Origin: Saprospira grandis
Lineage (GTDB): Bacteria; Bacteroidota; Bacteroidia; Chitinophagales; Saprospiraceae
Assembly (NCBI RefSeq): GCF_027594745.1
Contig: NZ_CP110854.1
Coordinates: 1,116,241-1,180,240 of the forward strand
Direction: 5' to 3'
DNA: 64,000 nt
Shown here: positions 1 through 64,000 of the stretch, piece after piece
Position numbering within the stretch: the stretch's first letter is position 1
Layout: the number at the start of each line of letters is the position of its first letter
The notes under the pieces: model-generated
What the model was told of the DNA's origin: nothing
What the model saw: the letters and a program-made list of their open reading frames with translations, nothing else
Databases searched by the model: none
Translations under genes and position numbers: made by a program

Positions 1-410
1 GCCCCTTTGATATGGGGATACTGCGGCAGGATTTCGGCAGCTAAGAGTTGGCCATTGCCGCCCCCGCCCAAACGCTGCCCCTTTTTGGCCTGTCTGGAGC
101 TGGGGTCTCCCCCCTGAATCATAAAGCCTTCAATCACCCGATGAAAAAGCAGGCTATCATAAAAGTTTTGGCGGATCAACTGCAGCATATTTTCTCTGTG
201 GCCGCTGGGCTCAAAATAGAGCTCCATCTTCATTTCGCCATAGGGCGTTTCTAGGGCCACCAAAGAAGAAAAGGGATCGGGAGCGGGAATTAGCAAACTG
301 CTATCTATAGCCGCTGTCTTAGGGCTAGAGCGGTCTTCAATCTCTAAAGGGCGATGGCAGGCACAAAAAAGCAAGAGCAGTAGGCCAAGCGGGTATAATT
401 TCTGTATCAT
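1..410 (-). CDS. Peptidyl-prolyl cis-trans isomerase, cyclophilin type (partial; C-terminus lies outside the window)
   Basis: Reverse-strand translation from ATG (comp 408-410) gives MIQKLYPLGLLLLLFCAC...FHRVIEGFMIQGG. The signal/lipoprotein-like N-terminus plus the cyclophilin signature FHRVIxGFMIQGGD identify it. Truncated by the window edge, so it is absent from the ORF track. Confidence 0.7.
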   Translation of the reverse strand, partial: MIQKLYPLGLLLLLFCACHRPLEIEDRSSPKTAAIDSSLLIPAPDPFSSLVALETPYGEMKMELYFEPSGHRENMLQLIRQNFYDSLLFHRVIEGFMIQGGDPSSRQAKKGQRLGGGGNGQLLAAEILPQYPHIKG

Positions 411-443
411 TAGCGGTATTTTGGCCCTAAAATACTAAGGCAA

Positions 444-824
444 ATGCAAAGCAAATTATTTCTATTTAGCTTTTTTCTATCTCTTCCCTTTTCGCTGCTG
501 GCCCAAAGCATCCAGCTGCTAGATGGTCCGGCGCCCGAACAGCCCTATGCGGAATTAGTGGCCGAAAGCTGGGATGAGCAAGGCGCCAATTTTGAAATCC
601 TCATTGAAAACAAAGGAAAGGCGATGCTACAAATTGATAGCATCGCCCTGAGTTGCGATTGTTTGACTTTGCGGCCTTATCATAACATTCCCTTGCCAGA
701 AGATGGCCGCCGCCGCTTTTTTATTCAATATAAAGGTCCCAAAAAGCCTTTTGATTTAATGGCCATTATTTATAGCAATGCCAAAAATCACCCCGCCTAT
801 TGGCTGCGCCTAAAACAGGACTAA
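444..824 (+). CDS. Small secreted protein (signal peptide; function unknown)
   Basis: ATG start; N-terminal hydrophobic signal LFLFSFFLSLPFSLLAQ; 126 aa. Confidence 0.5.
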   Translation: MQSKLFLFSFFLSLPFSLLAQSIQLLDGPAPEQPYAELVAESWDEQGANFEILIENKGKAMLQIDSIALSCDCLTLRPYHNIPLPEDGRRRFFIQYKGPKKPFDLMAIIYSNAKNHPAYWLRLKQD

Positions 825-1972
825 TCCAAAGCCTCTTTAGGGTAAACCGAACGCTGAATCACTTTCTCATAATAGGCCTCATACTGAGGCAGTATGTTTT
901 CTATCGAAAACTTTTTGGCATGTTCTAAGGCCGCCTTCTGGAATTCCTGATGCAGCCCTTCATCCTTGAGCAACTTAATGGCATTGGCGGCCATTTCATC
1001 TACCTCGCCCAAATCGGAGCAAAAGCCCGTCACCCCATGCAAATTGACTTCGGGCAAACCGCCCACATTGGTTGAAATTACGGGGACCTCACAGGCCATA
1101 GCCTCTAGGGCCGAAAGGCCAAAGCTCTCACTAGCCGAAGGCATAATAAAGAGGTCCGAAACGGCCAATAACTCTTCTACTGCATCTTGCTTACCCAAAA
1201 AGCGAATATCTGCACAAAGGCCCAATTCTCTACACAATTGTTCTAACTTTTGCCGCTCTGGCCCATCGCCAACCAACAGTAGCTTGGCAGGTAACTCGGC
1301 CCGAACCTGCGCAAAAATCTTAACCACATCCTCTACCCGCTTTACCTTGCGAAAATTAGAAATGTGAATCAATATTTTTTCGCCATGAGGCGCAATAGCT
1401 TTGCGAAAATGCTCTTTGTTCGAGCGCTTAAATCGGTCAAAATCAATGAAGTTATAAATGACCTCAATCTCTTGGTCCACCTCAAAGTTGGCATAAGTAT
1501 CTTTCCGCAAACTATCCGATACCGCCGTTACCCCATCCGATTTATTGATCGCAAAACTGACCACTGGCTCATAAACGGGCTGCTTGCCCACCAGCGTAAT
1601 ATCGGTCCCATGCAAGGTCGTCACAGTCGGAATATAAATGCCTTCTTGCAGCAATATTTTCTTGGCCATATAGGCCACCGAAGCATGCGGCACCGCATAA
1701 TGCACATGCAAAACGTCTAGTTGATCATATTTGACCACATCCACCAACTTAGAGGCCAGGGCCGTCTCATAAGGCGGATAATCAAAAAGAGGATAGTCTG
1801 CAAAACGAACCTCATTATAGACAATATTCTCATGAAATCCATCCAAACGAGCCGGAGGAGCATAGGTAATAAAATGAACTTTATGGCCTCTATCGGCTAG
1901 GCCTTTGCCCAATTCTGTGGCAACAACACCGCTACCTCCATAGGTAGGATAACAAACAATTCCTATTTTCAT
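821..1972 (-). CDS. bshA: GT4-family glycosyltransferase BshA (N-acetyl-alpha-D-glucosaminyl L-malate synthase, bacillithiol biosynthesis)
   Basis: 383 aa. N-terminus MKIGIVCYPTYGGSGVVATELGKGLADRGHKVHFITY is the characteristic BshA/GT4 start. The C-terminal GT-B fold sequence (ESFGLSALEAMACEVPVIST) is also present. Confidence 0.8.
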   Translation of the reverse strand: MKIGIVCYPTYGGSGVVATELGKGLADRGHKVHFITYAPPARLDGFHENIVYNEVRFADYPLFDYPPYETALASKLVDVVKYDQLDVLHVHYAVPHASVAYMAKKILLQEGIYIPTVTTLHGTDITLVGKQPVYEPVVSFAINKSDGVTAVSDSLRKDTYANFEVDQEIEVIYNFIDFDRFKRSNKEHFRKAIAPHGEKILIHISNFRKVKRVEDVVKIFAQVRAELPAKLLLVGDGPERQKLEQLCRELGLCADIRFLGKQDAVEELLAVSDLFIMPSASESFGLSALEAMACEVPVISTNVGGLPEVNLHGVTGFCSDLGEVDEMAANAIKLLKDEGLHQEFQKAALEHAKKFSIENILPQYEAYYEKVIQRSVYPKEALD

Positions 1973-2070
1973 AATGACGCTTCTGTATGCTTTGGCCTCA
2001 AGATAAGGCCCGACTTATAATAAACAAAAGCCCTAAAAGGTTTTTAAATGATGTTTAAGCGTATTCTGCT

Positions 2071-2348
2071 GTTTTGGGGCGTTACTCCTTTCAGTCGTCG
2101 AACTGCGGCTTGCAGCCTTGTTGTCGCCTCCCTTCGGTCGTCGGCGGTTACTCCCTTTGGTCGTCGAACTGCGAACTAAAGTTCTTGTTGTCGTTCCGCA
2201 GCTCGCTGCTGTTTTGGGGCCTCCCGCCTGCGGCGGGCGCTACGTTTCGCAGCTCGCAGGTCTGCTCGGCCCTGCGGCCTGACGGCCTTGGTCTGCGGCT
2301 ACGCCGCACTGCTGCACATCGCTAGGCCGGTTGGCGGCTTCGCCGCCT
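2071..2348. repeat. GC-rich interspersed repeat family, copy 1 (approximate bounds)
   Basis: Contains shared modules gcgctacgtttcgcagctcgcaggtctgctcggccctgcggcctgacggccttggtctgcgg...cactgctgcacatcgctaggcc. A near-identical copy is at 51342-51505. Confidence 0.85.
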
Positions 2349-2380
2349 AAACCCAAACCTTTGGTCCAGCAAGCTGTTTA

Positions 2381-2566
2381 ATGCAAAAAAAGATGAAGAA
2401 AGACCCTAGAAAAAAGCCTTGGAAAAAAGAGCAGCTCCCTTCCAAAATTTGTATACATTGCGGCCGCCCCTTCAACTGGAGAAAGAAGTGGGCAAAAAAC
2501 TGGGATGCTGTAAAATACTGCTCTAAAGCTTGCCGCAATGGAAAAACGCCTACAACTTCAAGATAG
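2381..2566 (+). CDS. DUF2256-type small zinc-ribbon protein
   Basis: 61 aa, lysine-rich, with motif CIHCGRPFNWRKKWAKNWDAVKYCSKACR (C..C...PF.WRKKW....W..VKYCS..C), typical of the DUF2256 family. Confidence 0.7.
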   Translation: MQKKMKKDPRKKPWKKEQLPSKICIHCGRPFNWRKKWAKNWDAVKYCSKACRNGKTPTTSR

Positions 2567-2987
2567 AATACTGAGCCAAAAATGGGGCTTTTATGTCTTG
2601 CTTTTCCTCCTGCTCTTAGGAGGCAGCTACCTCAACAGACTCCTCAAAGCGGGCATCTTTGGCTGGGCCCTGCTGGCCTTTGGCCTCTGGCAACTTAGCC
2701 GCTCTTTTCAACTGCAATTGCGTCTGGCCCAAAAAGAAATTATCCTAGAACGACAAATTTTTGGCCTGACCATCAAACGCAGAAGCTGCGCTTTCTCTCA
2801 AATGGAATGCTGGGAGCATGGCTGCCGCCTCCTCTTTTTTCAAAATGGCCAAAAATGCCTAGAACTCAGCTTTGAAGAGGAAGGGCTTCGCTGGGCCGAA
2901 AATAACTACCAAAGCCTATTGGCCCAAGCCAAAATAGGACAAGCCCTCTGGGGCAAAATTATGCAGTATTATGGCTTTTTGCGCTAA
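2538..2987 (+). CDS. Hypothetical membrane protein
   Basis: 149 aa ORF with two predicted TM helices. Overlaps the 3' end of the preceding small gene by 29 nt. No recognisable motif. Confidence 0.4.
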   Translation: MEKRLQLQDRILSQKWGFYVLLFLLLLGGSYLNRLLKAGIFGWALLAFGLWQLSRSFQLQLRLAQKEIILERQIFGLTIKRRSCAFSQMECWEHGCRLLFFQNGQKCLELSFEEEGLRWAENNYQSLLAQAKIGQALWGKIMQYYGFLR

Positions 2988-2997
2988 AACTGGCCCT

Positions 2998-3152
2998 TTA
3001 CAGCGGACAGGCGGCGAAGCCGCCGCAGGCCTAGCGATGTGCAGCAGTGGCCGAAGGCCAGACCAAGGCGGCAAAGCCGCCGCAGGGCCGAGCGAATAGC
3101 GAGCTGCGAAACGTAGCGCCGCAAGGCGAAGCCGCAGCGGAGGCCCCAAAAA
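2998..3152. repeat. GC-rich interspersed repeat family, copy 2 (opposite orientation)
   Basis: ggcggcgaagccgccgcaggcctagcgatgtgcagcagtggccgaaggccagaccaagg...cagggccgagcgaatagcgagctgcgaaacgtagcgcc; reverse complement of modules in copy 1. Confidence 0.85.
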
Positions 3153-3306
3153 ATCCAGATGAATATGGAAACTTAACATTTTCTTGAAACAGCCTAAGCC
3201 ATATTTCCTTAGAAAAAAGCGACCTTTGTCCTCAATTTTAAGCCTTTAAGTTGGTCTAATTTGGGCCACAAAAGGATTTCTTCGAATCAATTTACTTGCA
3301 GAACCT

Positions 3307-4794
3307 ATGGATATCAAAACCACTGCTGCCCCCTTTGAGGAGCACTTGAGCAAATGGCGCGAAAATGAAAAAACAGCCCTTGAACTTCAGCGCCTAGTTG
3401 GAGAACTGCGCTTTGATCGCTCTATTGAGATTGTCCTTTTCCGTCGAGATATTTATGATAGCCGCCCTAGCCAAATTATTAATGACCACCTTTTTGCCAA
3501 AAATTACGTCAAAAAGCCCATTACGGCTCAGATGAGTTTGGCCATTACCGAGGCCATTGCCAAATTGGACCTAGCCCCCTCTAAAATTGATATTGGGAAA
3601 TTGGCCACAGAATGGCTGAGCCTAGACCAAAGTGAAAGCCCTAGCCTAGAAGAGTTTGTGGCCGATCAGCTTAAGGATTTTGTGGGACAAACCGCCAAAG
3701 ATGCTCAGAATGTCAGCCCCAAAGATGTGGTGGTTTATGGTTTTGGTCGTATTGGTCGCCTAGCCGTTCGCATTCTTACCGAAATGATGGGCCGTGGCGA
3801 GCAACTTCGTCTGCGCGCCATCGTTTTGCGCCCCCGAAAAGGAGGCGATTTGGTGGCCGAACTCAATAAACGAGCCTCGCTTTTGCGCAAAGATTCTGTG
3901 CATGGCAAATTGAGAGGAACCGTGCAGGTGTTGCATAAAGAAAACCAACTCATTATTAATAGCTGTAAGGTGCAGATTATCTATGCCGCCCAGCCTGAAG
4001 ATATTGACTACCGAGAATATGGCATCAATGAGGCCCTCATTATTGATAGTACCGGGGCTTGGAAAGACCGTGAAGGCCTAAGCCGCCACCTTCGTCCGGG
4101 CGTAGATCGCGTGCTCTTTACCGCTCCCGCCAAAGGCATCAAAAATGTGGTCTATGGCATCAACCAAAGCGATTTGGACCTCAATAGCGAGGACGATAAA
4201 GTCGTTTGTGCCGCCTCTTGTACCACCAATGCTATTGCCCCCGTGCTCAAGGTGCTCAATGATAATTTTGGGATTGAAAAAGGCCATATGGAAACTATCC
4301 ATGCCTATACCAGCTCTCAGAATTTGCTGGATAACTACCACAAAAAAGAACGCCGTGGACGTGGAGCCGCCACTAATATGGTCATCACTTCTTCTGGAGC
4401 CAGCTCGGCCCTAAAAGAAGTATTGCCCGCCTTGACAGGTAAAATTACGGGCTCTTCTGTACGGGTACCTATTCCCGACGGTTCTGTGGCCATTATGACT
4501 CTCAACCTCGATAAGGCCATCAGCCTTGAGGAGCTCAACCAAGCTATGCGTCAGGCCTCTTTGCATGGCGACCTCTTTGAGCAAATTCAATACTCTACCT
4601 CTAAAGAGTTTGTTTCTGCCGATGTGATTGGCGCCCAAGCTTGCTCTGTTTATGATGCGCCCGCCAGCAAAATTTCTGCAGATGGCAAAACCATTACCAT
4701 CTATGTTTGGTACGATAACGAATATGGCTACACCCGCCAAGTACTTCGCCTGGCCAAATATGTGAGCCAAGTACGCCGCTATCACTACTACTAG
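3307..4794 (+). CDS. Glyceraldehyde-3-phosphate dehydrogenase family protein with ~140-aa N-terminal extension
   Basis: 495 aa. Rossmann motif VVVYGFGRIGRLAVR starts near residue 143. Catalytic-cysteine motif ASCTTNAIAPVLKVLNDNFGIEKGHMETIHAYTSSQ present. Confidence 0.8.
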   Translation: MDIKTTAAPFEEHLSKWRENEKTALELQRLVGELRFDRSIEIVLFRRDIYDSRPSQIINDHLFAKNYVKKPITAQMSLAITEAIAKLDLAPSKIDIGKLATEWLSLDQSESPSLEEFVADQLKDFVGQTAKDAQNVSPKDVVVYGFGRIGRLAVRILTEMMGRGEQLRLRAIVLRPRKGGDLVAELNKRASLLRKDSVHGKLRGTVQVLHKENQLIINSCKVQIIYAAQPEDIDYREYGINEALIIDSTGAWKDREGLSRHLRPGVDRVLFTAPAKGIKNVVYGINQSDLDLNSEDDKVVCAASCTTNAIAPVLKVLNDNFGIEKGHMETIHAYTSSQNLLDNYHKKERRGRGAATNMVITSSGASSALKEVLPALTGKITGSSVRVPIPDGSVAIMTLNLDKAISLEELNQAMRQASLHGDLFEQIQYSTSKEFVSADVIGAQACSVYDAPASKISADGKTITIYVWYDNEYGYTRQVLRLAKYVSQVRRYHYY

Positions 4795-4813
4795 ACGCTT
4801 GTCTTTATTGTAT

Positions 4814-4847
4814 AAAAAAAGGACTGCCTAAGGCAGTCCTTTTTTTG
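4814..4847. terminator. Bidirectional rho-independent terminator between convergent genes
   Basis: aaaaaaaGGACTGCCtaagGCAGTCCttttttt: perfect 8-bp stem with an A-run on one side and a T-run on the other. Confidence 0.75.
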
Positions 4848-4861
4848 TGCCCTACCAAGAG

Positions 4862-5278
4862 TTAACGCACAATATTTTCATGCAAAATGGCCAGCTGCTC
4901 TTTCTGGGCCAACCATTTTTTTAGGGCCAAAAAGCGAGCCTCTCGCTCAGTGCCCGAATAAATAGACAGCTCAATAACAAAGGGCCAATCTTGATAAGAG
5001 GAAAATAAAATCTTTTCTGGTTGATGATTCTGATAGACCGAAAAACTACTAAAAACCTCCTGATCAACCGACTGATAAATCTGCCCAAAAGAAGGCGATA
5101 CAGACAGCTGATAGCTCAACCCATACTGCTTTTCAAAAAGCGACAAAACGGTTTTTACATCCTCGGCCTTAGCGCCAATCTCTAAATAATACTCTACAGC
5201 TTCTGTCATACTACTGCTCGTTTGCGCCATTAAAATGCTGCTGCAAAATAATAGCAGGGGGATTAAAAAATTCTTCAT
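4862..5278 (-). CDS. Secreted hypothetical protein
   Basis: 138 aa; signal peptide MKNFLIPLLLFCSSILMAQ; ATG start. Confidence 0.5.
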   Translation of the reverse strand: MKNFLIPLLLFCSSILMAQTSSSMTEAVEYYLEIGAKAEDVKTVLSLFEKQYGLSYQLSVSPSFGQIYQSVDQEVFSSFSVYQNHQPEKILFSSYQDWPFVIELSIYSGTEREARFLALKKWLAQKEQLAILHENIVR

Positions 5279-5416
5279 ATTAACATTTTTGAGGTAAGGG
5301 GCTCAAAATAAAACATTTAGCAGAAAATTAAAAAACAAATACATTAACCGTATCAATCCTTGCAATTATAAACCTAAGCTATTAACTTAGCGATACATAA
5401 TAAAAACACAAAAATT

Positions 5417-6178
5417 ATGCATCGACTAATTATCTTTCTCCTCAGCTTTTTCCCGCTTCTTCTATTGGCCCAAATCAATACCGACCGCCCCACTCAATCC
5501 GAAAGCTCGGCCCTTGTTTTGCCCAAGCAACTACAGCTAGAGCTGGGCAGTAGCTGGCAGCAAGCCCCCGATTTACAGGCCTATCAATTGCCTGGTTTTT
5601 CTTGGCGCTACGGCCTCATTAAAGGCTTAGAATTGCGGGCCTTGGGGCAGCTGCAGCACCTTCGTCCTGAGCAAGAGCAGCTAAAAAACTACTGGAACCT
5701 TTCGGGCCTTCAGCTAGGCACAAAAATGCAGCTTTTTTCTAGCTCTTCTGGAGCTGCAGAAGGGGCTTGGGTCAGCCAAATAGCCCTTCCTGTGCAGACT
5801 TATGCGGGAGCGAGCAACTGGGCCTGGACCAACAAATTGGCCTTTAGCCATCAGCTCAATAGCCGACACAATTTGGCCTATAATCTGGGCACTCATTATG
5901 CCGAAGGGGGCCAACATAGCTTTAGCTACACCCTTTGCTGGTCCTATAGTTTGGCCAAGGGTTGGACCATTTTTCTAGAGCCTTATGGGCAGTTTTCGCC
6001 GCAAAACAATCCGCAACTTTGGGCCAATACGGGCCTCATTTATTTGCTCAATAACAACCTTCAGCTCGACTGTTCTTTTGGCCTAGACCTACAAACGGCC
6101 CAACAGTATTTTATTGGCCTAGGCCTCAGTAGCCGCTTTTTTGCCCCTTCCAAGGCTAAAGAAGAAGAGGAAGACTAG
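5417..6178 (+). CDS. Putative outer-membrane beta-barrel protein
   Basis: 253 aa. Signal peptide ending LLLAQ. Alternating hydrophobic/aromatic beta-strand-like segments. Unusual acidic tail KAKEEEED. Runs directly into repeat copy 3. Confidence 0.45.
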   Translation: MHRLIIFLLSFFPLLLLAQINTDRPTQSESSALVLPKQLQLELGSSWQQAPDLQAYQLPGFSWRYGLIKGLELRALGQLQHLRPEQEQLKNYWNLSGLQLGTKMQLFSSSSGAAEGAWVSQIALPVQTYAGASNWAWTNKLAFSHQLNSRHNLAYNLGTHYAEGGQHSFSYTLCWSYSLAKGWTIFLEPYGQFSPQNNPQLWANTGLIYLLNNNLQLDCSFGLDLQTAQQYFIGLGLSSRFFAPSKAKEEEED

Positions 6179-6185
6179 TTGTTTT

Positions 6186-6345
6186 CTTTTTTGGGGCTGC
6201 CCCGCCCTGCGGGCGGGTCGGGCTCTGTCGCAGCTCGCAGGGCTGCTCGGCCCTGCAGGCTTTTTCGCTTTGCTTCAAAAGCCTTGGGTCTGCCGCCTTG
6301 CGGCGGCCCTGCTTTCCATCCCTCAGCCGGGGCAGTTTTCTTCGC
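6186..6345. repeat. GC-rich interspersed repeat family, copy 3
   Basis: ttttttggggctgccccgccctgcgggcgggtcgggctctgtcgcagctcgcagggctgctcggccctgcagg...ctttccatccctcagccgg. Confidence 0.85.
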
Positions 6346-6381
6346 TCCAATGGTAATTTCTAGCCACAATCTCCCCCTTCT

Positions 6382-6861
6382 ATGCCCTATCTTATTTTTC
6401 TTTCCCTCTTCTTGAGCAGCTCTTTTCTTTTGGCCCAATTGCAGCCTCTACCCGAAGCGGGCGGAAAATTACTTCTTCAGGGAGATAGTCTATTTTATAT
6501 TGCGCCTAAAGCCAGTTATCTCTATCAAGCGGGGCAATTTATTGCCCTAAACAAAGCCCCAAAAGCGCCCAAAAAGAAACCTAGTCTGGCCTGGGGCGCC
6601 CAAGAGCGATACATTTTGGACCAAAGCCAAAACTTTCGAGCAGGCTATTGGGCCAAAGATCTGGACCAAAGCGAGGCCCTGCTCGAACAAAAGAAAGCCG
6701 AAAGCTGGCAGAGCTTTCGGCTTTTCCTTCCTCCTTATGAGGATGCTTACATTTATAGCCTAATAGAAAAAGAGGAGCAATTGTACCTCTGTCTCTATCT
6801 AGACGAACAACATTTTTTGCAACTTATTGCGGTAGAGCCGCCGCCTCCTTCTCTAAAATAG
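6382..6861 (+). CDS. Secreted hypothetical protein
   Basis: 159 aa; signal peptide; its 3' end overlaps the convergent FMO gene by ~38 nt. Confidence 0.45.
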   Translation: MPYLIFLSLFLSSSFLLAQLQPLPEAGGKLLLQGDSLFYIAPKASYLYQAGQFIALNKAPKAPKKKPSLAWGAQERYILDQSQNFRAGYWAKDLDQSEALLEQKKAESWQSFRLFLPPYEDAYIYSLIEKEEQLYLCLYLDEQHFLQLIAVEPPPPSLK

Positions 6862-8200
6862 AGCGGTAGGTGCTTGTATCTACACAGAAAGGCATATTGT
6901 CCTGCTTCAAGTATTTATAACCCGCAGTCATATCTGGGTTTGGACCAGCTTTTTTCGTCTTAAAGTCTAGGGCTTCGGCACAGCCTTGTTCTAATCCAGC
7001 AATAAAGTTGGCCACTAAGCGGGCTTGCTCTGCTCGGCCTTCCCAGCCTAAACCTACGGCTTCTACCATACCCAAAACAAAGAGGTTATCATATTGAGGG
7101 TGGAACATATTGAAGTAAAGCTTGGGCGCTCGTTCTTGCCAGTTCAGCTCCTTTTTGTCAATAAAAGGATAATCTAGCTTATAGCCAGTCGCCAACATCA
7201 AGATATCGTACTCTTCCTTTTGGCCATTTTTAAAATGGACCGTCTGCCCCTCAAATTTCTTAATGTCTCCACGAATGTTAATATCGCCTTGGCCAATATG
7301 CTGTAAAATCAGCGTATTCATTACTGGCCGAGACTCATACACCTTATGGTCTGGGGCTGGAAAACCAAAATTTTGAAGGTCGCCAACTACCCATTTGAGG
7401 AGCTTTCCGCCAATCCATTGCTGTAAAGGACGGGGCAGGCGCCATTTTCCGCCTAAGGTATCTGAGGGTTTGCCCATAATATATTTAGGGACAAAATAAT
7501 AGCCTCTACGGACAGAGACATCTACCTTGGGCGAACGGTGCGCCGCATCTACGGCAATATCGCAGCCACTGTTTCCAGCACCAATAATCAAGACCCGCTT
7601 ACCTTCAAAGATGGCCGCATTTTTATACTGCGAAGAATGCCAGATTTCTCCAGTAAACTCCCCTTTAAACTTGGGGTAATTGGGTTGGGCCAACATGCCA
7701 TTGGCAATAATGAGCCCCTTGTATAGATGGGTGGAACTTTGGCCATTTTGCTCTACCGTAATCTCCCACTGCTCTCCTTTTCTTTCGGTCTTGATCACCT
7801 TGGTCTGAAAAGAGTAGTGAGGATAAAGGTCAAACTCCTCGGCATAAGCCTGAAAATAGCTATACATCTCTCGATGAGAGGGATAGTCGGGCCAATGCTC
7901 TGGCATAGGGAAATCCTTGAATTCCGTTTGCTTTTTAGAAGAAATCAGGTGAGCTGACTCGTAGACAATGCTATTGGGATTATTGATATTCCATAATCCG
8001 CCAACATCTACACCTAGCTCAAAGCCATCAAAAGGAATTCCTTGTTCCTTGAGTGCTTTGGCCGCAGAAATCCCCGAAGGACCGGCACCAATAATAGCAT
8101 ATTTTTTTTCTGTTTGGAGGAGGGATTTGGGGCCGTGGACATTATTCTTGCGATTGGGCACAAATATATCGTTTTGGTGAAAGCGTAAGATGCTAGGCAT
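6824..8200 (-). CDS. Flavin-containing monooxygenase-like NAD(P)/FAD-binding oxidoreductase
   Basis: 458 aa. N-terminal dinucleotide-binding motif YAIIGAGPSGISAAKAL plus FMO-like GVDVGGLWN. Second GxGxxG motif VLIIGAGNSGCDIA. Confidence 0.8.
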   Translation of the reverse strand: MPSILRFHQNDIFVPNRKNNVHGPKSLLQTEKKYAIIGAGPSGISAAKALKEQGIPFDGFELGVDVGGLWNINNPNSIVYESAHLISSKKQTEFKDFPMPEHWPDYPSHREMYSYFQAYAEEFDLYPHYSFQTKVIKTERKGEQWEITVEQNGQSSTHLYKGLIIANGMLAQPNYPKFKGEFTGEIWHSSQYKNAAIFEGKRVLIIGAGNSGCDIAVDAAHRSPKVDVSVRRGYYFVPKYIMGKPSDTLGGKWRLPRPLQQWIGGKLLKWVVGDLQNFGFPAPDHKVYESRPVMNTLILQHIGQGDINIRGDIKKFEGQTVHFKNGQKEEYDILMLATGYKLDYPFIDKKELNWQERAPKLYFNMFHPQYDNLFVLGMVEAVGLGWEGRAEQARLVANFIAGLEQGCAEALDFKTKKAGPNPDMTAGYKYLKQDNMPFCVDTSTYRSILEKEAAALPQ

Positions 8201-8423
8201 CTGCGCTATAATAGACTTTCTGCCAATAGATAACGGTTTTCAAAAAAAAATGAAAATTTCTACCGTTAAAAAAATCTAATGAATTGAAAATATCGTAGTA
8301 GGCGACTTTTTTATAAAAAAGCTGTAGTGAGGGGTAACAAAACCTTAAGAATTGTCATCTATACAATATAGTCTTAGATAAATATGTACCTAAGACCTCT
8401 TATCTCACCTAAAGCTTAATTTA

Positions 8424-9488
8424 ATGTCTAGATTATTATTTTTACCCTTACTCTTATTCTTCTTCTACCAACCGGCAGAAGCTCAACTAATGAACCGTCT
8501 TAAGAATAAGGCAAAGGCTGGTGTTGCAGGCGTGAAGGCCCAACCCAAAGCCCCAGAAGATGTCAAAAAACTTTCTGTAGAAGAGCGTCGCGCACTTTAT
8601 GCAAAAAATGAAAACTACCAAGTTGTGGTTGGCAACCTGCGCTTTCCCGCCAAAGATGGCCGAGCAGAATCAGAGGTAGCAGGTGCGGCCTTTGCGGCCA
8701 AAATGCCCAATGCCAACTCTATTGACTTGGCTGCGCCCTTAGAGCAAGAAGATCTCATCAAGTTTGTGAGCTTTCCCGAAACTAAAGACTGGGTAGGTGC
8801 TGGCGAACAATTTTACTCTATTGTAGAAATGAGCTGCTTTATTTATGACCAAGAGGCTCAAAAAAGCTATAATCCCGGCCAATATCAAAAAGCGGGAAGA
8901 ATGCTACAAATGGCTGATGGTAGCTGGATCGTTTATGTGGTCCAAATGCAATCTGCCAGAGAGTTTGGCCCAGTAGAAATGGTAGCCGCTGGCGCAAAAA
9001 CAGAAGCCAAAGCCCAGGAGTTGTTCAAGGCCCAAAGCTCTATCGATAAAGCCGAGGCCGTAGAAGCTAAAATTAGAGCCTATATGGCTGCCGAAGAAGC
9101 CAAGCAACTAGAAGCCCGCCGACAGGCTGCCGCCAAAGTGCAAGTGCCTAAAAAAGGCGCTATGGATAAAAATAGCGACCTCCGCGCTTTGTCTAAAAAA
9201 TACTTGACTGAGCTTTGCGAAAAAGACGGCACTCCCCTACTCTATTTTCACCTAGAGTCTAATGACTGGACCCCCTACATGAACCAACTCACCTCTAAGC
9301 CTTTTTACCGCTGGTGTAAGGGTGCTTTTGTTCAGAAGAATAAAGATGGTAGCTGTATGCTTCATGGCTTTACGCTCAAGCAGCGTTATGTGGGTGGAAA
9401 ATACCATACAGAGATTGAATTTGGTGGCGTTATCCAGGGCCAAGTGCCTTATGGTAGCTACATCAGCTGCGATAATATTCCGAAATAA
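8424..9488 (+). CDS. Secreted hypothetical protein
   Basis: 354 aa; signal peptide LLFLPLLLFFFYQPAEAQ; no recognisable catalytic motif. Confidence 0.55.
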   Translation: MSRLLFLPLLLFFFYQPAEAQLMNRLKNKAKAGVAGVKAQPKAPEDVKKLSVEERRALYAKNENYQVVVGNLRFPAKDGRAESEVAGAAFAAKMPNANSIDLAAPLEQEDLIKFVSFPETKDWVGAGEQFYSIVEMSCFIYDQEAQKSYNPGQYQKAGRMLQMADGSWIVYVVQMQSAREFGPVEMVAAGAKTEAKAQELFKAQSSIDKAEAVEAKIRAYMAAEEAKQLEARRQAAAKVQVPKKGAMDKNSDLRALSKKYLTELCEKDGTPLLYFHLESNDWTPYMNQLTSKPFYRWCKGAFVQKNKDGSCMLHGFTLKQRYVGGKYHTEIEFGGVIQGQVPYGSYISCDNIPK

Positions 9489-9512
9489 TAGGTTTTCGGT
9501 TTGATGATGAAA

Positions 9513-9538
9513 AGGGAGCTTAGGCTCCCTTTTTTTTG
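9513..9538 (+). terminator. Rho-independent terminator
   Basis: AGGGAGCttagGCTCCCtttttttt immediately after the stop of the 8424..9488 gene. Confidence 0.75.
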
Positions 9539-9552
9539 GTCCATTTTTGCGC

Positions 9553-9712
9553 CTAGAGGAGCGAAGCGACTGGCCCAGCGCTGCGGAGTGGGTGGCCGAA
9601 GGCCAGACCCAAGCCGCCGCAGGCGGCTGCAGGGCCGAACAGACCTGTGAGCCCCGCAGCATAGCGGCGGCCGACCGAGGCGCAGCCGAGCCGGCCGCGG
9701 GCCCCAAAGCAT
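9553..9712. repeat. GC-rich interspersed repeat family, copy 4
   Basis: cccagcgctgcggagtgggtggccgaaggccagacccaagccgccgcaggcggctgcagggccgaacagacctgtgagccccgcagcatagcggcggccgac...; nearly identical to copy 19 (61693-61845). Confidence 0.85.
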
Positions 9713-9778
9713 AAAAAAATAACCAACCCTAATGCTAGAGTTGGTTATTCTTATGTCTAGAGAAGTAGAAAATTTATC

Positions 9779-11032
9779 CTAAAGACCAAAAGCCTTTTTG
9801 ATATCTTCTACACGGTCCAAACGCTCCCAAGTGAAGGTTTCCACTTGGCGTTTTTCCCAGCCCTGAGGCGTCAATACTTCTACCTCTTTCATTTCTGAAG
9901 GGCGGCCCATGTGACCATAAGCAGCAGTTTCAGAATAGATAGGATTGCGTAGGCCGAGGTTGCGAATTACGGCAGAAGGGCGAAGATCGAACAAAGAAGA
10001 AAGCGTTTTAGCGATTTCCCCATCGTTCATATCTACTTTGGCCGTGCCATAAGTGTCTACAAAAAGACCTACGGGCTCGGCTACACCAATGGCGTAAGCC
10101 ACCTGAACGAGTGCTTGATCAGCAACGCCGGCAGCCACCAAGTTTTTGGCAATGTGGCGAGTAGCATAAGCAGCAGAACGGTCTACTTTTGAAGGATCTT
10201 TACCAGAGAAAGCGCCACCACCGTGGGCACCTTTTCCACCATAAGTATCTACAATGATCTTGCGGCCGGTCAAACCAGCATCGCCATGAGGACCACCAAT
10301 AACGAACTTACCTGTGGGGTTGACGTGATAGATGATCTTGTCATCAAAAAGGGCCTGAATACGCTCGGGCAAGCTTGCTTTTACGCGGGGCACCAAGGTT
10401 TCGATCACATCCTTTTGGATTTGATCGCGCATGGCTTTTTCCTCTGCAAAATCGTCATGTTGTGTAGACAAAACGATCGTGTTGATGCGGATCGGCTGAT
10501 GGTCGTCATTGTACTCAATGGTTACCTGAGACTTGGCATCGGGGCGGAGGTAAGTCATTTCTTTACCCGCCTTGCGAATGTCTGCCAACTCTCTCAACAA
10601 ACGGTGAGAAAGGTCTAGGGCCAAAGGCATGTAGTTATCGGTTTCGTTGGTGGCAAAACCGAACATCATTCCTTGGTCACCAGCGCCCTGCTCCTCTTCT
10701 TCACGTCCCACATCTACGCCCTGCGCAATATCGGCAGATTGTTCGTGGATAGCAGACATGATTCCGCAAGAGTTGTAATCAAATTGATATTCAGCCTTAG
10801 TATAACCGATTTTATGCAAAGTTTTGCGAATCGCTTTTTGGATATCTACATAAGCTTCTGAGCGAACTTCACCGCCCACAACCACCAAACCTGTGGTCAC
10901 AAAGCTTTCACAGGCTACCTTAGAACTAGGATCATTGGCCAAAAAAGCATCTAGGATAGCATCTGAGATTTGGTCGGCTACTTTATCGGGATGCCCCTCA
11001 GAGACCGACTCTGATGTGAACAAATATGGCAT
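9779..11032 (-). CDS. metK: S-adenosylmethionine synthetase
   Basis: 417 aa; [29 protein letters not shown] and [19 protein letters not shown] motifs. Confidence 0.95.
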
Positions 11033-11197
11033 TATTTCTCGCTAATTTAAAGTTGTTCAAAAAATATGCAAAGGGCCAAATTTGTCTTTTGGGCGGCCTT
11101 CGCTTCATAAATGCAGCAAAGATATAAATTTCTGCAAAGGAAGTTAAGCCCGCCCCTATTTTGCTAGAAAAAAAGCTGAGGAACAAGCGCCAAGCAA

Positions 11198-12706
11198 TCA
11201 AAAATCAAAGGCCCGAGCAAAACAAGCCTCGGCCCAGTTTATTTCTTCCTGCTCAAAATGACGAAATTCTTTTTTTAAGGCTCTTTTTGATAAACGCCCC
11301 TGATTCTGTTTTAAAAATTGATGCAATAAACTTATTTCAGCATCTGAGAGCTCCATTTTTTCTAGCAGCCCTCTTTTAAAGCAATCATAAGCTGCCAAGT
11401 AAGCCAATTCTTTGGGAAGCAGTTCGGCCTTAATTTGCGCCAAACAACTACAAAAAAACTGAGCTTGCCGACTAACATCAAAGTAGCGATAGTAGTCTGC
11501 CGTCTCATTGCTAATCAAGACATTATGATCTGCCGATTCCCGCCATTCTATAAAAGATAAAACTGCAGCAGAATAGCTGCTGAGCGCCTGATGATATCCT
11601 TTTAAATCATTAAGTATAGCTGCTGATATAGGCCAAACAGAAGTCTGTACGCCCCTAGCCCCCAATATATGATGAAAAAGATAACGATGTAAACGCCCAT
11701 TTCCATCAACAAAAGGATGAATGAAGACAAAGGCAAAAGCCATTTCTGCAGCCAATAAAACCAAGGGAAACTCTTTCTCCTCTAAATATTCATAACTAGC
11801 CAAATAACAAGCTAATAGATCCTCTAGATCCGAAGCTTTTGCAGAAATATGCTCTGGCATCGGCTGCCCTGTTGCCCAATCATGCTCTCCTATAAATCCC
11901 TCTTGCTGACGTATACCTAATGCCCGCTTTTGCTTGCCCCCCAAAACAACAGTTTGCAACTCTTCTAATAAAGAAATCGACAAGGGCTGCTGCCCCGCTT
12001 GCCCCAACAAACGAGCCCAGGCCCAAGCCTGATTTGCCCTAGGCCGCTCTCCTTCTATAGAAAAGGAAGCCCTAGAATCTTTTAAGACTAAATAGGCGCT
12101 CGCTCGCTCCAAATCTGCGGAATTAAAATTATTCGTCCAGCTAGAAAAACCCTCTGCTATACAGTCATCTAGTTCTTGGCTCCGAAATATTAAAGGGCAA
12201 AAGCCTGGCAATCCTGGCAAATTATTCAAAATCCTATGCCGTGCAGAACGCTCTGGCCGAACCCCATACTGCAAATGCTCATCCAACAATAAGCAATAGT
12301 TTCCCCGCTTCAAATCATCTAAAGGCAAATGCTGGCCCATTAACCATTCATACAAAAACCAAATCTTTCGACTGTATTTCCCCCCTGGCGCCAAAGCCAA
12401 AAATGCTAATAGCTCTTTTTCTGCTATAGTCTCAAACAGCTTTTTGAAAAAAAGCAAGTTGATGCCTTCATATTTTAAAGCAAATACCAATTGCGACCAT
12501 AAATCATCCTCTGGCTGATAACGAACAGAAAAAACTCGCCAAGCTTCCGTTTCATATTGTCGATGCTTCAAACTAATTAAAGCCAATTTCTCAGGATAAG
12601 GAACTGCTAATCCTAAAGCATTGATAATAGCCCCATAACCCACTAAATAGCCCTCTTCAGCAGCAGCACGCCCCCGAAAAACAGTTATCCTTGATGAATA
12701 TTGCAT
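11198..12706 (-). CDS. Fic-family protein (AMPylase-type, class II with N-terminal inhibitory motif)
   Basis: 502 aa; canonical Fic motif HPFVDGNGRLHR; upstream SFSIEGE matching the (S/T)xxxE(G/N) inhibitory-helix motif. Confidence 0.85.
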   Translation of the reverse strand: MQYSSRITVFRGRAAAEEGYLVGYGAIINALGLAVPYPEKLALISLKHRQYETEAWRVFSVRYQPEDDLWSQLVFALKYEGINLLFFKKLFETIAEKELLAFLALAPGGKYSRKIWFLYEWLMGQHLPLDDLKRGNYCLLLDEHLQYGVRPERSARHRILNNLPGLPGFCPLIFRSQELDDCIAEGFSSWTNNFNSADLERASAYLVLKDSRASFSIEGERPRANQAWAWARLLGQAGQQPLSISLLEELQTVVLGGKQKRALGIRQQEGFIGEHDWATGQPMPEHISAKASDLEDLLACYLASYEYLEEKEFPLVLLAAEMAFAFVFIHPFVDGNGRLHRYLFHHILGARGVQTSVWPISAAILNDLKGYHQALSSYSAAVLSFIEWRESADHNVLISNETADYYRYFDVSRQAQFFCSCLAQIKAELLPKELAYLAAYDCFKRGLLEKMELSDAEISLLHQFLKQNQGRLSKRALKKEFRHFEQEEINWAEACFARAFDF

Positions 12707-12777
12707 ACAAAACAGCTTATTTTATGAAAAGTGCATACAATTTAAGGCTTAAGTTGTAAAAATACTATCATTAGTTT

Positions 12778-13095
12778 CTTTTTTTGGGGCTGCCCCGCCC
12801 TGCGGGCGGGTCGGGCTGTGTCGTGGCTCGCAGGTCTGCTCGGCCCTGCGGCGCAAAGCGCCTTGGTCTGCGGCTGCGCCGCCCCACTTTCCATCCCTCA
12901 GCCGATGCAGGCCAAGGCCTGCATAAAAGCGGCAGGCTATCGCCTATTTTAATATAAAGCGGGCCACAGCCCGCTTTGAATTGGACCAATTTGGCCCAGG
13001 CCGCCCGAGGGATTCCCCTAAGGAATCCCGCAGAGGGCTGAGTGGGCGGGTCATCAGTACGGATGAGGAGCGAAGCGAGGAATAGCGCTTTGGGC
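12778..13095. repeat. GC-rich interspersed repeat family, copy 5, plus S hairpin module
   Basis: tttttggggctgccccgccctgcgggcgggtcgggctgtgtcgtggctcgcaggtctgctcggccctgcgg... followed by gggattcccctaaggaatcccgcagagggctgagtgggcgggtc...gaggagcgaagcgagg. Confidence 0.85.
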
Positions 13096-13135
13096 CAACC
13101 AAAAGCAGAAAAGACTGTTTAAGGAAAAAAACGCC

Positions 13136-13531
13136 ATGAAAAAAGTAGAAAAAACCGAGGCCCAATGGAGGGCCCAACTTCAGCCAGAAGAGTACCGCAT
13201 TTTGCGACAAGCAGGTACCGAACGCCCCTTTACGGGAACCTATTACCAAGAAGAGCGCCCTGGCCAATATAGCTGCAAAGCCTGCAATTGGCCCCTCTTT
13301 GATGCCCAACAAAAATATCACTCGGGCTGTGGCTGGCCCAGCTTCTGGACCGAGCTAGGCAGCGCCAACATCATCCAACGGCCAGATTATAGCCATGGCA
13401 TGCAACGCATCGAGCTGCTTTGCCCCCAATGCGAATCGCATCTGGGCCATATCTTTAATGATGGGCCAGCCCCTACGGGCCTTCGCTATTGTATCAATTC
13501 GGCTAGCCTGAACTTTAGCCCCAAAGAATAA
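13136..13531 (+). CDS. msrB: Peptide-methionine (R)-S-oxide reductase
   Basis: 131 aa; CKACNWPLF...GCGWPSFW...CPQCESHLGHIFNDGP (SelR/MsrB signature). Confidence 0.9.
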   Translation: MKKVEKTEAQWRAQLQPEEYRILRQAGTERPFTGTYYQEERPGQYSCKACNWPLFDAQQKYHSGCGWPSFWTELGSANIIQRPDYSHGMQRIELLCPQCESHLGHIFNDGPAPTGLRYCINSASLNFSPKE

Positions 13532-13534
13532 GGT

Positions 13535-13700
13535 CCAAGGAGGAGGCGAAGCCGCCGAAAAGGCGCGCAGCGCCTCGGCTGAGGGGCTGTAGCAGGGCCG
13601 CCAAAGGCGGCAGACCAAAGCGCTGAAAGCGCTGCAGGGCCGAGCGAACAGCGAGCTGCGCAATGGCCCGACCCGAGCGAAGCGAGGGGCAGCCCCAAAT
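13535..13700. repeat. GC-rich interspersed repeat family, copy 6
   Basis: gaggcgaagccgccg...cagggccgagcgaacagcgagctgcgcaatggcccgacccgagcgaagcgaggggcagccccaaa (reverse-oriented). Confidence 0.85.
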
Positions 13701-13704
13701 CCTC

Positions 13705-14184
13705 CTACAACTTAATTTCAGTCAGAATTTCCCATTCATTGGGCCGAGGAGCCGTATGCACCAGCTGCAGGCGGTCAAAATGTAGCGGAATCGTCTGGCC
13801 CTTGCTTTCTTCATTAAAAATGGGCAGGGCCCCATACAAAAAGCTCAGCTGTGGCACAAAAGGATGCAACTCCAGATGTTCAAAAAGCTGCTGGGCCTCC
13901 GCTCGGAGCTGGTCGATCTTAGAATTTGCTTGCTTATTAAGAAAAAGGCAGCGATAATAGGCCTCTAGCTCGCCACAGGGATGAAAATCTAGGGCAATGG
14001 GCAGTAGCTCCTCGGCCCAAGCCGCCAACTTTGGCGCAAGCAGCTCGGCTGGCTCTAGTAAGCCAGACAAAAGCGTTAGGTGGGGGCAAAAACGCGGCGA
14101 ATCATCTAAGCTCGATAGGGCCTTAATGTGTTGGGCCAACTGCCGATAAGCCTGATGATTAGGGATTAACCAAAGAGAAAGCAT
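13705..14184 (-). CDS. Putative 2H-phosphoesterase superfamily protein (LigT/cyclic phosphodiesterase-like)
   Basis: 159 aa with an HLTL (H-x-T-x) motif and a second HTAP segment; size and motif spacing fit the 2H fold but this is weak. Confidence 0.4.
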   Translation of the reverse strand: MLSLWLIPNHQAYRQLAQHIKALSSLDDSPRFCPHLTLLSGLLEPAELLAPKLAAWAEELLPIALDFHPCGELEAYYRCLFLNKQANSKIDQLRAEAQQLFEHLELHPFVPQLSFLYGALPIFNEESKGQTIPLHFDRLQLVHTAPRPNEWEILTEIKL

Positions 14185-14309
14185 AGCAAATTGTGATTAG
14201 GGAAAGGAAGATACAAACTTATTAGGGAAAATTACCCCCCTCTTCGGTCCTTAAAGAGTTTTGTTTAAATTTGCGGGCAATTTCATCTCCTCAAATACAG
14301 GCTTTTATC

Positions 14310-15509
14310 ATGCTCAACATCATCTTATTTAGTAATGAGGCCCAACGCATCCGTTTGCGCCCATTTAGTTATAGCCGCCCCATTGGCGCTTTTCGTTTGG
14401 GGATAGACTGCTTGGCGGAAAAATGGCAGGCCTTGCTTGGCGGAGAGGTCTCGCATTTTACGGCCCCTTATTTGGCCCAAAAATATCCCTGCCAATTTGA
14501 AGAGGAAAACTTATTGGTTCGGGCTACCGTCCTTCCCTCTGCAGATTTGATTTTGGCCATTGAGCAGCTTCAACTGGGCGAAAGCCTAGCCGATGCCCAA
14601 GGGCAATCTATTGCTTTGAAGCTGAACTGCCTAGCGGCCCAACAATATTTGGCGGGCCAATTGCTCGAGCCGCCCATTCAGCAAAACTACCTAGGCGAAT
14701 TAGTCGAGTTAAAAGGACCTTGGGACCTCTTTCAGCTCAATGATGATCAGCTTCGGCAAGACTTTGATCGCCTGAAGGGCCAGGGCCAAAAACTTTCGGC
14801 TAGCAACCGTTTGATTGGGCCAGAAGATCAGCTCTATATTCATCCAAGCGCCCATGTAGAAGGCAGTATTTTGAATACCCAAACGGGGCCTATCTATATT
14901 GGTCCCAAGGCTCAGGTATTAGAGGGATGTATGTTGCGTGGACCGATTGCGCTAAACGAGGGGGCCGTCCTGAAAATGGGTGCTAAGGTCTATGGCGCAA
15001 CAACTCTGGGCCCTTATGCTAAAATGGGCGGAGAAATCAGTAATGTCAATGTCTTTGGCTACTCGAACAAAGGACATGACGGATTTTTGGGCAATGCCGT
15101 TTTGGGCGAATGGTGCAACCTGGGTGCAGATACCAATAGCTCCAACCTCAAAAACAACTATGGTAAAGTCAAAGTATGGAACTACGCCCAAGAGCAATTT
15201 GAGCAAACCGACTTACAATTTTGTGGGCTGCTGATGGGCGACCACAGCAAAACGGGCATCAATAGTATGCTCAATACGGCCACTACCGTAGGCTTTTCGG
15301 CCAACCTCTACGGGGCCGACTTCCCCGAAAAGTTTATCCCTTCTTTTGCCTGGGGCAGCAAAAACAACTGGCAAAGCTATAGCCTCGATAAAGCCATGCA
15401 AACCGCAGAGCGGATGATGCAACGCCGCAATATCCCCTTTGATGAAAAAGAAAGCCAGCTTTTTGAACAGCTTTTCCTACGGACCAAAAACTATCGAAAA
15501 TGGGAGTAG
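14310..15509 (+). CDS. Putative sugar-phosphate nucleotidyltransferase with C-terminal left-handed beta-helix (GlmU-like family)
   Basis: The ORF-track start at 14271 is TTG; first ATG at 14310 (MLNIILFSNE). C-terminal hexapeptide-repeat-like region (GDHSKTGINSMLNTATTVGFSANLYG). Confidence 0.55.
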   Translation: MLNIILFSNEAQRIRLRPFSYSRPIGAFRLGIDCLAEKWQALLGGEVSHFTAPYLAQKYPCQFEEENLLVRATVLPSADLILAIEQLQLGESLADAQGQSIALKLNCLAAQQYLAGQLLEPPIQQNYLGELVELKGPWDLFQLNDDQLRQDFDRLKGQGQKLSASNRLIGPEDQLYIHPSAHVEGSILNTQTGPIYIGPKAQVLEGCMLRGPIALNEGAVLKMGAKVYGATTLGPYAKMGGEISNVNVFGYSNKGHDGFLGNAVLGEWCNLGADTNSSNLKNNYGKVKVWNYAQEQFEQTDLQFCGLLMGDHSKTGINSMLNTATTVGFSANLYGADFPEKFIPSFAWGSKNNWQSYSLDKAMQTAERMMQRRNIPFDEKESQLFEQLFLRTKNYRKWE

Positions 15510-16165
15510 CCGTCACAAAAAAGCCCAACTTCTTAAAAAAAATAGCCAGCTACTTCTATAGCTTCCTTTTAGAGCAGGCAGAAAGCCCCATTAGCGGCCC
15601 TCTAGAACTGCACTACCGCCAAGGGCGCTATATGTTGAGTACAGCCCATGCAATTTATTCTTATGAAGACCTCTATCACAATTTTCGGCTAGCTTTTGAC
15701 TACCTGCAGCCCGAAAAAAAAGGCATCCAATCGGTCCTTATTTTAGGTTTTGCCATGGGCAGTATTTGTCAGCTCCTTGAAAATAGAGGACTAAAAGCCA
15801 ACTACTTAGGAGTAGAAATCGATCCCATCATCATCAGTTGGAGTGAACGCTATATTTTAAGCGAATTATCGGCTAATATTTGCATTCAACAAGCTGATGC
15901 GGCCAAGTTTTTGCAAAAAAACACAGACAAGTTTGAGCTGATACTCATTGACCTATTTGTAGATAATCAGGTCCCTGAAGCCTTCAGAACCATAGACTTT
16001 CTACAAAATATTCAGGAACATTTAGCCCCAAATGGGCATATAATATACAACAGTATGTCCGATCAAAAGGGACATACAGCATTTTTGGAACAATTTCGGC
16101 AAGTCTTTCCGAAAATGCACAGCCTAGAAATTGGAAAGAACCAGCTCCTTTTTAATTTTGCATAA
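15500..16165 (+). CDS. Spermidine synthase-like SAM-dependent methyltransferase-fold protein
   Basis: 221 aa; SAM-fold GVEIDPIII...LILIDLFVD; start overlaps the previous stop by 10 nt. Confidence 0.6.
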   Translation: MGVAVTKKPNFLKKIASYFYSFLLEQAESPISGPLELHYRQGRYMLSTAHAIYSYEDLYHNFRLAFDYLQPEKKGIQSVLILGFAMGSICQLLENRGLKANYLGVEIDPIIISWSERYILSELSANICIQQADAAKFLQKNTDKFELILIDLFVDNQVPEAFRTIDFLQNIQEHLAPNGHIIYNSMSDQKGHTAFLEQFRQVFPKMHSLEIGKNQLLFNFA

Positions 16166-16459
16166 TAAGCTGTCACAAATATTAGGCATTTCACCTAAGT
16201 GTAGATTAAAAAATCATTAGGGTGATTGAGGCTCTTGGCAAATAGACTTTTATTCCTTATTTTTAATTAAATTAAAATAAAATTCTGAGCTACCTAGCAG
16301 TTAGCTAATAAGAAATAGCTGCAAAAAGCCGCCTAATTGCAATTAATTTCTCAAAACTCTTAATTTTCACGATATTCATTGGCTCAATAGCCCCCAAAAC
16401 ACTCTAAGTCAAGATAGAAATAAAGACAGAAAATCGACACACTTAATATTTTAGGGAAT

Positions 16460-17539
16460 ATGAAAGCACTGTACAACCAATCACTCTTTAGTTTGCTGCT
16501 CCTTTGCAGCCTGCTGTTTTTAGGGAGCAGCTCTAAGCTAGAGGCCAACGACAAGTTTTTCGATTACCTGCCCAAGTACCGTAAGTTCAATTCCAATTAT
16601 CAGATTGATAAGATTGAATACCGAGAAAAACGCACGGTAATTTACTTCCGCTTTGTGGTGGAAGAAGATAATAATGTAGCCTTTTATAGCGGCTCTCACC
16701 CCAATGCCTGGTACCTGCGTACACCTCCTCGTATGCGAGGCATTGAGGTGCAGTTCAAATTGATGGAAATCACCGACATCCGCGTCAATAATGAGGTAAA
16801 AGTAGATATCCTCAAAGATATTCCAGAAATCGAATACGAAATGAAAAGAGGCGATGTAGTGACCTGCGAAATGCACTTTGCCCGCATCCCCCACTATATC
16901 CGTATGCTCGACCTTATTGAAGGTGCCGACGGAGATATGGATAACGACCGCTTCAATTGTTTCGATATTCTCATCAAAACGGCTCAAAGCCCTCTGCTCG
17001 GAAAAGAAAGCGAGGCCCAAAAGAACACCCAACGCTTTGAGTCTACCTTTACTTACCTGCAACCCAAAACTGCTAGCCAACCCCTAGCCGCCAAAGAAGA
17101 CAGCCCCAAAGAAGCAAATAATACACATATGGCCGAGCCGATCGACTATCGCCCTCAAGCCATGACAGACCTAGCCGATATCCGCTGCAATAAACGGGTG
17201 ATTCTTCCTTCTATATCTTTTAAAGAAGATGCGGTAAACTTCAACGGAAGAGTCCGCGCTATGCAGGATATCAAAACACTTCGCCAATATCTAGAAAATT
17301 ATCCCTCGGCGATTATTCGCCTACACGGACATACCGATATCTTTGGCGATGATATTCGAAATCTTCAACTCTCTAGAGAACGGGCCATGGCCGTTAAACT
17401 AGAACTAGTCAAAATGGGCATCGACCGCGATCGTATCGAGATCCTATTCTACGGAGGAAGACAACCCCTCCAAGGCCTAGAAGAAGGCGGTGTAGCAAAC
17501 AGAAGGGTGGAAGCAGAAGCCATCTGTACCGACCAATAA
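16460..17539 (+). CDS. OmpA-family protein (C-terminal OmpA/MotB peptidoglycan-binding domain)
   Basis: 359 aa. Signal peptide. C-terminal LHGHTDIFGDDIRNLQLSRERAMAVKLELVKMGIDRDRIEI is an OmpA-like signature. Confidence 0.75.
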   Translation: MKALYNQSLFSLLLLCSLLFLGSSSKLEANDKFFDYLPKYRKFNSNYQIDKIEYREKRTVIYFRFVVEEDNNVAFYSGSHPNAWYLRTPPRMRGIEVQFKLMEITDIRVNNEVKVDILKDIPEIEYEMKRGDVVTCEMHFARIPHYIRMLDLIEGADGDMDNDRFNCFDILIKTAQSPLLGKESEAQKNTQRFESTFTYLQPKTASQPLAAKEDSPKEANNTHMAEPIDYRPQAMTDLADIRCNKRVILPSISFKEDAVNFNGRVRAMQDIKTLRQYLENYPSAIIRLHGHTDIFGDDIRNLQLSRERAMAVKLELVKMGIDRDRIEILFYGGRQPLQGLEEGGVANRRVEAEAICTDQ

Positions 17540-17560
17540 GCCAGACTATTCCGCAATCAA

Positions 17561-17597
17561 AAGCAGCTATTCCTATTCAGGAATAGCTGCTTTTTTC
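17561..17597 (+). terminator. Rho-independent terminator after OmpA-family gene
   Basis: AAGCAGCTATTCCtattcaGGAATAGCTGCTTttttt (13-bp perfect stem + T-run). Confidence 0.8.
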
Positions 17598-17713
17598 GTT
17601 TAGGGTTTCCCCTAGTTTTGCAAAGACTAGGGTTTCCCCTAACAAAAGAGAAAAGCCTAGGGTATATATTTGTATCACAAGCAAAATCCCTCTCCCACCT
17701 TAAATCTTTTGTT

Positions 17714-18064
17714 ATGCGATTAGCTATGGAAAAAGTGGGTAGTCTGTTTTTTTACCTCCTTAAGGACTACCTCTATCAAACCCTCTCCCCCATTAGACTC
17801 TATACCAAAGTATACCTAATTGATAATCAATCTGATTATTCGCTGACGATTGTGGGATGGAAAGATGGACAGAAAACACAGGAATTTATTCCCCTTGGCC
17901 CCAACGGACAACTCAATCTTCAAGACAGCCAAAGATATTGTAAAACTAGCCTCGGCCAGTCTGTATCTGTCTTTATCAATGGCTGCTATACCAGCAAACG
18001 CATCAAATATATCAACGGACAAGCGACCCTAATTATCAAGAATTCAGATTACTCATCCTTTTAA
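17714..18064 (+). CDS. Hypothetical protein
   Basis: The ORF-track start 17618 is TTG; first ATG at 17714 (MRLAMEKV...). No recognisable motifs. Confidence 0.3.
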   Translation: MRLAMEKVGSLFFYLLKDYLYQTLSPIRLYTKVYLIDNQSDYSLTIVGWKDGQKTQEFIPLGPNGQLNLQDSQRYCKTSLGQSVSVFINGCYTSKRIKYINGQATLIIKNSDYSSF

Positions 18065-18073
18065 TCGTTCATT

Positions 18074-18883
18074 ATGCAAATTAAAGAAGAGATCCAAGCC
18101 TGGAACGAGATCCGAAATAGCCAAAAAGGCTTTCAGTTCTTGCAAGCAGGTAGCGGATTCACCCTCTCTAAAGAGGAGTTCCTACAATGGAATAGCAGCT
18201 CAGATTATGTTCACCTCTACCTAGCCAATCAAAATGATGCGCTCTGCTTCTATCTTATTGATGATTATCATGATCAGGCCCAAGAGTATATCCTAGGCCA
18301 AACCATTTTCAAAAAGCAGTTTATTCATCCCACGATAACCGCTAAGCAACAGCCTCCTCTAGCAAAACAAACAAACAATCTCCTTATCCAATTTCTTCAA
18401 GAGCTCAATAGCCGACTACAAGCAGCTAGCAATAGCTCTCTCGAGCAACAAAAACAAAGTCTAGAAGAAGGCTGCAAAAAGATCCTAGACCAAATCAATT
18501 CACCCCTAGCCCTCAGCCAATTTCAACAGGCTATTCAGAACCAAATAGATGCCGTGATCCCCAGCTTCCGCTGGCTGATGTTCTCCCCCCAATGGTTCGA
18601 GGAATTGGCCCAAGCCGAAAAGGTGGTGCAGGCCTTCAAAATCCCTTTCCAAGATTTTAAATTCCTCTTCGAGGAGCATGATAGCCAAGAGGCCTTCCTC
18701 TTTTTTGGCCTGAAAGATACCCCCAAAGAAGATTTTTCGACCACTATTGATGTCTTTCTAAGCCAATACGACCCCAATAAGAAAAGTAGCGAGGAGATTA
18801 GCTTTGTTCTAGCCAATCGCACGGCAGATATTAGCACGCCTTGCCCCCCTTACCATACCTACGACCTCCCCCTGCTTAATTAG
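18074..18883 (+). CDS. Hypothetical protein
   Basis: 269 aa ORF in coding-like composition, ATG start 10 nt after the previous stop. Confidence 0.4.
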   Translation: MQIKEEIQAWNEIRNSQKGFQFLQAGSGFTLSKEEFLQWNSSSDYVHLYLANQNDALCFYLIDDYHDQAQEYILGQTIFKKQFIHPTITAKQQPPLAKQTNNLLIQFLQELNSRLQAASNSSLEQQKQSLEEGCKKILDQINSPLALSQFQQAIQNQIDAVIPSFRWLMFSPQWFEELAQAEKVVQAFKIPFQDFKFLFEEHDSQEAFLFFGLKDTPKEDFSTTIDVFLSQYDPNKKSSEEISFVLANRTADISTPCPPYHTYDLPLLN

Positions 18884-19033
18884 GTCCAGCCCCAATACCT
18901 ACTTTTTATGCTTTTTGTTCTCCCCCTAGCCCTAGGCCGCTCGAAAAGGGCTAATAAACTTTAGCTCGCCTAAGACTAGACAAAAAGCATATTTTAAGTA
19001 CATTAGCCCCAATCAAATTGGGGCTTTTTACTT

Positions 19034-19687
19034 ATGATGGAATGGATAAATTTACTAGGCCGATTGATTGCCGTCTCCGCTATCGTCATCCTAACGCTGG
19101 GCGGCCTGCTCTCAATCACTACAAAACCATACGCAGAGAAAAACTGGACCCTCACTTACCTCTTTTTCTTGCTCGCCACCGAAGGCCTCGCTAGTTATAT
19201 TGGCTTTTATCGGCAAGAAAGCGTCTTCTTTATGTTTATCCTCTCTTTTTTCCTGCATTTCTCTTTTCTCAATCTCTACTATAACCATTTTCTCTTTCAA
19301 CATCCGCCCCAAAAAACCCTACTCACCGCTAGCCTCGGCCTGCTGCCCTTTCTCCTCTTTGTTTTGCCCGAACCCTACTACCAGTTATTCCGATACTATG
19401 ACCGCCTGCCCTTCTCTTTCTCCATTATGCTCGCTAGCCTGCTCTATTTCTACCAGTTGGTCAGCGGAAAAAGAACCTACGAAAAGCCAACGGCCTTTCT
19501 CAACGCCAGTATTCTCCTCTTTTTTAGCCTCGATGCCTTTTTGGCCCTAGCTACAGAGTACCTGATTCACGAAAACCTGATTTTAGTCTCTGGCTTTTGG
19601 ACCATCAGAGCCATTTGCCTCCAATTATTCTATAGCGCTTTAATTTATCACGGATGGGCCCGCAGCAAAATGCCTCTACAGTTCTAA
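19034..19687 (+). CDS. Multi-pass (6-7 TM) membrane protein, possibly the sensory domain of the adjacent histidine kinase
   Basis: 217 aa, almost entirely hydrophobic helices. Its 3' end overlaps the kinase ORF start by 34 nt in a different frame. Confidence 0.5.
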   Translation: MMEWINLLGRLIAVSAIVILTLGGLLSITTKPYAEKNWTLTYLFFLLATEGLASYIGFYRQESVFFMFILSFFLHFSFLNLYYNHFLFQHPPQKTLLTASLGLLPFLLFVLPEPYYQLFRYYDRLPFSFSIMLASLLYFYQLVSGKRTYEKPTAFLNASILLFFSLDAFLALATEYLIHENLILVSGFWTIRAICLQLFYSALIYHGWARSKMPLQF

Positions 19688-20400
19688 TCCTCCTCGCTCT
19701 AGGGACCATTATCCTAGGGACCCTCCTCGGCCTGCTCTTTTTCTTCCTCCGGATCCACCTCAAAAGAATTAAAGCCGCCGAAGAAGAAAAACACCGCCTC
19801 GAGATTAACCACCAAAAAGCCTTGGCCTCGGCTACTGTAGAGATTCAGGAAAGAGAACGCGCCCGTATCGCAGAAGAATTACATGACGATCTTATCGCCC
19901 AACTTTACCGAATTAAGCTCTCTAACTTTAATCCACAAATCAACCAGATGCTCAAAATGAGTATCCAAAAGGCCCGCAACCTCTCTCACGATCTTAGCCC
20001 CCCTATGATTGATCAGGTAAATATGGAAACGATTCTGCTCGATTTTATCGAGCCCTTCCGACAAAAATATCAAATTCAATCTAATCTCAATGATGGCAAT
20101 AATAAAGAGCTGCCCAAGGAGGCTAAGCTCCAACTCTTCCGCATTTTTCAAGAACTCATTACCAATATTGATAAACATGCCGCGGCTAAGCAGATAGATA
20201 TTTATTACCGCTATCGCCATAATTATTTGGCCCTCCTCCTCCGCGATGATGGCCTAGGCTTTAAGGCCGAACAACAAAATGGCCTAGGCCTAAAGAATAT
20301 TGCCATGCGCAGCCAAATCCTAAACGGTCAATTTAAGTTTAAACCCAATTCTCCAAACGGAACTACTTTTACTTTCCTACATTATGAGCCAAACAACTAA
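19654..20400 (+). CDS. Sensor histidine kinase (HisKA_3/NarL-type H-box + HATPase_c)
   Basis: 248 aa; one TM helix, then H-box ERARIAEELHDDLIAQL and the ATPase region (DLSPPMID...GLGLKNIAMR). Confidence 0.8.
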   Translation: MGPQQNASTVLILLALGTIILGTLLGLLFFFLRIHLKRIKAAEEEKHRLEINHQKALASATVEIQERERARIAEELHDDLIAQLYRIKLSNFNPQINQMLKMSIQKARNLSHDLSPPMIDQVNMETILLDFIEPFRQKYQIQSNLNDGNNKELPKEAKLQLFRIFQELITNIDKHAAAKQIDIYYRYRHNYLALLLRDDGLGFKAEQQNGLGLKNIAMRSQILNGQFKFKPNSPNGTTFTFLHYEPNN

Positions 20401-21079
20401 GATTAAGATCGCCATTACCGACGACGACTCTCTGGTCGTCCAACTACTCACCGAATATCTAGAGAAGTTCTCTCCCCTTCCCTGCCAAGTCATTCTCCAG
20501 GCCTATAGTGGCCAAGAGTTTATAGAAAAGACCAAGCTCCCTAGCTTCCAAGAGGTCGATATTATCTTGCTCGATATGCGGATGAAGGAGGGCGACGGCC
20601 TTTGGGTGCTCAATGAATTGAGTAAGCAGTCTTTTTCGGCCAAGATTATTGTGCTCACGTCTTACTATAAAACGGCCTACATTGGCCAGATGATGAGCCT
20701 TGGGGCCCATGCCTTTTTGCCCAAAGAGATTGATAAGGAGCAATTAGTGGAAATTATCCAGGAGGTCCAGCAAAAGGGCCATTATTTTAGCAGCGAGCAG
20801 ATGCAGTCGCTCCGCTCGCAAATTACGGCCAAATCGCCTAAGTTACAGCTCGATCCCAGTAGCCAGATTAGTCCCCGAGAGCTAGAGGTGCTCCAACTGA
20901 TTGCCCAGCAATATACCAATAAGGAGATTGCCGAAAAGCTCTGCCTGACGGTCAAGACCATTGAGGCCCATAAAAGTAATTTGCTGGCCAAAACGGGCTC
21001 TAAGAATGCGGTGGGCCTAGTGGTCTATGCCATCGAACAGGGCCTGATTAAGGCCAGCGATTGTATCCGCCTCAATTAG
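20384..21079 (+). CDS. Response regulator, NarL/FixJ family (REC + LuxR-type HTH)
   Basis: 231 aa; REC domain IKIAITDDDSLV...ILLDMRM; C-terminal SPRELEVLQLIAQQYTNKEIAEKLCLTVKTIEAHKSNLLAKTG LuxR HTH. Confidence 0.85.
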   Translation: MSQTTKIKIAITDDDSLVVQLLTEYLEKFSPLPCQVILQAYSGQEFIEKTKLPSFQEVDIILLDMRMKEGDGLWVLNELSKQSFSAKIIVLTSYYKTAYIGQMMSLGAHAFLPKEIDKEQLVEIIQEVQQKGHYFSSEQMQSLRSQITAKSPKLQLDPSSQISPRELEVLQLIAQQYTNKEIAEKLCLTVKTIEAHKSNLLAKTGSKNAVGLVVYAIEQGLIKASDCIRLN

Positions 21080-21120
21080 TGTTTTTGGCCCTTTGGGCTG
21101 TTTGTTTTTTATTTTTTCCT

Positions 21121-21612
21121 TTTGGGGCCCGCGGCCCAGGCAGGCCTAGGGCCTGCCTGGGCCGCCGCTATGCTGCGCGGCTCGCTGTTCGCTCGGCCCA
21201 TCGCTTTTTCGCTTTGCTCAAAAGCTCGGTCTGGCCTGCGGCCACCGCTGCGCAGCGCTGGGCCGCTCGGCCTTTTAGCTTGGCCAGTTCTTTCTGCTGC
21301 GGCCCCCTTGGCCCCTCCTTTTAAATGGTATTCGTCGCTGCGCTCCTCATCCGTCTATATGTCCCCGCCCACCCACCCCTCTACGGGATTCCCTAAGGAA
21401 TCCCTCGGGATGGCTGGACCAATTCCTGCACCTCCTCCCCCACTAAATAGGCGGCTTCGCCGCCTCTGGCCCAAAGGGACAGAACGGCCTAGTGATGCGG
21501 CGGGGTGGCCCGAAGGGCCAGACCCAGGCGGCGCAGCCGCCGCAGGGCCGAGCAGACCTGCGAGCCCCAAAGCGTAACGGCGCAAGGCGAAGCCGCAGCG
21601 CAGGCCCCAACT
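21121..21612. repeat. GC-rich interspersed repeat family, composite copy 7 (forward module + S hairpin module + reverse module)
   Basis: ~490 bp between convergent genes; contains ...gctcgctgttcgctcggcc..., gggattccctaaggaatccctcggg, and ...cagggccgagcagacctgcgagcc... modules in opposite orientations. Confidence 0.85.
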
Positions 21613-21659
21613 CCTTCCCTCAGAAAAATAGCGAAAATAAAACACAAAACCTCTAACCC

Positions 21660-22790
21660 CTAGCGCCCAACATAAGCCGCCAGCGCCTCCAACAAAGCCG
21701 AAATATCCCCCAAATCCATATCCGCCCGCAAGCAAATGCGCAGGCGTTCCTGCCCCCTAGGCACCGTAGGGTATCGAATGGGACGCAGATCAAAACCCTG
21801 CCCCTCCAAATACTCCGAAAGGGCCAAAACCTCCCGATTTCCTGGCCAAAAAATAGCCTGAATCGGTCCCTGATTGGCCGTCAAAATAGTCGAAAGGGCC
21901 AGTTTTTCCCTTAAGGCCAAATAATGGGCTAAACGCTGCTGCAGTTCGGCCCGCAGCCGCGCCCCCTCCCGCTCCAGATAGCGATAAACCAAGCGCAAAT
22001 GCCCAATCTGAGGCAAAGACATGGCCGTACTATAGATCAAAGGACGGGCAAAATTGATGAGATACTGCCGCAGGATCGAGCTGCCCAAAATCACCGCCCC
22101 ATGGCTGCCCACCGCCTTGCCAAAGGTATGCAAACGGGCAAAAATGCGCTGGCTCAGGCCTAATTCCTGAACTAAACCGCCCCCATTTGGACCAAAACAG
22201 GCCGTCGCATGCGCCTCATCAACCAAAAGGGCCGCCCCATAACGCTCCGCCAAATCGGCCAAGGCCCCCAAAGGCGCCCGATCGCCATCCATGGAATAAA
22301 GCGACTCCACCCAAATGTAGCGCAGCCCCTTGGGCGCAAGCGCCAACTGCCTCTCCAAATCCTGCAAATCATTGTGCGCAAAGGCAAAAGCCTGCCCCTT
22401 GGCCAACTTTAAGGCATCATGCAAACTCGCATGGGCCAAGGCATCATAATATAAGGTATCGCCCCGCTGCAAAAGGGCCGAAACCAAACCCAAATTGCCC
22501 AGATAGCCCGTGTTGAACAGCAAAGCCGTTTCCGCCTCATGGAATTGGGCCAACTGCTGCTCCAACTCCAACATAGCAGGATGATGGCCCGAAAGCAAAC
22601 GGGAACCCGTGGCCCCCATTTGCTCATATTTTTCTTGCCCCAACTGCAAAAGGAGCTCCCGATTCCTAGCCAAGCCCAAATAGTCATTAGAGCTAAAGCT
22701 AATGAGCTCTGGCCGATGGCGCAAACTGCGTTGCATCCCCCGCTTCGCATAGGCCGCAAGGCGCTCTTGCAGCCGTTCTTCATGCTTCAT
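21660..22790 (-). CDS. bioF: Alpha-oxoamine synthase, most likely 8-amino-7-oxononanoate synthase (BioF/Kbl/SPT family, PLP-dependent)
   Basis: 376 aa; class-II aminotransferase fold; LLVDEAHATACFGPNGGG and HTFGKAVGSHGAVILGS (PLP-lysine region). Confidence 0.7.
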   Translation of the reverse strand: MKHEERLQERLAAYAKRGMQRSLRHRPELISFSSNDYLGLARNRELLLQLGQEKYEQMGATGSRLLSGHHPAMLELEQQLAQFHEAETALLFNTGYLGNLGLVSALLQRGDTLYYDALAHASLHDALKLAKGQAFAFAHNDLQDLERQLALAPKGLRYIWVESLYSMDGDRAPLGALADLAERYGAALLVDEAHATACFGPNGGGLVQELGLSQRIFARLHTFGKAVGSHGAVILGSSILRQYLINFARPLIYSTAMSLPQIGHLRLVYRYLEREGARLRAELQQRLAHYLALREKLALSTILTANQGPIQAIFWPGNREVLALSEYLEGQGFDLRPIRYPTVPRGQERLRICLRADMDLGDISALLEALAAYVGR

Positions 22791-22793
22791 GAC

Positions 22794-25124
22794 TTACTCA
22801 ATTCTGGCTACCGTATTGACCGCATCCAAGTTCTTAATCGACATAATAATCTGCTTGAGCTGGTCCTTATTTTGCACCATCAAACTAATCCGTCCTTCAA
22901 AATGACCCTCTAGGCCCTCCATAGAAAATGAACGCATATTGACGCCCAACTCATTGGTAATGATGTTAGACAACTGCTGCACCACCCCCATATCATCCAT
23001 GCCCGTAATCAAGAGATCGGCCACAAAAGAGGTTTCGCCAGACTCTACCCACTCCGCCTTTTTTATCCGATAGCCATAAGTGGCCTGCATATGCTCGGCA
23101 TTGGGGCAGGTGGTCCGATGAATTTTCAAGCCATGCTTAGAAGTCACATAAGCAAAGATATCATCGCCCATAACGGGATTGCAGCAGGTGGCCAAAGAGT
23201 AGGTATAATTGCTGGCATCTTCGCCATCTACCATCAATTTGGGCTTCTTAAACTGCTTACGACTAGCCAAGGGACGTAGTTTGGGGCCCTTGGGCTTTTC
23301 TATCTGTGCAATTTCTTCCCTAGGCGTATCGGCCAACTCTGGAAACAGCTTTCCCTGCTCTTGCCGCAAAAGCTTAATCTCATTTAAGTTGTACTGTCCC
23401 TGATAAATGCCATAATAAAGAGCAGGGCGATTCTCTAGGCCGTAGTATTTGACCAGTACGTCTATATTCTCATCGGCATCTAGCTTGAGGGTTTTCAGTT
23501 TGCGCTCTAGGGTTTCTTTGCCCAAGGCCCCCAACTTCATGCGCTCTTCACGGAGCGCCTGACGGATCTTATGTCTGGCCCGTCCTGTCTCCACCATCTT
23601 CAACCAACCCTCTGAGGGCTTTTGGTTCGGGCTGGTCACCACCCTCAATTGGTCCCCATTTCGGAGGCGATAGCTAAGAGGAACAATCTTTTCGGCCACC
23701 TTGACCGCCTTACAATGATAGCCCACCTCCGAGTGAATATCAAAGGCAAAATCTAGGGCCGTGGCTCCTTTAGGGAAAAAGCGGAGGTCCCCCTTGGGCG
23801 TAAATACATAAACCTCCTCGGCAAAAAGGTTCGACTTAAAGCTGTTTAGAAACTCAATGGCATTGGTTTCTGGATTCTCCAGCATTTCTCGGGCTTTGGT
23901 CAGCCAGCGCTCAAAGGTGCTGCTTTGGCTCGACTTAACGCCCTTGTATTTCCAGTGTGCCGCAAAGCCCATTTCGGCAATCTCATCCATGCGCTCCGAG
24001 CGAATTTGCACCTCGACAAAGCGGCCCTTTGGCCCCATAACTGTCGTATGCAAAGATTCATAGCCATTGGTCTTTGGCATAGATACCCAATCTTTTAGGC
24101 GTTCGGGCACGGGAGTGTAGTAATCGGTAATGATAGAATAGACATTCCAACAGGCAGCCTTTTCTCTTTCAATGGGTAAATCTAAAACAATCCGAATAGC
24201 AAAGAAATCATATATCTCCTCAAAGGCCAGTTGCTTCTTCTTGAGTTTGTTGTTAATGGAAGAAATGGATTTGGCTCGGCCAAAGATGCGGGCCTTATAG
24301 CCTGCAGCTTCTACAGCCTTGCGCACGGGAGCAATAAAATCCTCTATATAAGCCTCTCTTTCGTCCTTGGTTTCTTGTAATTTCTTGACAATGTCTTGGT
24401 ACTCTGTAGGCTCGATGATCTTCATGACCAAATCTTCCATTTCCGTCTTTATGGAGTAGAAACCCAGACGGTGGGCCAAAGGCGCATAGGTATAAGAGGT
24501 TTCTGAAGCAATCTTTAGCTGCTTATGATGAGGCATAGCGCCTAGGGTCCGCATATTATGTAGGCGGTCCGCCATCTTAATTAGGACCACCCGCACATCC
24601 TTGGCAATGGTCAAGAGGATCTTTTTAAAGTTTTCGGCCTGTGGGCTACTCATTTTATCGCCCTGTACATTATTGGCATTGGCAATGCCCGAAAACTTGG
24701 TCAGGCCATCTACAATAGAACTTACCTTTTGGCCAAACAATAACCGAATTTGGGCTAAAGTCACCTCCGTATCTTCTACCACATCATGCATAAGGGCCGC
24801 TTTGATAGAGCGAGGGGCCAAGCCCAACTCATCAGCACAAATACGGGCTACCTCTATAGGATGCAGAATATAAGGCTCTCCCGACTTTCGTCTTTGGCCC
24901 GCATGCGCCCGAAAAGCTAAAGTAAAAGCCAGACGCATTTCTCTTTCTTCCTCTGGGGGGTAGTCCATCCGCAGGCTGCCTAGCAAATGCTCAAAGGCCG
25001 CATAGACTTCTTTTTCTTCATCGGCATTGAGATCGGTGGTTGGGTCTGGCAAATTTAAAGGCGCCAGCTTTTCTTCTATATAGTCTACCATAGTCTTATT
25101 CTTTTTGTACAGGGCCCTACTCAT
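22794..25124 (-). CDS. relA: Bifunctional (p)ppGpp synthetase/hydrolase (RelA/SpoT homologue)
   Basis: 776 aa. HD hydrolase (HDVVEDT), RelA/SpoT synthetase, TGS and C-terminal ACT regions all recognisable. Stop is 3 nt upstream of the bioF ATG. Confidence 0.9.
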   Translation of the reverse strand: MSRALYKKNKTMVDYIEEKLAPLNLPDPTTDLNADEEKEVYAAFEHLLGSLRMDYPPEEEREMRLAFTLAFRAHAGQRRKSGEPYILHPIEVARICADELGLAPRSIKAALMHDVVEDTEVTLAQIRLLFGQKVSSIVDGLTKFSGIANANNVQGDKMSSPQAENFKKILLTIAKDVRVVLIKMADRLHNMRTLGAMPHHKQLKIASETSYTYAPLAHRLGFYSIKTEMEDLVMKIIEPTEYQDIVKKLQETKDEREAYIEDFIAPVRKAVEAAGYKARIFGRAKSISSINNKLKKKQLAFEEIYDFFAIRIVLDLPIEREKAACWNVYSIITDYYTPVPERLKDWVSMPKTNGYESLHTTVMGPKGRFVEVQIRSERMDEIAEMGFAAHWKYKGVKSSQSSTFERWLTKAREMLENPETNAIEFLNSFKSNLFAEEVYVFTPKGDLRFFPKGATALDFAFDIHSEVGYHCKAVKVAEKIVPLSYRLRNGDQLRVVTSPNQKPSEGWLKMVETGRARHKIRQALREERMKLGALGKETLERKLKTLKLDADENIDVLVKYYGLENRPALYYGIYQGQYNLNEIKLLRQEQGKLFPELADTPREEIAQIEKPKGPKLRPLASRKQFKKPKLMVDGEDASNYTYSLATCCNPVMGDDIFAYVTSKHGLKIHRTTCPNAEHMQATYGYRIKKAEWVESGETSFVADLLITGMDDMGVVQQLSNIITNELGVNMRSFSMEGLEGHFEGRISLMVQNKDQLKQIIMSIKNLDAVNTVARIE

Positions 25125-25424
25125 CCAAAAATTTGATCCTCGGCCACCGCTTGCTCTTTTGCTTTCTTCTTTTAATAGAAAATCTTTCTATTACAGAAAA
25201 AAATGCCCCTGCCCTAGCCTATAGGCTAAGCAGAGCACAACAACAAAAAAGAAATTTAGAGAGAAGCCCTTGCTTTTCCAAACTTTTTTAAGCTATTGTC
25301 TGCATCACTATATATTATATGTATAAAAGAAATAGGAAGCGCTGCTTTTTTGCCCCTAAGTCAATGGATGAATAAAGCAGAAAACTCTTTTTATCAGCGG
25401 ACTAGCATCCCTTAGGCAAAAAAC

Positions 25425-25745
25425 AAGGCGCCAGAGGCCTCTGGATTGTTACATTTGGCTCTGGGGATTCCCCAGAGGCGTCTGGATCGTTACATTTAGC
25501 TCCGGGGATTCCCCAGAGGCATCTGGATCGTTACATTTAGCTCCGGGGATTCCCCAGAGGCATCTGGATCGTTACATTTAGCTCCGGGGATTCCCCAGAG
25601 GCGTCTGGATCGTTACATTTAGCTCCGGGGATTCCCCAGAGGCATCTGGATCGTTACATTTAGCTCCGGGGATTCCCCAGAGGCGTCTGGATCGTTACAT
25701 TTAGCTCTGGCGTGGCGCTGAAGCCATCTGGATCGCTACATCATC
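25425..25745. repeat. Tandem repeat, 41-bp unit x ~7.5
   Basis: Unit tctggatcgttacatttagctccggggattccccagaggc(a/g). Phase checked at 25481, 25522, 25563, 25604, 25645, 25686, 25727. No unique spacers. Confidence 0.9.
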
Positions 25746-25913
25746 ATCTATAGCCTCCACTTCCGTAACGACTACAAAAACAGCCTTAATTTTTCTACGT
25801 AAACAATAAAAGTTAAAAAAGTTGTGTTTTTTTCTGCAAAAGACTTGACCTTATAAAATCGTTTACCTATATTTATAACGTCAACTAATTAGTAAACTAA
25901 TAAACGCAATCCA

Positions 25914-26897
25914 ATGGTAGAAACTACTGGATGGATCAAGACGGAAAACTTCGTCTATACGACCACCAAAGAAAACAAAAAGAAGATGTACCTTTTAGCG
26001 AAGGATCATGTTCACAAATTGACAGAAAAAGCGAGCAGCGATCCTGTCATTCAAGACATCTTGAACTTTATTCTCCCTGCCTATGAGGACTTTCTTCTTC
26101 AGTATCGTAAGAATACGGTAGAGAAAAGAGATTATCATCAGAAGACAGCAGCATTTGAAGATCTAATTGCCCAATTGTCTGGCGTTGAAATTCGCCGCTG
26201 GGATGTTGAAATTCAGATGACCTATGATATTGCTACAAATGACTACCGTCTATTTCTTCCCTACGGACGAGAGCCCTTCCAAAAAGGGACCTATGATATG
26301 CGCATTGAGGCAGTCATGACCTTGGGAGATTTGTTGAGCGCCGATCCGCAGCTTCAGGGCTTGGGGGCTCGTGTACTTGCCTTTGGCCAGCAGCTAGATG
26401 ATCTTCGTGGCCAGCAGCAGGGAGTAGAAGGTAATAACGATGACAATGTAGATGATTTGGAAGCCAAGCGTGAAGAGCTCGCTATTATACTTTATGGTGC
26501 TTTTGCTCGCCTATTGGCCCATTATTACCGTACGCCCAAGCGGGTAGATAACTTTTATGAGCTCAAGTATTTCCGCCGCAGCCGAAATAGCAGCCAAGAG
26601 CAAGAAGAAGAAAACGACAACTTTAGCAACTTTGAAGTGGCTCTGAGTCCTGGCAGCAGCCAGCAGCAACTAGAGGGCCTACTTATTGGTGGCGAGCGCT
26701 TGCGTTTGCAGCATATTAGCGGAGAGCCCGTCTTGTACTACTTCTTGGTTAATTCTAGCGATAGCCCAGGCCAACAGTATGAGTTGCAGCCCAACCAAAG
26801 CGTTGAAGTGATTGTCCCGCTTGGCCATCGTCTTATTGTGCTAGAGAATCCTAGCCGCCGAGACAGCCTTGTCGAGATTGAGCTCCTGCCTAGCTAG
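25914..26897 (+). CDS. Hypothetical protein
   Basis: 327 aa ATG-initiated ORF with coding-like composition and an acidic low-complexity segment; no known motif. Confidence 0.5.
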   Translation: MVETTGWIKTENFVYTTTKENKKKMYLLAKDHVHKLTEKASSDPVIQDILNFILPAYEDFLLQYRKNTVEKRDYHQKTAAFEDLIAQLSGVEIRRWDVEIQMTYDIATNDYRLFLPYGREPFQKGTYDMRIEAVMTLGDLLSADPQLQGLGARVLAFGQQLDDLRGQQQGVEGNNDDNVDDLEAKREELAIILYGAFARLLAHYYRTPKRVDNFYELKYFRRSRNSSQEQEEENDNFSNFEVALSPGSSQQQLEGLLIGGERLRLQHISGEPVLYYFLVNSSDSPGQQYELQPNQSVEVIVPLGHRLIVLENPSRRDSLVEIELLPS

Positions 26898-27033
26898 GCT
26901 TAGCAACAGAACAGCCATCCAAGACTATGGATGGCTTTTTCTTTGTTTGGGTCTTTGGCCCAAGAGCTGGCTCAAAAAGAAAGCGGCCTAGGAGAAATTC
27001 TCCTAGGCCGCTACTTATTATGGTCCTATTGCT

Positions 27034-28848
27034 TTAATCTAGCTTTAATTCAAAAGGCAGGCGCATTTGTGGTCCTTGCATGCTTCGCAAGTCTTTTACC
27101 TGCTTCATCCAGATCAAAAGCTCGGGATCTAGATCTTGAAGCAATTGATTTTTCTGCCATTCGGTCGGCGAGAAATCAACTTTTTTGCCTCCCGTCAAGC
27201 TTTCCATCAGCTCTTCTTCAAAGTTTTTGATCTTGGGGTAATGCACGGCATCATAGCTTTCACCCAAATTGGCCAAGGCGGCAGCTTCTGTAATAGCGGC
27301 ATCTAGGCCCGCAAGGCTATCGACCAATCCAATTTCTAGAGCGGCAGTGCCCAGCCATACACGGCCCTGAGCAATGCTATCTACATGGGCGCGCTTGAGG
27401 CCACGGCCCTCGCTCACTCGGTTTTTGAACAAGTCGTAAATCTCCTCAATAGATTGGGTAATGATGGCCCCCTCCTCTTCATTGAAGGCGTAATATTGGC
27501 CCATATCCCGACTCATGATCGAGAACTTGCCCGTTTTTACGGTATCCATGGTCAAGCCCAACTTCTCTTCATAGAGGCCGCGCATATTGGGAATCATACC
27601 GAATACCCCAATTGAACCCGTAATCGTATTGCTTTCGGCAAAGATTTTATCCGAGTTAGAGGCAATATAATAGCCGCCCGAAGCCGCTACATCTCCCATA
27701 GAGGTCACGACCTTAATCCCCTGTTCTTTGGCCAACTCAATTTCTCTCCAGATGACCTCAGAGGCAAAGGCAGAGCCCCCACCAGAATTTACTCGCAAAA
27801 CAATAGCTTTTACCTTATCATCTTCACGGATTTCACGGATGGTGCGGGCATAGAACTCGCCCCCAATACTCCCGCGATCGCCTTCGCCATCAACGATGCT
27901 TCCTTCTGCAAAGATGACGGCTACCTTATCCGAGCCCGCAGAGCGTTCCCGCAAGGCCTTTTTCTTGATATCATAGTAGCCAGAAAGGCCCACAAACTTC
28001 AGTTTGGCCTTTTTGTCATCCTGAATCCCGACTAGCTCACGCAACTCCTTAATGACTTCATCCTTATACTTCAGGGCATCTACCATACCGTATTGTAGGG
28101 CCGCATTGGCATTGCGAATCTTAGCCTGATTGGCCAATTGATATAGACTATCGGCAGAGATGCCACGGCTCTCGCCAATGACCTCCAAATACTGCATATA
28201 GGCCCCATTGAGGTACTCTCGCACTTGCTTGCGGTTGGCCTCGCTCATATCCGTTCTGCGGAAAGGCTCGGTAGCGCTCTTAAATTTTCCTGCATAGTAG
28301 ATCTGTGCTTTTACACCCAGCTTATCCATTAGGCCCTTATAGTACATAATTTGTCCCCCAAAGCCCATGAAATCAATACCGCCCATAGGGTGCAAATACA
28401 ACTTATCTGCGGCAGAGGCCAGGTAGTAAGTAGACTGTGAATAGCTATTGGCATAGCCCAAGACAAACTTCCCTGAGGCCTGAAAATCGGCTAGGGCTTC
28501 GCGGACCTTTTTCATGCTAGCAAAACCACCGGGGCTGCTCTTGGGAGAAAGGTAAATCCCCTTGATATTGGGGTCCTCCTTGGCTAGGGCAATCAAGGCC
28601 AAAAGGTCGGCTAGACCTACATTCTCGGCAAAGAGGCTTTCTAGGTCGGTGGCCCCACTTTTGTCCAAATTATTGCTCAATTCTGGAACAGCGGCCCCAA
28701 AATCTAGCTTCAAGATGCTGTTTTCCTCCACCTTGGGGTCGCCGGGCTGGTTGAGCAGCACAATGGTCATAATAATAGCCCCTAAACCAAAGAGACCAAC
28801 AATGGTCCCGAAGCAGGAAGCAAAAAACTCACGGATAAAATTCTTCAT
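27034..28848 (-). CDS. sppA: Signal peptide peptidase SppA, 67K type (protease IV)
   Basis: 604 aa; N-terminal TM helix; two tandem ClpP/crotonase-fold S49 domains (GSIVDGEG...SGGGSAFASE and SMGDVAASGGYYIA). Confidence 0.85.
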   Translation of the reverse strand: MKNFIREFFASCFGTIVGLFGLGAIIMTIVLLNQPGDPKVEENSILKLDFGAAVPELSNNLDKSGATDLESLFAENVGLADLLALIALAKEDPNIKGIYLSPKSSPGGFASMKKVREALADFQASGKFVLGYANSYSQSTYYLASAADKLYLHPMGGIDFMGFGGQIMYYKGLMDKLGVKAQIYYAGKFKSATEPFRRTDMSEANRKQVREYLNGAYMQYLEVIGESRGISADSLYQLANQAKIRNANAALQYGMVDALKYKDEVIKELRELVGIQDDKKAKLKFVGLSGYYDIKKKALRERSAGSDKVAVIFAEGSIVDGEGDRGSIGGEFYARTIREIREDDKVKAIVLRVNSGGGSAFASEVIWREIELAKEQGIKVVTSMGDVAASGGYYIASNSDKIFAESNTITGSIGVFGMIPNMRGLYEEKLGLTMDTVKTGKFSIMSRDMGQYYAFNEEEGAIITQSIEEIYDLFKNRVSEGRGLKRAHVDSIAQGRVWLGTAALEIGLVDSLAGLDAAITEAAALANLGESYDAVHYPKIKNFEEELMESLTGGKKVDFSPTEWQKNQLLQDLDPELLIWMKQVKDLRSMQGPQMRLPFELKLD

Positions 28849-28887
28849 AGATGATTGATTTATTAGATATGTTCTTTTTCTAATGAT

Positions 28888-29110
28888 TTGGGGCTGCCCC
28901 GCCCTCCGGGCGGGTCGGGCTGTGTCAGGGCTCGCTATTCGCTCGGCCCTGCGCGGGCTACGCCCGCTGGGTCTGGCCTTCGGCCACCCTTTTCCATCCC
29001 TCAGCCTCTGCGGCTAAAGCCGCAGCCAAGCGACATAGCGCTTTGCGCTATGGGCTAAGATGCTGGGCTGGGGCCCAGCATATCGGCGGCTTCGCCGCCT
29101 CTTTGGGCCA
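28888..29110. repeat. GC-rich interspersed repeat family, copy 8
   Basis: tttggggctgccccgccctccgggcgggtcgggctgtgtcagggctcgctattcgctcggccctgcgcggg...ttttccatccctcagcc. Confidence 0.85.
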
Positions 29111-29216
29111 AAAAGGCCGCCTTGCTCAATTCATTAGAGAAAATAGTCAAAGTTTTTGGGACAAAAAAAGGGCTGCCCCTAAAAGTCGACAGCCCCACAG
29201 ATATTTCGGACAAAAC

Positions 29217-29993
29217 TTAGTGCCCTTTAAAATTGGGCGCACGTTTCTCCAAGAAAGCCGAGGCCCCTTCCTTAAAGTCTTCGGTATTCACGGCATTGGC
29301 AAACTCGATTACTTCTTTCTCGAAGCCGCCCTTGCTAAAGTGGCTATTGACACATTCGATCACTTTTTGGATAGCGATAGGGGCTTTAGTAGCAATCTTC
29401 TCTAGGAGTTCTTTGGCCTTAGCGACCTCCTCTCCTGCGGGCGTGACATAATTCAGCAAGCCGAGGCGGTAAGCCTCTTCGGCCTTAATCATATCGCCGG
29501 TCATGAGTAATTCGATGGCTTTGGTTTTGCCCAAGTATTGGATCAAGCGTTGGGTTCCGCCATAGCCGGGGATAATGCCCAGATTTACTTCGGGTTGGCC
29601 AAAGCGGGCCTTCTCGCTAGCGACACGAAGGTGGCAAGCCATAGCCAGCTCACAGCCACCGCCCAAGGCAAAACCATTGATGGCAGCGACAACAGGAACC
29701 TTAAACTCTTCAATCAAAAAGAAAATATCTTGGCCATGTTGGGCCATCTCCAAACCAGCCTGAGCGTCTAGTCCAGTAAACTCGCTAATATCGGCACCCG
29801 CCACAAAAGACTTGGGGCCTGCTCCAGTAAGGACCACCCCTTTAAGGCCTTCTACGGCTAGGGCATCTTGGCCAAAAAACTGCTTGAGCTCCTTCAAAGT
29901 TTGTTGATTGAGGGCATTGAGCGCTTTAGGGCGATTGATAGTTAGTGTAATGATGCCGTTTTCTTCAACGGCCAAAAGATTCTGATAAGTCAT
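29217..29993 (-). CDS. Enoyl-CoA hydratase/isomerase (crotonase family)
   Basis: True start is the ATG at comp 29991-29993 (MTYQNLLAVEENGIITLTINRPKALNALN...). The ORF-track extension to 30371 reads through repeat copy 9 and is an artefact. Confidence 0.8.
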   Translation of the reverse strand: MTYQNLLAVEENGIITLTINRPKALNALNQQTLKELKQFFGQDALAVEGLKGVVLTGAGPKSFVAGADISEFTGLDAQAGLEMAQHGQDIFFLIEEFKVPVVAAINGFALGGGCELAMACHLRVASEKARFGQPEVNLGIIPGYGGTQRLIQYLGKTKAIELLMTGDMIKAEEAYRLGLLNYVTPAGEEVAKAKELLEKIATKAPIAIQKVIECVNSHFSKGGFEKEVIEFANAVNTEDFKEGASAFLEKRAPNFKGH

Positions 29994-30040
29994 AATGATA
30001 TCTGATTGATCAAATGGATGTTTTTCTATTGTGCTGCGTC

Positions 30041-30185
30041 TAGAGGCGGGCCCAGCCCGCCGGCCTAGCGATGGTAGGCAGTGCGGCGCAGCCGCAGACC
30101 CAGGCGCTGAAAGCGCCGCAGGGCCGAGCGAATAGCGAGCTGCCGAACGTAGCGCCGACGAGCGAAGCGAGGCGGAGGCCCCAAA
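30041..30185. repeat. GC-rich interspersed repeat family, copy 9
   Basis: ggcgggcccagcccgccggcctagcgatggtaggcagtgcggcgcagccgcagacccaggcgctgaaagcgccgcagggccgagcgaatagcgagctgccgaacgtagcgccgacgagcgaagcgaggcggaggccccaaa. Confidence 0.85.
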
Positions 30186-30192
30186 CAGAAGG

Positions 30193-32598
30193 CTATCGCT
30201 TTCTTTGCCAGAACAGCAAGCCCCCAAAGATAAGAAAGCCGAGCAAACTCCCCAAGAGGGCGGGCTGCCAATAAGGGGGCGAAAACTGCAATTCGATTTG
30301 GTGCTGGCCTGCAGGCAGCGGAAGGGCCATAAAACCCAGTTGGGCCCGATAAATCGGCTGCGCCTCCCCATTGACCAAAAGTTGCCAATTTGGATCGAAG
30401 GGAATGGAGAGGAAGAGGGCTGCGGGCTGCTCTAAGGCTATTTCGCCTTGGAGCTGCTTTTGGCCCAACTTACTCCAACGAACGACTTGGCGACTTCGGT
30501 TGGCGACATCTTGGCCCAGCTCATTTGGGCCATAAGCCTGAGGGTTGAGATTATTCAGGGGGTTATCCTGCAGAGCAGTAAAAGCCCCTAGATCCTCTTG
30601 GGCCAGCACCAAAGTTTTGAGCAAAGCCATCTGTTGTCTAATTGATTGATTATCCTTGGGCAGGGCCTCCCATTGCTTTTCCGAGCATTTTGTATCGTAA
30701 GTGAAGCCTAGGGGGAGAAACATACTATTCTTCCAGATCTTGACGGCCCCCACACTATCTTGCAAAACATAAAAGAAAGGATTGACAGGCTCCTTAGCCA
30801 GCCAATACTTGCTGCTAGCTAGGACCTGCAACAAAGGCCGTTGGCGAATGCCGGGGGCCCAGCGGGTTTGGTTTTCGTCCTGGGGATCAATCACTGCAGT
30901 TTTGGCCAAAAAGCGGATATAATTCTTTTGGTTGAAAGAGTGATAAGAGGAGGAGCCCTTGAAGTTTTGGACCTTGGCATCATTGAGGCCATTGTGCATA
31001 GCGGGGCTAGAACTATACATCTTCTCTATGCGGTAAAAGCCAGAGTCTTGGGCTTCAATTTTGGCCAAAGCGGCTATGCTCTCATCTTGGTAGCCTATAT
31101 TTTTGGACCATTCTTCTTTGCTGATCATTTGTCGGTCGCTGCTATACACCTGCTTAGCCGAGAAAATCAGCTCGGCCAAAAAGAGCAGGGCCAGAAAACC
31201 AAAGGCCTGCAAGCGATATTTTTCAACGGCTAGGGCCGCAATGGCTAGCGCGCCCCCCAGCAAAAAGATAAAGAGCAGATTCTGCAAAGGCTGATCGACC
31301 TGTACCTCTTTGGCCGATAGAAAAGGGACATAGAGCAGAGCCGCCCAAAAGACCAGGCTAAAAATGAGCAGCCAAATATTCGGCTTGGCCCCCTGCAACA
31401 GCTTAGAGAGTCCCTTTAGGGCCAAAAGCAGCAAGCCCGTGGCCACAAAAAGCGAGTAAATGCGGTAATAATTTCCTGCGTACAGCCAAATGCTATATCG
31501 GAAAAAGGGAATAAAAAGCGGGAGCAAGAGTAAAATCAAGGCGGCCAAGCTCAGGTAGCGTTGCTTGCCCTTTTGGAAAAAGAGCGCTTGGGGCAAAAGC
31601 AAGAGCAAAGGGAGAGCGATATAGAGGCTAGGGGCCTCTAGGTAATTATTCCAGCCCTTATAGGCCAGAACATTTTGACCATTGGGCAACTGCTCATAGG
31701 CGGCCCCAAAGAAAAAGTTGGGCGAAAAGAGTCGGCCAAGGATCGTCAGGGCCTCCGCCTTTTGGGTACTGCCGAAGCCTTCCTGCATCAATTGGGCAAA
31801 AAAGGCGGATTCTCCACCCACACGGGGGCTGTTGAGAATTTGGTCAATAGTACTAATTAGGAGGACCGAGCTCATGAGTAGGCCAGCCGCTCCCCAGATC
31901 ATTAGCCAGAGGTAGAGTTGGATAATGGCTTTTTTATCTTTCTCCCCCAACTCCAAGAGGCGAAAAACGCTATAAACGCCTACAAAGAGGCCAATAATAT
32001 AGAGATCTACAGGCATATTGAGGGCCAAGAAAAAGACCGAAAGGCCGAAAGTCTCTCCTTTTTGTTTGGCCAGCAGGCGCTCGAAACCCCAGAGGCAAAG
32101 CGCCATAAAAACGGCTTGAGTGCTGAAGACATACCAGCCTGCGCCGATGAGCAGAAAGCCAGAGAAAGCGAAGGCCAGTCCCCCCGCCATTTGGGCCAGG
32201 GGCGCCAACTGTCTATAGCCTAAAAAGCGAAAGAAAAAGAAAGCCGCCAAAAGCAGCTTGAGTGCTTCCATCCAAGCGATGCCATAGGCCAGTTGTTTTG
32301 GGCCGAGGAGATAGAGCGGCCATTGGAAAGGGTCGCCTAGGCTAAGGGGGAGAATATTTTGCCCCATTCCTTGTTGGAAAGACCAAGTAGGGAGCCCCTC
32401 TTTTTGGAGATAGTCTGCTACATGATGGAGTTGGGGATAAAACACATTAAGCGTATCGCTTCCAATATCTTTAAAGAGGAAAAGATTTGGGCCAAAGAGA
32501 AAAGCGCTAAAGGCCAGCAGAAGCAAGATAGTCGTCAGGCCCAAAAAGATATAGGTTTTATGGGGCAGCCATTTTTGGGGAATAAGCGAAGAGGACAT
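30193..32598 (-). CDS. YfhO-family polytopic membrane protein (putative glycosyl-transfer protein)
   Basis: 801 aa; >10 predicted TM helices in the N-terminal two thirds and a large C-terminal extracytoplasmic domain, the YfhO architecture. Confidence 0.65.
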   Translation of the reverse strand: MSSSLIPQKWLPHKTYIFLGLTTILLLLAFSAFLFGPNLFLFKDIGSDTLNVFYPQLHHVADYLQKEGLPTWSFQQGMGQNILPLSLGDPFQWPLYLLGPKQLAYGIAWMEALKLLLAAFFFFRFLGYRQLAPLAQMAGGLAFAFSGFLLIGAGWYVFSTQAVFMALCLWGFERLLAKQKGETFGLSVFFLALNMPVDLYIIGLFVGVYSVFRLLELGEKDKKAIIQLYLWLMIWGAAGLLMSSVLLISTIDQILNSPRVGGESAFFAQLMQEGFGSTQKAEALTILGRLFSPNFFFGAAYEQLPNGQNVLAYKGWNNYLEAPSLYIALPLLLLLPQALFFQKGKQRYLSLAALILLLLPLFIPFFRYSIWLYAGNYYRIYSLFVATGLLLLALKGLSKLLQGAKPNIWLLIFSLVFWAALLYVPFLSAKEVQVDQPLQNLLFIFLLGGALAIAALAVEKYRLQAFGFLALLFLAELIFSAKQVYSSDRQMISKEEWSKNIGYQDESIAALAKIEAQDSGFYRIEKMYSSSPAMHNGLNDAKVQNFKGSSSYHSFNQKNYIRFLAKTAVIDPQDENQTRWAPGIRQRPLLQVLASSKYWLAKEPVNPFFYVLQDSVGAVKIWKNSMFLPLGFTYDTKCSEKQWEALPKDNQSIRQQMALLKTLVLAQEDLGAFTALQDNPLNNLNPQAYGPNELGQDVANRSRQVVRWSKLGQKQLQGEIALEQPAALFLSIPFDPNWQLLVNGEAQPIYRAQLGFMALPLPAGQHQIELQFSPPYWQPALLGSLLGFLIFGGLLFWQRKR

Positions 32599-32714
32599 AA
32601 GGCGAAGAATTAGGGAAGCCCATTATGCTAGGGGCTTCCGTTGCGCTAAAATTGACTAAAAAAAGGCCCTTCTCAGCCAAGAGAAGAGCCTATAGAAAAG
32701 ATTGCTTGTTATAA

Positions 32715-33182
32715 CTAGTTAGAGCGTTTGTTGGCCAAATAGCTTACTCGGCGGAAGTTGGCTCTACGCAGCTCTGTTTTTACATCGGTGATGAGTCCCA
32801 TTTTCACTTCCCCATCAATTTTCATGGCACAAGTCATTTCGTTGTGGCGTTCGGGGTTAATGGCCGAACGTTCTACATTGACAAACTGCATGATATCATC
32901 AGGAGTAGCAAAAGCATCGTTGAGTTGGATCTTAGGAGCCGAACCAAACTGAGCTTGATAAACGGGAGAAGGAGGACCGATGAAGATATGGCTCACCATA
33001 GATTTTTTCTCTAGCTTTTGTAGTTCAGTAGCTTGAGGAATTCTGACGCGCACCTTTACATCTGCATCACGCATTTTTGTTACTACCATAAAGAAACAGA
33101 GCAACATAAAAACGATATCGGGTAAAGAGGCGGTGGTGATACCGGGGGCATCCTTCTTTTTATTCTTCTTAAATTTAGACAT
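32715..33182 (-). CDS. exbD: Biopolymer transport protein ExbD/TolR
   Basis: 155 aa; N-terminal basic segment, then single TM LPDIVFMLLCFFMVV; ExbD family. Confidence 0.8.
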   Translation of the reverse strand: MSKFKKNKKKDAPGITTASLPDIVFMLLCFFMVVTKMRDADVKVRVRIPQATELQKLEKKSMVSHIFIGPPSPVYQAQFGSAPKIQLNDAFATPDDIMQFVNVERSAINPERHNEMTCAMKIDGEVKMGLITDVKTELRRANFRRVSYLANKRSN

Positions 33183-33200
33183 GGTCTAGTGGTTTAAGAT

Positions 33201-33734
33201 TTAATCAAATCGAGTGGGCTCCGCTTCAGAGAGGAACTTGGGATAATCCTCACGGATAGCCATACGGTCTTCTTTTTCGAGGGTTTGGTATGGGCGGCCA
33301 AAGCGGCGCTGGGCTTCTGACTCCCAAATGGCATTATAGGCAGCTTGTAGTTCGTTGTAGACCCCTAGGTAGGTAGAGTAATCAGTTCCATCATCATTTT
33401 GCAGCGAGATCACAGCTGCTTTGGGGTTATCTGACATAGTAGGGTCAGAACCATTGTTGGTGATAAAACGGATAGCTTTTTCCTTAAGGCTTTCTACAGG
33501 AAAGCCGGGCTCTCCTTCTACAGCAAGCTGATTGGCCCCATTGATGACCACTTCTAGAACGTTACGAGAGTTTTTATCCTGAGGTTCTGGGGGTTCATCT
33601 ACCCATTGGGGGAGAGTCACCTGTAGTCCAGAATCCGTTTGAATAGTCGTAGTAACGAGGAAGAAAACCAAAAGCAGGAAGGCGATATCGGCCATAGAGC
33701 CTGCGTTGATTTCTGGGATTTGTCTTTCAGCCAT
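33201..33734 (-). CDS. exbD: Biopolymer transport protein ExbD/TolR (second paralogue)
   Basis: 177 aa; [29 protein letters not shown]... Confidence 0.8.
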
Positions 33735-33752
33735 AATTCTTGATTTCTATGA

Positions 33753-34235
33753 TTATGATTTAATGGTATCCCAAACTGCGGAGAAGACCCAGGCAGCAAT
33801 ACTGAGGAAAATCATGACCACAGCGAATAGGAGGAGGCCATCGACAAAAGCGACATCGCCAGCTTCTAGGTGGTGGTTATGGTTTCCTTGAAAGACTACC
33901 AATTCTTCGGCAGTGGGAGTAGTACCCATTGCTTTAGTGACAAAGAAAACAACCAACATTGCTCCGGCGGTAGCTAGGAACTTGATTGATTCTTTGATAT
34001 TGAACGCCATGTAGAGAATAGGGCCTACAATAGCGACAATAGAGCAGATAGCAATGAGTAGATAAGTAATATTTAGCGCAGGGTTGAAGATTCCTGAAGC
34101 ATAAAGCGTAGGCCGATCTGCTTCTTCTGGAAAACCTCCAACGATTGCGAAGATAGAGATGAGAGACAATAAGGCACCTAAAGAGAAGCTAATTGTCACC
34201 CCATGCTTTTTCAAAAACTGATATGCACCGTTCAT
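33753..34235 (-). CDS. Four-TM membrane protein of unknown function embedded in exbB-exbD cluster
   Basis: 160 aa with four hydrophobic helices. Sits 19 nt upstream of exbD and 40 nt downstream of exbB. Confidence 0.45.
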   Translation of the reverse strand: MNGAYQFLKKHGVTISFSLGALLSLISIFAIVGGFPEEADRPTLYASGIFNPALNITYLLIAICSIVAIVGPILYMAFNIKESIKFLATAGAMLVVFFVTKAMGTTPTAEELVVFQGNHNHHLEAGDVAFVDGLLLFAVVMIFLSIAAWVFSAVWDTIKS

Positions 34236-34275
34236 AAGGCATTTCTGATTTTTGGATGTGAATGGAGAAAATCAA

Positions 34276-35160
34276 TTAGGCTTCTTTGCCATTATTGTTG
34301 TAGCCGTTATCTAGGAGGATGTCAATCATAGAGATTGTAGCATCTTCCATTTTGTTAGATAGAGAGTCTACTTTGTTGGTAATCAAGTTGTAGAAAATCT
34401 GAAGGATAATCGCTGTGATCAGACCGAATACGGTAGTCAAAAGGGCTACTTTAATACCACCTGCTACATCAGAGGGGCGGATATCACCAGCGGCTTCGAT
34501 CGCATCAAAGGCTGAGATCATACCGATTACCGTACCCATAAAGCCCAACATGGGAGCAAGAGCGATAAATAGCGCCAACCAAACCAAGCCTTTTTCTAGG
34601 AGGCCCATTTGTACGCTACCGTTAGAAACGATGGCTTTTTCTACAGCGTCTAGGCCGTTATCTACGCGGCGGAGGCCTTCTCCGAGTACTTCGGCGGTGG
34701 GGCCAGGAGTAGCTTTGCAAAGCTCGTGAGCACCTGCAATATCGTTGGCGCGAACATGGTCCTCAATTTTGGTCAACAACTTTTTGGTGTTGATAGTGGC
34801 CAAGCTAAGCGTGATGATACGCTCAATAGCTACAGCCAAACCAAGGATCAAACAAACCAATACGAAGGTCATGAATTCCCAACCTCCATCAATATAGTAT
34901 TTCTTAATTTGCTGGTAGAAAGTTACTTTCTCAGTTTCAGCATCTGCAGTTTCTACATCAGCGCCCGTTTCTTCGGGGGCGGCTTCAGGAGTTTCTTCAA
35001 GAGTAGCAGCAGTATCGGCTCCCTCTTCTGGAGTTCCTTCTTCTACTTGTTCAGTAGGGTCGCCGTCGTTATCAGCGGGAGGATCTTGGGCATAAAGCGC
35101 CGTGGTTGAAATCGTTGCTCCCAAAACAAGCACAAGCAACAAAGCAAACAATCTTTTCAT
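34276..35160 (-). CDS. exbB: MotA/TolQ/ExbB proton-channel protein with signal peptide and acidic N-terminal extension
   Basis: 294 aa; signal peptide, then ~70-aa D/E/T/P-rich segment, then the MotA/TolQ/ExbB core (three TM; GLLEKGLVWLALFIALAPMLGFMGTVIGMISAF). Confidence 0.8.
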   Translation of the reverse strand: MKRLFALLLVLVLGATISTTALYAQDPPADNDGDPTEQVEEGTPEEGADTAATLEETPEAAPEETGADVETADAETEKVTFYQQIKKYYIDGGWEFMTFVLVCLILGLAVAIERIITLSLATINTKKLLTKIEDHVRANDIAGAHELCKATPGPTAEVLGEGLRRVDNGLDAVEKAIVSNGSVQMGLLEKGLVWLALFIALAPMLGFMGTVIGMISAFDAIEAAGDIRPSDVAGGIKVALLTTVFGLITAIILQIFYNLITNKVDSLSNKMEDATISMIDILLDNGYNNNGKEA

Positions 35161-35306
35161 AATAGATGTGCGATTTAACAGTTTTTCGGAAAATTACTTT
35201 TCGTCTTTACCAAGAAGCAAGAAATTACTTCTTAGAAAGCAGCTTTAAAGTTAAAGTGTAGTTGAAAATTTGAGCGCCTAAATTACTTCAGGCGCTCGGG
35301 AATTAG

Positions 35307-35393
35307 CGGAGAGAGCGGGATTCGAACCCGCGGTACCCGTAAAGGCACACACGCTTTCCAGGCGTGCCCGTTCGACCGCTCCGGCACCTCTCC
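35307..35393 (-). tRNA. tRNA-Ser(GGA): tRNA-Ser (anticodon GGA)
   Basis: The reverse complement GGAGAGGTGCCGGAGCGGTCGAACGGGCACGCCTGGAAAGCGTGTGTGCCTTTACGGGTACCGCGGGTTCGAATCCCGCTCTCTCCG folds as a class-II (long variable arm) tRNA. The anticodon loop is CT-GGA-AA. Confidence 0.85.
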
Positions 35394-35664
35394 TGTTCTT
35401 TCCTCTGCCCTCGGGGCTTTCGGAACCGCACAAAATTTGTAAAATAAAGTTATAAAACAAAATTTTTTTTAAGCCTAAATTAACAAGCGCCTTTTTTTAG
35501 CTTCCATTTTGCTTTATTTCCTTCATTTTCAGGAGCCGCCTAATTTCCTCTTATCCTTAGCCTTTTGGGCCAATATTTGTTTTATAGACGCCTCTTTTTC
35601 AAAAAGGGGTGTGCGCCCCCTCTTTTTTTTCTAAAAAACTGATTTGGAGTAGCTCCTTGCGTTT

Positions 35665-35810
35665 GGGGAGGGCCGAAGGCCCGACGGCCTAGCGATGTGC
35701 AGCAGTGGCCCGCAGGGCCAGACCAAAGCGCTTTAGCGCTGCAGGGCCGAGCGAAGAGCGAGCTGCGAAACGTAGCGCCGACGAGCGTAGCGAGGCGGAG
35801 GCCCCAAAAC
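35665..35810. repeat. GC-rich interspersed repeat family, copy 10
   Basis: ggccgaaggcccgacggcctagcgatgtgcagcagtggcccgcagggccagaccaaagcgctttagcgctgcagggccgagcgaagagcgagctgcgaaacgtagcgccgacgagcgtagcgaggcggaggccccaaaa. Confidence 0.85.
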
Positions 35811-35837
35811 AAAAACGACCTACTCCAAATCATCATC

Positions 35838-36932
35838 TTAAAGGGTTCCTCTTAGCTCTTGCTCCCGCTCGATGGCTTCAAACAAGGCCTTGAAGTTTCC
35901 TTTGCCAAAAGATTGGGCGCCACAACGCTGAATGATTTCATAGAAAACGGTGGGGCGATCCTGTACCGGCTTAGTAAAAATCTGTAGCAAATAGCCATCT
36001 TCATCTCGGTCGATCAAAATATTGAGTTTTTTCAACTCTTCCAAATCCTCTTCAATTTTGCCTACCCGATCCAAGACCGTATCATAGTAATTATCGGGCA
36101 CATAAAGGAAGTCTACCCCATTGGCTCTCAACTGACTAACGGTCTCAATGATATTGTCGGTAGCCACGGCAATATGTTGCACGCCACCGCCCTGATAAAA
36201 GTCAATGTACTCCTCAATTTGCGACTTCTTACGGCCTTCGGCGGGCTCGTTAATCGGAAACTTCACATAGCCGTTTCCATTAGATACCACCTTACTCATT
36301 AGGGCCGTATACTCGGTAGAAATATCATTATCATCAAAGGTAATCAGGAGGTTAAAGCCCATCACTTTTTGGTAGTATTCTACCCATTTATTCATCTCGC
36401 CCCAACCGACATTGCCTACGCAATGGTCAATATATTTTAGGCCGACAGGCTGGATTTTCATAGGGCTTTCTTTGGCCATATAGCCCGGCATAAATGCGCC
36501 CTTATAATTTTTGCGCTCGACAAAAGTGTGCACGGTTTCGCCATAAGTATAAATACCGGCTAGCTTCACTTCTCCATCTTCATCGCTCAAAGTTTTAGGC
36601 TCAAAAGCCGATTTTGCCCCTCTTTCTAGGGCCACTTTATAGGCATTTTCTGCATCATCTACCCAAAGGGCCAAGGTTTTCACCCCATCGCCATGCTTTT
36701 TCACATGCTCCGCCACGGGATGATCGGGCACTAGAGCCGAAGTCAAAAGCAAGCGGATTTTGCCCTGCTCCAATACATAGGTACAAAGCTCCTTATCGCC
36801 AGTCTCCAACCCTCTATAAGCCACCAACTTATAGCCAAAAGCCGTTTGATAATAGTGGGCCGATTGCTTGGCATTTCCCACATAAAACTCCACATGATCG
36901 GTCCCCAACAGGGGCATTGCATCTTGGTTCAT
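35838..36932 (-). CDS. hppD: 4-hydroxyphenylpyruvate dioxygenase
   Basis: 364 aa; two VOC/glyoxalase-fold modules with MPLLGTDHVEFYVGNAKQSAHYY N-terminus and the C-terminal iron-binding region (HIAVATDNI...FYEIIQR). Confidence 0.9.
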   Translation of the reverse strand: MNQDAMPLLGTDHVEFYVGNAKQSAHYYQTAFGYKLVAYRGLETGDKELCTYVLEQGKIRLLLTSALVPDHPVAEHVKKHGDGVKTLALWVDDAENAYKVALERGAKSAFEPKTLSDEDGEVKLAGIYTYGETVHTFVERKNYKGAFMPGYMAKESPMKIQPVGLKYIDHCVGNVGWGEMNKWVEYYQKVMGFNLLITFDDNDISTEYTALMSKVVSNGNGYVKFPINEPAEGRKKSQIEEYIDFYQGGGVQHIAVATDNIIETVSQLRANGVDFLYVPDNYYDTVLDRVGKIEEDLEELKKLNILIDRDEDGYLLQIFTKPVQDRPTVFYEIIQRCGAQSFGKGNFKALFEAIEREQELRGTL

Positions 36933-37005
36933 GTTACTGTTTTTTTTAACGTATTTAGATGATCTTGCTGTTCAGCGCCTAAACTTAAGGAATTTTTAGC
37001 GCTTT

Positions 37006-37250
37006 TTACTGTTTTTTGGGGCTGCCCCTTCCGCCGGGTTAAAACCCAGCGCAAAGCGGCATCGCTTTGCGAGCTTATACAAAATGAGGGTTAAAACCCT
37101 CATGAATTATCGGCCGGGTCGGGCTGTGTCGTGGCTCGCAGGTCTGCTCGGCCCTGCGGGGCTTTCGCTTCGCTTCAGCCCCTGGGTCTGCGGCTTCGCC
37201 GCCCCACTTTCCATCCCTCAGCCAGCGGCGGCTTTGCCGCCTGTAGGACC
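37006..37250. repeat. GC-rich interspersed repeat family, copy 11, interrupted by a ~75-bp insert
   Basis: ttttttggggctgcccc|ttccgccgggttaaaacccagcgcaaagcggcatcgctttgcgagcttatacaaaatgagggttaaaaccctcatgaattatc|ggccgggtcgggctgtgtcgtggctcgcaggtctgctcggccctgcgg... Confidence 0.8.
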
Positions 37251-38905
37251 TAAAAATCTTGTCCTCGCTCTAGCATATTCCAACGCAAACCTAGGCGGCC
37301 CCAAAGCGCCTGCGGGCTTTCTGTTAGACCAGTTATCTTTTCTTGGCGGAAAGATAGGCCCAGGTCTACAAATAAATTGTGGCGCAGCTGATAACTGCCC
37401 AATAGATCCAGATATAATAAATGAGTGGCCAGCCCCTGCCCTATTTGGTTGCCATACTCCTGTTCTCTCGTAATATAGGAAAGGTGGATATTGCTGCCCC
37501 AATTGCTGCCGCTGCTATCCTGCCCATAAAAGGCATAGGTACATTGGGCCCGAAGCTGCAGTTTGGGCATTGGCTGATAGCGAATAATGGCCAAAAACTC
37601 TCTAAAGTTGGCCCCTAGCGGATGGGCCAAAGGCTGATTATAATGCGTATAACTAGCCGAGCTATCTCTAAAGGTATAGGTATAGGGACGAACCGTATTA
37701 AACTCCAATTGCAGATCTAGACGATTGATATTGGCTACATTTCGGTATTTGAGGCCCAATTGCAGACCCTGTTTGTTGGCCCACCAGCCCCCATTGGCCG
37801 CAGAAGGCGAACGGAAGACCTCTGAAAACACAAACTCATCAATGACCACTTGTCCATAAAAGGCAAAGCGCCGCAGAAAATCCCAGCGAAAATTTAGGCC
37901 CAGCATAGCATTATCTGGGCTGCCTAGGCCTTGCTCTACCGCCCGATAAAAAATAAGGGGATTGAGATATTGCAACTCAAACCCTTGCTCTCTACCGAAA
38001 ACGATGGCCTCAAACAAGCCAATTTGTAGGTTTTTGCTCAGTTTGAGGTCCAGATAATGCGCTGCCAAATACTTTTTGGGATAGAGCCCATTGGCTACAG
38101 GCGCATGATCCTGCGTCAATTCTGCAAAGATATTGCGGTAATGAAAGCGCCAAATGCGAGTATCTAATTGCAGATAAAAATAATTGTTTGAGAAATCGGA
38201 CAAGAGCAAAGAGCGGTGCCCATCGCCAATAAAATGGCGGCCATGGCCCAAGCGGGCCGAGATATAGGGCATAATCTGAAAACCAATATGTCCCTGGGCC
38301 AATAGATAATCTACCCCATCTTCTGGGGCATCGGTCAGTTGGCTATCATAGACCTTATAAAAGCCCGCCCCGGGCACTGCCCCAAACTCACTAATTCGGT
38401 TTTGGATATGGCGGGGAAAAGCTGCCTGATTTTCGGTAAGGGTTGTCGAAAAAAACAAGCGTTTAGCAATATCCCCCTCTAGGCGCAAGCCTCTACGGTT
38501 GAGGAAAAGCAGGTTTTGGCTTCCATCTTCTAGGCGCTCCCCTCCTGCTTGCAGATGCAATAAAGGATTGACCGAAAAATAGAAATCGCCAGTTTGCAAG
38601 GCATATAGATTGGCCTTTTGTCTGTAGAAATGCGACCAAAAACTTTTGGGTGCGGGGGCCAGGCTATCCCAAAGGGCATTATCGGCTAAAAGATAGCTAG
38701 AGTCTGGACTTTGGCTGGCCAGCTTGCGCAGATCGCTGCGCAAAAAGGGCCGCAGGCTGCTATGTGGTCCTTCCAATTGCGGGGCAAGGGTCTGTGCTCG
38801 GTCCAAATAATCATCGGCAGGGCCCTGCAGGGGGCTATATTGGCTAGTTTGGGCCCAAACACTGGCCGAAAGCAGCAAGGGCAGAAAATAAATGAGCGCT
38901 TTCAT
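37250..38905 (-). CDS. Putative outer-membrane beta-barrel protein (large)
   Basis: 551 aa; signal peptide LLLSASVWAQ; amphipathic beta-strand pattern; terminal residue Phe (…ERGQDF), typical of BAM-dependent OMPs. Confidence 0.5.
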   Translation of the reverse strand: MKALIYFLPLLLSASVWAQTSQYSPLQGPADDYLDRAQTLAPQLEGPHSSLRPFLRSDLRKLASQSPDSSYLLADNALWDSLAPAPKSFWSHFYRQKANLYALQTGDFYFSVNPLLHLQAGGERLEDGSQNLLFLNRRGLRLEGDIAKRLFFSTTLTENQAAFPRHIQNRISEFGAVPGAGFYKVYDSQLTDAPEDGVDYLLAQGHIGFQIMPYISARLGHGRHFIGDGHRSLLLSDFSNNYFYLQLDTRIWRFHYRNIFAELTQDHAPVANGLYPKKYLAAHYLDLKLSKNLQIGLFEAIVFGREQGFELQYLNPLIFYRAVEQGLGSPDNAMLGLNFRWDFLRRFAFYGQVVIDEFVFSEVFRSPSAANGGWWANKQGLQLGLKYRNVANINRLDLQLEFNTVRPYTYTFRDSSASYTHYNQPLAHPLGANFREFLAIIRYQPMPKLQLRAQCTYAFYGQDSSGSNWGSNIHLSYITREQEYGNQIGQGLATHLLYLDLLGSYQLRHNLFVDLGLSFRQEKITGLTESPQALWGRLGLRWNMLERGQDF

Positions 38906-38914
38906 GAAAACGAA

Positions 38915-39538
38915 TTAGAGCGTAAAGATAGCCCGCAGGCTAAACATATAGGGATTAAAATAAGTATCCTTGCGGATATTCATAGGGGCTCTTTGCCAGC
39001 GAACATTGAGGCCCCAATTTTTGGTAAAATAAAAGGTCAGGTCGGCCACAATCATGACATAATCCTTTCGAAAATTATCAATTACAGCAGGGTCATCTTG
39101 TCCATTGATAGCTACAGTAGCATTAAGGATACGATTATAGGAAAGGCCTGCCCCAAACTGCATACGGTGGTAGCTATCCTTGCCATCTTCTGTGGAAATT
39201 TCCCAATCTTTGAGTAAGATAAGGACCGGCACCTCTATATTATTAAGGTGTAGATAAAAGTTGCGGGGCGCTCCCTGAAGAGAAGGCGACTGGCTACCTT
39301 GCTGAGAAAAAAGAATCTCTACCCCTAGGTCCCAAATAGGCGCCAAACGGGCCGTTCCTCTTGCGCCAAGGTTTAGGCCGGGCTTGGTATAGCCTGCGGC
39401 ATCATCGCCATCTATTTGGGCCATATTTACCCCAGCAATAATGCTAGCCGAAAAGCGATTCTGATAATCTGAAGACTGCGCTAGAAGCGGTAAGGTCCCC
39501 ATCCATAAGATAAGAAAGCATAAGATATTAAGTCGCAT
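38915..39538 (-). CDS. Small outer-membrane beta-barrel protein (OmpA-like/porin-like barrel family)
   Basis: 207 aa; signal peptide PLLAQ; alternating hydrophobic pattern; aromatic-rich C-terminus. Confidence 0.5.
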   Translation of the reverse strand: MRLNILCFLILWMGTLPLLAQSSDYQNRFSASIIAGVNMAQIDGDDAAGYTKPGLNLGARGTARLAPIWDLGVEILFSQQGSQSPSLQGAPRNFYLHLNNIEVPVLILLKDWEISTEDGKDSYHRMQFGAGLSYNRILNATVAINGQDDPAVIDNFRKDYVMIVADLTFYFTKNWGLNVRWQRAPMNIRKDTYFNPYMFSLRAIFTL

Positions 39539-39611
39539 AGTAAATATTTTAGCGTGAAAGCCTCAAAATACTGCGCTTTTAGGGGATTGGGAAGGCGGGG
39601 GCTATTTTTTA

Positions 39612-39659
39612 TCGTTTTGGAAAATAGAAACGGTCTATAGGCTCTTCCCTATAGACCGT
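39612..39659 (-). terminator. Rho-independent terminator at the 3' end of the AT-rich island operon
   Basis: Forward strand reads ggaaaatagaaACGGTCTATAGGctcttcCCTATAGACCGT. This is a 12-bp perfect stem directly after the stop at 39663, with a U-rich tract in the minus-strand sense. Confidence 0.65.
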
Positions 39660-39662
39660 TGG

Positions 39663-39929
39663 TTAGGACTTTAAATATGTTTTATTATTAAGTGCTACAA
39701 GCATTCTTTCAATTATTTCAGCCATTAAATCACCTAATAATAGCTTGTAATCGTTATAGTCTTTCTGATCGATTTTAGAAGCTGTAAGTACCTCAACTCC
39801 ATGTGCTATACGATTTCGACTGTCTAACAAACTCTTTAGGTCTCTTTCCAAAAAATGTCTGGCTCCTGATAAACCTTTATGGACCTTTGAAAACTTTTCA
39901 ATACCAAATAAAATCAAGCGATCATTCAT
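39663..39929 (-). CDS. Small protein with HEPN-like Rx4HG motif (island ORF C)
   Basis: The ORF-track start at 39944 is TTG; first ATG at comp 39927-29 (MNDRLILFG...). Contains LLDSRNRIAHG (R-x4-H-G), the HEPN RNase signature position. AT-rich codon usage. Confidence 0.4.
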   Translation of the reverse strand: MNDRLILFGIEKFSKVHKGLSGARHFLERDLKSLLDSRNRIAHGVEVLTASKIDQKDYNDYKLLLGDLMAEIIERMLVALNNKTYLKS

Positions 39930-39970
39930 GACCTTAAATCCCAAATTACTATTTGTGTTAATTATAGTGT

Positions 39971-40387
39971 TTAACCTAATTGGGTCGCTGTAACAGTAGT
40001 TTCAAATTTTTGGTAGAATCTAATTTTCTGAGCTATTCTTTGAGGAGAATTAACCAATTGGCTAACCTGATCTTCAAGATGACGGACAACAATGCTATCT
40101 AAAAGATCAAATAATTCCACCTTCACGCTTATCATTTCTTGATTTAAGAAGGAAATATATTCTGCAAGTAAATTTTGAAAAAAACCTTCCCAAGCAGCAT
40201 AGAGCATAGCTATAGATTGCTGAGAAAGTATATTTTGCTGAACTTCTTTGAACGCTCCCCTAGTAGGCTTAATAAATGAAATATCTTCAATTTCTCTAAA
40301 TAGCTTCAAATAACTATCTAGTAAGATTTCAGTCGTTTGCTTAAAATCGTCTATTGTCATTTGTTTATTATTTCTAAATGCTATCAC
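39971..40387 (-). CDS. Hypothetical alpha-helical protein (island ORF B)
   Basis: 138 aa. First codon is GTG overlapping the DUF262 stop (GTGA junction); first ATG is 27 nt downstream. It is in a different frame from ORF C, with a 26-nt gap between them. Confidence 0.4.
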   Translation of the reverse strand: MIAFRNNKQMTIDDFKQTTEILLDSYLKLFREIEDISFIKPTRGAFKEVQQNILSQQSIAMLYAAWEGFFQNLLAEYISFLNQEMISVKVELFDLLDSIVVRHLEDQVSQLVNSPQRIAQKIRFYQKFETTVTATQLG

Positions 40388-41529
40388 TCGCTAAATAAAG
40401 AGACTGCTCTTGTCAAACGATTTCTTGTTCGACTTCTAGAATTTGAAGCAGAGCCTGAGGCCTGTCTAAAAACTGCATCTTCTTTTAATTCCTCTATTTT
40501 TCTTCTTAGGGCATCATAGTCATCTACAAAGCGTTCAAAGTTTTGCTCTACGCCTATACAAATACCATCAAATAAAGCAGGAGTAAACTGGCCGCTCTGA
40601 TTTTTAAAAATATTCTCATCCCCTAATTCCAACAAAAGATTAAACACCTTTTCAAAATTTGATACAAAAGGCTCCTTCTCAAAAGATGGATCTTTTGAGA
40701 GCTTTTGCATGAAGTTATCTAAGAAAACCTCCATTTTATCGCTAATAGATTGATGCCTACCATTAGAGTAAGCTAAAAACCTTAAGACCAACTCTTGATT
40801 ATATAATTCTTGTTTTTTAGCAGCAGATAGCTGGTTTCCAACTAGACGCAGAAAACTATCCTTCTGGCTTAACTCTAAGAGCATATCCGCTACCCTTACC
40901 CCATTATCCTCTGTCCGAAAAATAGCATTCCTAATTTCTTGTGGTTTCAACTTACTTCCGCCTGAGTTTAAGCGCTTAAACAGCTCAAACTTCATACTCC
41001 TACCAGTATTTGATCTTAGTATTTCTACTCGGCAGACTGCTCGTTTAATATTCAACTGCAACTTTCGGGGTAAATCATAAAACCCATAACCTTCTAAAGC
41101 GGGTAACAAAATAGCCTTAGCTAACTTCCATTTGTTCATGCCTCCCTCAGTTACATGCTCCTCAGCTTCATCCTCATCCTCTAAACGAGTTGTTATTGAA
41201 TAATTTTCAGATTCTGACAAATGCCCTAAAAAAGAAATAATGGTTGCTGACCGCTGCAAACCATCAATGATTTCCCAACCTCCATCTTCTACTTCTGCTA
41301 CAAAAATAGGGGGAATAGGAATAGCCAGTAAGATGGACTCTATCAAGGCTGTTTTCTGGTCCTCTGTCCAACGGTACAAACGCTGGTATTCTGGTCGGAT
41401 GATTAGTTCATTATCACGATACATATTAACCAGCTCCCCAAAAGAAAGGTCCATCCTTTCTGTAGATATTTCACTCCGTTTATTAGCTACTTGTTGTTCT
41501 AAATCTTCTTCTCTTATTTGTTGAGCCAT
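40384..41529 (-). CDS. DUF262 (ParB/Srx-like N-terminal domain) protein
   Basis: 381 aa; IRPEYQRLYRW...QKTALIESILLAIPIPPIFV...WEIIDGLQRSATI matches the DUF262 hallmark (xYQRxYxW ... PIP ... DGQQR). No obvious C-terminal His-Me/HNH (DUF1524) motif. Confidence 0.8.
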   Translation of the reverse strand: MAQQIREEDLEQQVANKRSEISTERMDLSFGELVNMYRDNELIIRPEYQRLYRWTEDQKTALIESILLAIPIPPIFVAEVEDGGWEIIDGLQRSATIISFLGHLSESENYSITTRLEDEDEAEEHVTEGGMNKWKLAKAILLPALEGYGFYDLPRKLQLNIKRAVCRVEILRSNTGRSMKFELFKRLNSGGSKLKPQEIRNAIFRTEDNGVRVADMLLELSQKDSFLRLVGNQLSAAKKQELYNQELVLRFLAYSNGRHQSISDKMEVFLDNFMQKLSKDPSFEKEPFVSNFEKVFNLLLELGDENIFKNQSGQFTPALFDGICIGVEQNFERFVDDYDALRRKIEELKEDAVFRQASGSASNSRSRTRNRLTRAVSLFSE

Positions 41530-41832
41530 AACTTATTTTTTAGTTTCTCTAATAGTTAAATATAGGGCATTTTGTACTTTTTTCCAACAAAAACTAATAA
41601 TAAGAAAGGCGGGGGCTGTTTTTTATTGATGGTTTTGCCTTTTCTGCGCCTAGGCGCAGGAAAGGGGAAAGACAAAGTTTTAAACAGCCCCCCATAGCTA
41701 GAAATGGATTGATTAACTAACTGAGAAAGATAAAAGGCCAAAAGATTTCAATCCATGCGGGTTTTAACCCGCATGCCATAAAAAATATTGCGGAGCAATA
41801 CCTTGCTTGCTGTAGGTTTCAACCTACAGTAA

Positions 41833-41958
41833 ACGGCCTAGCGATGTGGAGGGGTGGCCGAAGGCCAGACCGAGGAGCGGAGCGACGAAGGGCCGAGCAG
41901 ACCTGCGAGCCCCGCAACGTAGCGCCGACGAGCGCAGCGAGGCGGAGGCCCCAAAACA
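41833..41958. repeat. GC-rich interspersed repeat family, copy 12
   Basis: ggcctagcgatgtggaggggtggccgaaggccagaccgaggagcggagcgacgaagggccgagcagacctgcgagccccgcaacgtagcgccgacgagcgcagcgaggcggaggccccaaaa. Confidence 0.85.
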
Positions 41959-42009
41959 TCCCAATAGGCACAAAAAAAAAGCTGAATAACTCTAAAGTTA
42001 TTCAGCTTT

Positions 42010-42085
42010 TGGTCGGGATGACTGGACTTGAACCAGCGACCACTCGCCCCCCAGACGAGTACTCTACCAACTGAGCTACATCCCG
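42010..42085 (-). tRNA. tRNA-Pro(GGG): tRNA-Pro (anticodon GGG), CCA encoded
   Basis: The reverse complement CGGGATGTAGCTCAGTTGGTAGAGTACTCGTCTGGGGGGCGAGTGGTCGCTGGTTCAAGTCCAGTCATCCCGACCA has a 7-bp acceptor stem (CGGGATG/CATCCCG). Anticodon stem CTCGT/GCGAG with loop CTGGGGG. Confidence 0.75.
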
Positions 42086-42165
42086 ATTCGCTAGTAGCGT
42101 TGTTGTTTGTGGTCACAAATATAGGGCAATATTTTTAAGATCCAAACTTCTAGCGATTATTTTTT

Positions 42166-43344
42166 CTAATTTCCTCCAAAAACATCTCGGAGACGGTCCA
42201 AAAAGCCCTTTCTACCGCCTTTTTCCTTGGCATTGGGAATGAAATTTTTGCTGTCGCGCATTTTTTCTAAAGCACGGCGCTCATCCGAAGACACATTTTT
42301 AGGCACCCAAACCTTAACATGAATGAGCTGATCGCCCTGGCCATATCCTCTTAGAGAAGGGAGCCCCTTGCCTCTTAGACGGAAGACCTTGCCGCCCTCG
42401 GTGCCCGCAGGTAACGTCACCTTGACCTTGCCCGTTAGGGTGGGGACCTCCACGGCGGTACCTAGGACCAAATCGGCAAAGTTGACGTCTAGCTCATAAT
42501 GAATATTATTGCCATCTCGAGCAAAGAGCTCATGCTCTTTTTCTTGGATATTGATGAGCAGATCGCCAGCAGGACCACCATTCATGCCCGCATTTCCTTT
42601 GCCATGCATAGAAAGCTGTAGGCCTTCCGATACCCCAGCAGGGATGTCAATCTCTAGGGTTTCTTCGCCATAAGTACGGCCCTCGCCTCCACAGCTGCCG
42701 CATTTGCTCGTAATGCTTTTTCCAGAGCCATTACATTGGGGACAAGCCACGGTGGTTTGCATTTGGCCCAAAAAGGTGTTTTGCACCCGACGCACATAGC
42801 CGCTGCCATTACAGCCACTACAGGTCTTGATTGAACTGCTATCTTTGGCCCCTGAGCCGCCACAGCTAGCACAATTGACGTACTTCTTAACCTTAATCTT
42901 CTTTTTGGCGCCCTTGGCAATTTCTTCTAAGGTTAGGCCAACCCGAATACGAAGATTAGAGCCTTTTTGGCCGCCTGCAGCCCTACGGCCACGGCCCCCT
43001 TGCTGCTGACCAAAGAAGTCGAAACCGCCTCCTCCGCCACCACCAAAGATGTCGCTAAACTGAGAGAAAATATCTTCCATAGAGAAGCCGCCTGCACCGC
43101 CAGGTCCAGCGCCCTGATTCACGCCAGCATGCCCATAACGGTCATAAGCTGCCCGCTTTTGGTCATCATTGAGCACCTCATAGGCTTCGGCTGCCTCCTT
43201 AAATTTTTCTTCTGCCTCGGGGTTATCGGGGTTGCGGTCTGGGTGGTACTTCATGGCCACCTTGCGGTAGGCCTTTTTGAGTTGCGCCTTTTCCACATTC
43301 CGATCTACGCCCAACACTTCATAATAATCTCTTTTCTGCGCCAT
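42166..43344 (-). CDS. dnaJ: Molecular chaperone DnaJ
   Basis: 392 aa; J domain DYYEVLGV...YHPDRNP; G/F-rich region; four CxxCxGxG zinc-finger repeats. Confidence 0.95.
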
Positions 43345-43362
43345 GACTCTTTATCTTCTTTT

Positions 43363-43920
43363 TTATTGGCCCACTACAACCTTAGCGTAGCGGATGATTT
43401 TTTCATTCAAAATGTATCCTTTTTCCACGGTATCAATCACCTTGCCCTTGAGCTCTTCTGTGGGAGCGGGCACCTTAGTGAGGGCCTCATGAAAATCGGG
43501 ATCAAAGGCTTGGCCAGTAGATTCCATTTCTTCCAATCCTTTTTGGGCCAAGGCTTTTTTCATTTTTTCATAAATGAGCATAATGCCATCATCTAGCTCT
43601 TGGCCAGCTTTTACCGCCCGATCAAAATCATCGAGTACGGGCAAAAGCGACTTAATCGTATCGGCCGCAGCAGTTTGGATCAGCTGCAGTTTTTCTCTGG
43701 CATTGCGCTTTCTAAAGTTGTCAAACTCAGCATAAATACGCAGGTATTTATCCTTCATTTCGGCCAGTTCTTGGGCCAATTTTTCTTTTTCGTCTTTGGG
43801 AGCTGCCGTTTCCTTCACAGTCTCCTCTTCCTGAGTTTGTGCATCTGCTTGCAACTGCTCTTCTTGCTGCTGTTGCTCCTCCTGAGGATCTAGTTGTTCC
43901 TCCTGCTTCTTTTCTTCCAT
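43363..43920 (-). CDS. grpE: Nucleotide exchange factor GrpE
   Basis: 185 aa; acidic Q/E-rich N-terminus, then the GrpE core (YLRIYAEFDNFRKR...). Confidence 0.9.
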   Translation of the reverse strand: MEEKKQEEQLDPQEEQQQQEEQLQADAQTQEEETVKETAAPKDEKEKLAQELAEMKDKYLRIYAEFDNFRKRNAREKLQLIQTAAADTIKSLLPVLDDFDRAVKAGQELDDGIMLIYEKMKKALAQKGLEEMESTGQAFDPDFHEALTKVPAPTEELKGKVIDTVEKGYILNEKIIRYAKVVVGQ

Positions 43921-44091
43921 GATAATATATATATAGTATGACGGTGTTTAAACGATTTCACTTTGGCCCTTGTCAAGTTTTTTGCCAGCCGCAAGATAAA
44001 GACATCTTGTCAGTTTTTTCTTGCTTTTTGGCAGTTTGTCAGTTTAGCCTGACAGGCCGAGGGGGAGCCATTATTTTTTTATTGATTTTTT

Positions 44092-44411
44092 TGGGGCCTC
44101 CGCAGCTTCGCTGCGGCGCTACGTTTCGCAGCTCGCTATTCGCTCGGCCCTTCGCCAGCAAGCTGGCTCGGTCTGGCCCTGCGGGCCACTGCTACACATC
44201 GCTAGGCCATGAACGAGCGCAGCGAGCTGCGCCCAGCAGGCGGCAAAGCCGCCGCAAAGGCGCGAAGCGCCTCGGCTGAGGGATGGATAGGGTGGGCCGC
44301 AGGGCCAGACCCAAGTTTTTTGAAGCGAAGCGAAAAAAACTGCAGGGCCGAGCAGACCTGCGAGCCCGGCACAGCCCGACCCAAGGCCGTAGGCCGCAGG
44401 GGCAGCCCCAA
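44092..44411. repeat. GC-rich interspersed repeat family, composite copy 13 (forward module then reverse module)
   Basis: ggggcctccgcagcttcgctgcggcgctacgtttcgcagctcgctattcgctcggccc... then ...cagggccgagcagacctgcgagcccggcacagcccgacccaaggccgtaggccgcaggggcagccccaaa. Confidence 0.85.
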
Positions 44412-44500
44412 ATAAAACTTCTTAAATTCCTGTTAAAGCCCTAAGTTTGTCCCCTCCTATTTAGATCAAGAGTGAGCAACTCATTTTAAAAAAACAAACT

Positions 44501-45115
44501 ATGCGTTTATTTCAAATCGGGCTATTTTTGGCCCTCTTTTCTGGTGTTTTCCTTTTTTCTTGCCAAGATAATGCCCCTCAACAAAGCGAGGGCGAAGCAA
44601 CGGTAGCCGCCGATAGCAGCCAGGAGGAAAGCAGCGCCTCGCCTAGCCCCTTGAGCCCTGAAGAGCAATTGGCCAAGATGGAGCCCGCCGCCCAAGCCGA
44701 AATGGCCAAGCTCAATGAAACGGCCTGCGCTTGCCTGCAAGAACATGCCGAGGCCATCACTAATTTTACCGATAAGGCCCTGCCCGCTATTGCCGAAGCC
44801 AAAGAAAAAGGAGGGGTTAGCCTAATGGAAGTTCTGGGCCCCTTGATGCCCGATATGCGCAAGATGAAAGGCTATCGCGAATGTGGCAGCCAGGCAGATA
44901 GTAGCATCAATCAAAACCTAATTGATGAGGCCATGGCCAAAATTTTGGGCGAAAATATGGACCCCAAAGCCGCTAGCGAAAGCAAAATAGCCATTATGAA
45001 CGCCCAACTCAAACAAAACTGTCCCGATGGTTTTGCCATTCAGGAAAAAATTACCGCCTTTGCCGAGGCTGGCCAAAGCTTGCAAGGAGAGCAGCCCGCT
45101 GCCCCTCATAAATAG
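44501..45115 (+). CDS. Putative lipoprotein (function unknown)
   Basis: 204 aa; lipobox-like GVFLFSCQ; low-complexity S/E/A-rich linker. Confidence 0.5.
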   Translation: MRLFQIGLFLALFSGVFLFSCQDNAPQQSEGEATVAADSSQEESSASPSPLSPEEQLAKMEPAAQAEMAKLNETACACLQEHAEAITNFTDKALPAIAEAKEKGGVSLMEVLGPLMPDMRKMKGYRECGSQADSSINQNLIDEAMAKILGENMDPKAASESKIAIMNAQLKQNCPDGFAIQEKITAFAEAGQSLQGEQPAAPHK

Positions 45116-45133
45116 GCCTTGAAGTAGAACACT

Positions 45134-45163
45134 GGCTAGTGATTTTTATCGCTAGCCTTTTTT
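45134..45163 (+). terminator. Rho-independent terminator
   Basis: GGCTAGTGAtttttaTCGCTAGCCtttttt after the lipoprotein gene. Confidence 0.7.
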
Positions 45164-45206
45164 GGGGCAAAAAAAAACCTCCAAGCCAAAAGCTTGAAGG
45201 TTAAAG

Positions 45207-45279
45207 TGGTTTCGGGCGGACTCGAACCGCCGACACACGGATTTTCAGTCCGATGCTCTACCAGCTGAGCTACGAAACC
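45207..45279 (-). tRNA. tRNA-Phe(GAA): tRNA-Phe (anticodon GAA)
   Basis: Reverse complement GGTTTCGTAGCTCAGCTGGTAGAGCATCGGACTGAAAATCCGTGTGTCGGCGGTTCGAGTCCGCCCGAAACCA; anticodon loop ACTGAAAAT. Confidence 0.9.
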
Positions 45280-45484
45280 AGCTGTTTTTGTTTTGCGTGG
45301 CACAAATATAAGGCAGTTTTTTAAACTTCCAAAGGTTTTCTGAAAAAAACTATACTTTTTTGTGAATTCAGAGCCTGGCCTTAAAGTTTTTTAAAAATTT
45401 AAGATTAGTGAGGCCTTTTATTAAATTTGCGCAAGTCCTTTTTTGCCCAAAAATGTTTGGTCTCATCCTTAGAATTTAAAATCT

Positions 45485-46702
45485 ATGTACTTAAAAAGAT
45501 GGAGTGTACTGGCCCTACTCCTTTGTTTTGGCCTGTTGAATAATAGTTGCGATAATGAAGTTGATGTAGTTGGCGACTGGAAAGAGGTGCCTATTGTTTA
45601 TGGCGTAATTAACCCTCTGCCTTTATTTTCGCCTATGGAGCCGCACTATATTCGTATTGAAAAGGCCTTTTTGGACCCTCGTACGGATGCCTTTCAGATT
45701 GCGCAGCGGGCCGACTCCCTTTATTATGGTCCTTTTGACCTAGAAGTAATTTTGTATGAGCAAACGCAGCAGGGCTCTCAGATCATTAACACTCCTCTAG
45801 ATACTTTTGAGCGGGTAAATGCCACAGATGAAGGCTTTGCGGACCGAGAAGAGGGTATTTTTGCGGCTAGTCCCAACTATATTTATAAGAGTGATGCCGT
45901 TTTGCCTGTAGGCCGTTACCTTATGCTCAAGGTGAAGAACTTGGCTACGGGCAAAGAGTATGATATATATACAAAGAGCATTCAGCCTGGCAGTCGTGAT
46001 TTTACCGACTCGACCTTTAATGAGTTTAGAGTGACCACACCCTCGACGAGTTTGGGGATTAAGTGGGCCAACTATGACCAGGGCAGCCAAGACTGGATTT
46101 TTAGAGATATCCGCTTCAACTGGGCCACCCCAAGCGATGCGGCTATTTATGATCTTTCACTAGATATTCATTATTATGAATTTGAGGTAGACCAAAGCCA
46201 AACGGGCGAGCCCGAGATTCCTGGAACTCGAGTACGTAAAACCCTCAAGTGGACCCCCTTCCGCTCTGTTTTGGCCTCGGGTACTTCAGCGCCTAGAGGA
46301 CTCTGCAATCTTTGTCCACAAACCTATGAACGCTTTATTGAAGGCGATGGAACCGTGGCCCAAGAAATCAATGGCGAGAGCTTCTTCCGCTATTTGGCCA
46401 ACAACCTATCGAGTACTACGGATAATAATATTCGCCGCTGCTTTAGCGAATTGGATATTCGGGTAGATGCCGCTGGCGTAGAGCTGGCCAACTACCTCAA
46501 GGCCAATGCAGCCAACCAAAGCCTAGTGGGTGGACTGTTTCCGGCAGAGCCCTACACAAATGTTCCTGATGGCTATGGCATTTTTACCACAAAAATGTTT
46601 ACCACTAGAAAAGGCTATGAATTAGACGATGAAGTTTTGGAGTACCTCAAATTTGGGGAAATCACTCGAAATCTTGGTTTTAGAGATTATAGCTGCAACT
46701 AA
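45485..46702 (+). CDS. Putative lipoprotein (function unknown)
   Basis: 405 aa; lipobox LLNNSC; no catalytic motif recognised. Confidence 0.5.
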   Translation: MYLKRWSVLALLLCFGLLNNSCDNEVDVVGDWKEVPIVYGVINPLPLFSPMEPHYIRIEKAFLDPRTDAFQIAQRADSLYYGPFDLEVILYEQTQQGSQIINTPLDTFERVNATDEGFADREEGIFAASPNYIYKSDAVLPVGRYLMLKVKNLATGKEYDIYTKSIQPGSRDFTDSTFNEFRVTTPSTSLGIKWANYDQGSQDWIFRDIRFNWATPSDAAIYDLSLDIHYYEFEVDQSQTGEPEIPGTRVRKTLKWTPFRSVLASGTSAPRGLCNLCPQTYERFIEGDGTVAQEINGESFFRYLANNLSSTTDNNIRRCFSELDIRVDAAGVELANYLKANAANQSLVGGLFPAEPYTNVPDGYGIFTTKMFTTRKGYELDDEVLEYLKFGEITRNLGFRDYSCN

Positions 46703-46710
46703 AATATAAA

Positions 46711-46735
46711 AGGCCCTTTGGAGGGCCTTTTTTTA
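46711..46735 (+). terminator. Rho-independent terminator
   Basis: AGGCCCtttggaGGGCCTttttttt. Confidence 0.75.
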
Positions 46736-46966
46736 TGCCCTGCAAGCCAGGCCGCCAAGCAATCACTGACAAGAGAGCGGACAAAAACTGAAAAAATGGC
46801 AGCTTGTCAGGCCAAAATGCGGGCAAAAACAGCCGATTTGGCAAAAAAAAGGGCAAAAAAGAGAATAAATTCTGTTGGTACAAGCCTTGATCTTAGGGCA
46901 GTGTCGCTCAATGAGGCGAACAACAATAATTGACTATCAAACTAACAAATTCAATATCTACAAGTT

Positions 46967-48871
46967 ATGGGTAAGATTATAGGAATCGACTTAGGAACTA
47001 CCAACTCCTGCGTATCTGTAATGGAAGGAAACGAACCTGTAGTGATTACCAACGAAGAGGGTAAGCGCACTACGCCTTCTGTTATTGGTTTTTTGGATAA
47101 TGGCGAACGCAAAATCGGTGACCCCGCTAAGCGTCAGGCAATTACCAACCCGCACAAAACAATCATGTCTATCAAGCGCTTTATGGGCTTGCGCCACAGC
47201 GAAGCTGGCGATGATGTGAATCAGGTCCCCTATGAAATTTTGAAAGGGGCCAACGATACTATTCGTGTAAAAATTGACGACCGCGAATATAGCCCGCAAG
47301 AAATTTCGGCCATGACGCTACAAAAAATGAAGCGCATTGCAGAAGAGTACTTGGGCCAAGAAGTGACTGAAGCTGTAGTTACTGTACCTGCTTACTTTAA
47401 CGACTCTCAGCGTCAAGCCACTAAAGAAGCTGGCGAAATTGCCGGACTAAAAGTTCGTCGTATCATCAACGAACCCACTGCCGCAGCTCTTGCTTACGGT
47501 ATGGATAAGGCTGATGAGGATGTAACTATCGCTGTTTATGACCTTGGTGGAGGAACTTTTGACGTATCTATCCTTGAACTAGGCGGCGGCGTTTTTGAAG
47601 TAAAATCAACAAATGGTGATACGCACCTTGGTGGTGACGACTTTGACCGTGTGATCATGGACTGGCTCATTAGCGAGTTCAAACAACAAGAAGGTATTGA
47701 CCTTAGCAAAAATGCAGAGGCCATCCAACGTCTAAAAGAAGCTTCAGAAAAAGCTAAGATTGAGCTTTCTGGTGGTTCTTCTACAGACATCAACCTTCCT
47801 TATATCTCTTTCAATGAAAGTGGCGCTAAGCACTTGGTCCGCCAATTGAGCCGCTCTAAATTTGAGCAACTCATTAGCGATTTGGTACAGCGTACTCTTA
47901 CGCCCTGCCAAAAAGCACTAGATGATGCTGGCCTTTCTATCGGCGATATTGATGAGATTATTCTAGTGGGTGGTTCTACTCGTATTCCTGCCATTCAGGA
48001 AGCTGTAGAAAAATTCTTCAACAAGAAGCCCAATAAGAGCGTAAACCCCGATGAAGTAGTGGCCGTAGGTGCTGCTATCCAAGGTGGTGTATTGACTGGT
48101 GAGGTGAAAGATGTTCTTCTCCTAGATGTTACTCCCCTTTCTTTGGGTATCGAAACTTATGGTGGTGTATTCACTCGCCTAGTTGAGGCCAACACGACTA
48201 TCCCTAAGCGTGCTTCTCAGGTATTCTCTACCGCTCAAGATAACCAGCCTTCTGTAGAGATCCACGTTTTGCAAGGAGAGCGCCCCATGGCCAACCAAAA
48301 CCGCACAATCGGTCGCTTCCAGCTAGAGGGTATCCCCGCTATGCGCAAAGGTGAACCTCAAATTGAAGTAGTTTTTGACATTGACTCTAACGGTATCCTT
48401 AGCGTTTCTGCTAAAGAGAAAACGACCGGAAAAGAACAGAAGATCCGCATCGAGGCTTCTACTGGCCTTTCTCAAGAGGAAATCGATAAGATGAAGCAAG
48501 AAGCCGAGGCCAATGCCGAAGCCGACCGCCAAGCTCGCGAAAAAGTAGATAAGCTCAATGAGGCCGACTCTATCATCTACCAAACAGAACGTCAGATGAC
48601 AGAACATGGCGAGAAATTGCCCGAAAACCTCAAAGCCGATATCGAAAAAGCGGTAACTGAACTTAAAGCAGCTCATCAAGCACAAGACCTAGATGCCATC
48701 AATAAAGGGATCGAGGCCGTAAATAACGCTTGGGCTGCAGCTAGCCAGCAAATGGGTGGACAGCCCGGCGCCGGTGGCCCCGAAGCAGGCCCCCAAGGCC
48801 CCGCCAATGACGGCCAAGCCGGTGGCGATGATGTAACCGATGTAGAATTTGAAGAGGTAGACAATAAGTAG
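46967..48871 (+). CDS. dnaK: Molecular chaperone DnaK (Hsp70)
   Basis: 634 aa; [30 protein letters not shown] Hsp70 signatures; C-terminal G/A/Q-rich tail. Confidence 0.97.
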
Positions 48872-48898
48872 TCGCCTACTCAAAAACTCCAATAATGA

Positions 48899-48931
48899 GG
48901 CGAGTCAACTTAGGTTGACTCGCCTTTTTTA
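48899..48931 (+). terminator. Rho-independent terminator after dnaK
   Basis: GGCGAGTCAACttagGTTGACTCGCCttttttt. Confidence 0.8.
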
Positions 48932-48978
48932 TGTCTTGGCTGTCTATTCTTTATTATCTTTGGACCAAAATCTAACTT

Positions 48979-49629
48979 ATGGCGACATCCCCCAGGCTCC
49001 GCTACTTTCTGCTTATACCTATGCTAATTTATTTCCTTTTCCTCTTTTGGTTCCACTGGATTCAGCCCAAAACGCCAACTAAAGCCGAGAAAATTGCGGC
49101 CAATAATGAAGCTATTGCCGCCTATGTCGAACGCTTCCACCCTCTCGCTATTGCCGAGATGCACAGACTAGGCGTGCCCGCTAGTATTACCCTGGCCCAA
49201 GGTATCCTAGAGTCTCAATACGGAAAAAGCGAATTGGCCCAACAAGCCAATAATCACTTCGGCATGAAGTGCGGCGGCAACTGGGATGGCGATAGCTACT
49301 CTAAGTTTACCGGAGAATGGAATAATGAAGCCCAATCTTACCGCCAATTGGCCTGCTTCCGCGTTTTTGATTCTGCCGAAGCCTCTTTTAGAGCACATTC
49401 CGACTTCCTGCGCTACCGCAAGTATTACCAAAAGCTCTTTCTCCTCCCCTCCAAAGATTATAAGGCCTGGGCCAAAGGCTTACAAGCCGCAGGCTATGCC
49501 ACAGACCCCAAATATCCCGATAAACTCATTTCTCTCATCGAACGATTTGAGCTGGACCAATATGATCAGCTCCTGCTCCGCCCAGAATCACCCTGGGTGC
49601 TGGCTCCAGATACCCTCTCTTTCGACTAA
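48979..49629 (+). CDS. Glucosaminidase-domain protein (mannosyl-glycoprotein endo-beta-N-acetylglucosaminidase / FlgJ-like family)
   Basis: 216 aa; N-terminal TM/signal; ASITLAQGILESQYGKSELAQQANNHFGMKC matches the glucosaminidase (GH73-like) signature. Confidence 0.7.
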   Translation: MATSPRLRYFLLIPMLIYFLFLFWFHWIQPKTPTKAEKIAANNEAIAAYVERFHPLAIAEMHRLGVPASITLAQGILESQYGKSELAQQANNHFGMKCGGNWDGDSYSKFTGEWNNEAQSYRQLACFRVFDSAEASFRAHSDFLRYRKYYQKLFLLPSKDYKAWAKGLQAAGYATDPKYPDKLISLIERFELDQYDQLLLRPESPWVLAPDTLSFD

Positions 49630-49641
49630 CGATTATATGCT

Positions 49642-51336
49642 ATGCGCTTGCTCTCTTTTTTTGCCCTTTTCTTGCTCCTCGCCTGCCAAAATGAATCCCA
49701 AAAAGCGGAGCTGCTCATCTTTAATGGCCCTATTTATACCCTAGATAGTAGCCAAGCTCAGGTCGAAGCCCTGGCCGTAGCCAATGGGAAAATTATCGCT
49801 CTCGGAAATTGGAGCGATATCCAAAAGTATCAAAGCCCTAGTACCGAACTGCTCGATCTTAAGGGCAAAACCCTGATTCCCGCCTTTGTTGAAAGCCATG
49901 CCCATATTCTGGGCCTAGGGCAGTTTAAACGAGAACTGGACCTCAGCCAAGTCAAAAGCTATGAGGAGCTGATCCAATTGGTCCAAGAACAAGCTGCCAA
50001 AACGCCAAAAGGCGAATGGATTCTTGGCCGCGCCTGGCATCAAAGTAAATGGGACTCTCTCCCCTTTTCTATCAAAGGCTACCAAACGCATGATGCCCTC
50101 AGCCAAGCCGTCCCCGATCATCCCGTTTTGCTGATGCACGCTAGCGCCCACGCCCTAATGGCCAACGAAAAAGCCATGCAGTTGGCGGGCCTAACTCCCG
50201 AAACCCAAATGAATGAAGAAGGCGAGATTATCCGCTTTCCCAATGGCCGCCCCACAGGCATTTTTACCGAAAATGCCATGTCGATAATTAAGCAGGCCCT
50301 GCCGCCCGCCGATGAAAATAGCCGCTACCAAGATCTACAAGCGGGTATCCAAGAGGCCCTTAGCTACGGTATTGGCAGCCTGCAAGATGCAGGCTCCGAT
50401 TCTGCCGCTATTGCGCTTTACCGAAAAGCCCTGGCCCAAAATGAACTCCCGCTCCGCCTTTGGGTAATGCTGGCCTATAATAATTATGCTGCCGAGGTCC
50501 AAGGCCAAGACGATCCTTTCCTAGAAAAATGGCTGAAAAAAGGCCCCGAAAAAGGCGATTTTCTCAGTATCGGAGGCATTAAGCTTTATGCCGATGGCGC
50601 CCTAGGCTCTAGAGGCGCTTGGATGCTCGAGGAGTATAGCGACCGAGCTGGCCATTTTGGCCACCCTACTCTCCCCCTGAAAACCATTGAGAAGATTGCC
50701 GAAAAAGCCCTGCTGGCCGACTTCCAACTCTGTACTCACGCCATCGGCGACCGCGCCAACCGAGAGCTGCTCAATATTTATGAACGGGTCCTAAAAGCCC
50801 AACCCCAAGCCGCCAAAGACCACCGCTTCCGAATTGAACATGCCCAACATATTGCCCCCCAAGATATTCCCCGCTTTGCCCAGCTAGATGTTATTGCCTC
50901 GGTCCAAGGGATCCACTTTTCTTCCGATCGCCCCTGGGCCCAAAGCCGCCTAGGCCGCCTGCGCATCGCTATGGGCGCCTACCGCTGGAAACAATTGCTG
51001 GACTCTGGCGCCAAACTGATTAACGGCACCGATGCCCCCGTCGAGTCGATCAATCCGATCGCCTGCTTTTATAGCCTAGTCAGCCGCCAAGCCAATGATG
51101 GCCAAGTCTATGAAGCCGACCAAAAGCTGAGCCGCCTGCAGGCCCTAAAGGCCTATACCCTAGATGCCGCCTATGGCGCTTTTCAAGAAAAGGAAAAAGG
51201 CAGCCTAGAGCTCGGAAAGTTTGCCGATTTTGCCATCCTTTCCCAAGATATTATGCAGGTCCCGCTCCAAGATATTCCCCAAACTAAGGTCCTGCAAACT
51301 ATTGTAGATGGTAAAACGGTCTATTTGAGGGAGTAG
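49642..51336 (+). CDS. Amidohydrolase-family metal-dependent hydrolase (Amidohydro_3-type, secreted/lipoprotein)
   Basis: 564 aa. Signal/lipobox LLLACQ. Metal-binding HAH motif near the N-terminus of the barrel (FVESHAHIL). Distal HA.GD and GTD.P motifs. Confidence 0.7.
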   Translation: MRLLSFFALFLLLACQNESQKAELLIFNGPIYTLDSSQAQVEALAVANGKIIALGNWSDIQKYQSPSTELLDLKGKTLIPAFVESHAHILGLGQFKRELDLSQVKSYEELIQLVQEQAAKTPKGEWILGRAWHQSKWDSLPFSIKGYQTHDALSQAVPDHPVLLMHASAHALMANEKAMQLAGLTPETQMNEEGEIIRFPNGRPTGIFTENAMSIIKQALPPADENSRYQDLQAGIQEALSYGIGSLQDAGSDSAAIALYRKALAQNELPLRLWVMLAYNNYAAEVQGQDDPFLEKWLKKGPEKGDFLSIGGIKLYADGALGSRGAWMLEEYSDRAGHFGHPTLPLKTIEKIAEKALLADFQLCTHAIGDRANRELLNIYERVLKAQPQAAKDHRFRIEHAQHIAPQDIPRFAQLDVIASVQGIHFSSDRPWAQSRLGRLRIAMGAYRWKQLLDSGAKLINGTDAPVESINPIACFYSLVSRQANDGQVYEADQKLSRLQALKAYTLDAAYGAFQEKEKGSLELGKFADFAILSQDIMQVPLQDIPQTKVLQTIVDGKTVYLRE

Positions 51337-51341
51337 GATTT

Positions 51342-51505
51342 GGGGCGTTACTCCTTTCAGTCGTCGAACTGCGGACTAAAGTCCTTGTTGTCGCTGCGGC
51401 TTCGCCTTGCGGCGCTACGTTCCGCAGCTCGCTATTCGCTCGGCCCTGCGGCCTGACGGCCTTGGTCTGCGGCTTCGCCGCACTGCTACACATCGCTAGG
51501 CCGCT
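51342..51505. repeat. GC-rich interspersed repeat family, copy 14
   Basis: tttggggcgttactcctttcagtcgtcgaactgcggactaaagtccttgttgtcgctgcggcttcgccttgcggcgctacgttccgcagctcgctattcgctcggccctgcgg...; near-duplicate of copy 1. Confidence 0.85.
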
Positions 51506-51585
51506 CATCTGCCTTTTTCTAGCTTAAGTTTCTTCTTTGGCGGCTGGGTTGTTTTGGCCCCATGGGCTAAAGCCCATTTGCGGCA

Positions 51586-52005
51586 AGCTATTCTGCAACT
51601 ACAAAATGGCATCTTACAGTTGCGCTAAGCTATTCTGCAATTGCAAAACGGCATATTACAGTTGCGCTAAGCTATTCTGCAACTGCAAAACGGCATCTTA
51701 CAGTTGCGCTAAGCTATTCTGCAACTGCAAAATGGCATATTACAGTTGCGGCAAGCTATTCTGCAACTACAAAACGGCATCTTACAGTTGCGGCAAGCTA
51801 TTCTGCAACTGCAAAATGGCATATTACAGTTGCGGCAAGCTATTCTGCAACTACAAAATGGCATATTACAGTTGCGCTAAGCTATTCTGCAACTGCAAAA
51901 CGGCATATTACAGTTGCGCTAAGCTATTCTGCAACTGCAAAACGGCATATTACAGTTGCGCTAAGCTATTCGCAATTTGTGAAATGGCATTTGTTTGGGC
52001 CTTAG
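51586..52005. repeat. Tandem repeat, 42-bp unit x ~10, each unit with an internal 7-bp inverted repeat
   Basis: Unit agctattctgcaact(a/g)caaaa(t/c)ggcat(c/a)ttacagttgcg(c/g)(t/c)a. Phase checked at 51586, 51628, 51670, 51712, 51754, 51796, 51838, 51880, 51922, 51964. Internal stem GCAACTG...CAGTTGC. Spanned by a 158-aa ORF (51537..52013) that is probably not a real gene. Confidence 0.9.
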
Positions 52006-52084
52006 CTGGCTAGGATTTGGCCAATCATCGCCTAGGGACAAGCCCCTAGGCAGCAAAAAGGGCAAACAAAAAAGCCCAGCCACT

Positions 52085-52175
52085 CCCCTAAGGGATTCCT
52101 TAGGGAATCCCGCAGAGGGGTGGGTGGGCGGGTTATATTGCGAATGAGGAGCGCAGCGACGAATACCGCTTTTGG
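52085..52175. repeat. S hairpin module of the repeat family (third occurrence)
   Basis: agggattccttagggaatcccgcagaggggtgggtgggcgggttatattgcgaatgaggagcgcagcgacgaataccgc; compare 12985-13095 and 21335-21430. Confidence 0.8.
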
Positions 52176-52195
52176 GCCTCCTCAAGAGCAGCGCA

Positions 52196-53377
52196 TTAGG
52201 CTAATTTTTGAACGGCAGTACTCGCATCTCCATAGTTTTGGCCGGGCGCAACGCTAAGTAGATTAACGCCAGGTTTTTTACCTGGGGCAAAGCTGCCTAG
52301 TTCCTCCTCAAAGCCGAGGGCTTCGGCACCGTTTAGGGTGGCCCATTGCAAGAGTGTCTCAAAAGGGACATAAGACTGGTAGCGGCGGATAGTCTTTATC
52401 TCTTCTAGAATAGAGAGGGACCAATTAGAGGTAAGGCTATCGGTGCCTAAACAAACCTTAGCGCCTTTTTTCAAAAATGCCTGATAATTGGGCAAGCGAT
52501 TTTCGATATAGAGATTGGCATTGGGGCAGCTGGCCCAATAAACCGATTTGCCCCAGCTTTTGGCAAAAGCAATATCCTGCTCAGAAGTAAGGGTATTATG
52601 CACAAAAAGCGTTCGTTGTTCGGGGTCCATTTGCGAGAGGGCATAATGAATGGCCGTGCGGCCATTAGGCTGGAATTGGTCCAGAGAAAAACCAAACTGC
52701 CCATAAAAATCGACAAAGCCGCCTGTTCCTGTCAGGAAAAGTTCTTGTTCTGGAGGCGTCTCTTGATTGTGAATACTTACCGTATGGGCTTCTCCTTGGT
52801 TGGCGGCATTGATGCGCTCGAACAATTGGGGAGAAACAGAATAAGGGGCATGAGGCACCATCACCTTTTTGCTGCCTTCTGCTAGGGGGAGTGCATCATA
52901 AACGGCCTTATATTTTTCAAATTCGGCCTCGGCATTGGCGGCTTGTAAAAAATCGAAGCATTCGACAAAGCTATAATAGCGCAGGCGGCCCTTGGCCTTT
53001 TGGGAAAAGGTATCGGGAACATTGGTAATATCGCCTACGGCCACAATACCATTCGCAATCATTTGGTCCTCGGCCCAAGCGATAGCCTCGGCAATTTCGG
53101 TTTCGGGCGCATTGCGTCTAGACACCACCTGCTTAATAAAGTCGATGAGGCCCGTGCCCGTTTCTACTTTACCCAGCATATGAGAGAGCTCCAAATGGCA
53201 ATGGGCATTAATAAAGCCTGGGACCAAAATCCCTTCATGGATCTCGATCTCTTCATCGGGATAATTGGCCCTTTGGCCTATTTCTAGGATGCGGCCCTCA
53301 TCATCAAGGACCAAAACGCCCTCTTTGATGGGGGCTTCGCTAATTGGGTAAATATAATCGGCGCTTATTTTTCTCAT
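52196..53377 (-). CDS. Amidohydrolase-family protein (chlorohydrolase/nucleoside-deaminase-like)
   Basis: The ORF-track start 53404 is TTG; first ATG at comp 53375-77 ([16 protein letters not shown]...). [14 protein letters not shown] metal-binding motif; distal HxH...D pattern of the amidohydrolase TIM barrel. Confidence 0.7.
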
Positions 53378-53443
53378 GGTATATGTCTTTAATTTGAGGG
53401 GCAAAAATAGCTAAAACTATTGATTTTATCCTTAAAAATGCGG

Positions 53444-53590
53444 TGGACAGGCGGCGAAGCCGCCGCAGGCTGAGGGATGGACAGCAGTGGCCGTCAGGCC
53501 AGACCCAGCCGCCGCAGGCGGCGCAGGGCCGAGCGAAGAGCGAGCTGCGACACAGCCCGACCCGAGCGAAGCGAGGGGCAGCCCCAAAAT
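53444..53590. repeat. GC-rich interspersed repeat family, copy 16
   Basis: gacaggcggcgaagccgccgcaggctgagggatggacagcagtggccgtcaggccagacccagccgccgcaggcggcgcagggccgagcgaagagcgagctgcgacacagcccgacccgagcgaagcgaggggcagccccaaaa. Confidence 0.85.
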
Positions 53591-53634
53591 AGCGGCATAA
53601 AAAAAGCCTCCCTAGGGAAGCTTTTCCTTAATAT

Positions 53635-54678
53635 TTAGAGCAGCCTTAATTTCTCGGGGCCACAGCCTAATTCATCGGCTAGATGGCCGCCATTTTCGCA
53701 GAGGGGGAGCAACTCCTCCTGGAGGAAAGGCTGCACCTTAGGCTGGATTGATTTGGGGTAGAGCAGATGTAGATTGGGGCCTGCATCTAGGGTAAAATAG
53801 AGGGGGAAATTCGTTTGTTGGCGCCAATCTCGGACCTTCTCGATCAGGGCCAAACTATTGGGCTGCATCAGCAAATAAGAAGGGCGAGAAGTCATCATGA
53901 GAGCGTGTAGCATCAGGGCCTCTTCCTCGGCAATTTGGCCAAAGGTGGCCCAATCGCCAGCTTGGAGAGCGGGCAAAAGTTTGCCCAAATTCTCCTCCGC
54001 CAATTGGTAGCGAAGGGGGGCAAAAGGGTTGCCCTCCATCAGTTTGTGGCCGGCAGTACTAGAGACCGACTTCTCAGCCTGGCTCACCAGCAAAATAGTA
54101 TCTTGGACCGCCTTAAAATCATCATGCAGGAGCTCGCCGCAGGGGCTAGCCCAAAGATTAGAGCTCCCCTTTAGCTGCTTAGACTCGCCCCAAGAGGCGG
54201 CCATAGGGTAAAGCGATCGGCAGGCAGAGCCAGAGCCCAGTCGGGCAAAATAGCTGGCCTTTTGCCAAAACTCGGCCTGATCGGAAGCGGGGCCAAGGCC
54301 CAATTCGGCCGCCATATCGCAGAGGCAGAGGGCCAGAGCGCTCATGCTAGAAGCGGAGGAAGCGATGCCCGCAGAATGGGGAAAAGAATTCTTAGAATCC
54401 AGTTCTAGGGCGTATTCATCGAGAAAAGGCAGCTCTTCGAGAATGCTTTCTAGAAAACCCTGAATACGTTGGGCAAAAGCTGGTTTTTCTTGGCCTTCAA
54501 ACAAAAAGCGCAACTGAATACCGCCCTTAGCTTTGGGGCTATAGCGGAGGGTCGTTTGGCTATAGGCGGCAGAAAGCGTAAAGCTTAGCGAAGCATTTTT
54601 GGGAAGTTGGCGGCCGTATTTGCCCCAATACTTAATAATGGCAATATTGGAGGGGCTTTTCCAGCAAGTTTGATTCAT
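53635..54678 (-). CDS. mvaD: Diphosphomevalonate decarboxylase (mevalonate pathway, GHMP-kinase fold)
   Basis: 347 aa. N-terminal SPSNIAIIKYWGKY is the hallmark MVD motif. GHMP ATP-binding region GIASSASSMSALAL. Confidence 0.85.
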   Translation of the reverse strand: MNQTCWKSPSNIAIIKYWGKYGRQLPKNASLSFTLSAAYSQTTLRYSPKAKGGIQLRFLFEGQEKPAFAQRIQGFLESILEELPFLDEYALELDSKNSFPHSAGIASSASSMSALALCLCDMAAELGLGPASDQAEFWQKASYFARLGSGSACRSLYPMAASWGESKQLKGSSNLWASPCGELLHDDFKAVQDTILLVSQAEKSVSSTAGHKLMEGNPFAPLRYQLAEENLGKLLPALQAGDWATFGQIAEEEALMLHALMMTSRPSYLLMQPNSLALIEKVRDWRQQTNFPLYFTLDAGPNLHLLYPKSIQPKVQPFLQEELLPLCENGGHLADELGCGPEKLRLL

Positions 54679-54685
54679 GATATAC

Positions 54686-56188
54686 TTATTTTGATGTTGA
54701 TTCAGGGGCTTCCATAAAGCTTTGGGGCTCTAGAAAAGCAAATTGATAATATCTGAAATAAAGGGATTGCAGACCGAGAAATAGGCGGCCATCCTCTAGG
54801 GGGTAGCTCAATTCGGGACAGAGCAACTCATCTTTAAATTCGTAAGATAATAACTGTTTCTCTTTTAGCTTGCCTTGGGCATCTATTTGGGCTAGGTAGG
54901 CGCCTGATTCGCGGCCATAGAGGCCTCGATTGAAGAGCAGATACAGCTTGTCGGCCTTCTCCCAAAGGTAAGGGCGTAAAAAGCTAGCCTTAGACTTGGG
55001 AAAAGAGTTATGTTTGAGGATACTCTGCTCCCAGAGTAGCTCTCCAGCTTCAGAGAAGCAGAGCAGAAAAATATTGTGGCTTTTAAAGTTATGAATGCCA
55101 TAGGGACGTTCTTCAGCTAGGAGGATCAAGCGACCATCGGCCAGTTGTCGGAAGCTAATCGTTTTGTAATTGCGCAGCTCTGTTTTCTCCTTAATTCGCC
55201 CTAACTTCCGATGCAATAATCGGGATTTTAGCGAGTCGGAAAAGGACTGCTTATACTTTTTGAGCACCTGATTTCGGGCGGCATTTATCTTAATAAAAAA
55301 ATAGCCAGCTTGTTTATAATATTTTTTCTGCGAGTAGAGGCCCGTCCAATAAATATTGCCCTCCTCATCAAAGAGGAGCTCCATTTCATTGTAGAAAAAC
55401 TCGCCTAATTTGGGCGTAAAGCGCACAAACTCCTCCGCTTTTTGGCCCACAAAAAAGACCAGAGGGTCTGCCGTCACCTTTTTGAGTTGATAAGAGCGTT
55501 TTTCTCTAAACTGATCGCTCAGAATAGCCACCACCCCTTGATTACTAATTTTTAGTTTTTGAATGGCAATCACTCTTTTTCCGCTTTGGTTGGGAGAAAG
55601 GTCTAGCTTGCGCTCCCAAAGCAGCTGAAGACTGGCATCGAGCACCCGCAGGCGGATGCTATTGGTAAGTCCCCGAATATCTTCAATATCGCCTTCTTCC
55701 TCATAATCGTAAAGCAGCAATTTGCTCCCATCTGGAGAAAGGACAAAATTGCCTCGGTAGAGGCGCTCTGTCATATTAAAGGGAGGAATCAGGGCAATGC
55801 TATCGGGAGATAAGCGAAAACTATCGGGCAAAATTTCTTTGGCATAGAGGCTCACATCCTCATAGCGCTGAAGAGCCTTATTGTCTATATAGTAGGAATA
55901 GAGCAAATAGTTTTTGTCCTGAATGTGCATGGCTCCGCCATATTTTCGCTTTCGGTCGCTTGAAATATAGCGGCCCTTTAGCTTGAGCTGCCCATCGTAA
56001 ATTTCGGTTTCGGCCTTATCGAATTGCTTATTAAAGCGCAAAATCTGAAAGCGATTCTCCTCATACTCTAAAAGCGCATAGGTTTTATAGTTACCTAATC
56101 GCTCTTGGCGCTCGCCCAAAAATAGCCCTTGTGCGCCCAAGAATAAAGGGAAAAAGCTAATCAATAATAGAAGTATAATTTTATGCAT
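54686..56188 (-). CDS. Secreted hypothetical protein
   Basis: 500 aa; signal peptide ILLLLISFFPLFLGAQG; Y/K/L-rich, repetitive beta-rich character; no catalytic motif recognised. Confidence 0.5.
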   Translation of the reverse strand: MHKIILLLLISFFPLFLGAQGLFLGERQERLGNYKTYALLEYEENRFQILRFNKQFDKAETEIYDGQLKLKGRYISSDRKRKYGGAMHIQDKNYLLYSYYIDNKALQRYEDVSLYAKEILPDSFRLSPDSIALIPPFNMTERLYRGNFVLSPDGSKLLLYDYEEEGDIEDIRGLTNSIRLRVLDASLQLLWERKLDLSPNQSGKRVIAIQKLKISNQGVVAILSDQFREKRSYQLKKVTADPLVFFVGQKAEEFVRFTPKLGEFFYNEMELLFDEEGNIYWTGLYSQKKYYKQAGYFFIKINAARNQVLKKYKQSFSDSLKSRLLHRKLGRIKEKTELRNYKTISFRQLADGRLILLAEERPYGIHNFKSHNIFLLCFSEAGELLWEQSILKHNSFPKSKASFLRPYLWEKADKLYLLFNRGLYGRESGAYLAQIDAQGKLKEKQLLSYEFKDELLCPELSYPLEDGRLFLGLQSLYFRYYQFAFLEPQSFMEAPESTSK

Positions 56189-56364
56189 GTATAGATGATT
56201 TGATGTAAATGTACAGACTTCTTATAGAAGTCTAAACTTAGCCCTAAAGCAAATAGATGAATCTCTGGAACAATCTGGTGGTTTTAAATTAACCAAGCAA
56301 AAGAGAAACTAATTTTGATCTTTTACATTTACCAGACTTTCTATTTATCAAAATCCTTTCTAGA

Positions 56365-56679
56365 ATGATTGGTATTTTTATACTTATTGGCGTTATTCGC
56401 AATTATTGGAACTTAGCAAAAGCTAGAGGCAAGAATGCTTATTTATGGGCATTTCTATCTTTTATTATTTATTATGGCTTAATGCTACTCATGGCCATCG
56501 CCATTATGTTTTTCCTAGGAGATTATATTGAAGAAGATACCGCCTCTGAGTTCCTCTTCAATTTAGTTATTGGTATTCTATCTTTACTTTTCACTTATTT
56601 ACTAGGCCCAGTCCTTATTAAAGATGATAAGGCCCTCTCTTTGGAGGAGCAAAACGACATCTTAGATGCTGGCCTTTAA
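56365..56679 (+). CDS. Small 3-TM membrane protein, paralogue 1 of tandem array (C-terminal ...NDILDAGL)
   Basis: 104 aa; shared loop motif KNAYLWAF; C-terminal tail NDILDAGL. Confidence 0.55.
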   Translation: MIGIFILIGVIRNYWNLAKARGKNAYLWAFLSFIIYYGLMLLMAIAIMFFLGDYIEEDTASEFLFNLVIGILSLLFTYLLGPVLIKDDKALSLEEQNDILDAGL

Positions 56680-56688
56680 ATTATCATT

Positions 56689-57012
56689 ATGATCATACTC
56701 ACTATTATCCTTGCAGGCGCCCTAGCCATTGGCAAATGGTATTGGGATAGCGCCGCCGAGCAATCCCTGCCCAAACTCAAATGGCTACTCATTGGTATGG
56801 GCCTATTTATTGGCAGCTATATCCTCATCGGGATAGTGGTCTCCCTAGTTTTTCAGTTCGTTTTTGGCGATCTGGCCATTGGTATACATGAAATTGGCAA
56901 AATTCTTATTACCGCCTCTTTGGCTATTAGTGTCTGCAAATGGGGCAACAAACGCTGGCTAGAAAATTATAGCCCTCCCCAAAAATCAGATATCTTAGAT
57001 GCGGATATATAA
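56689..57012 (+). CDS. Small 3-TM membrane protein, paralogue 2 (C-terminal SDILDADI)
   Basis: 107 aa; loop LPKLKWLLIG; ends ...PPQKSDILDADI. Confidence 0.55.
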   Translation: MIILTIILAGALAIGKWYWDSAAEQSLPKLKWLLIGMGLFIGSYILIGIVVSLVFQFVFGDLAIGIHEIGKILITASLAISVCKWGNKRWLENYSPPQKSDILDADI

Positions 57013-57023
57013 ACCAGTTTCCT

Positions 57024-57335
57024 ATGCAATTGACTATTTATTTACTCCTGTTCTCTTTTTTTCTGACCTTAGTTCTTTACGGACATTACCGCCTCAAAGC
57101 TCAAGCTGCTAGACTAAATCCAGAAATTTGGGGCCTAGCTGGCCCCATGCTTTTCTTTGGCCTCAATCATTACCTCAGCCTGCTCATTATTGCCCTTCGG
57201 GAGAGCATCAGTAATATTGATTTATTTCTCGCCCTCAGTATAGCAGGCAGCCTTCTTAGCTTTGCGGCCATTTTCTTTATGGCCCCTTACCTAATTTCTA
57301 CGGTCCAAACAACAGCAGAACATGAACGCGATTAG
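57024..57335 (+). CDS. Small 3-TM membrane protein, paralogue 3 (lacks the conserved tail)
   Basis: 103 aa; loop LNPEIWGLAG; ends ...TTAEHERD; overlaps the next paralogue by 14 nt. Confidence 0.5.
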   Translation: MQLTIYLLLFSFFLTLVLYGHYRLKAQAARLNPEIWGLAGPMLFFGLNHYLSLLIIALRESISNIDLFLALSIAGSLLSFAAIFFMAPYLISTVQTTAEHERD

Positions 57336-57672
57336 CCCCCAGCTCCTCACTTATATCCTTAGCCTAATCAGCCTATTTTACTATGCTTCTCTTGCCCCTA
57401 AACACAGCAAGAACACCTTACTATGGGCAGCTTTTGGCTTTCTTTTTCAGACGGGCCTCTCTATCCTTTTCATCCTATTCAGTAAGGTATTTATCGCCCT
57501 ATTCAAAATCCTTTCTTGGCCCATCAATGATTATTGGGCGATTGGCCTGCTCCTTCTCCCCCTAATCGCCTGCGTCCTTAGCCTTAAGCTGGCCCCTTCT
57601 TTTGTTGCGCCCCAAGCAAAAGGCCCCGCTCCTTCCTCCTCCAATTCAGATATTCTAGATGCGGATATTTAG
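57322..57672 (+). CDS. Small 3-TM membrane protein, paralogue 4 (C-terminal SDILDADI)
   Basis: 116 aa; loop SKNTLLWAAFG; ends ...SSSNSDILDADI. The tail is conserved at nucleotide level with paralogue 2 (cagatat(c/t)(t/c)tagatgcggatat). Confidence 0.55.
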   Translation: MNAISPQLLTYILSLISLFYYASLAPKHSKNTLLWAAFGFLFQTGLSILFILFSKVFIALFKILSWPINDYWAIGLLLLPLIACVLSLKLAPSFVAPQAKGPAPSSSNSDILDADI

Positions 57673-57835
57673 GGGCCCGCGGCCGCCCTTTATATAGGGG
57701 CGGCCGCCGCTAGGCTACGCCGCTCGCAAGTCTGCTCGGCCCTGCAGCCCTGCGGGCTTTGGTCTGGCCCTTCGGGCCACGGCTGCGCAGCGCTGGGCCA
57801 TTTGGCCCTGCGGGCCAAGGGGGCTTCGCCCCCTA
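57672..57835. repeat. GC-rich interspersed repeat family, copy 17
   Basis: ggggcccgcggccgccctttatataggggcggccgccgctaggctacgccgctcgcaagtctgctcggccctgcagccctgcgggctttggtctggcccttcgggccacggctgcgcagcgctgggcc. Confidence 0.8.
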
Positions 57836-57864
57836 CATTCCTAAACCTAGCATAAAACACGCCC

Positions 57865-58239
57865 ATGATCAACTACTATGCTTATTACATCCCCTTCCTA
57901 CTTATGCTTGGCCTCAACTTTTATTTCTACAGAAAGAAAGCCATTCGCTACAATAAAAATCCACTAAATTGGGGACTTATTGGTCTTCTTATCTATTACG
58001 TTTGCTTTGAACTGCTCTTTCAGCTCGCCCATTTGTTATTTGCAGTTGTTGGCTACGGATACATTTTTTACACAGAGCAGTTTTCAGAAAAAGAAGAGGG
58101 ACCTCAGGTTATGTATATTCTACTTTATAGTCGCCAAGCAATAGCCTTCCTTTCCGCCTTATGGCTAAGTTTGCGCATAGGAGAATTCCTTATCCGCCCT
58201 AGTAAAAATCAGTCTAATGCCGACAATCAACAGCCCTAG
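57865..58239 (+). CDS. Small 3-TM membrane protein, divergent paralogue 5
   Basis: 124 aa; loop NKNPLNWGLIG shares the KNxxxW(G/A) motif with the four upstream paralogues. Confidence 0.45.
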   Translation: MINYYAYYIPFLLMLGLNFYFYRKKAIRYNKNPLNWGLIGLLIYYVCFELLFQLAHLLFAVVGYGYIFYTEQFSEKEEGPQVMYILLYSRQAIAFLSALWLSLRIGEFLIRPSKNQSNADNQQP

Positions 58240-58265
58240 GCCATCTGCTAAAAAGGACTGCTGCC

Positions 58266-59291
58266 CTAAGACAACCTTCTCGCTGTCTTCCTCCTATCTA
58301 TCTTGCTCTTCCCTAAGGTCCGCAATAAGCTCCCATAAGCAAAGGCCGATTTTAATTTTTGCTCCCCAGACCGTATCCGCATTTCTTCCATCGGAAAGCG
58401 CTGTATATGCCGCCCCAACTGCATTTCTTCCTTAATCCCCGCCCCGCCAAAACTAAGGTCCAAATTGGCCCGATCAAAAAAATCTAGCCCCACTTCATGG
58501 TCCGTAAAAGGAAAAGCAAAAGCCCGAATAGGCTGCGGCAGCCAAGCTGCCAACTGCTGCTGGTTTTTCTCGGTCTGATGCAATTGCTCTTCTAACGAAA
58601 GCTTTTTGTATAAAGGATGATCCCAACTATGCCCGCCTACACTAAACCCCATACTTTGCAGGGCTTTTAGCTCTTCTAGCTTTAAATAAGGTTGTTTTTG
58701 GGCCAAAAAGTCAGGGACCGAACAGCCAATTCGATCCGCCCAAGCCAAAAGTTCGCCTTCCTGAGCATGCCCCACCGAAAAAAGTAAGTCTGCTTCTTTG
58801 GTCCCCAAGGCTTTTCGCTCTTCCAAATGGCTGTAAATCAAAGCCACCAAATGCCTAAACATCAAGCACTTATTATCAATAAAAGCCCCATTGATAAAAA
58901 AAGTAGCAGGAACCCCCAAACGCAACAAAATAGGCGCAATAACATGATAACAACTACTCAGGCCATCATCAAAACTCAAATGAAAAAATGGCTTTCGAGC
59001 AGGGCGACCCGCTTCTACCCAAGCCAACAGTTCGCCTAAATCTATGGGCTCAAAATGGGCCAAAATGAGCTTTAGCTCGGCCTCAAATTGCTGAGGCGAA
59101 ATAAGCGGATAAAGGGGCGAAATATGGGGCTGCGGCTCCGCTTCTACCGCATGATAAAAGGGAAAAAACGCCTCTACCTTTGCTTTTTCTTGCCAAAAAG
59201 AAAGGGAAAAGGCCTGAGCCAATTGGTCCAGACCTTTTTTCATATTATTCTTTATCCAAGGCCCTAAGCCTTCTCTTTGGGCATAGTACAT
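58266..59291 (-). CDS. Polysaccharide deacetylase (NodB-homology, CE4) family protein
   Basis: 341 aa. Fragment 1: HLSFDDGLSS. Fragment 2: VGGHSWDHP. These are the CE4 Asp-Asp and His-His motif regions. Confidence 0.7.
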   Translation of the reverse strand: MYYAQREGLGPWIKNNMKKGLDQLAQAFSLSFWQEKAKVEAFFPFYHAVEAEPQPHISPLYPLISPQQFEAELKLILAHFEPIDLGELLAWVEAGRPARKPFFHLSFDDGLSSCYHVIAPILLRLGVPATFFINGAFIDNKCLMFRHLVALIYSHLEERKALGTKEADLLFSVGHAQEGELLAWADRIGCSVPDFLAQKQPYLKLEELKALQSMGFSVGGHSWDHPLYKKLSLEEQLHQTEKNQQQLAAWLPQPIRAFAFPFTDHEVGLDFFDRANLDLSFGGAGIKEEMQLGRHIQRFPMEEMRIRSGEQKLKSAFAYGSLLRTLGKSKIDRRKTARRLS

Positions 59292-59614
59292 TGGCCATTA
59301 AATATTGCTCCTTGTTCAACCTGCAATCGCTCACAGTCAATATCTCCTTTCAATTGAGCCGAAGCCTGCAAATAGACCAAAGCACTGGCTTTTACATTCC
59401 CCTTGCTCTCGCCCTCAGAAATCATTTCTTTGCAGTTAATCTGGCCCATCACCTTGCTTTTAGGCGCCATCACTAGGCGGCCCCCACAAGAAATTGTTCC
59501 ATGCACCTCTCCTTCCAAACGAATGTTGGCATTGGTCTCTAAACTCCCCTCGATAATGGTCCCCTGCGCCAAAATACATACATCCTTGGCGCCAATAGCT
59601 TTCTTCTCTTCCAT
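59264..59614 (-). CDS. Bactofilin (polymer-forming cytoskeletal protein, DUF583)
   Basis: 116 aa. Repetitive beta-helix pattern (GTIIEGSLETNANIRLEGEVHGTISCGGRLVMAPKSKVMGQINC). 28-nt overlap with the downstream deacetylase gene. Confidence 0.75.
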   Translation of the reverse strand: MEEKKAIGAKDVCILAQGTIIEGSLETNANIRLEGEVHGTISCGGRLVMAPKSKVMGQINCKEMISEGESKGNVKASALVYLQASAQLKGDIDCERLQVEQGAIFNGQCTMPKEKA

Positions 59615-59679
59615 AAAATTAGTTCAAATTTGGTCTTTAAGATAAGAACTTCTCCTTAATAGGCCAAGTTTTTCCTCCT

Positions 59680-59835
59680 TTTGGGGCTGCCCCGCCCTGC
59701 GGGCGGGTCGGGCTGTGTCGTGGCTCGCAGGTCTGCTCGGCCCTGCGCAAAATTTCGCTAGGCTCATTTTGCTGGGTCTGCGGCTGCGCCGCCCCACTTT
59801 CCATCCCTCAGCCGAGGCGCTCCGCGCCTGCAAAA
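59680..59835. repeat. GC-rich interspersed repeat family, copy 18
   Basis: ttttggggctgccccgccctgcgggcgggtcgggctgtgtcgtggctcgcaggtctgctcggccctgcgc...ccccactttccatccctcagccgaggcgctccgcgcctgc; near-identical to copy 5. Confidence 0.85.
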
Positions 59836-59846
59836 CGCAGTTGGAC

Positions 59847-60605
59847 CTATTTCAGGCCCCGCTTTTCACAAATCGTATCATAGGCCTCTTGCAAACGCTT
59901 AAACTTAGACTCCCCCACTTTCTGAAATTCCTCTCCCAAACTCGCCAAACTATCCGGATGATACTTCTTCACCATCTTGCGATAGGCCGCCTTTAATTGG
60001 GCATCAGAGGCAGAAGGGGGCAACTCTAAAATCTTATAATGGCTGTCCATTTCATCATAAAACATCGCCTTAATCGATACAAAATCACTATGCGGTAGGT
60101 CCAACTCCAAGCTAATGCGCTTGATGGTATCCACCTCCACCTGGTCAATACTATAATCTGCATTGGCAATGCCAAACAGAAAATAGAGCATCTGCAAGCG
60201 GGTTTCATAGCTACTGCTCAAATAAATCTGCCGACAAGTTTTGGCCATATCCCAATCTTGCTCTAAGGCCGCACTCAAAATGCCCATATATTCTTGCAAG
60301 TTATCTTGGCCAAACTGCTCGACCAAAAACTTTTGAATATAGCTCAGCTCCAACTCTTCTACTTCTCCATCTGATTTGACCACCGCCGCGGCCAAGATGA
60401 GGGAGCTCAAAATAAAGTTGATGCTGTCGTTGGGTTGTGGCAATTGTTTTTTGCGCCTTTTTGGGCCTCTCCCCCCTCCTTTTTGAAGCAGTATATCTAG
60501 AAAAAAGCCAATACCTAAACCCAGCAAAAGACCAATTGGAAAGTAGAGCAAGCCACCCAACAGCAAGCCTAGAATCTTCCCTATATGTTGTTTTAGTATC
60601 TTCAT
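59847..60605 (-). CDS. DjlA-like membrane co-chaperone (N-terminal TM, TerB-like middle, C-terminal J domain)
   Basis: 252 aa; TM helices at the N-terminus; C-terminal J domain YKILELPPSASDAQLKAAYRKMVKKYHPD. Confidence 0.7.
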   Translation of the reverse strand: MKILKQHIGKILGLLLGGLLYFPIGLLLGLGIGFFLDILLQKGGGRGPKRRKKQLPQPNDSINFILSSLILAAAVVKSDGEVEELELSYIQKFLVEQFGQDNLQEYMGILSAALEQDWDMAKTCRQIYLSSSYETRLQMLYFLFGIANADYSIDQVEVDTIKRISLELDLPHSDFVSIKAMFYDEMDSHYKILELPPSASDAQLKAAYRKMVKKYHPDSLASLGEEFQKVGESKFKRLQEAYDTICEKRGLK

Positions 60606-60610
60606 CTATG

Positions 60611-61642
60611 CTATTTTTTACCCAAGGACCAACTTTGCTGCAGCCACTCACTACTTTTTTGCCACCATTCTACAAAGGGCTGGCTTTTTTCTTCCGTTTC
60701 GGCCAATTGCTCTAAAATGGGTTGTTCGGCGCTGGGGTTTTGCTCTTCGCTCAGGATAGCCAAAAAGCGACTAATTTTGTCTATGGCCTGTTGGGCCTCT
60801 GGCACATAGGCCCAAGCAAACTGCCAAACATGCGGCATGCCCTCCCAAAGGTCCACCCAAATTTTGGCCCCAGCAGCCGCCGCTTTTTCTCCTAAGCGGC
60901 GGCTATCATCTAATAAAATTTCATCTGTACCGACCTGGACCAAAATCGGGGCCGTATCTTTCCAGTCTCCAAACAAAGGAGAAACCAAAGGCGACTTAGG
61001 ATCTGCCGAGCCATAATAAGACCTGGCCCAACTACCTGCATGCTCGGCCCGCAGAATCGGATCATTTTTTTGGCAACGCTCTAGGCTATCTCCAGACAAA
61101 GTCAGATCGGTCCAGGGCGAAAGCACCACGGCCCCCAAAGGCTGCGGCAGCTCCAAGCTTTTTAGTTTTAGTAGCAGACTAAGGACCAGCCCTCCCCCAG
61201 CCGAATCGCCCATAAAAAATATATCTTTTGGTCCATAGCCTTGGTCCAATAAATAATGATAAGCAGAAAGGGCATCATCTAGGCCAGCAGGAAAAGGATG
61301 CTCCGGCGCCAAGCGATAATTTACACTTAAAGCGGGAATGCCCGACTGCGAGACAATTTTGCCCACCAAGGCCCGATGCGCCCTAGCCGAGCCCAACAAA
61401 AAGCCCCCACCATGCAGGTATAAAATGATTTTTGGGTTCTTTTCTGCAGAAGGATGACAAAATTCGGCCGAGCAAGTAGGCAGCTCAACTTCTTGGTAAT
61501 GCAAGCCCTTGGGGGCGGGCAAACGACAAAGGGCTTTATCATGCTCTAGGCGCATTCGGTCAATATCATCTAAATAGATGAGACTCATTTGGCGCATAGC
61601 ACGCATGGCATATTTTACAAAAGTGGATTGTATACTTGGCAT
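60611..61642 (-). CDS. Alpha/beta-hydrolase fold esterase/lipase (Abhydrolase_3, HGGG + GDSAG)
   Basis: 343 aa; oxyanion-hole motif YLHGGGFLLG; nucleophile elbow GDSAGGGL; distal His in ...MPHVWQFAW. Confidence 0.8.
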   Translation of the reverse strand: MPSIQSTFVKYAMRAMRQMSLIYLDDIDRMRLEHDKALCRLPAPKGLHYQEVELPTCSAEFCHPSAEKNPKIILYLHGGGFLLGSARAHRALVGKIVSQSGIPALSVNYRLAPEHPFPAGLDDALSAYHYLLDQGYGPKDIFFMGDSAGGGLVLSLLLKLKSLELPQPLGAVVLSPWTDLTLSGDSLERCQKNDPILRAEHAGSWARSYYGSADPKSPLVSPLFGDWKDTAPILVQVGTDEILLDDSRRLGEKAAAAGAKIWVDLWEGMPHVWQFAWAYVPEAQQAIDKISRFLAILSEEQNPSAEQPILEQLAETEEKSQPFVEWWQKSSEWLQQSWSLGKK

Positions 61643-61692
61643 AATTCTGACTTAATTAAACGCATAATAGACCTAAAGCATCAAAAAGGGCC

Positions 61693-61845
61693 ATGGCCCA
61701 GCGCTGCGGAGCGGGTGGCCGAAGGCCAGACCAAAGGCAGGCTGCGCCTGCCTGCAGGGCCGAGCAGACCTGCGAGCCCCGCAGCATAGCGGCGGCCGAC
61801 CTAGGCGCAGCCTAGCCGGCCGCGGGCCCCAAAAAAAACGAAATC
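61693..61845. repeat. GC-rich interspersed repeat family, copy 19
   Basis: cccagcgctgcggagcgggtggccgaaggccagaccaaaggcaggctgcgcctgcctgcagggccgagcagacctgcgagccccgcagcatagcggcggccgacctaggcgcagcctagccggccgcgggccccaaaa; near-identical to copy 4. Confidence 0.85.
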
Positions 61846-61990
61846 GTATAGGGCTTTAAGTCTTTAGAAACAGAAAAATAACAAAGATAAAGAAGGCGCA
61901 GTTAAAAAATCGGTTATTTTACTTTTCAGCACCCCAGTTGCGCCTTATCTTTTGCCAGCTAATTGAGTTTCACCTAATTTAATAGAACTT

Positions 61991-63997
61991 ATGCCAAACT
62001 TATTAAAACTTGCCCTACTGGCCCTCCTCTTCTTGCCGCTTCATTTGAGCGCTCAAGACTCGGATGGCCTTTATAATGTCAATATGAAATTTTATCATCT
62101 CGACTTGTATATAGACATCGACAAGCCCCAAATTAAGGGCTCGGTCTATATTGAGTTTGTGGCCGTGAAGGACCAAATAGACGAGCTCTACTTGGACCTT
62201 GGCGAGGGGATGAAAATAAGTAAAATTGATGGGGCCAGCGCTTTTGAGCGAGAAGGAGAGGAAATTCTAGTCAAATTATCGGGCCGCCCATTACGCAAAG
62301 AAGAAAGAGGCAAAATTACGGTTCATTATGAGGGCGTTCCGCAAAACGAACAGCTGGATGTAGACGGAGAAACCGTGACCAAGGGCCTATTAGTTAAAAA
62401 CCGTGGAAAAGATAAATTTCAGAGTCGCTTAGTTGCCCTAGCGGCCTATCCGCAGGCGGGTTACCGCTGGTTTCCCTGCCGCAGAGGTATTGGCGACAAA
62501 GTCGATTCGGTTTATGTAGATGTGACGATTCCCGTTCGTTTTAGTACGGCTATGGTGCAAGAAAAAGAGCGCAAAATTCCTTATACGGCTGTTTCTAATG
62601 GCGTTTTGGAAGGGACCGAAATCTTGGAAGATGGCAAAAAAAGAAAGTTCAAATGGCGGCATCGCCACCGCATTGCCCCCCATCATTTGACCATAGCCAT
62701 CTCTAATTTTGCAAAAATGGAAGTGGAGTACAAGGCCAAGGGCTACAGCTTCCCGATCAACTTTTATATCTTTCCCGAGCATCTAGAAGAGGCCAATGCC
62801 ACCATCAATCGCTCTAAGGAAATTATGGCTTGTTTGAGCCGTACCTTTGGCCCCTACCCCTATAAAGATGAGGGCTTTAGCGTGATTGAGCTGGGCTTGC
62901 CCTTAGGCTTGGACGGTATGCCCACCCAAACCGCCGTTTTGGTAGAAGACCTCAAGAGTTTTCATATGTACCAAGTGGTGCACCAAGCCGCCAATATGTG
63001 GTTTGGCAATCATATTTCGCCAGAAGCTTGGCAGGATGCCTGGATCACCGAAGCCCTAGCCACCTATGCCGAGGCCACTTGGCAGGAGTATAAGCGGGGG
63101 CTCAATGTTTACCAAATCATTTTGGACCAAAAAGAATACTATGAGGGCGGCAAACTCTATCTGGACAATATCAATGAGTACTCTCAAGAACGCCTTTCTA
63201 AAAAGGGAATGTACGTCATTCACATGCTCCGGGGCATTATGGGCGATGAGTATTTTTATGAAACCCTAAAGGGAATTACAGAGCTCAAAAGAGGCAAAAG
63301 CACTTATCTGAGCACCCAGCGCTTTAGAGAAATTTGTGAATATTACGCCAGCGAAAATGAGCCCAAGGACTTTAAATACTTCTTTGACCAATGGGTCTTT
63401 GGCGAGTACTACCCCACTTATAAGGTAGAATATGAAAAAACCCGCAGCGGCGTCAATCTTCGGGTCCTACAAGAAAAAGTAGAGGGCCAAAAACAGTTTT
63501 TCGAGATGCCCGCCCGCATCCGCTTTACCCTAGAAGATGGCAGCACTGTAGAAAAGGTTGTGCAACTCAAAGCCCTAGCCGATCAAACGATAGAAATTGA
63601 GCTCGATAAAGACTTTAATCAACTTGAGTTCGATCCCTTCAACTGGATTTTCAAGGACCTCCAATATAGCCGAGAAATCTTGTCTGGCCGCAGCCCCATT
63701 GAAAACATGAGCATCAAGACCAGCCAGGGCCGCCGCAAAATTGCCCTCAGTTTTGAGAGCCCCAAAAAGCAAAATATCGAGATTCAGCTCATTCAAAAAG
63801 CCAATGGCGTAGATATTCTGGAGGATAAAATTCTCCAAAGCCAAGAAATCAAAAAGGTAAAAGGCAAAAAAGAGCTCAGCTTCAAATTGCCTGTTCCGCC
63901 CAAAAGCCGAGGCGTTTTTGAGCTCAAAATTATCGGGAAATCAGATATTTTCTCTAAAACAATTCGCGTGACGCAATTAGAAAAGCGCTTTAAGTAA
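61991..63997 (+). CDS. Secreted M1-peptidase-like protein with a non-canonical zinc-binding motif
   Basis: 668 aa; signal peptide. VHQAANMWFGN...WITEALATYAE aligns to the M1 HExxH-x-WFGN...WLNEGFAxY region. The catalytic Glu and the second His are replaced (HQAAN). Confidence 0.55.
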   Translation: MPNLLKLALLALLFLPLHLSAQDSDGLYNVNMKFYHLDLYIDIDKPQIKGSVYIEFVAVKDQIDELYLDLGEGMKISKIDGASAFEREGEEILVKLSGRPLRKEERGKITVHYEGVPQNEQLDVDGETVTKGLLVKNRGKDKFQSRLVALAAYPQAGYRWFPCRRGIGDKVDSVYVDVTIPVRFSTAMVQEKERKIPYTAVSNGVLEGTEILEDGKKRKFKWRHRHRIAPHHLTIAISNFAKMEVEYKAKGYSFPINFYIFPEHLEEANATINRSKEIMACLSRTFGPYPYKDEGFSVIELGLPLGLDGMPTQTAVLVEDLKSFHMYQVVHQAANMWFGNHISPEAWQDAWITEALATYAEATWQEYKRGLNVYQIILDQKEYYEGGKLYLDNINEYSQERLSKKGMYVIHMLRGIMGDEYFYETLKGITELKRGKSTYLSTQRFREICEYYASENEPKDFKYFFDQWVFGEYYPTYKVEYEKTRSGVNLRVLQEKVEGQKQFFEMPARIRFTLEDGSTVEKVVQLKALADQTIEIELDKDFNQLEFDPFNWIFKDLQYSREILSGRSPIENMSIKTSQGRRKIALSFESPKKQNIEIQLIQKANGVDILEDKILQSQEIKKVKGKKELSFKLPVPPKSRGVFELKIIGKSDIFSKTIRVTQLEKRFK

Positions 63998-64000
63998 TTC

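Follow-up and report, generated by a model that had tools for sequence, protein, structure and literature searches.

What are the GC-rich repeats that occupy so many intergenic gaps in this part of the Saprospira grandis genome, and how are they kept there? The whole stretch analyzed, hereafter the window, comprises 64,000 nt (GCF_027594745.1 NZ_CP110854.1:1116241-1180240; the window's own genome is denoted WH), and a sequence-only reading of it had proposed a very dense family of modular elements, resembling REP/BIME or MITE-like repeats, that had spread recently. By self-BLAST, dispersed repeats lie at 19 loci spanning 2073 to 61836 and amount to 3,711 bp (5.8% of the window), and a covariance model (CM) built from the copies identified 20 full units in the window in all, half of them on the plus and half on the minus strand, and none in four unrelated control loci. 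The dense family is therefore real, and its copies are mutually alignable, modular, highly structured and intergenic, i.e. a true family and not a mere compositional likeness. All five modules quoted in that reading occur in multiple copies (for instance, the quoted 38-mer had 4 matches at ≤3 mismatches, versus 0 in 100 shuffles). GC content of the units ranged from 0.61 to 0.76, that of the window being 47.1%.

All 20 units lie between genes. Units were carried by 18 of the 25 gaps of at least 150 bp and by none of the 27 gaps below 150 bp, and the unit-bearing gaps were 10 tandem, 4 convergent and 4 divergent ones, so that all three contexts are represented, as had been stated. No gene in the window is interrupted by any unit, and the earlier statement that ORFs are never interrupted holds for every one of them, the unit at 57669 merely supplying a TAG stop; spurious ORFs do arise inside units, where the Lewin annotation has 'genes' of 36–88 aa. 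The density is about one unit per 3.3 kb, from which ~1,200–1,300 copies per genome are extrapolated. Divergent members were also found in a Lewinella-like metagenome contig. Searching the window against Rfam 15 at the gathering threshold gave three tRNAs as the only matches, and no record of the family was found in the literature. On our best reading, it is an undescribed intergenic family of structured repeats, present in Saprospira and related Saprospirales.

Each unit is a multi-hairpin fold-back of 120–140 nt (roughly 130), longer when it contains a cassette, and starts at its 5' end with TTTGGGGC (Table 1). The fold is closed by a 5-bp helix, S1, in which 5' GGCNN (within TTTGGGGCNN) pairs with 3' NNGCC, and which occurs in three mutually compensated types, A (GGCTG/CAGCC), B (GGCCT/AGGCC) and C (GGCCC/GGGCC). 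S1 encloses a hairpin H1, a helix S3 and a junction; four anchors of the junction (GCTCGC, GCTCGGCCC, GGTCTG and CATCGCT) are invariant and separate the slots, namely a middle module, H3 and H4. The slot hairpins are highly variable and their stems near-perfect; 3' of the core follow one or two external hairpins (H5), and the 3' boundary is variable. Free assembly from modules is thus not borne out, the architecture being one and fixed, with variable slots. Standard pairs accounted for 98.7% of 1,429 pair cells (77% in shuffles, 30–61% with partners slid), double changes were found at 15 of 26 pairs, and the two halves of S1 match in 19/19 window copies and 141/156 unique copies, although copies related by descent and exchange make such counts and p-values overstate independence. 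The divergent metagenome members bear new compensated pairs in S1 and S3.

Table 1. Repeat units in the window (positions counted from its first nucleotide; score, covariance-model bits)
Feature	Position	Strand	Score (bits)	Remarks
Partial 5' half-unit	2073..2206	+		Two copies of 47-nt cassette (GTTACTCC...TTGTTGTCG); junction repeats CTGCTGTTTTGGGGC
Core unit, type B	2213..2329	+	110.6	Orthologues in Lewin, DSM 2844, CCB-QB6; external hairpin H5 downstream to about 2348
Core unit, type B	3027..3150	-	113.1	Orthologues found
Core unit, type A	6190..6329	+	92.9	
Core unit, type C	9571..9708	-	82.3	Alignment; between terminators (9510-9537, 9715-9752) of two convergent genes
Core unit, type A	12783..12904	+	109.6	Followed to 13108 by additional hairpins and one member of a second repeat family
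Core unit, type A	13576..13699	-	92.4	With two external hairpins occupies entire convergent gap 13532-13704
Core unit, type C	21121..21265	+	86.7	Lewin orthologue has 35-nt cassette in middle slot
Core unit, type B	21485..21611	-	104.8	
Core unit, type A	28887..29007	+	100.1	
Core unit, type B	30061..30185	-	117	
Core unit, type B	35685..35808	-	126.1	Four-genome alignment
Core unit, type A	37015..37224	+	103.5	76-nt cassette (37039-37118) in H1 slot, missing from DSM 2844 orthologue
Core unit, type B	41834..41955	-	103.9	Beyond tRNA-Pro terminator
Core unit, type B	44090..44209	+	113.1	Alignment
Core unit, type A	44273..44412	-	97.3	Inverted, 3'-end to 3'-end with 44090
Core unit, type B	51339..51503	+	87.3 (at 51393-51503)	47-nt cassette in H1 slot
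Core unit, type A	53467..53588	-	99.7	
Core unit, type C	57669..57800	+	103	5' end TTAGGGGC provides TAG stop of ORF 57322-57672
Core unit, type A	59680..59814	+	109.3	
Core unit, type C	61694..61833	-	85.9	90% identity to 9571

The region of the window was then compared with its orthologues in Lewin, DSM 2844 and Saprospira sp. CCB-QB6, a different species, and all 53 model hits of these three genomes within the window's range mapped to the same 20 sites in the same orientation. In Lewin, 20 of 20 units had the same site and orientation, and every covered site was filled in DSM 2844 and CCB-QB6, which refutes recent spread; the half-unit at 2073..2206, missing in all three, is the sole gain specific to WH. 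Thus, in this 64-kb comparison no transposition event was seen and, across 53 orthologous comparisons at up to 18% divergence, no insertion polymorphism: the units are old and positionally fixed. The pairs of copies that had been called near-identical were also overstated, since 9571 and 61694 share 90% identity (127/141) and 2143-2329 and 51342-51505 only 79% (147/187); such similarity between dispersed copies is attributable to the invariant anchors and sequence exchange between copies, not to recent transposition.

A MITE-like, recently spread element would account for the high copy number, the intergenic location in both orientations and the short inverted match of the ends (the 5 bp of S1), and the breaks of short-read assemblies do fall at units. 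On the other hand, besides the lack of insertion polymorphism, a terminal inverted repeat of at least ~10 bp is absent (5–6 bp at most, given by S1), the 3' end is variable, and inspection of the flanks by eye revealed no target-site duplication, a T-run being present on the 5' side only. Moreover, rve-family IS elements in the Lewin loci yielded no model hits, and no units were found in viral contigs. As a MITE's terminal inverted repeats and its target-site duplications are both lacking and recent spread is contradicted for the window's region, this reading is highly improbable.

Constraint on the fixed units was evaluated against adjacent non-element intergenic sequence, which diverges from WH by 4.5%, 8.8% and 17.8% in the three genomes (17.8% for CCB-QB6). 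The anchors differed between orthologues at 0/378, 0/294 and 1/273 nt, in total 1 in 945 nt, and both the anchors and the base pairing are conserved far beyond neutral expectation. The slots, in contrast, diverged by 10–30% between orthologues (up to 65% in the middle slot). At 44090 the H1 loop, S3, middle slot, H3 and H4 differ between WH and Lewin with flanks almost identical, although the strains are 97–98% identical, and the H3+H4 combination of Lewin is that of the WH units 2213 and 51339. At 35685 the whole core is replaced (type B in WH, type A in Lewin, DSM 2844 and CCB-QB6); at 12783 Lewin and DSM 2844 have another H1, the only replacement in a gap otherwise almost unchanged; and at 28887 the S3 helix of WH and CCB-QB6 is AGGG/CCCT and that of Lewin and DSM 2844 is GCAG/CTGC, the sequence between its two halves having changed little. 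Three cassettes (47, 76 and 35 nt) occur in the same slot at different sites in different genomes. Slot contents are thus replaced blockwise from one orthologous copy to another, and parallel change can take place at distant loci.

Such exchange might also be expected of selfish DNA without selection at each locus, evolving in concert by frequent and possibly donor-biased gene conversion, in which a few competent copies keep overwriting decaying ones. The block replacement between orthologues agrees with this, as do the ~28% of H3 slots (5/18) replaced wholesale between WH and Lewin and the parallel change at two loci separated by 52 kb (the H1 hairpins of 9571 and 61694 are both long in WH and in Lewin, and both short in DSM 2844). 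In addition, the Lewin orthologue of 3027 is a chimera whose 5' end is type B and 3' end type A; its mismatched closing helix shows that conversion can disregard structure. However, individual sites bear variants shared by all four genomes, namely GGGCCATTGCGCA at 13576, an unusual H3 at 41834 and the anchor variant GCTCAC at 9571, showing that those segments were not overwritten, yet the anchors are unchanged; the persistence of GCTCAC speaks for in-situ constraint and against wholesale overwriting. A rough calculation with ~35–40% of H3 slots retained in CCB-QB6 and 17.8% neutral divergence predicts ~17 anchor changes in 273 nt for that genome, versus the 1 seen. We consider this explanation quite unlikely.

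The loops and mismatches distinguish the two strands. On the TTTGGGGC strand, triloops were 250 TNC versus 8 GNA and single mismatches were 62 pyrimidine·pyrimidine versus 8 purine·purine, and 30 tandem TC/TC mismatches read GA/GA on the opposite strand, whereas wobble-type mismatches, 34 versus 31, favoured neither strand. The chemistry of loops and mismatches is hence polar, with GNA triloops and G·A pairs on the ...GCCCCAAA strand. Loop inversions do occur (e.g. at the DSM 2844 sites 53467 and 61694) but are rare (8 versus 250), and this rarity needs selection or a directional mechanism, which again counts against selfish DNA. The ...GCCCCAAA strand was the more stable one in 136/156 copies with DNA parameters and in 68/156 with RNA parameters, a DNA-over-RNA preference that derives from nearest-neighbour energy models and from general background on GNA triloops.

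This bears on whether the units are structured RNA, either cis-acting in transcripts (3'-end protection, termination or processing) or a repeated RNA that resembles a ribozyme or binds protein. Invariant unpaired nucleotides together with covarying helices are the classic signature of functional RNA, and the invariant G·T pair (GGCC/GGTC) would be of G·U type on the TTTGGGGC strand. Several units are in probable 3'-UTRs: that at 35685 lies between stop codon and terminator, and those at 6190 (plus T-run; ORF 5417-6178) and 51339 (ORF 49642-51336) begin 3 nt past stop codons. Nevertheless, the units keep no single orientation to their neighbour genes (of those in tandem gaps, ~6 point one way and 4 the opposite way), four of the occupied gaps are regions of divergent promoters, and the units at 9571 and 41834 are beyond terminators, outside transcripts. 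G·U intermediates are almost absent among covarying pairs, 72% of loops are triloops with a GNA bias on one strand, and with RNA parameters the polar strand gains nothing in stability over the other. Only chance-level hits and no family match were obtained for the units in Rfam 15 even at E up to 10. The strong effect on transcript termination that the sequence-only reading had predicted is not supported either: the canonical terminator shape is absent, the T-run preceding the structure instead of following a hairpin; terminator matches inside units at 1–20 kb are incidental only, and genuine terminators flank units. An RNA function is therefore unlikely.

We lean towards a new element of the REP/BIME class that is selectively maintained and exchanges its modules by ectopic conversion. 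Its relevant form would be the folded single-stranded DNA of the ...GCCCCAAA strand, whose anchors would be read by a structure- and sequence-specific protein, and recognition of the anchors by this protein would keep up the constraint on each copy. The numerous copies would exchange slots by ectopic gene conversion or template switching, with priming on the anchors. The candidate protein may be a hairpin-binding HUH/Y1-type enzyme, as in the REP–RAYT system, or a host factor with affinity for extruded hairpins; a phmmer search with IS200, IS608 and RAYT queries against the ORFs of ~1 Mb of sequence gave no match, which is a weak negative. Against this preferred reading, the invariant G·T pair would become a mismatched A·C on the strand proposed to be active.

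It is conceivable, if doubtful, that the exchange has machinery of its own. The units would then be 'anchor-and-slot' elements of a new kind, in which a lineage-specific protein would recognize the invariant junction motifs on the folded ...GCCCCAAA strand and catalyze or promote the swapping of hairpin cassettes and whole cores among more than 1,000 fixed sites, as a dedicated recombination or maintenance system distinct from general homologous recombination. If so, this system would have been retained since before the split of Saprospira and Lewinella-like bacteria because the elements serve the chromosome, e.g. as sites of supercoil-driven hairpin extrusion or as protein landing pads.

Several known kinds of element share part of these properties. 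Correia elements of Neisseria, which are MITEs, are likewise small, abundant, non-coding and intergenic and break short-read assemblies, but they have 26-bp terminal inverted repeats, TA target duplications and insertion polymorphism between strains, none of which the units have. Integron attC sites were rejected, as RYYYAAC/GTTRRRY core sites were absent by inspection and the units lie in both orientations between housekeeping genes, whereas attC sites form one-orientation arrays beside cassette ORFs. Palindrome-associated elements derived from IS200/IS605 (PATEs) are marked by subterminal hairpins at both ends, the lack of terminal inverted repeats and of target-site duplications, insertion 3' of a short fixed target and an orientation bias with replication. 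The units have hairpins near both ends, neither terminal inverted repeats nor target-site duplications, and a fixed TTT preceding GGGGC in 93–98% of copies; their orientation is unbiased (10:10), and no likeness to a known IS end was found. GC clusters or double-hairpin elements in organelles of fungi, algae and sponges are GC-rich palindromic modules in a lower-GC genome as well, nesting in one another at preferred positions, but are far shorter and have no multi-helix scaffold that is conserved, with nothing indicating common origin. BOX of Streptococcus pneumoniae and ERIC/IRU of enterobacteria are also modular structured intergenic repeats of 100–200 nt, and in BOX the terminal modules pair (boxA with boxC) and the internal ones vary; they lack sequence similarity to the units, whose copy number is about ten times higher. 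To our knowledge, neither the slot-and-anchor pattern nor the strand-polar GNA/G·A chemistry has been described for BOX or ERIC.

The REP/BIME resemblance noted in the sequence-only reading is closer than that to any other known kind. A REP is a single palindrome of 20–40 nt and a REPIN a pair of them, whereas the unit here is 120–140 nt with 4–5 hairpins, a closing helix and a junction; REP proper is thus rejected, the repeated unit not being a short palindrome, and the H1 arm alone is REP-like. The unpaired anchors are conserved here and the palindromes hypervariable, and the host belongs to the Bacteroidota. REP, BIME and REPIN elements of Proteobacteria, which are associated with RAYT (Y1/HUH) transposases whose genes the repeats usually flank, are similarly GC-rich extragenic palindromes in hundreds of copies and both orientations (here 20 in 64 kb, 10+/10-), without terminal inverted repeats or target-site duplications. 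BIMEs too are mosaics of conserved motifs and palindromes, and both have long resided at orthologous sites and show indications that a single strand of DNA, folded, is the form that matters. GTAG-tagged REPs carry an unpaired GTAG (or CGTC) at one end of the palindrome (PMC3733652). In the units, GTAG adjoins H1 on the ...GCCCCAAA strand in 51/57 type B copies, and ~37% of all copies carry GTAG; the tag at this place is ATAG in 18/21 type C and ACAG in 52/65 type A copies.

Self-BLAST of the window (47.1% GC), with the diagonal and tandem matches removed, gave 19 dispersed repeat loci, located from 2073 to 61836; their total length of 3,711 bp is 5.8% of the window. The covariance model R1, built from the alignment A2 of 18 oriented copies, detected exactly 20 complete units, ten per strand (82–126 bits), and none in four unrelated control loci. 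These counts bear out the sequence-only reading, which had put the family at about 19 copies and about 6% of the window; every module that it quoted was found in several copies, and the pairs that it called near-identical proved to be 90% and 79% identical. Units are named hereafter by their start coordinate. Among intergenic gaps, those of 150 bp or more numbered 25, and 18 of them contained a unit; the 27 shorter ones contained none. The core units by themselves made up 2,639 bp, 26% of the window's intergenic DNA. The genes of the window are ordinary housekeeping genes, the sense of the units relative to their neighbours was mixed, and four of the unit-bearing gaps were divergent promoter regions.

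With the top strand defined as that reading 5′-TTTGGGGC, the order of parts was identical in every unit: TTT-GG and the 5′ half of helix S1 (GGCNN); hairpin H1, a short tag region and the 5′ half of helix S3; the anchor GCTCGC and a middle module (AGGTCT-like or TATTC-like); the anchor GCTCGGCCC and hairpin H3; the anchor GGTCTG and hairpin H4; CAC and the 3′ half of S3; the anchor CATC(G/C)CT and the 3′ half of S1 (NNGCC); and finally one or two external hairpins (H5). The variable stretches between the anchors are termed slots. Based on S1 and its neighbouring sequence, three types were set, namely A (GGCTG/CAGCC, 8 units), B (GGCCT/AGGCC, 8 units) and C (GGCCC/GGGCC, 4 units). The S1 halves matched in 19 of 19 aligned window copies and in 141 of the 156 unique copies from all sources. 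The 5′ boundary was sharp, with TTT in 93–98% of copies and a T-richness that fades within ~15 nt upstream; the 3′ boundary was variable. At unit 57669, TTAGGGGC stands in place of TTTGGGGC (57668–57672), and the TAG in this variant serves ORF 57322–57672 as stop codon; strain Lewin has the variant too.

RNAalifold recovered S1, S3 and the hairpins, plus a GGCC/GGTC helix. In 56 copies aligned by fitting to the model, a procedure that favours structure, standard pairs occupied 98.7% of 1,429 pair cells, compared to 77% after shuffling and 30–61% when the partners were slid by 1–3 columns; both sides had changed in 15 of the 26 pairs, and one-sided (G·U-type) intermediates were almost absent. 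The same pairing appeared in a MAFFT alignment and in an orthologue table obtained with plain regular expressions. Folding z-scores of single sequences were unremarkable (−0.5 to −2.7) because any DNA this GC-rich folds well, and the structural support comes from covariation, not from single-sequence folding. Several established categories were tried and rejected: a canonical terminator, since the T-run comes before the structure; a Bacteroidetes −7 box in the 5′ TTTG, since the upstream profile holds neither TAnnTTTG nor a −33 motif; an independent sRNA gene, with neither a promoter motif upstream nor a terminator downstream; and a described RNA family, as Rfam gave no match even at permissive thresholds. 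Genuine terminators do adjoin units, which occur on either side of them.

The two strands of the unit differed in their hairpin chemistry. Triloops cap 467 of the 647 hairpins found in the 156 unique copies, and on the top strand 250 triloops read TNC (GNA on the bottom strand) versus 8 reading GNA. Single mismatches on the top strand were pyrimidine·pyrimidine in 62 cases and purine·purine in 8, and the commonest tandem mismatch, TC/TC on top (30 cases), is a tandem G·A on the bottom, where it often forms GA-GC-GAA-GC-GA, containing GCGAAGC. As DNA mini-hairpins, both d(C-GNA-G) triloops and d(GCGAAGC) have unusually high stability, and tandem sheared G·A pairs are readily accommodated. ViennaRNA with DNA parameters found the bottom strand more stable in 136 of the 156 copies (mean 2.1 kcal/mol), and with RNA parameters in only 68 of them. 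Loop inversions happen (for instance, DSM 2844 sites 53467 and 61694) yet stay rare, indicating that the polarity is maintained. Contrary to the polarity, wobble-type mismatches were unbiased (34 versus 31), and the G·T of the invariant GGCC/GGTC helix lies on the top strand. The polarity does not depend on transcription or genomic orientation and is seen only with DNA energy parameters; the relevant form may therefore be folded single-stranded DNA of the ...GCCCCAAA strand, with the anchors possibly read by a protein. That the conserved pairing is instead that of a structured RNA element we consider unlikely. The units are best supported as a structured DNA element of the REP/BIME class.

Orthologous regions of S. 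grandis Lewin, S. grandis DSM 2844 and Saprospira sp. CCB-QB6 were reached via cluster members of the window proteins. Lewin was 94–98% identical to the window region (97–98% in the central part), and non-element intergenic sequence diverged from the window by 4.5%, 8.8% and 17.8% in Lewin, DSM 2844 and CCB-QB6, respectively. All 53 model hits in these genomes within the window's range fell on the 20 window sites with unchanged orientation, and neither an empty nor an extra site was found in the compared region, indicating that the elements are older than the split of these species and refuting the recent spread proposed from the sequence alone. The sole gain specific to WH, the strain of the window, was a partial 5′ half-unit (2073–2206) that carries the 47-nt cassette twice; with a repeated CTGCTGTTTTGGGGC at its junction, it looks like a microhomology-mediated duplication rather than a transposition. 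The proposed likeness to MITEs also failed: the terminal inverted repeat is limited to the 5-bp S1, and there is neither target duplication nor insertion polymorphism, so an active MITE is very improbable. No transposition event was seen in the compared region, and phmmer with IS200, IS608 and RAYT sequences as queries found no Y1 transposase among the ORFs of ~1 Mb of sequence. Lewin carries insertions with rve-family transposases that are absent from WH, beside tRNA-Phe and near 58 kb; the repeat model had no hits in them.

Within these fixed sites, the parts evolved at two speeds. Anchors 1–3 differed between orthologues at 0/378, 0/294 and 1/273 positions for Lewin, DSM 2844 and CCB-QB6, respectively, and anchor 4 at 3–4 in 157–217 nt, whereas slots diverged by 10–14%, 17–29% and 16–30%, and the middle module by 29–65%. 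Many slot differences were wholesale replacements. At 12783, H1 alone was exchanged in an otherwise almost unchanged 440-nt gap; at 44090, the H1 loop, S3, middle module, H3 and H4 all differed between WH and Lewin, with 150-nt flanks almost identical (one difference); at 35685, the core was type B in WH and type A in the other three genomes, flanked by an unchanged H5 and an unchanged GCCCCAAAAC; and at 28887, the S3 halves switched jointly (AGGG/CCCT versus GCAG/CTGC) around little-changed sequence and against the strain phylogeny. Four observations point to other copies as the source: the H3 and H4 combination of Lewin 44090 is that of WH units 2213 and 51339; sites 9571 and 61694, which are 52 kb from each other, both have a long H1 in WH and Lewin and a short one in DSM 2844; the same slot is filled, at different sites and in different genomes, by three cassettes (47, 76 and 35 nt) and a 170-nt long hairpin; and the Lewin 3027 copy is chimeric, with a 5′ end of type B, a 3′ end of type A and a broken S1. 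The stock of slot sequences was very large, with 109 distinct H3 sequences among 136 site-occurrences.

Such exchange could be taken as pure concerted evolution of selfish DNA, with overwriting keeping the anchors alike. However, site-specific peculiarities were kept in all genomes (GCTCAC at 9571, GGGCCATTGCGCA at 13576 and an odd H3 at 41834), showing that overwriting cannot account for anchor conservation everywhere, and a rough calculation under conversion alone predicts ~17 anchor changes in the CCB-QB6 comparison, where 1 was observed; this explanation is therefore quite improbable. Our inference is that individual loci are under purifying selection for their anchors and pairing and also undergo patchy ectopic conversion; the slot exchange itself may proceed by ectopic conversion or by template switching primed on the anchors.

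Features in and around the window (L-numbers, retrieved loci or contigs)
Feature	Window position	Position elsewhere	Description
47-nt cassette	2081–2126, 2147–2193, 51347–51393		GTTACTCC...TTGTTGTCG; H1 slot
76-nt cassette	37039–37118		GCCGGGTTAAAACCC...GAATTATCGG; H1 slot
35-nt cassette		Lewin L136 1194–1228	ACTTGCTTCGCTGCGTCGGCTCCCGTTGGTCGGGT; middle slot
170-nt module	orthologous to ~37225	DSM 2844 L132 11667–11841; CCB-QB6 L133 11667–11841; also L238, L236, L083, L135	inverted ends CCAGATTTAA(T/A)CGC...GCGTTTAAATCTGG
Second repeat family	12985–13108 (+), 21329–21422 (−), 52091–52191 (+)		...GGGATTCCCCTAAGGAATCCC...GAGGAGCGAAGCGAGGAATAGCG...; ~100–120 nt
First tandem array	25431–25707		intergenic; 41 nt × 6.8; 93–96% match
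Second tandem array	51578–51975		intergenic; 42 nt × 9.5; 93–96% match
Lewin IS insertions	45117–45120, ~58050	Lewin L131 15935–17421; L134 13370–14579	rve-family transposases
Island	39613–41835		beside tRNA-Pro (42010–42085)
Fic-domain gene	11198–12706		indel 11273–12661; 30-nt tandem duplication 12678–12740 at one edge
Small Lewin 'genes'		e.g. Lewin L136 1105–1332, 9645–9794, 11371–11541, 14644–14841	coincide with units
Contigs ending at units		L124 (4126 bp), L126 (3126 bp), L002	Logan short-read assemblies

Other repeats and variable loci were recorded alongside the units. The 170-nt module always directly follows the 3′ S1 half of a main unit, and WH and Lewin are without it at site ~37225. 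The second structured repeat is unrelated to the main units; its copies are mutually 82% identical, keep their positions across Lewin, DSM 2844 and CCB-QB6, and occur on contigs of the metagenome sample Ga0193958 too. In Lewin and DSM 2844, the region around the second tandem array (51346–52049) is of another length than in WH, so this array is probably a variable-number repeat, and the ORF over it (51537–52013) is probably spurious. The strain-variable island holds in WH a 381-aa gene, whose DSM 2844 counterpart has a GmrSD_N domain, and small ORFs; DSM 2844 has in addition an AAA_15/HNH pair, a restriction-modification pair and a HEPN gene, and Lewin only 288 bp. The Fic-domain gene is present in WH and DSM 2844 and absent from Lewin and CCB-QB6.

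Beyond these genomes, a metagenome scan with the anchor pattern matched numerous contigs from a single JGI sample, Ga0193958, on which units numbered as many as 7 per contig. In 11 long loci, discounting the hit that brought in each locus, units had the same density as in the window, one per 3.4 kb, which extrapolates to ~1,200–1,300 units per 4.25-Mb genome. Divergent members (57–77 bits) on contigs of 37–51% GC had identical anchors and new compensated pairs in S1 (CTGTG/CACAG, GCGTG/CACGC and GGCTA/TAGCC) and S3 (CTAG/CTAG, AAGC/GCTT, GGAG/CTCC and GTAG/CTAC). On one such contig, the named sequence nearest to the flanking protein was that of Lewinella cohaerens, at 63% identity (Aureispira 35%), indicating that the family extends beyond Saprospira within Saprospirales. 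Eight pattern matches in viral contigs included no real unit, and neither did the Saprospiraceae MAG L067, among the matches listed by the genome-collection scan, in which the loose pattern was swamped by chance matches in high-GC genomes. No description of the element was found in the WH(T) genome announcement or in the searchable literature on Saprospira, which excludes the Lewin genome paper.

The units have practical consequences. Short-read contigs of WH(T) (reads SRR23239775/6) terminated at units or a few tens of bases inside them; short-read assemblies thus break at units, and contig ends mark element positions. As anticipated from the sequence alone, the units also seed spurious gene calls: the deposited Lewin annotation has small 'genes' of 36–88 aa with no Pfam hit that coincide with units (loci L131, L134 and L136) and are probably spurious ORFs. 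Studies that follow intergenic evolution in this group by alignment would likewise be confounded by the units.

If the extrapolation holds, a single structured element accounts for ~4–6% of the chromosome in Saprospira and for roughly one quarter of the intergenic DNA there. Its mode of evolution is unusual, in that positions are frozen across species and short motifs across family-level divergence, while the intervening helices are swapped like cassettes. Ectopic conversion between short repeats, selection on DNA hairpin chemistry (GNA loops and G·A pairs) and the long-term coexistence of repeat and host outside Proteobacteria could be studied in it as a natural system. Among known systems, GTAG-tagged REPs are recognised by RAYT transposases (PMC3733652), and a possible likeness here is the GTAG directly adjoining H1 on the ...GCCCCAAA strand in 51 of 57 type B copies; the tags of types C and A are ATAG and ACAG. 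The lifestyle resembles that of REP/BIME elements, but the scaffold is much larger, follows an anchor-and-slot logic, resides in a Bacteroidota host and is of family-level antiquity. Compared with known REP, BIME and BOX elements, the recognised part (anchors) is more cleanly split from the part that has only to pair (slots).

Follow-up and report, generated by a model that had tools for sequence, protein, structure and literature searches.

Organization of the locus

The window (the whole 64-kb stretch of Saprospira grandis DNA that was analysed) contained three co-oriented minus-strand open reading frames (ORFs) next to a tRNA-Pro gene, as had been noted in an earlier sequence-only reading and was confirmed here with the ORF list and ARAGORN. 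Because the tRNA-Pro is encoded on the minus strand (42010..42085), the ORFs are located on its 3' side. The features of the locus are as follows:

42010..42085, minus strand: tRNA-Pro(GGG) (ARAGORN; Rfam tRNA, 63.9 bits)
41970..42026, minus strand: last 17 nt of tRNA-Pro and its terminator hairpin, duplicated in sibling strains
41606..41626, no strand: left copy of a 21-nt direct repeat (AAGGCGGGGGCTGTTTTTTAT) on the tRNA-Pro side (95% identity, spacing 2014)
40384..41529, minus strand: predicted DUF262/ParB-like NTPase gene, intact, 381 aa (ORF list, Pfam)
39971..40387, minus strand: ORF B, 138 aa, with a GTG start that overlaps the DUF262 stop; likely start ATG at 40360
39663..39944, minus strand: ORF C, 93 aa, containing LLDSRNRIAHG; frame open upstream to 40001
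39663..40360, minus strand: predicted HEPN RNase gene of RiboL-PSP/MAE_28990 type, encoding 232 aa in its unbroken form and present here as a putative pseudogene made up of ORF B and ORF C
39984..39986, minus strand: site of the 1-nt deletion causing the frameshift in the HEPN gene (relatives, GCGAACCC; window, GCGACCC)
39619..39660, minus strand: terminator-like hairpin with T-rich tail at the end of the two-gene operon (13-pair stem at 39660-39629, tail TCTATTTTCC)
39592..39612, no strand: 21-nt direct repeat, right copy, the exact point at which homology with the cassette-less locus L085 starts

The HEPN gene is followed downstream by an OMP gene and then by Wzi. The terminator that had been placed at the end of the island was recovered as the hairpin at 39660-39629 with its T-rich tail. 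Counts of promoter-like and terminator-like elements in the region were not above those in shuffled sequence, and an Rfam scan of 39.4-42.2 kb matched the tRNA alone.

Base composition, boundaries and sibling strains

The base composition of the locus was not uniform with its surroundings, showing a GC content of 0.33-0.40 over 39.5-41.75 kb compared to 0.45-0.53 in the flanks. The 2,014-bp segment between the repeats had a GC content of 0.353, the minimum among all 2-kb windows of the 64 kb (z = -4.06 against the other 2-kb windows, mean 0.475, sd 0.03), and the GC3 of the DUF262 gene (0.323) was the lowest among 38 long ORFs. The 21-nt repeat had two matches in 64 kb at ≤3 mismatches where 0.03 were expected, and it was doubled in every cassette-bearing locus (L001-L005). 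Locus L085 was found to be without the cassette; its homology spans window positions 37110-39613 and breaks at the repeat, of which it has one variant copy, although this locus is a short contig ending 986 bp upstream of the OMP gene and the empty site is visible on one side only. The cassette limits were set at approximately 39592-41626, narrower than the 39540-41830 proposed earlier.

Overall, the segment showed an aberrant base composition, direct repeats on either side and a variable presence among relatives, and horizontal acquisition of the 2,014-bp segment as a cassette, already suspected from its AT-rich sequence, is supported by these sequence features. The earlier statement that neither an integrase nor an att duplication was visible was right for the first part, as no integrase ORF was found in 39.5-42.1 kb with the ORF list and Pfam, but not for the second, as the direct repeat flanks the cassette. 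The repeat is not tRNA sequence and hence not an att site originating from the 3' end of the tRNA.

A separate 55-57-bp duplication derived from the tRNA was observed in L001, with a partial copy in L005, and it brackets a different insertion of 5.5 kb. This insertion carries Septu PtuA/PtuB and a type II restriction-modification (R-M) system beside the cassette in both L001 and L005, while the same cargo was absent when sought throughout the window. Next to tRNA-Pro, the cassette occupies a defence hotspot that varies in content between Saprospira strains.

The DUF262 protein

The 381-aa ORF was assigned to GmrSD_N/DUF262 with Pfam (PF03235, 5.7e-29, residues 31-204), and no match to DUF1524 or HNH was found in it even at E ≤ 10, in agreement with its first description as a DUF262 protein lacking this nuclease. 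The translation carries the motifs EYQRLYRW, IPIPPIF and DGLQR. The residues of QRxxxW (Q49-W54), DGLQR (D89-R93) and FxxxN (F184-N188) were unchanged across 24 homologues. Protein identity was approximately 50% between Bacteroidota, Cyanobacteria and Firmicutes, and a dN/dS of 0.10-0.20 between Saprospira strains indicated purifying selection on the gene.

Comparison with the PADLOC models showed best hits with NsnA (1.6e-63, positions 39-380 of 385) and PD-T4-2_A (2.9e-45, positions 40-362 of 363), while the SspE, HEC-05 and HEC-06 models produced short N-terminal matches only. Since NsnA was the best match, a two-domain build of ParB-DUF262 and ParBDB is implied, in which the helical C-terminal domain would be of the ParBDB type by homology with NsnA. 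A Foldseek search with the protein model returned BrxU first (prob 0.97, TMq 0.27) followed by ParB-CTP structures; the TM-scores were all low and were taken as fold-level support only. Profile searches of the DUF262 and HEPN families against PDB sequences gave nothing useful, with no solved relative detectable by sequence, and NCBIfam produced no meaningful match for any of the three ORFs.

The HEPN gene and its frameshift

Both small ORFs scored over the Pfam gathering threshold for HEPN families, which bore out the HEPN identity first suspected from a motif. On one 191-position HEPN profile, the match of ORF B runs from 3 to 93 and that of ORF C from 123 to 187. When one base was restored, a single 232-aa protein was obtained that matched PF18735 in one stretch (2.9e-23, positions 3-187 of 191; 83.2 bits, cut-off 28.4) and also PF18737 (63.6 bits, cut-off 26.8). 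The lesion near 39985 is the loss of one A. Alignment of the region showed the deletion in the window and in L004 and an intact sequence in L001, L002, L003 and L005; the gene is unbroken in four close relatives, among them Saprospira grandis DSM 2844, in which the intact pair lies at 6001-7871 of L005. The intact 232-aa orthologue was 98% identical, and the repaired protein differed from that of a sibling strain at just 2 residues. By profile coverage and alignment, ORF B and ORF C are the N- and C-terminal halves of one frameshifted HEPN gene. The count of three genes with two HEPN-like small proteins was therefore revised to a two-gene module, which is probably inactive here.

The catalytic Rx4H motif (Rx4-6H in the HEPN superfamily) corresponds to R182 and H187 (SRNRIAHG in the window), which did not vary among 60 homologues and hardly varied among 78 operon partners; an N of the HEPN motif was invariant like the R and H. 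In HEPN proteins the active site is a composite one formed by the dimer. The protein was all-alpha, as is the fold of the HEPN superfamily. The frameshift separates Y54/E58 on the ORF B side from N139/R182/H187 on the ORF C side. Since the protein is cut between the conserved N-terminal Y54 and E58 and the catalytic C-terminal half, the HEPN effector is most likely inactive in this strain, as judged from its sequence. The break is recent, since the DUF262 gene is undamaged and evolves under purifying selection, and since the repaired protein is only those 2 residues away from its sibling.

An artefact of sequencing or assembly, with a DUF262-HEPN system that is really intact and functional in the strain, is an unlikely explanation of the frameshift. 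One missing base is indeed the sole lesion, and the remaining gene retains the 98% identity to intact orthologues given above, but the deletion lies in an AA dinucleotide and not in a long homopolymer. In addition, L004, from an assembly of run SRR23239775 that was computed independently and is 100% identical over 4,619 bp, shows the same split into 129-aa and 88-aa genes, although it possibly derives from the same reads as the genome of the window, so that the agreement on the deletion is perhaps not independent.

It is hardly credible that the small proteins are separate functional subunits of a three-component system, either reassembling a split HEPN or serving as two HEPN-like partners. 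Both halves can still be read as open frames, each with candidate start codons (ORF B, GTG or ATG; ORF C, TTG or ATG), and no further disabling mutations have accumulated. However, the two ORFs fill complementary, non-overlapping parts of a single Pfam profile, the split results from a 1-nt deletion that is not in the four close relatives, the conserved Y54/E58 and N139/R182/H187 fall on different fragments, and the partner is one HEPN protein in nearly all bacterial and archaeal loci surveyed (74/77, below).

Pairing of DUF262 and HEPN genes across genomes

A total of 241 relatives were found in a collection with one genome per species, and the pairing survey covered the 80 bacterial and archaeal genome loci that were kept. 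In these loci the DUF262 gene was almost always followed within a few nt by an ORF of 208-247 aa. Of the downstream partners scanned at genome loci, 74 of 77 matched the HEPN_MAE_28990 and HEPN_RiboL-PSP models (75 of 78 with P0001 included). In the window, 23 nt separate the DUF262 stop from the HEPN gene. On these gene-order and profile data the pairing is close to obligate and strongly conserved across phyla. No third gene was universally conserved around the pair. A N6_N4 methylase of approximately 430 aa was located immediately upstream in 10 loci, only in a distant clade at approximately 35% identity, and was not present in the Saprospira cassette. Among 140 proteins scanned as nearest neighbours, DNA methylases were the commonest (12/140), followed by XhoI and Eco57I.

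Relatives were also found on 143 plasmid records (73 plasmids conjugative) and 33 phage records. Together with Septu and the type II R-M system in the siblings, these provided the linkage to mobile and defence contexts that had been anticipated for a defence module. A pair on an E. coli IncF plasmid already carries an annotation of this ParB-HEPN kind, and the names used by NCBI for such HEPN proteins include "MAE_28990/MAE_18760 family HEPN-like nuclease".

The abundance of relatives on plasmids would suit a toxin-antitoxin or addiction module in which a HEPN toxin and a DUF262 inhibitor stabilise mobile DNA rather than sense phages. HEPN toxins often have a neutralising partner, for example in MNT-HEPN, analogous ParA-HEPN dyads have been proposed (PMC3710099), and loss of the putative toxin with the partner kept, as here, is a typical path of toxin-antitoxin decay. 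Such a module nevertheless appears distinctly improbable, as a large NTPase encoded first and having a C-terminal domain of DNA-binding type is more in keeping with a sensor than with a simple antitoxin, and the sole tested representative of the architecture provides phage defence in its native host. A toxin-antitoxin system can, however, also be a defence system that acts by abortive infection.

Comparison with known systems

That representative is PD-T4-2 of E. coli ECOR65 (Vassallo et al. 2022), described as "DUF262, HEPN", which protects against T4 and the deletion of which from the native strain restores plaquing (PMC9519451). PF18735 has been assigned to it (PMC10952713), and it has been called "largely uncharacterized" (PMC12065111); a literature search for the mechanism of PD-T4-2 found no mechanistic study. 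Moreover, "Ribo L-PSP-HEPN ... operon with ParB" was catalogued computationally by Anantharaman et al. in 2013 (PMC3710099). The proposal that DUF262 with a separately encoded HEPN is not a characterised system is contradicted by these two reports. No paper mentioning both RiboL-PSP and DUF262 was found by full-text search.

The comparison with PD-T4-2 (ECOR65 contig QOYX01000002) rests on PADLOC profiles and published domain calls. Both loci have a co-directional DUF262 gene without DUF1524 followed by a HEPN gene, both have the Pfam domains DUF262 and PF18735, and the PD-T4-2_A model matched the DUF262 protein of the window over its full length (2.9e-45). PD-T4-2 differs in being smaller, with ORFs spanning 1,540 bp and PADLOC profiles of 363 and 168 positions compared to 381 and 232 aa here. 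Its PD-T4-2_B model matched the HEPN protein of the window only marginally (E 1.7e-3, covering 69-135 of the 168 profile positions) and just 2 of 78 partner proteins at E ≤ 0.01, which makes the HEPN protein at most a candidate orthologue of PD-T4-2_B. Furthermore, the HEPN gene is frameshifted here and the host is Saprospira (Bacteroidota), not E. coli. The ParB-HEPN operons (PMC3710099) share with the cassette the same HEPN families over the Pfam gathering score and the same operon partner, but the methylase partner is missing from the cassette.

Menshen NsnABC (Millman 2022; Li et al. 2025, PMC12065111) is similar in that NsnA was the best PADLOC model, above PD-T4-2_A. Membership was rejected as neither the NsnB ABC ATPase nor the NsnC inPIN-nuclease was found downstream, where the HEPN and then the OMP gene are located. 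The type IV restriction-like GmrSD, BrxU and SspE also have an N-terminal DUF262 NTPase domain with DGxQR, and BrxU was the top structural match; this type was rejected as no fused DUF1524 His-Me (HNH-like) nuclease was found. Since the presumed effector is instead a separately encoded HEPN of RNase type, its target would be RNA instead of DNA. Finally, Dazbog (DzbAB) was rejected, with DzbA matching at E 0.0066 over 27 residues and DzbB matching 1 of 78 partners.

Proposed mechanism and significance

The segment is best explained, with a probability of roughly three in four, as a horizontally acquired 2,014-bp two-gene cassette of PD-T4-2 type, consisting of a sensor and an RNase, in which the HEPN gene was recently broken. 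The first gene would encode a DUF262 NTPase of ParB/sulfiredoxin fold with a helical, probably DNA-binding, C-terminal domain, and the second, 23 nt downstream, a 232-aa HEPN that belongs to the RiboL-PSP/MAE_28990 clade and carries the Rx4H motif. By analogy with other DUF262 and HEPN proteins, from which the sensing, the NTPase and RNase activities and the target are all inferred, the DUF262 protein may sense invading DNA that is modified or otherwise foreign. NTP binding or hydrolysis would then serve as a switch that allows RNA cleavage by the HEPN partner, and this cleavage could halt phage multiplication via growth arrest or abortive infection.

A more far-reaching reading is offered tentatively and is rather doubtful at present: DUF262 proteins of approximately 380 aa with RiboL-PSP/MAE_28990 HEPN proteins of approximately 210-235 aa may form a distinct and very widespread system that is missed by defence models, in which a ParB-type NTP switch reads DNA modification and releases an RNase. 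It is based on the occurrence of relatives in at least 241 species-level genomes of Bacteria and Archaea plus plasmids and phages, on a HEPN protein without a convincing PADLOC match and on a DUF262 protein mis-attracted to Menshen NsnA. The reading of DNA modification is supported in the one clade whose operons also include, immediately upstream, a gene for a dedicated N6/N4 DNA methylase.

The annotation of the locus is corrected from two small proteins to one frameshifted HEPN pseudogene, and the 2-kb cassette now has clear boundaries within a defence hotspot adjacent to tRNA-Pro. Overall, the locus is a real but ordinary and probably disabled member of the known DUF262-HEPN design, of which common defence-finder models recognise only half of the pair. 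For studies of function, the unbroken copies of S. grandis DSM 2844 and of metagenome contigs are better suited than the copy in the window. If the distinct-system reading is true, these pairs would couple a self/non-self logic similar to that of R-M to RNA cleavage.

Gene content and composition of the segment

Open reading frame (ORF) calling placed three co-oriented minus-strand ORFs where the sequence-only reading had put them, and the strong terminator it described at the island end corresponded to a terminator-like hairpin. As the tRNA-Pro gene is on the minus strand at 42010..42085, the segment lies on its 3' side. The features were as follows:

39592-39612 and 41606-41626: 21-nt direct repeat with one mismatch and 2,014-bp spacing, bracketing the operon (repeat search)
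39660-39629, minus strand: terminator-like hairpin at the operon end (hairpin search)
39663..39944, minus strand: ORF C, 93 aa, with LLDSRNRIAHG (ORF call)
39971..40387, minus strand: ORF B, 138 aa, GTG start overlapping the preceding stop (ORF call)
40384..41529, minus strand: DUF262 ORF, 381 aa (ORF call)
42010..42085, minus strand: tRNA-Pro(GGG) (tRNA prediction)

The proposed AT-rich island was borne out by the composition profile along the window, in which GC fell to 0.33-0.40 over the segment. The cassette (39613-41626) had a GC of 0.353, the minimum among 2-kb windows of the 64 kb (z = -4.06 against a mean of 0.475 and sd of 0.03 for the rest), and the GC3 of the DUF262 gene (0.323) was the lowest of 38 long ORFs. 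The second-lowest GC3 (0.359) belonged to a 502-aa minus-strand ORF at 11198-12706 with a Fic-type motif (HPFVDGNGR) spotted by eye, which may be another acquired gene.

The DUF262 protein

The first gene product matched GmrSD_N/DUF262 at residues 31-204 (Pfam, 5.7e-29) and had no DUF1524 or HNH match even at E ≤ 10, as the earlier reading of a DUF262 protein lacking this nuclease had held. The QRxxxW, DGLQR and FxxxN motifs, defined as in PMC12065111, were invariant in 24 homologues. Full-length PADLOC matches were obtained with NsnA (1.6e-63) and PD-T4-2_A (2.9e-45), and because of these the C-terminal ~175 residues were assigned to the ParBDB domain, a helical domain of DNA-binding type carried by NsnA (PMC12065111). 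The AF2 model (pLDDT 80) was nearest to BrxU, with ParB proteins in the CTP-bound state and sulfiredoxin following. No PDB relatives were detectable by sequence for either the DUF262 or the HEPN family.

A split HEPN gene

ORFs B and C were confirmed as HEPN by Pfam, though not as two separate small proteins: they matched successive halves of one profile, split by a 1-nt deletion. ORF B covered positions 3-93 and ORF C 123-187 of the 191 in HEPN_RiboL-PSP (PF18735), and 30-113 and 156-211 of HEPN_MAE_28990. The frame of ORF C was open upstream to 40001, overlapping the end of ORF B in a different frame. Joined, the two gave a 232-aa protein with one continuous PF18735 match (3-187/191, 2.9e-23) and 98% identity to P0001, an intact 232-aa protein in public data. 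DNA alignment with three metagenome contigs and S. grandis DSM 2844 showed one A missing in the window at ~39985 (GCGAACCC in the relatives, GCGACCC in the window). The split leaves the conserved Y54 and E58 on one fragment and N139, R182, N183, H187 and G188 on the other.

The same split was present in the assembly of run SRR23239775, which matched the window with 100% identity along 4.6 kb; a sequencing error as its source, the main alternative to inactivation, is improbable. The repaired HEPN differed from a sibling allele by 2 residues, and the DUF262 gene had a dN/dS of 0.10-0.20 between strains. These sequences point to a HEPN gene that lost its function recently, within a two-gene operon that is well maintained apart from this lesion, the effector probably being dead in the window's strain.

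Cassette boundaries and the tRNA-Pro site

The earlier reading had seen neither an att duplication nor an integrase. The 21-nt direct repeat at both cassette ends overturns the former; the latter holds, no recombinase being encoded within the cassette. The repeat was absent elsewhere in the window at ≤3 mismatches (0.03 expected by chance) and occurred in two copies in each cassette-bearing Saprospira locus. In L085, a more distant relative (87% nucleotide identity; OMP 90% and Wzi 94% protein identity), no DUF262 or HEPN gene was found upstream of the OMP gene, and homology with the window ended at 39613, where L085 had the 21-mer once, in a variant form. The repeat and this breakpoint are the traces left by an insertion that duplicated its target or an att-like site. 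The segment is a horizontally acquired cassette of defence type with clear limits.

Upstream of its OMP gene, L085 had ~1 kb of non-coding DNA with several short hairpins and a 42-bp tandem repeat (L085:650-964, 7.5 copies, 97% identical).

In metagenome contig L001 and S. grandis DSM 2844 (L005), an additional 5.5 kb was present between tRNA-Pro and the cassette:

L001:2832-8330 and L005:1-5435: 5.5-kb block, insertion point at window 41970-42026
Within the block: Septu (PtuA 1e-133, PtuB 3.7e-70)
Within the block: BsuBI/PstI-type restriction enzyme and methylase (type II R-M pair)
Within the block: type I REase C-terminal fragment

Flanking the block, the 3' end of tRNA-Pro and its terminator were duplicated over 55-57 bp; no integrase gene was seen in the block, which was absent across the whole window. 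Since this defence block varies between strains, the site is a variable defence hotspot, of which the window's strain holds a minimal version.

Fragments of a GC-rich, REP- or MITE-like dispersed repeat were found at >15 window sites (41854-41956, 35769-35809, 30146-30185, 61756-61783, 2236-2273, 21544-21568, 44344-44367 and ~10 more intergenic sites) and downstream of Wzi in L085; this repeat accounts for the high GC of the interval that separates tRNA-Pro from the cassette. Short hairpins built on a GGTTGAAACC or GGTTAAAACC centre, with stems that varied, such as ctgtaGGTTGAAACCtacag and gcatgcGGGTTAAAACCCgcatg, recurred between genes close to tRNA-Pro both in the window (41739-41830) and in L085 (20-110).

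Conservation and neighbourhood of the pair

The DUF262 protein had >4,200 detectable relatives; a scan limited to one genome per species gave 241. The best 120 of the former were from Bacteroidota, Cyanobacteria, Firmicutes and Deltaproteobacteria, with lengths of 371-446 aa (nearly all 375-390 aa) and, two Saprospira sequences aside, ~50-54% identity. In nearly all of the 80 loci kept for the pairing survey, Archaea among them, a 208-247-aa ORF started a few nt after the DUF262 stop, and 75/78 partners matched the HEPN_MAE_28990 and HEPN_RiboL-PSP models. No universal third gene was found among the pair loci examined.

The expected linkage of homologues to defence and mobile contexts was recovered. 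Among 140 neighbouring proteins scanned, DNA methylases were commonest (N6_N4_Mtase 12/140), followed by XhoI, Eco57I, AAA_15/21 ATPases, integrases and resolvases. A ~35%-identity clade carried a ~430-aa N6_N4 methylase directly upstream on the same strand (10 loci), which hints at R-M-like self-marking. This three-gene MTase-DUF262-HEPN arrangement was observed in L050, L051, L057, L058, L061, L069, L073 and L075. XhoI R-M pairs lay downstream of HEPN in several loci (L052, L054, L065), and a TGT/DUF5591 protein preceded the pair in three cyanobacterial loci (L066, L071, L072).

Relatives occurred in 33 phage records and 143 plasmid records, of which 73 were of conjugative plasmids. This plasmid distribution is compatible with a TA-like reading, with HEPN as toxin and DUF262 as inhibitor, which is not exclusive of defence. 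The two genes were already annotated on one E. coli IncF plasmid as "DUF262 domain-containing protein" and "MAE_28990/MAE_18760 family HEPN-like nuclease".

Comparison with known systems

A DUF262 protein with a separate HEPN partner had been taken for an uncharacterised system; PD-T4-2 of E. coli ECOR65, entered as "DUF262, HEPN" with two CDS over 1,540 bp, was already validated against T4, and its deletion from the native strain brought plaquing back (PMC9519451). A 2023 review gives it the families DUF262 and PF18735 (PMC10952713). The window cassette therefore has an architecture that had been described before. The mechanism of such systems is said to "remain largely uncharacterized" (PMC12065111), and our literature search found no mechanistic paper on PD-T4-2.

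In the strict sense, the cassette is only a possible member of PD-T4-2. The PD-T4-2_B model matched the window HEPN no more than marginally and hit only 2/78 partners, and the window DUF262 protein scored higher on NsnA of Menshen than on PD-T4-2_A. The DUF262 proteins of pairs from E. coli plasmid and phage did likewise, and the HEPN proteins of those pairs matched no PADLOC model. With DUF262 best on NsnA and HEPN lacking a PADLOC v2 match, such pairs are likely uncalled by PADLOC. This annotation gap showed in L095 and L096 as well as in the ORFs of the window. Menshen was excluded because NsnB and NsnC were absent, the GmrSD type because DUF1524 was absent, and Dazbog by model scores.

Proposed mechanism

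Domain identities, catalytic motifs intact across the family, tight operon coupling, defence/mobile context and the frameshift are established for the pair. By analogy with GmrSD, BrxU, SspE and ParB (PMC10952713, PMC12065111) and with HEPN biology (PMC3710099), the DUF262-ParBDB protein would bind DNA and, on recognition of foreign or modified DNA, would switch state by binding or hydrolysing NTP. The switched protein would then activate the HEPN RNase, whose RNA cleavage would stop infection. The broader DUF262-HEPN family merits mechanistic study through its intact orthologues.

What the first reader, a model, noticed from the sequence alone, without database searches (positions are those of the whole stretch)
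51586..52005. Ten tandem copies of a 42-bp hairpin-containing unit embedded between a main-family repeat and an S module; an ORF reads through it
The unit is agctattctgcaact(a/g)caaaa(t/c)ggcat(c/a)ttacagttgcg(c/g)(t/c)a. It repeats in exact 42-bp phase, and each unit contains the inverted repeat GCAACTG-N15-CAGTTGC. Only four positions vary, in a near-binary fashion.

A 158-aa ORF (51537..52013) translates it as (KLFCNCKTAYYSCA)n. All four variable sites would be non-synonymous, which argues against purifying selection on a protein.

The array is sandwiched between repeat copy 14 and the S module. This suggests the repeat family can carry or seed satellite arrays.
Basis: seen in the sequence. 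Interest (0 to 1): 0.5.

Follow-up and report, generated by a model that had tools for sequence, protein, structure and literature searches.

The report
Strain-variable 42-bp minisatellite in Saprospira spacer
The 42-bp tandem array is real, but it is best read as a non-coding, strain-variable minisatellite that expanded from one module of a patchwork intergenic repeat in Saprospira grandis, much like the boxB arrays of pneumococcal BOX elements, and not as a gene or a new kind of system.

Summary
The array is real: TRF finds 9.5 copies of a 42-bp unit at 51578-51975. That is nine canonical units plus a tenth, diverged unit of a related type.

The window is Saprospira grandis. The array lies in an 859-bp gap between two convergent amidohydrolase genes. 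On its right is a terminator-shaped hairpin, the "S module".

The through-reading ORF has no homologue among 5.8 billion proteins and no Pfam match. Two of the three forward frames of the unit lack stops anyway.

The same satellite, with the same 36-bp leader and next to the same GC-rich repeat family, sits at a different locus in strain DSM 2844 (4.2 copies). So it is not locus-specific.

Eight strains differ at the orthologous site:
- one has no array;
- one has a single related unit;
- one has three related units;
- the window has 9+1;
- one has a non-repeated core;
- two have unrelated 21-bp arrays (x22 and about x10) between a shared leader and trailer.

The stem variants are not compensated. 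Four of the nine units have a broken inverted repeat.

Best reading: a dispensable, slippage- or recombination-driven minisatellite inside a modular mosaic repeat, analogous to BOX and to MIRU. This is a new member of a known kind and of modest interest.

The parts
51339..51507 (+). Copy of the GC-rich, multi-hairpin 'main-family' interspersed repeat. It lies directly after the stop codon of the 564-aa amidohydrolase gene (49642-51336).
   Evidence: Families D6, D8, D12 and D13. About 19 copies occur in both orientations across the window. The same repeat precedes the array in L002.
51547..51582 (+). Leader module L1, GGTTGTTTTGGCCCCATGGGCTAAAGCCCATTTGCG. It contains the hairpin ATGGGC-TAAA-GCCCAT. 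Its last bases (TTGCGGCA) resemble the 3' end of a unit.
   Evidence: It is unique in the window. The same module, with 2 mismatches, precedes the 4.2-copy array at a different locus in S. grandis DSM 2844, L002:5234.
51586..51963 (+). Nine canonical 'A-type' 42-bp units, consensus AGCTATTCTGCAACTGCAAAACGGCATATTACAGTTGCGCTA. GC content is 42%.
   Evidence: Six columns vary. All four allele combinations occur at every pair of the four polymorphic sites. The inverted repeat is perfect in 5 of 9 units.
51964..52005 (+). Tenth unit, diverged and of 'B type' (agctattcgcaatttgtgaaatggcatttg...). It corresponds to the unit found once (L013) or three times (DSM 2844) at the orthologous site in other strains.
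   Evidence: The A and B consensus units are significantly related (local score 28 against a null maximum of 21).
52016..52068 (+). Conserved junction modules X (TTTGGCCAATCATCGCCTAGGG, 52016-52037) and Y (GGCAGCAAAAAGGGCAAACA, 52049-52068). They follow the arrays in other strains too. The trailer module T (GGGACTGTTCAGGATTTT...), which precedes X in the other strains, is missing here.
   Evidence: Module map. T is absent from the window.
52063..52169 (-). S module. On the - strand there is a long GC-rich hairpin (52074-52129) followed by UUUUUUGUUUG (52063-52073). This is the shape of an intrinsic terminator for the 393-aa gene (52196-53377, - strand). The module is present in every strain at this site.
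   Evidence: Fold of -49 kcal/mol, z -4.4. Conserved in L003, L004, L005, L008, L011, L013, L014 and L020. The consensus terminator scan missed it because its loop limit is 8 nt.
51537..52013 (+). 158-aa ORF with a TTG start, reading through the array. Judged not to be a gene.
   Evidence: the ORF exists. (no homologue, no family). (stop-free by construction). (no ORF in the L014 array).

Best explanation
The array is a non-coding minisatellite (VNTR). It is one short module of a composite, patchwork intergenic repeat of Saprospira. The order of modules is: main-family repeat, leader L1, A units, B units, trailer T, X, Y.

This module has been amplified head-to-tail in this strain, most likely by replication slippage and unequal recombination or gene conversion between units. 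The internal inverted repeats probably favour misalignment.

The array sits in the gap between two convergent genes, beyond the terminator-like S hairpin of the right-hand gene. It is dispensable, because other strains have zero, one or three units, or quite different arrays, at the same site. Its effect on the cell is therefore probably nil or slight.

Shown: the array, its strain variability, its second locus, the modular context, and the lack of protein homologues.
Inferred: the slippage/recombination mechanism, low transcription, and neutrality.
For: 1. The tandem structure is far beyond chance.

2. The orthologous gap between the same two genes was read in eight strains or contigs:
- L020: no array (334 bp, main-family repeat plus S module only).
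- L013: one B unit plus T.
- DSM 2844 (L005): three B units plus T.
- Window: nine A units plus one B unit.
- CCB-QB6 (L011): a non-repeated core between leader L2 and T.
- Lewin (L008): a 21-bp unit x21.7 between L2 and T, plus an IS insertion.
- L014: another 21-bp unit, about x10, between L2 and T.

3. The same L1-A(n)-B-T composite, with 4.2 A units, lies after a main-family copy at a different locus in DSM 2844. About 270 bp following T there is shared with L013. The composite is therefore dispersed.

4. All four allele combinations occur at every pair of the four polymorphic sites among only nine units. The C/A (column 28) and CT/GC (columns 40-41) variants are shared with the DSM 2844 array. 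This is the mosaic pattern expected from recombination or conversion among units.

5. There is no sign of constraint on the hairpin. Four of nine units here, and units in L002, carry uncompensated arm changes. Some are tolerable only as G-U on the + strand, others only on the - strand.

6. No sign of coding.

7. No Rfam family at gathering score, and no promoter or terminator consensus inside the array. The S module folds as a terminator-like hairpin followed by a U-run on the - strand, between the 393-aa gene and the array.

8. Known analogue: in pneumococcal BOX elements, boxA and boxC flank a variable number of tandem boxB modules, and longer arrays vary more between strains (PMC3049150).
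Against: - Unrelated arrays at this one site all have periods of 21 or 42 bp, that is two or four helical turns. The arms GCAACTG and CAGTTGC alternate every 20-22 bp. This could reflect a constraint, such as binding sites phased on one face of the helix, rather than chance.
- The whole array folds much better than shuffles as - strand RNA (z -9.0). Tandem inverted repeats do that by construction, however.
- The same reading frame is open in A units, in B units and in L002. Five of the seven variable columns, counting L002, fall on codon position 2. This is not significant after allowing for three frames.
- No transcription data are available.
- Only two loci with the A-type array were seen, so 'dispersed' rests on a small sample.
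- The slippage mechanism is inferred, not observed.
Confidence: 0.7

Rival explanations
1. The array acts at the RNA level. It would be part of a read-through 3' UTR of one of the convergent genes, or a separate non-coding RNA. Its repeated stem-loops would block 3'-5' exonucleases or stop convergent transcription, as REP hairpins do in E. coli.
For: - The array lies between convergent 3' ends.
- On the - strand each unit folds into a 10-bp stem including a G-U pair (-13.5 kcal/mol, z -2.4).
- The whole array has z -9.0 on the - strand, against -3.6 on the + strand.
- The recurrent G-to-A change at column 16 keeps pairing as G-U on the - strand.
Against: - A terminator-shaped hairpin with a U-run (the S module) lies between the - strand gene and the array.
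- Other arm changes (column 14 here, column 13 in L002) break the - strand pairing, and no compensatory change is seen.
- The site is empty in L020 and holds unrelated sequences in other strains.
- There is no Rfam match at gathering score.
- No U-tract follows the unit hairpins.
Confidence: 0.1
2. The array is a set of phased binding sites for a sequence-specific, probably dimeric, DNA-binding protein. It would be comparable to iterons or to the F-plasmid centromere sopC, which has 12 direct repeats of 43 bp, each with a 16-bp inverted-repeat motif.
For: - The 42-bp period equals four helical turns.
- The 7-bp arms alternate in orientation every 20-22 bp.
- The other arrays at this site have a 21-bp period and contain palindromes such as GAACTAGTTC.
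- The sopC architecture is taken from PMC3177203.
Against: - No partition or replication genes are nearby. The flanking genes are two amidohydrolases, a mevalonate-diphosphate decarboxylase-like gene, a glucosaminidase-domain gene and an HSP70 gene.
- The arms are 15 and 13 bp apart, not adjacent as in sopC.
- 4 of 9 units have a broken palindrome with no symmetric compensation.
- The site is empty or filled with unrelated units in sister strains.
- No match was found in plasmid or phage collections.
Confidence: 0.08
3. The ORF 51537-52013 is a real gene. It would encode a Cys-rich protein of 14-residue repeats, with variable residues under diversifying selection.
For: - The ORF exists.
- The same frame is open through the array in L002 (112 aa) and through B-type units (read from the sequences).
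- The polymorphic sites fall mostly on codon position 2 and change the residue.
Against: - No homologue at E<=0.01 among 5.8 billion clustered proteins. The L002 ORF of the deposited DSM 2844 genome would have scored strongly if any pipeline had called it.
- No Pfam family.
- The start codon is TTG and, in L002, lies inside another repeat. The ends of the ORF are not conserved between the two loci.
- 2 of 3 + frames are stop-free, so openness carries little information.
- GC is 42%, against 51-59% in the neighbouring genes.
- The locus is absent from sister strains.
Confidence: 0.03
4. The copy number, or the array itself, is an assembly artefact of a repeat-rich region.
For: Short-read contigs of the same strain end within a few tens of bases of both flanking genes, so they give no independent support for nine copies.
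Against: - An independent assembly of another strain (DSM 2844) contains the same unit in tandem, 4.2 copies, with the same leader.
- Other strains carry 1 and 3 related units at the orthologous site.
- The units differ from one another in an orderly way, not as collapsed or duplicated reads would.
Confidence: 0.03

Closest known systems
BOX elements of Streptococcus pneumoniae and S. suis (boxA - boxB(n) - boxC composite interspersed repeats; PMC3049150)
   Same: - It is a modular, non-coding intergenic element.
- An internal module of about 40-45 bp is present in zero to many tandem copies between conserved end modules.
- Copy number differs between strains and loci.
- The modules can form stem-loops.
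- Variants with other end modules and other internal modules exist (boxD/E/F in S. suis). This parallels L1 versus L2 leaders, and A/B versus 21-bp units, here.
   Different: - No sequence relationship is expected or was seen, and the phylum is different (Bacteroidota).
- No terminal inverted repeats or target-site duplications were identified.
- Only two loci with the A-type array are documented so far, against more than 100 BOX copies.
- At one and the same site, different strains carry unrelated internal arrays.
MIRU-VNTR loci of Mycobacterium tuberculosis (mycobacterial interspersed repetitive units; PMC3635867; details of unit size and small ORFs from my own knowledge)
   Same: - It is a family of minisatellite-like tandem repeats with units of tens of bp.
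- It is scattered in intergenic regions.
- Copy number is polymorphic between strains.
- Units can be read through by short ORFs without being conventional genes.
   Different: - MIRUs lie mostly within operons, with ORFs overlapping the stop and start codons of flanking genes. This array lies between convergent genes.
- MIRU loci keep the same unit family across strains. This site also holds unrelated arrays.
BIMEs / REP clusters of enterobacteria (from my own knowledge: Gilson et al. 1991)
   Same: - It is a mosaic of short motifs in extragenic regions, often after the 3' ends of genes.
- Palindromic arms alternate in orientation and are separated by two kinds of linker (here 15 and 13 nt).
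- The number of repeats is variable.
- It is associated with a GC-rich hairpin repeat family.
   Different: - In BIMEs each alternating unit is itself a palindrome of about 35 bp. Here the arms are 7 bp.
- No RAYT transposase was found among ten small ORFs of the window.
- Binding by IHF or gyrase is not testable here.
sopC centromere of plasmid F (12 x 43 bp, each with a 16-bp inverted repeat bound by SopB; PMC3177203)
   Same: - The unit length is nearly identical (42 versus 43 bp) and so is the copy number (about 10 versus 12).
- There is one inverted repeat with 7-bp arms per unit.
   Different: - It is chromosomal, with no parAB/sopAB genes nearby.
- The arms are 15 bp apart instead of 2.
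- The palindrome is degenerate in 4 of 9 units.
- The array is absent from sister strains.
- No plasmid match was found.

Membership tests
Bacterial minisatellite / VNTR | Head-to-tail copies of a 10-100 bp unit, well beyond chance | tested here: met
   TRF: 42-bp period, 9.5 copies, 93% matches. 9 core matches against 0 in shuffles.
Bacterial minisatellite / VNTR | Copy number differs between strains or loci | tested here: met
   A/B-type units at the orthologous site number 0, 1, 3 and 9+1 in different strains. There are 4.2 copies at a second locus.
Bacterial minisatellite / VNTR | Observed instability within a lineage (mutation by gain or loss of units) | not testable with these tools
   This needs repeated sequencing or PCR of sub-cultures or close isolates.
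BOX-like composite interspersed repeat | Conserved end modules flanking a variable number of tandem internal modules | tested here: met
   L1-A(n)-B(m)-T in L002. B(1 or 3)-T in L013 and L005. L2-array-T in L008 and L014. In the window T is missing.
BOX-like composite interspersed repeat | Many dispersed copies in the genome | tested here: inconclusive
   Two distinct loci carry the A-type composite (the window locus and L002). No further copy was found in the 170 kb of Saprospira DNA held.
BOX-like composite interspersed repeat | Terminal inverted repeats / MITE-like mobility | tested here: inconclusive
   No inverted repeat between leader and trailer was seen by eye. Comparison of the empty site (L020) with filled sites gives no clear target-site duplication. 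This was not analysed formally.
sopC / ParB-type centromere array | Adjacent partition genes (parA/parB) and a replicon context | tested here: not met
   The flanking genes are two amidohydrolases, a mevalonate-diphosphate decarboxylase-like gene, a glucosaminidase-domain gene and an HSP70 gene, on a chromosome. No plasmid match was found.
sopC / ParB-type centromere array | Conserved palindromic binding motif in every unit | tested here: not met
   The inverted repeat is perfect in 5 of 9 units and there are no symmetric compensatory changes.
CRISPR array | Identical repeats separated by unique spacers, with cas genes or a leader | tested here: not met
   The whole 42-bp period is repeated, so there are no unique spacers. 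The neighbouring genes whose Pfam domains were seen are not cas genes; the rest of the window was not screened for cas genes.
Tandem-repeat protein gene | ORF conserved as a protein in relatives, or a match to a known family | tested here: not met
   No hit at E<=0.01 in 5.8 billion proteins. No Pfam family at E<=1. The site is empty in L020.
Described RNA family (Rfam 15) | Score at or above the family gathering threshold | tested here: not met
   Only tRNAs pass in the window. The best sub-threshold hits over the array are miRNA or sRNA models at 14-26 bits, against cut-offs of 50-140.

The most novel reading that the evidence does not exclude
The gap between the two amidohydrolase genes may hold a functional 'leader - array - trailer' cassette. 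Different Saprospira strains would maintain different arrays phased at 21 or 42 bp. The 42-bp array of the window would be one allele of it.

Such arrays could be strain-specific sets of protein-binding sites, or precursors of small processed RNAs. They might be generated by an active amplification mechanism rather than by passive slippage.
Probability: 0.08. Interest if true: 0.7.

Novelty: new member of a known kind. Interest (0 to 1): 0.3.

Why it matters
As it stands, the finding documents an undescribed modular repeat system in Saprospira, a predatory marine member of the Bacteroidota. An internal module of about 42 bp expands and contracts between strains.

This is useful in three practical ways:
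- The locus and its relatives are ready-made VNTR markers for strain typing.
- It explains why short-read assemblies of this genus break at gene ends.
- It warns annotators that ORFs of 110-170 aa through such arrays are not evidence of a gene. One such ORF (169 aa) is among the called genes on the Lewin genome record in the protein collection.

The finding would matter more if the recurrent 21/42-bp phasing, and the replacement of one array by an unrelated one between conserved flanks, turned out to reflect function or an active array-generating process. It would then be a new kind of hypervariable locus.

Tried and rejected
- Protein search with the 158-aa ORF: no hit. Pfam: nothing. Coding was rejected.
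- Rfam at gathering score and at E<=10: no credible family.
- Promoter and terminator consensus scan of 51200-52300: nothing. The S-module hairpin was missed because of the scan's loop limit and was found by folding.
- Plasmid and phage BLAST of leader plus array plus junction: no match. Viral-contig scans for the unit and for the trailer: 0. A mobile-plasmid, phage or centromere origin was rejected.
- Metagenome scan with a degenerate A/B pattern: one true locus (L013) and one chance hit inside a coding region of an unrelated organism (L012).
- Test of whether all arrays at the site derive from one core:
  - A versus B are significantly related.
  - The Lewin unit versus the CCB-QB6 single-copy core is significant (p about 0.007).
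  - The L014 unit versus that core, and A/B versus either 21-bp unit, are not significant.
  - A common 'satellite library' origin is therefore only partly supported, and I do not claim it.
- Covariation in the unit hairpin: no compensatory change on either strand.
- CRISPR-like reading (the unit contains GTTGC...GCAAC): rejected, because the 'spacers' are the same in all units.
- Search for a RAYT or Y1 transposase among ten small ORFs of the window: none.
- Literature search for described Saprospira repeats: nothing relevant.

Full report
**What is there.** Reading 51000-52700 and running Tandem Repeats Finder confirm a 42-bp periodic array at 51578-51975, with 9.5 copies, 93% matches and score 656. 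A 29-nt core of the unit occurs nine times in the window and in none of 100 shuffles.

Laid out in register, units 1-9 (51586-51963) are 88-100% identical to one another.

Six columns vary among the nine units: 14, 16, 22, 28, and the linked pair 40/41 (CT or GC). The inverted repeat GCAACTG-N15-CAGTTGC is perfect in five units and carries one mismatch in four. Because CAGTTGC of one unit also faces GCAACTG of the next unit 13 nt away, the array is a chain of 7-bp arms alternating in orientation every 20-22 bp.

**Where it is.** The 393-aa protein encoded at 52196-53377 (- strand) is identical to WBM75513.1 of Saprospira grandis, from a 4.25-Mb genome. It is 3-20 residues different from its orthologues in strains Lewin, DSM 2844 and CCB-QB6.

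The array lies in an 859-bp gap between two convergent genes. These are a 564-aa Amidohydro_3 protein (49642-51336, +) and the 393-aa Amidohydro_1 protein (-).

From left to right the gap contains:
- a copy of the GC-rich, multi-hairpin 'main-family' repeat (about 51339-51507), one of about 19 copies in the window in both orientations;
- a 36-bp leader with the hairpin ATGGGC-TAAA-GCCCAT (51547-51582);
- the nine A units and one B unit;
- two short conserved junction modules, X and Y;
- the S module (52074-52169).

On the - strand the S module folds into a long GC-rich hairpin immediately followed by UUUUUUGUUUG (-49 kcal/mol, z -4.4). This is the shape of an intrinsic terminator for the 393-aa gene. 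The array therefore probably lies beyond the end of that transcript. That step is an inference, as no expression data are available.

**Is it a gene?** The 158-aa ORF exists, but several results argue against a gene:
- It has no homologue at E<=0.01 among 5.8 billion clustered proteins. This holds even though the deposited DSM 2844 genome contains a 112-aa ORF through its own copy of the array, which would have matched had any pipeline called it.
- Pfam finds nothing at E<=1.
- Two of the three forward frames of the consensus unit are free of stops, so an ORF through a 42-bp (3 x 14) repeat is expected.
- The start is a TTG. In L002 the ORF starts inside the main-family repeat. The ends differ between the two loci.
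- The unrelated array at the same site in contig L014 has no ORF of 40 aa or more in any frame. The ORF through the Lewin array lies on the opposite strand.
- GC content of the units is 42%, against 51-59% for the neighbouring genes.

One oddity remains. The frame is also open in B-type units, and five of the seven variable columns (counting L002) fall on codon position 2. With three frames to choose from this is not significant, but it is why I leave 3% on the coding reading.

**Is it a structured RNA or a binding-site array?**
- A single unit as + strand RNA folds no better than shuffles (z -0.45). On the - strand the stem extends to 10 bp through a G-U pair (-13.5 kcal/mol, z -2.4).
- The whole array gives z -3.6 on the + strand and -9.0 on the - strand. 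Any chain of inverted repeats does this.
- The arm variants give no covariation. G16A (three units) is tolerated only as G-U on the - strand. C14T (one unit) and A13G (two units in L002) are tolerated only as G-U on the + strand. None is compensated.
- No Rfam family reaches its threshold.
- No promoter or terminator consensus lies in the array.
- No plasmid, phage or viral-contig match exists.

**Comparison with other strains: the decisive evidence.**

A scan of one genome per species with the 29-nt core found one locus, in S. grandis DSM 2844. That array has 4.2 A units and then a B unit. It is preceded by the same leader (2 mismatches) and by a main-family copy, and followed by a trailer (T: GGGACTGTTCA..ATTTTGTGTATCC). 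It lies after a different gene, encoding a 218-aa protein not further identified here. The satellite is therefore not locus-specific.

I then fetched the orthologous gap between the two amidohydrolase genes from seven other strains or contigs. The result is a series:

| Strain or contig | Content of the gap |
|---|---|
| L020 | Nothing between main-family repeat and S module (334 bp) |
| L013 | One B unit + T |
| DSM 2844 | Three B units + T |
| Window | Nine A + one B, no T |
| CCB-QB6 | About 70-bp non-repeated core between a second leader (L2: CCCCAATTGTTAGGGAGTTGTTAAAAA...AATAATGTAACAAAAT.AAAAAGGG) and T |
| Lewin | L2 + 21.7 copies of a 21-bp unit (CCAGACCGAACTAGTTCACCT) + T, plus an IS with an rve transposase |
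| L014 | L2 + about 10 copies of another 21-bp unit (TAGGTCGGGCTGCTAGCCGAG) + T |

The seventh sequence fetched, contig L003, ends within the gap, 219 bp beyond the 393-aa gene, so it shows the S module but not the array region.

A and B consensus units are significantly related. The Lewin unit resembles the CCB-QB6 core (p about 0.007). The other pairs show no detectable similarity.

About 270 bp downstream of T is shared between L013 (orthologous site) and L002 (the other locus). Whole composites are therefore duplicated or exchanged between loci.

**Variation within the array.** All four allele combinations occur at each of the six pairs of the four polymorphic sites among only nine units. 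The C/A (column 28) and CT/GC (columns 40-41) variants also segregate in the DSM 2844 array.

This mosaic is what unequal crossing-over and gene conversion among units produce in minisatellites. It does not require any special mechanism. The T/C site at column 22 is a CpG/TpG pair.

**Interpretation.** The best-supported account (about 0.7) is as follows. The array is a dispensable, non-coding minisatellite. One module (A/B) of a modular, dispersed intergenic mosaic element has been amplified in this strain by slippage or unequal recombination, in a gap between convergent genes where extra DNA is tolerated.

The closest known system in the way it works is the pneumococcal BOX element. There, boxA and boxC flank a variable number of tandem boxB modules, and long arrays vary most between strains (PMC3049150). 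S. suis has alternative end and internal modules, as seen here with L1 or L2 and with A/B or 21-bp units.

MIRU-VNTR loci (PMC3635867) and enterobacterial BIMEs (own knowledge) are similar in kind. The F-plasmid centromere sopC (12 x 43 bp with an inverted repeat; PMC3177203) looks alike on paper. It fails on context, on arm spacing and on conservation of the palindrome.

**What remains odd.** Four arrays at one site, some unrelated in sequence, all have periods of 21 or 42 bp and sit between conserved flanks. I cannot exclude that this phasing reflects function or an active array-forming process, and I give that reading about 8%.

Limits of this analysis:
- Only one exact-pattern scan of reference genomes was possible, so the genome-wide copy number of the composite is unknown.
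- The nine-copy count rests on one assembly. Short-read contigs break at both genes.
- There are no expression data.

**Verdict.** The 'seeded by the main-family repeat' idea is only partly right, and locus-specificity is refuted. This is a new member of a known kind and of modest interest (0.3).

Noticed in passing
window 25431-25707 (with L021, L022, L023): A second tandem array: 41-bp unit x6.8, in the divergent gap between a RelA/SpoT-like gene (-) and a 327-aa hypothetical gene (+). Unlike the 42-bp array, it is kept at the same position in DSM 2844 (x7.5), Lewin (x7.2) and Saprospira sp. CCB-QB6 (x2.7, where the orthologue is only 74% identical). Units are homogenised within each strain and differ between strains. 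TTACATTT and a GGGGATTCCCC palindrome spanning the unit junction are invariant. One arm pair flips from C-G to G-C between the window and Lewin. It looks constrained, perhaps regulatory.
   Followed up: partly
window 52063-52169 (-); further copies near 13004-13090 (+) and 21325-21410 (-): On the - strand the 'S module' is a long GC-rich hairpin followed by a U-run, like an intrinsic terminator of the 393-aa gene. It is conserved in all eight strains at this site, yet it is itself a dispersed repeat.
   Followed up: partly
window, about 19 sites (e.g. 2081-2333, 6189-6333, 12782-12908, 13535-13699, 30061-30185, 53445-53588, 59679-59818): The 'main-family' repeat is GC-rich, about 150-200 bp, built of several short hairpins, and occurs in both orientations. 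It is almost always placed right after gene ends. It is REP/BIME-like in placement. No RAYT-type transposase was found among ten small ORFs of the window.
   Followed up: partly
L023 2607-3026 (Saprospira sp. CCB-QB6): A 139-aa Y1_Tnp (PF01797, IS200/IS605- or RAYT-type) gene lies next to the orthologue of the 327-aa gene. It is a candidate mobiliser for the hairpin repeat families.
   Followed up: no
L008 5898-7397 (S. grandis Lewin, orthologous gap): An insertion sequence with an rve-family transposase has landed in the same intergenic gap, next to the 21-bp array. The 21-bp array itself is covered by a called 169-aa gene on the Lewin genome record.
   Followed up: no
L011 5183-6111; L014 4683-5758; L002 5600-5760: There are many small hairpin modules of the form N6-7 + (C)TAAAG, TTGAAA or TTCAG + N'6-7, for example ccatggactaaagtccatgg and cctgtaggttgaaacctacagg. 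They are strung together in these gaps and are a further component of the mosaic.
   Followed up: no
L023 500-1150 (CCB-QB6, upstream of its 41-bp array): Large tandem duplications with periods of 210 and 250 bp, about 2 copies, 93% identical. They are built from the same small hairpin modules.
   Followed up: no
window 12678-12740: A 30-bp unit x2.1 (82% match) straddles the start-codon end of the 502-aa ORF on the - strand (11198-12706) and lies just before a main-family copy.
   Followed up: no
window 39971-40387 (-): A 138-aa ORF matches HEPN domains (RiboL-PSP-HEPN, E 5e-8). It may be part of a toxin-antitoxin or defence pair.
   Followed up: no
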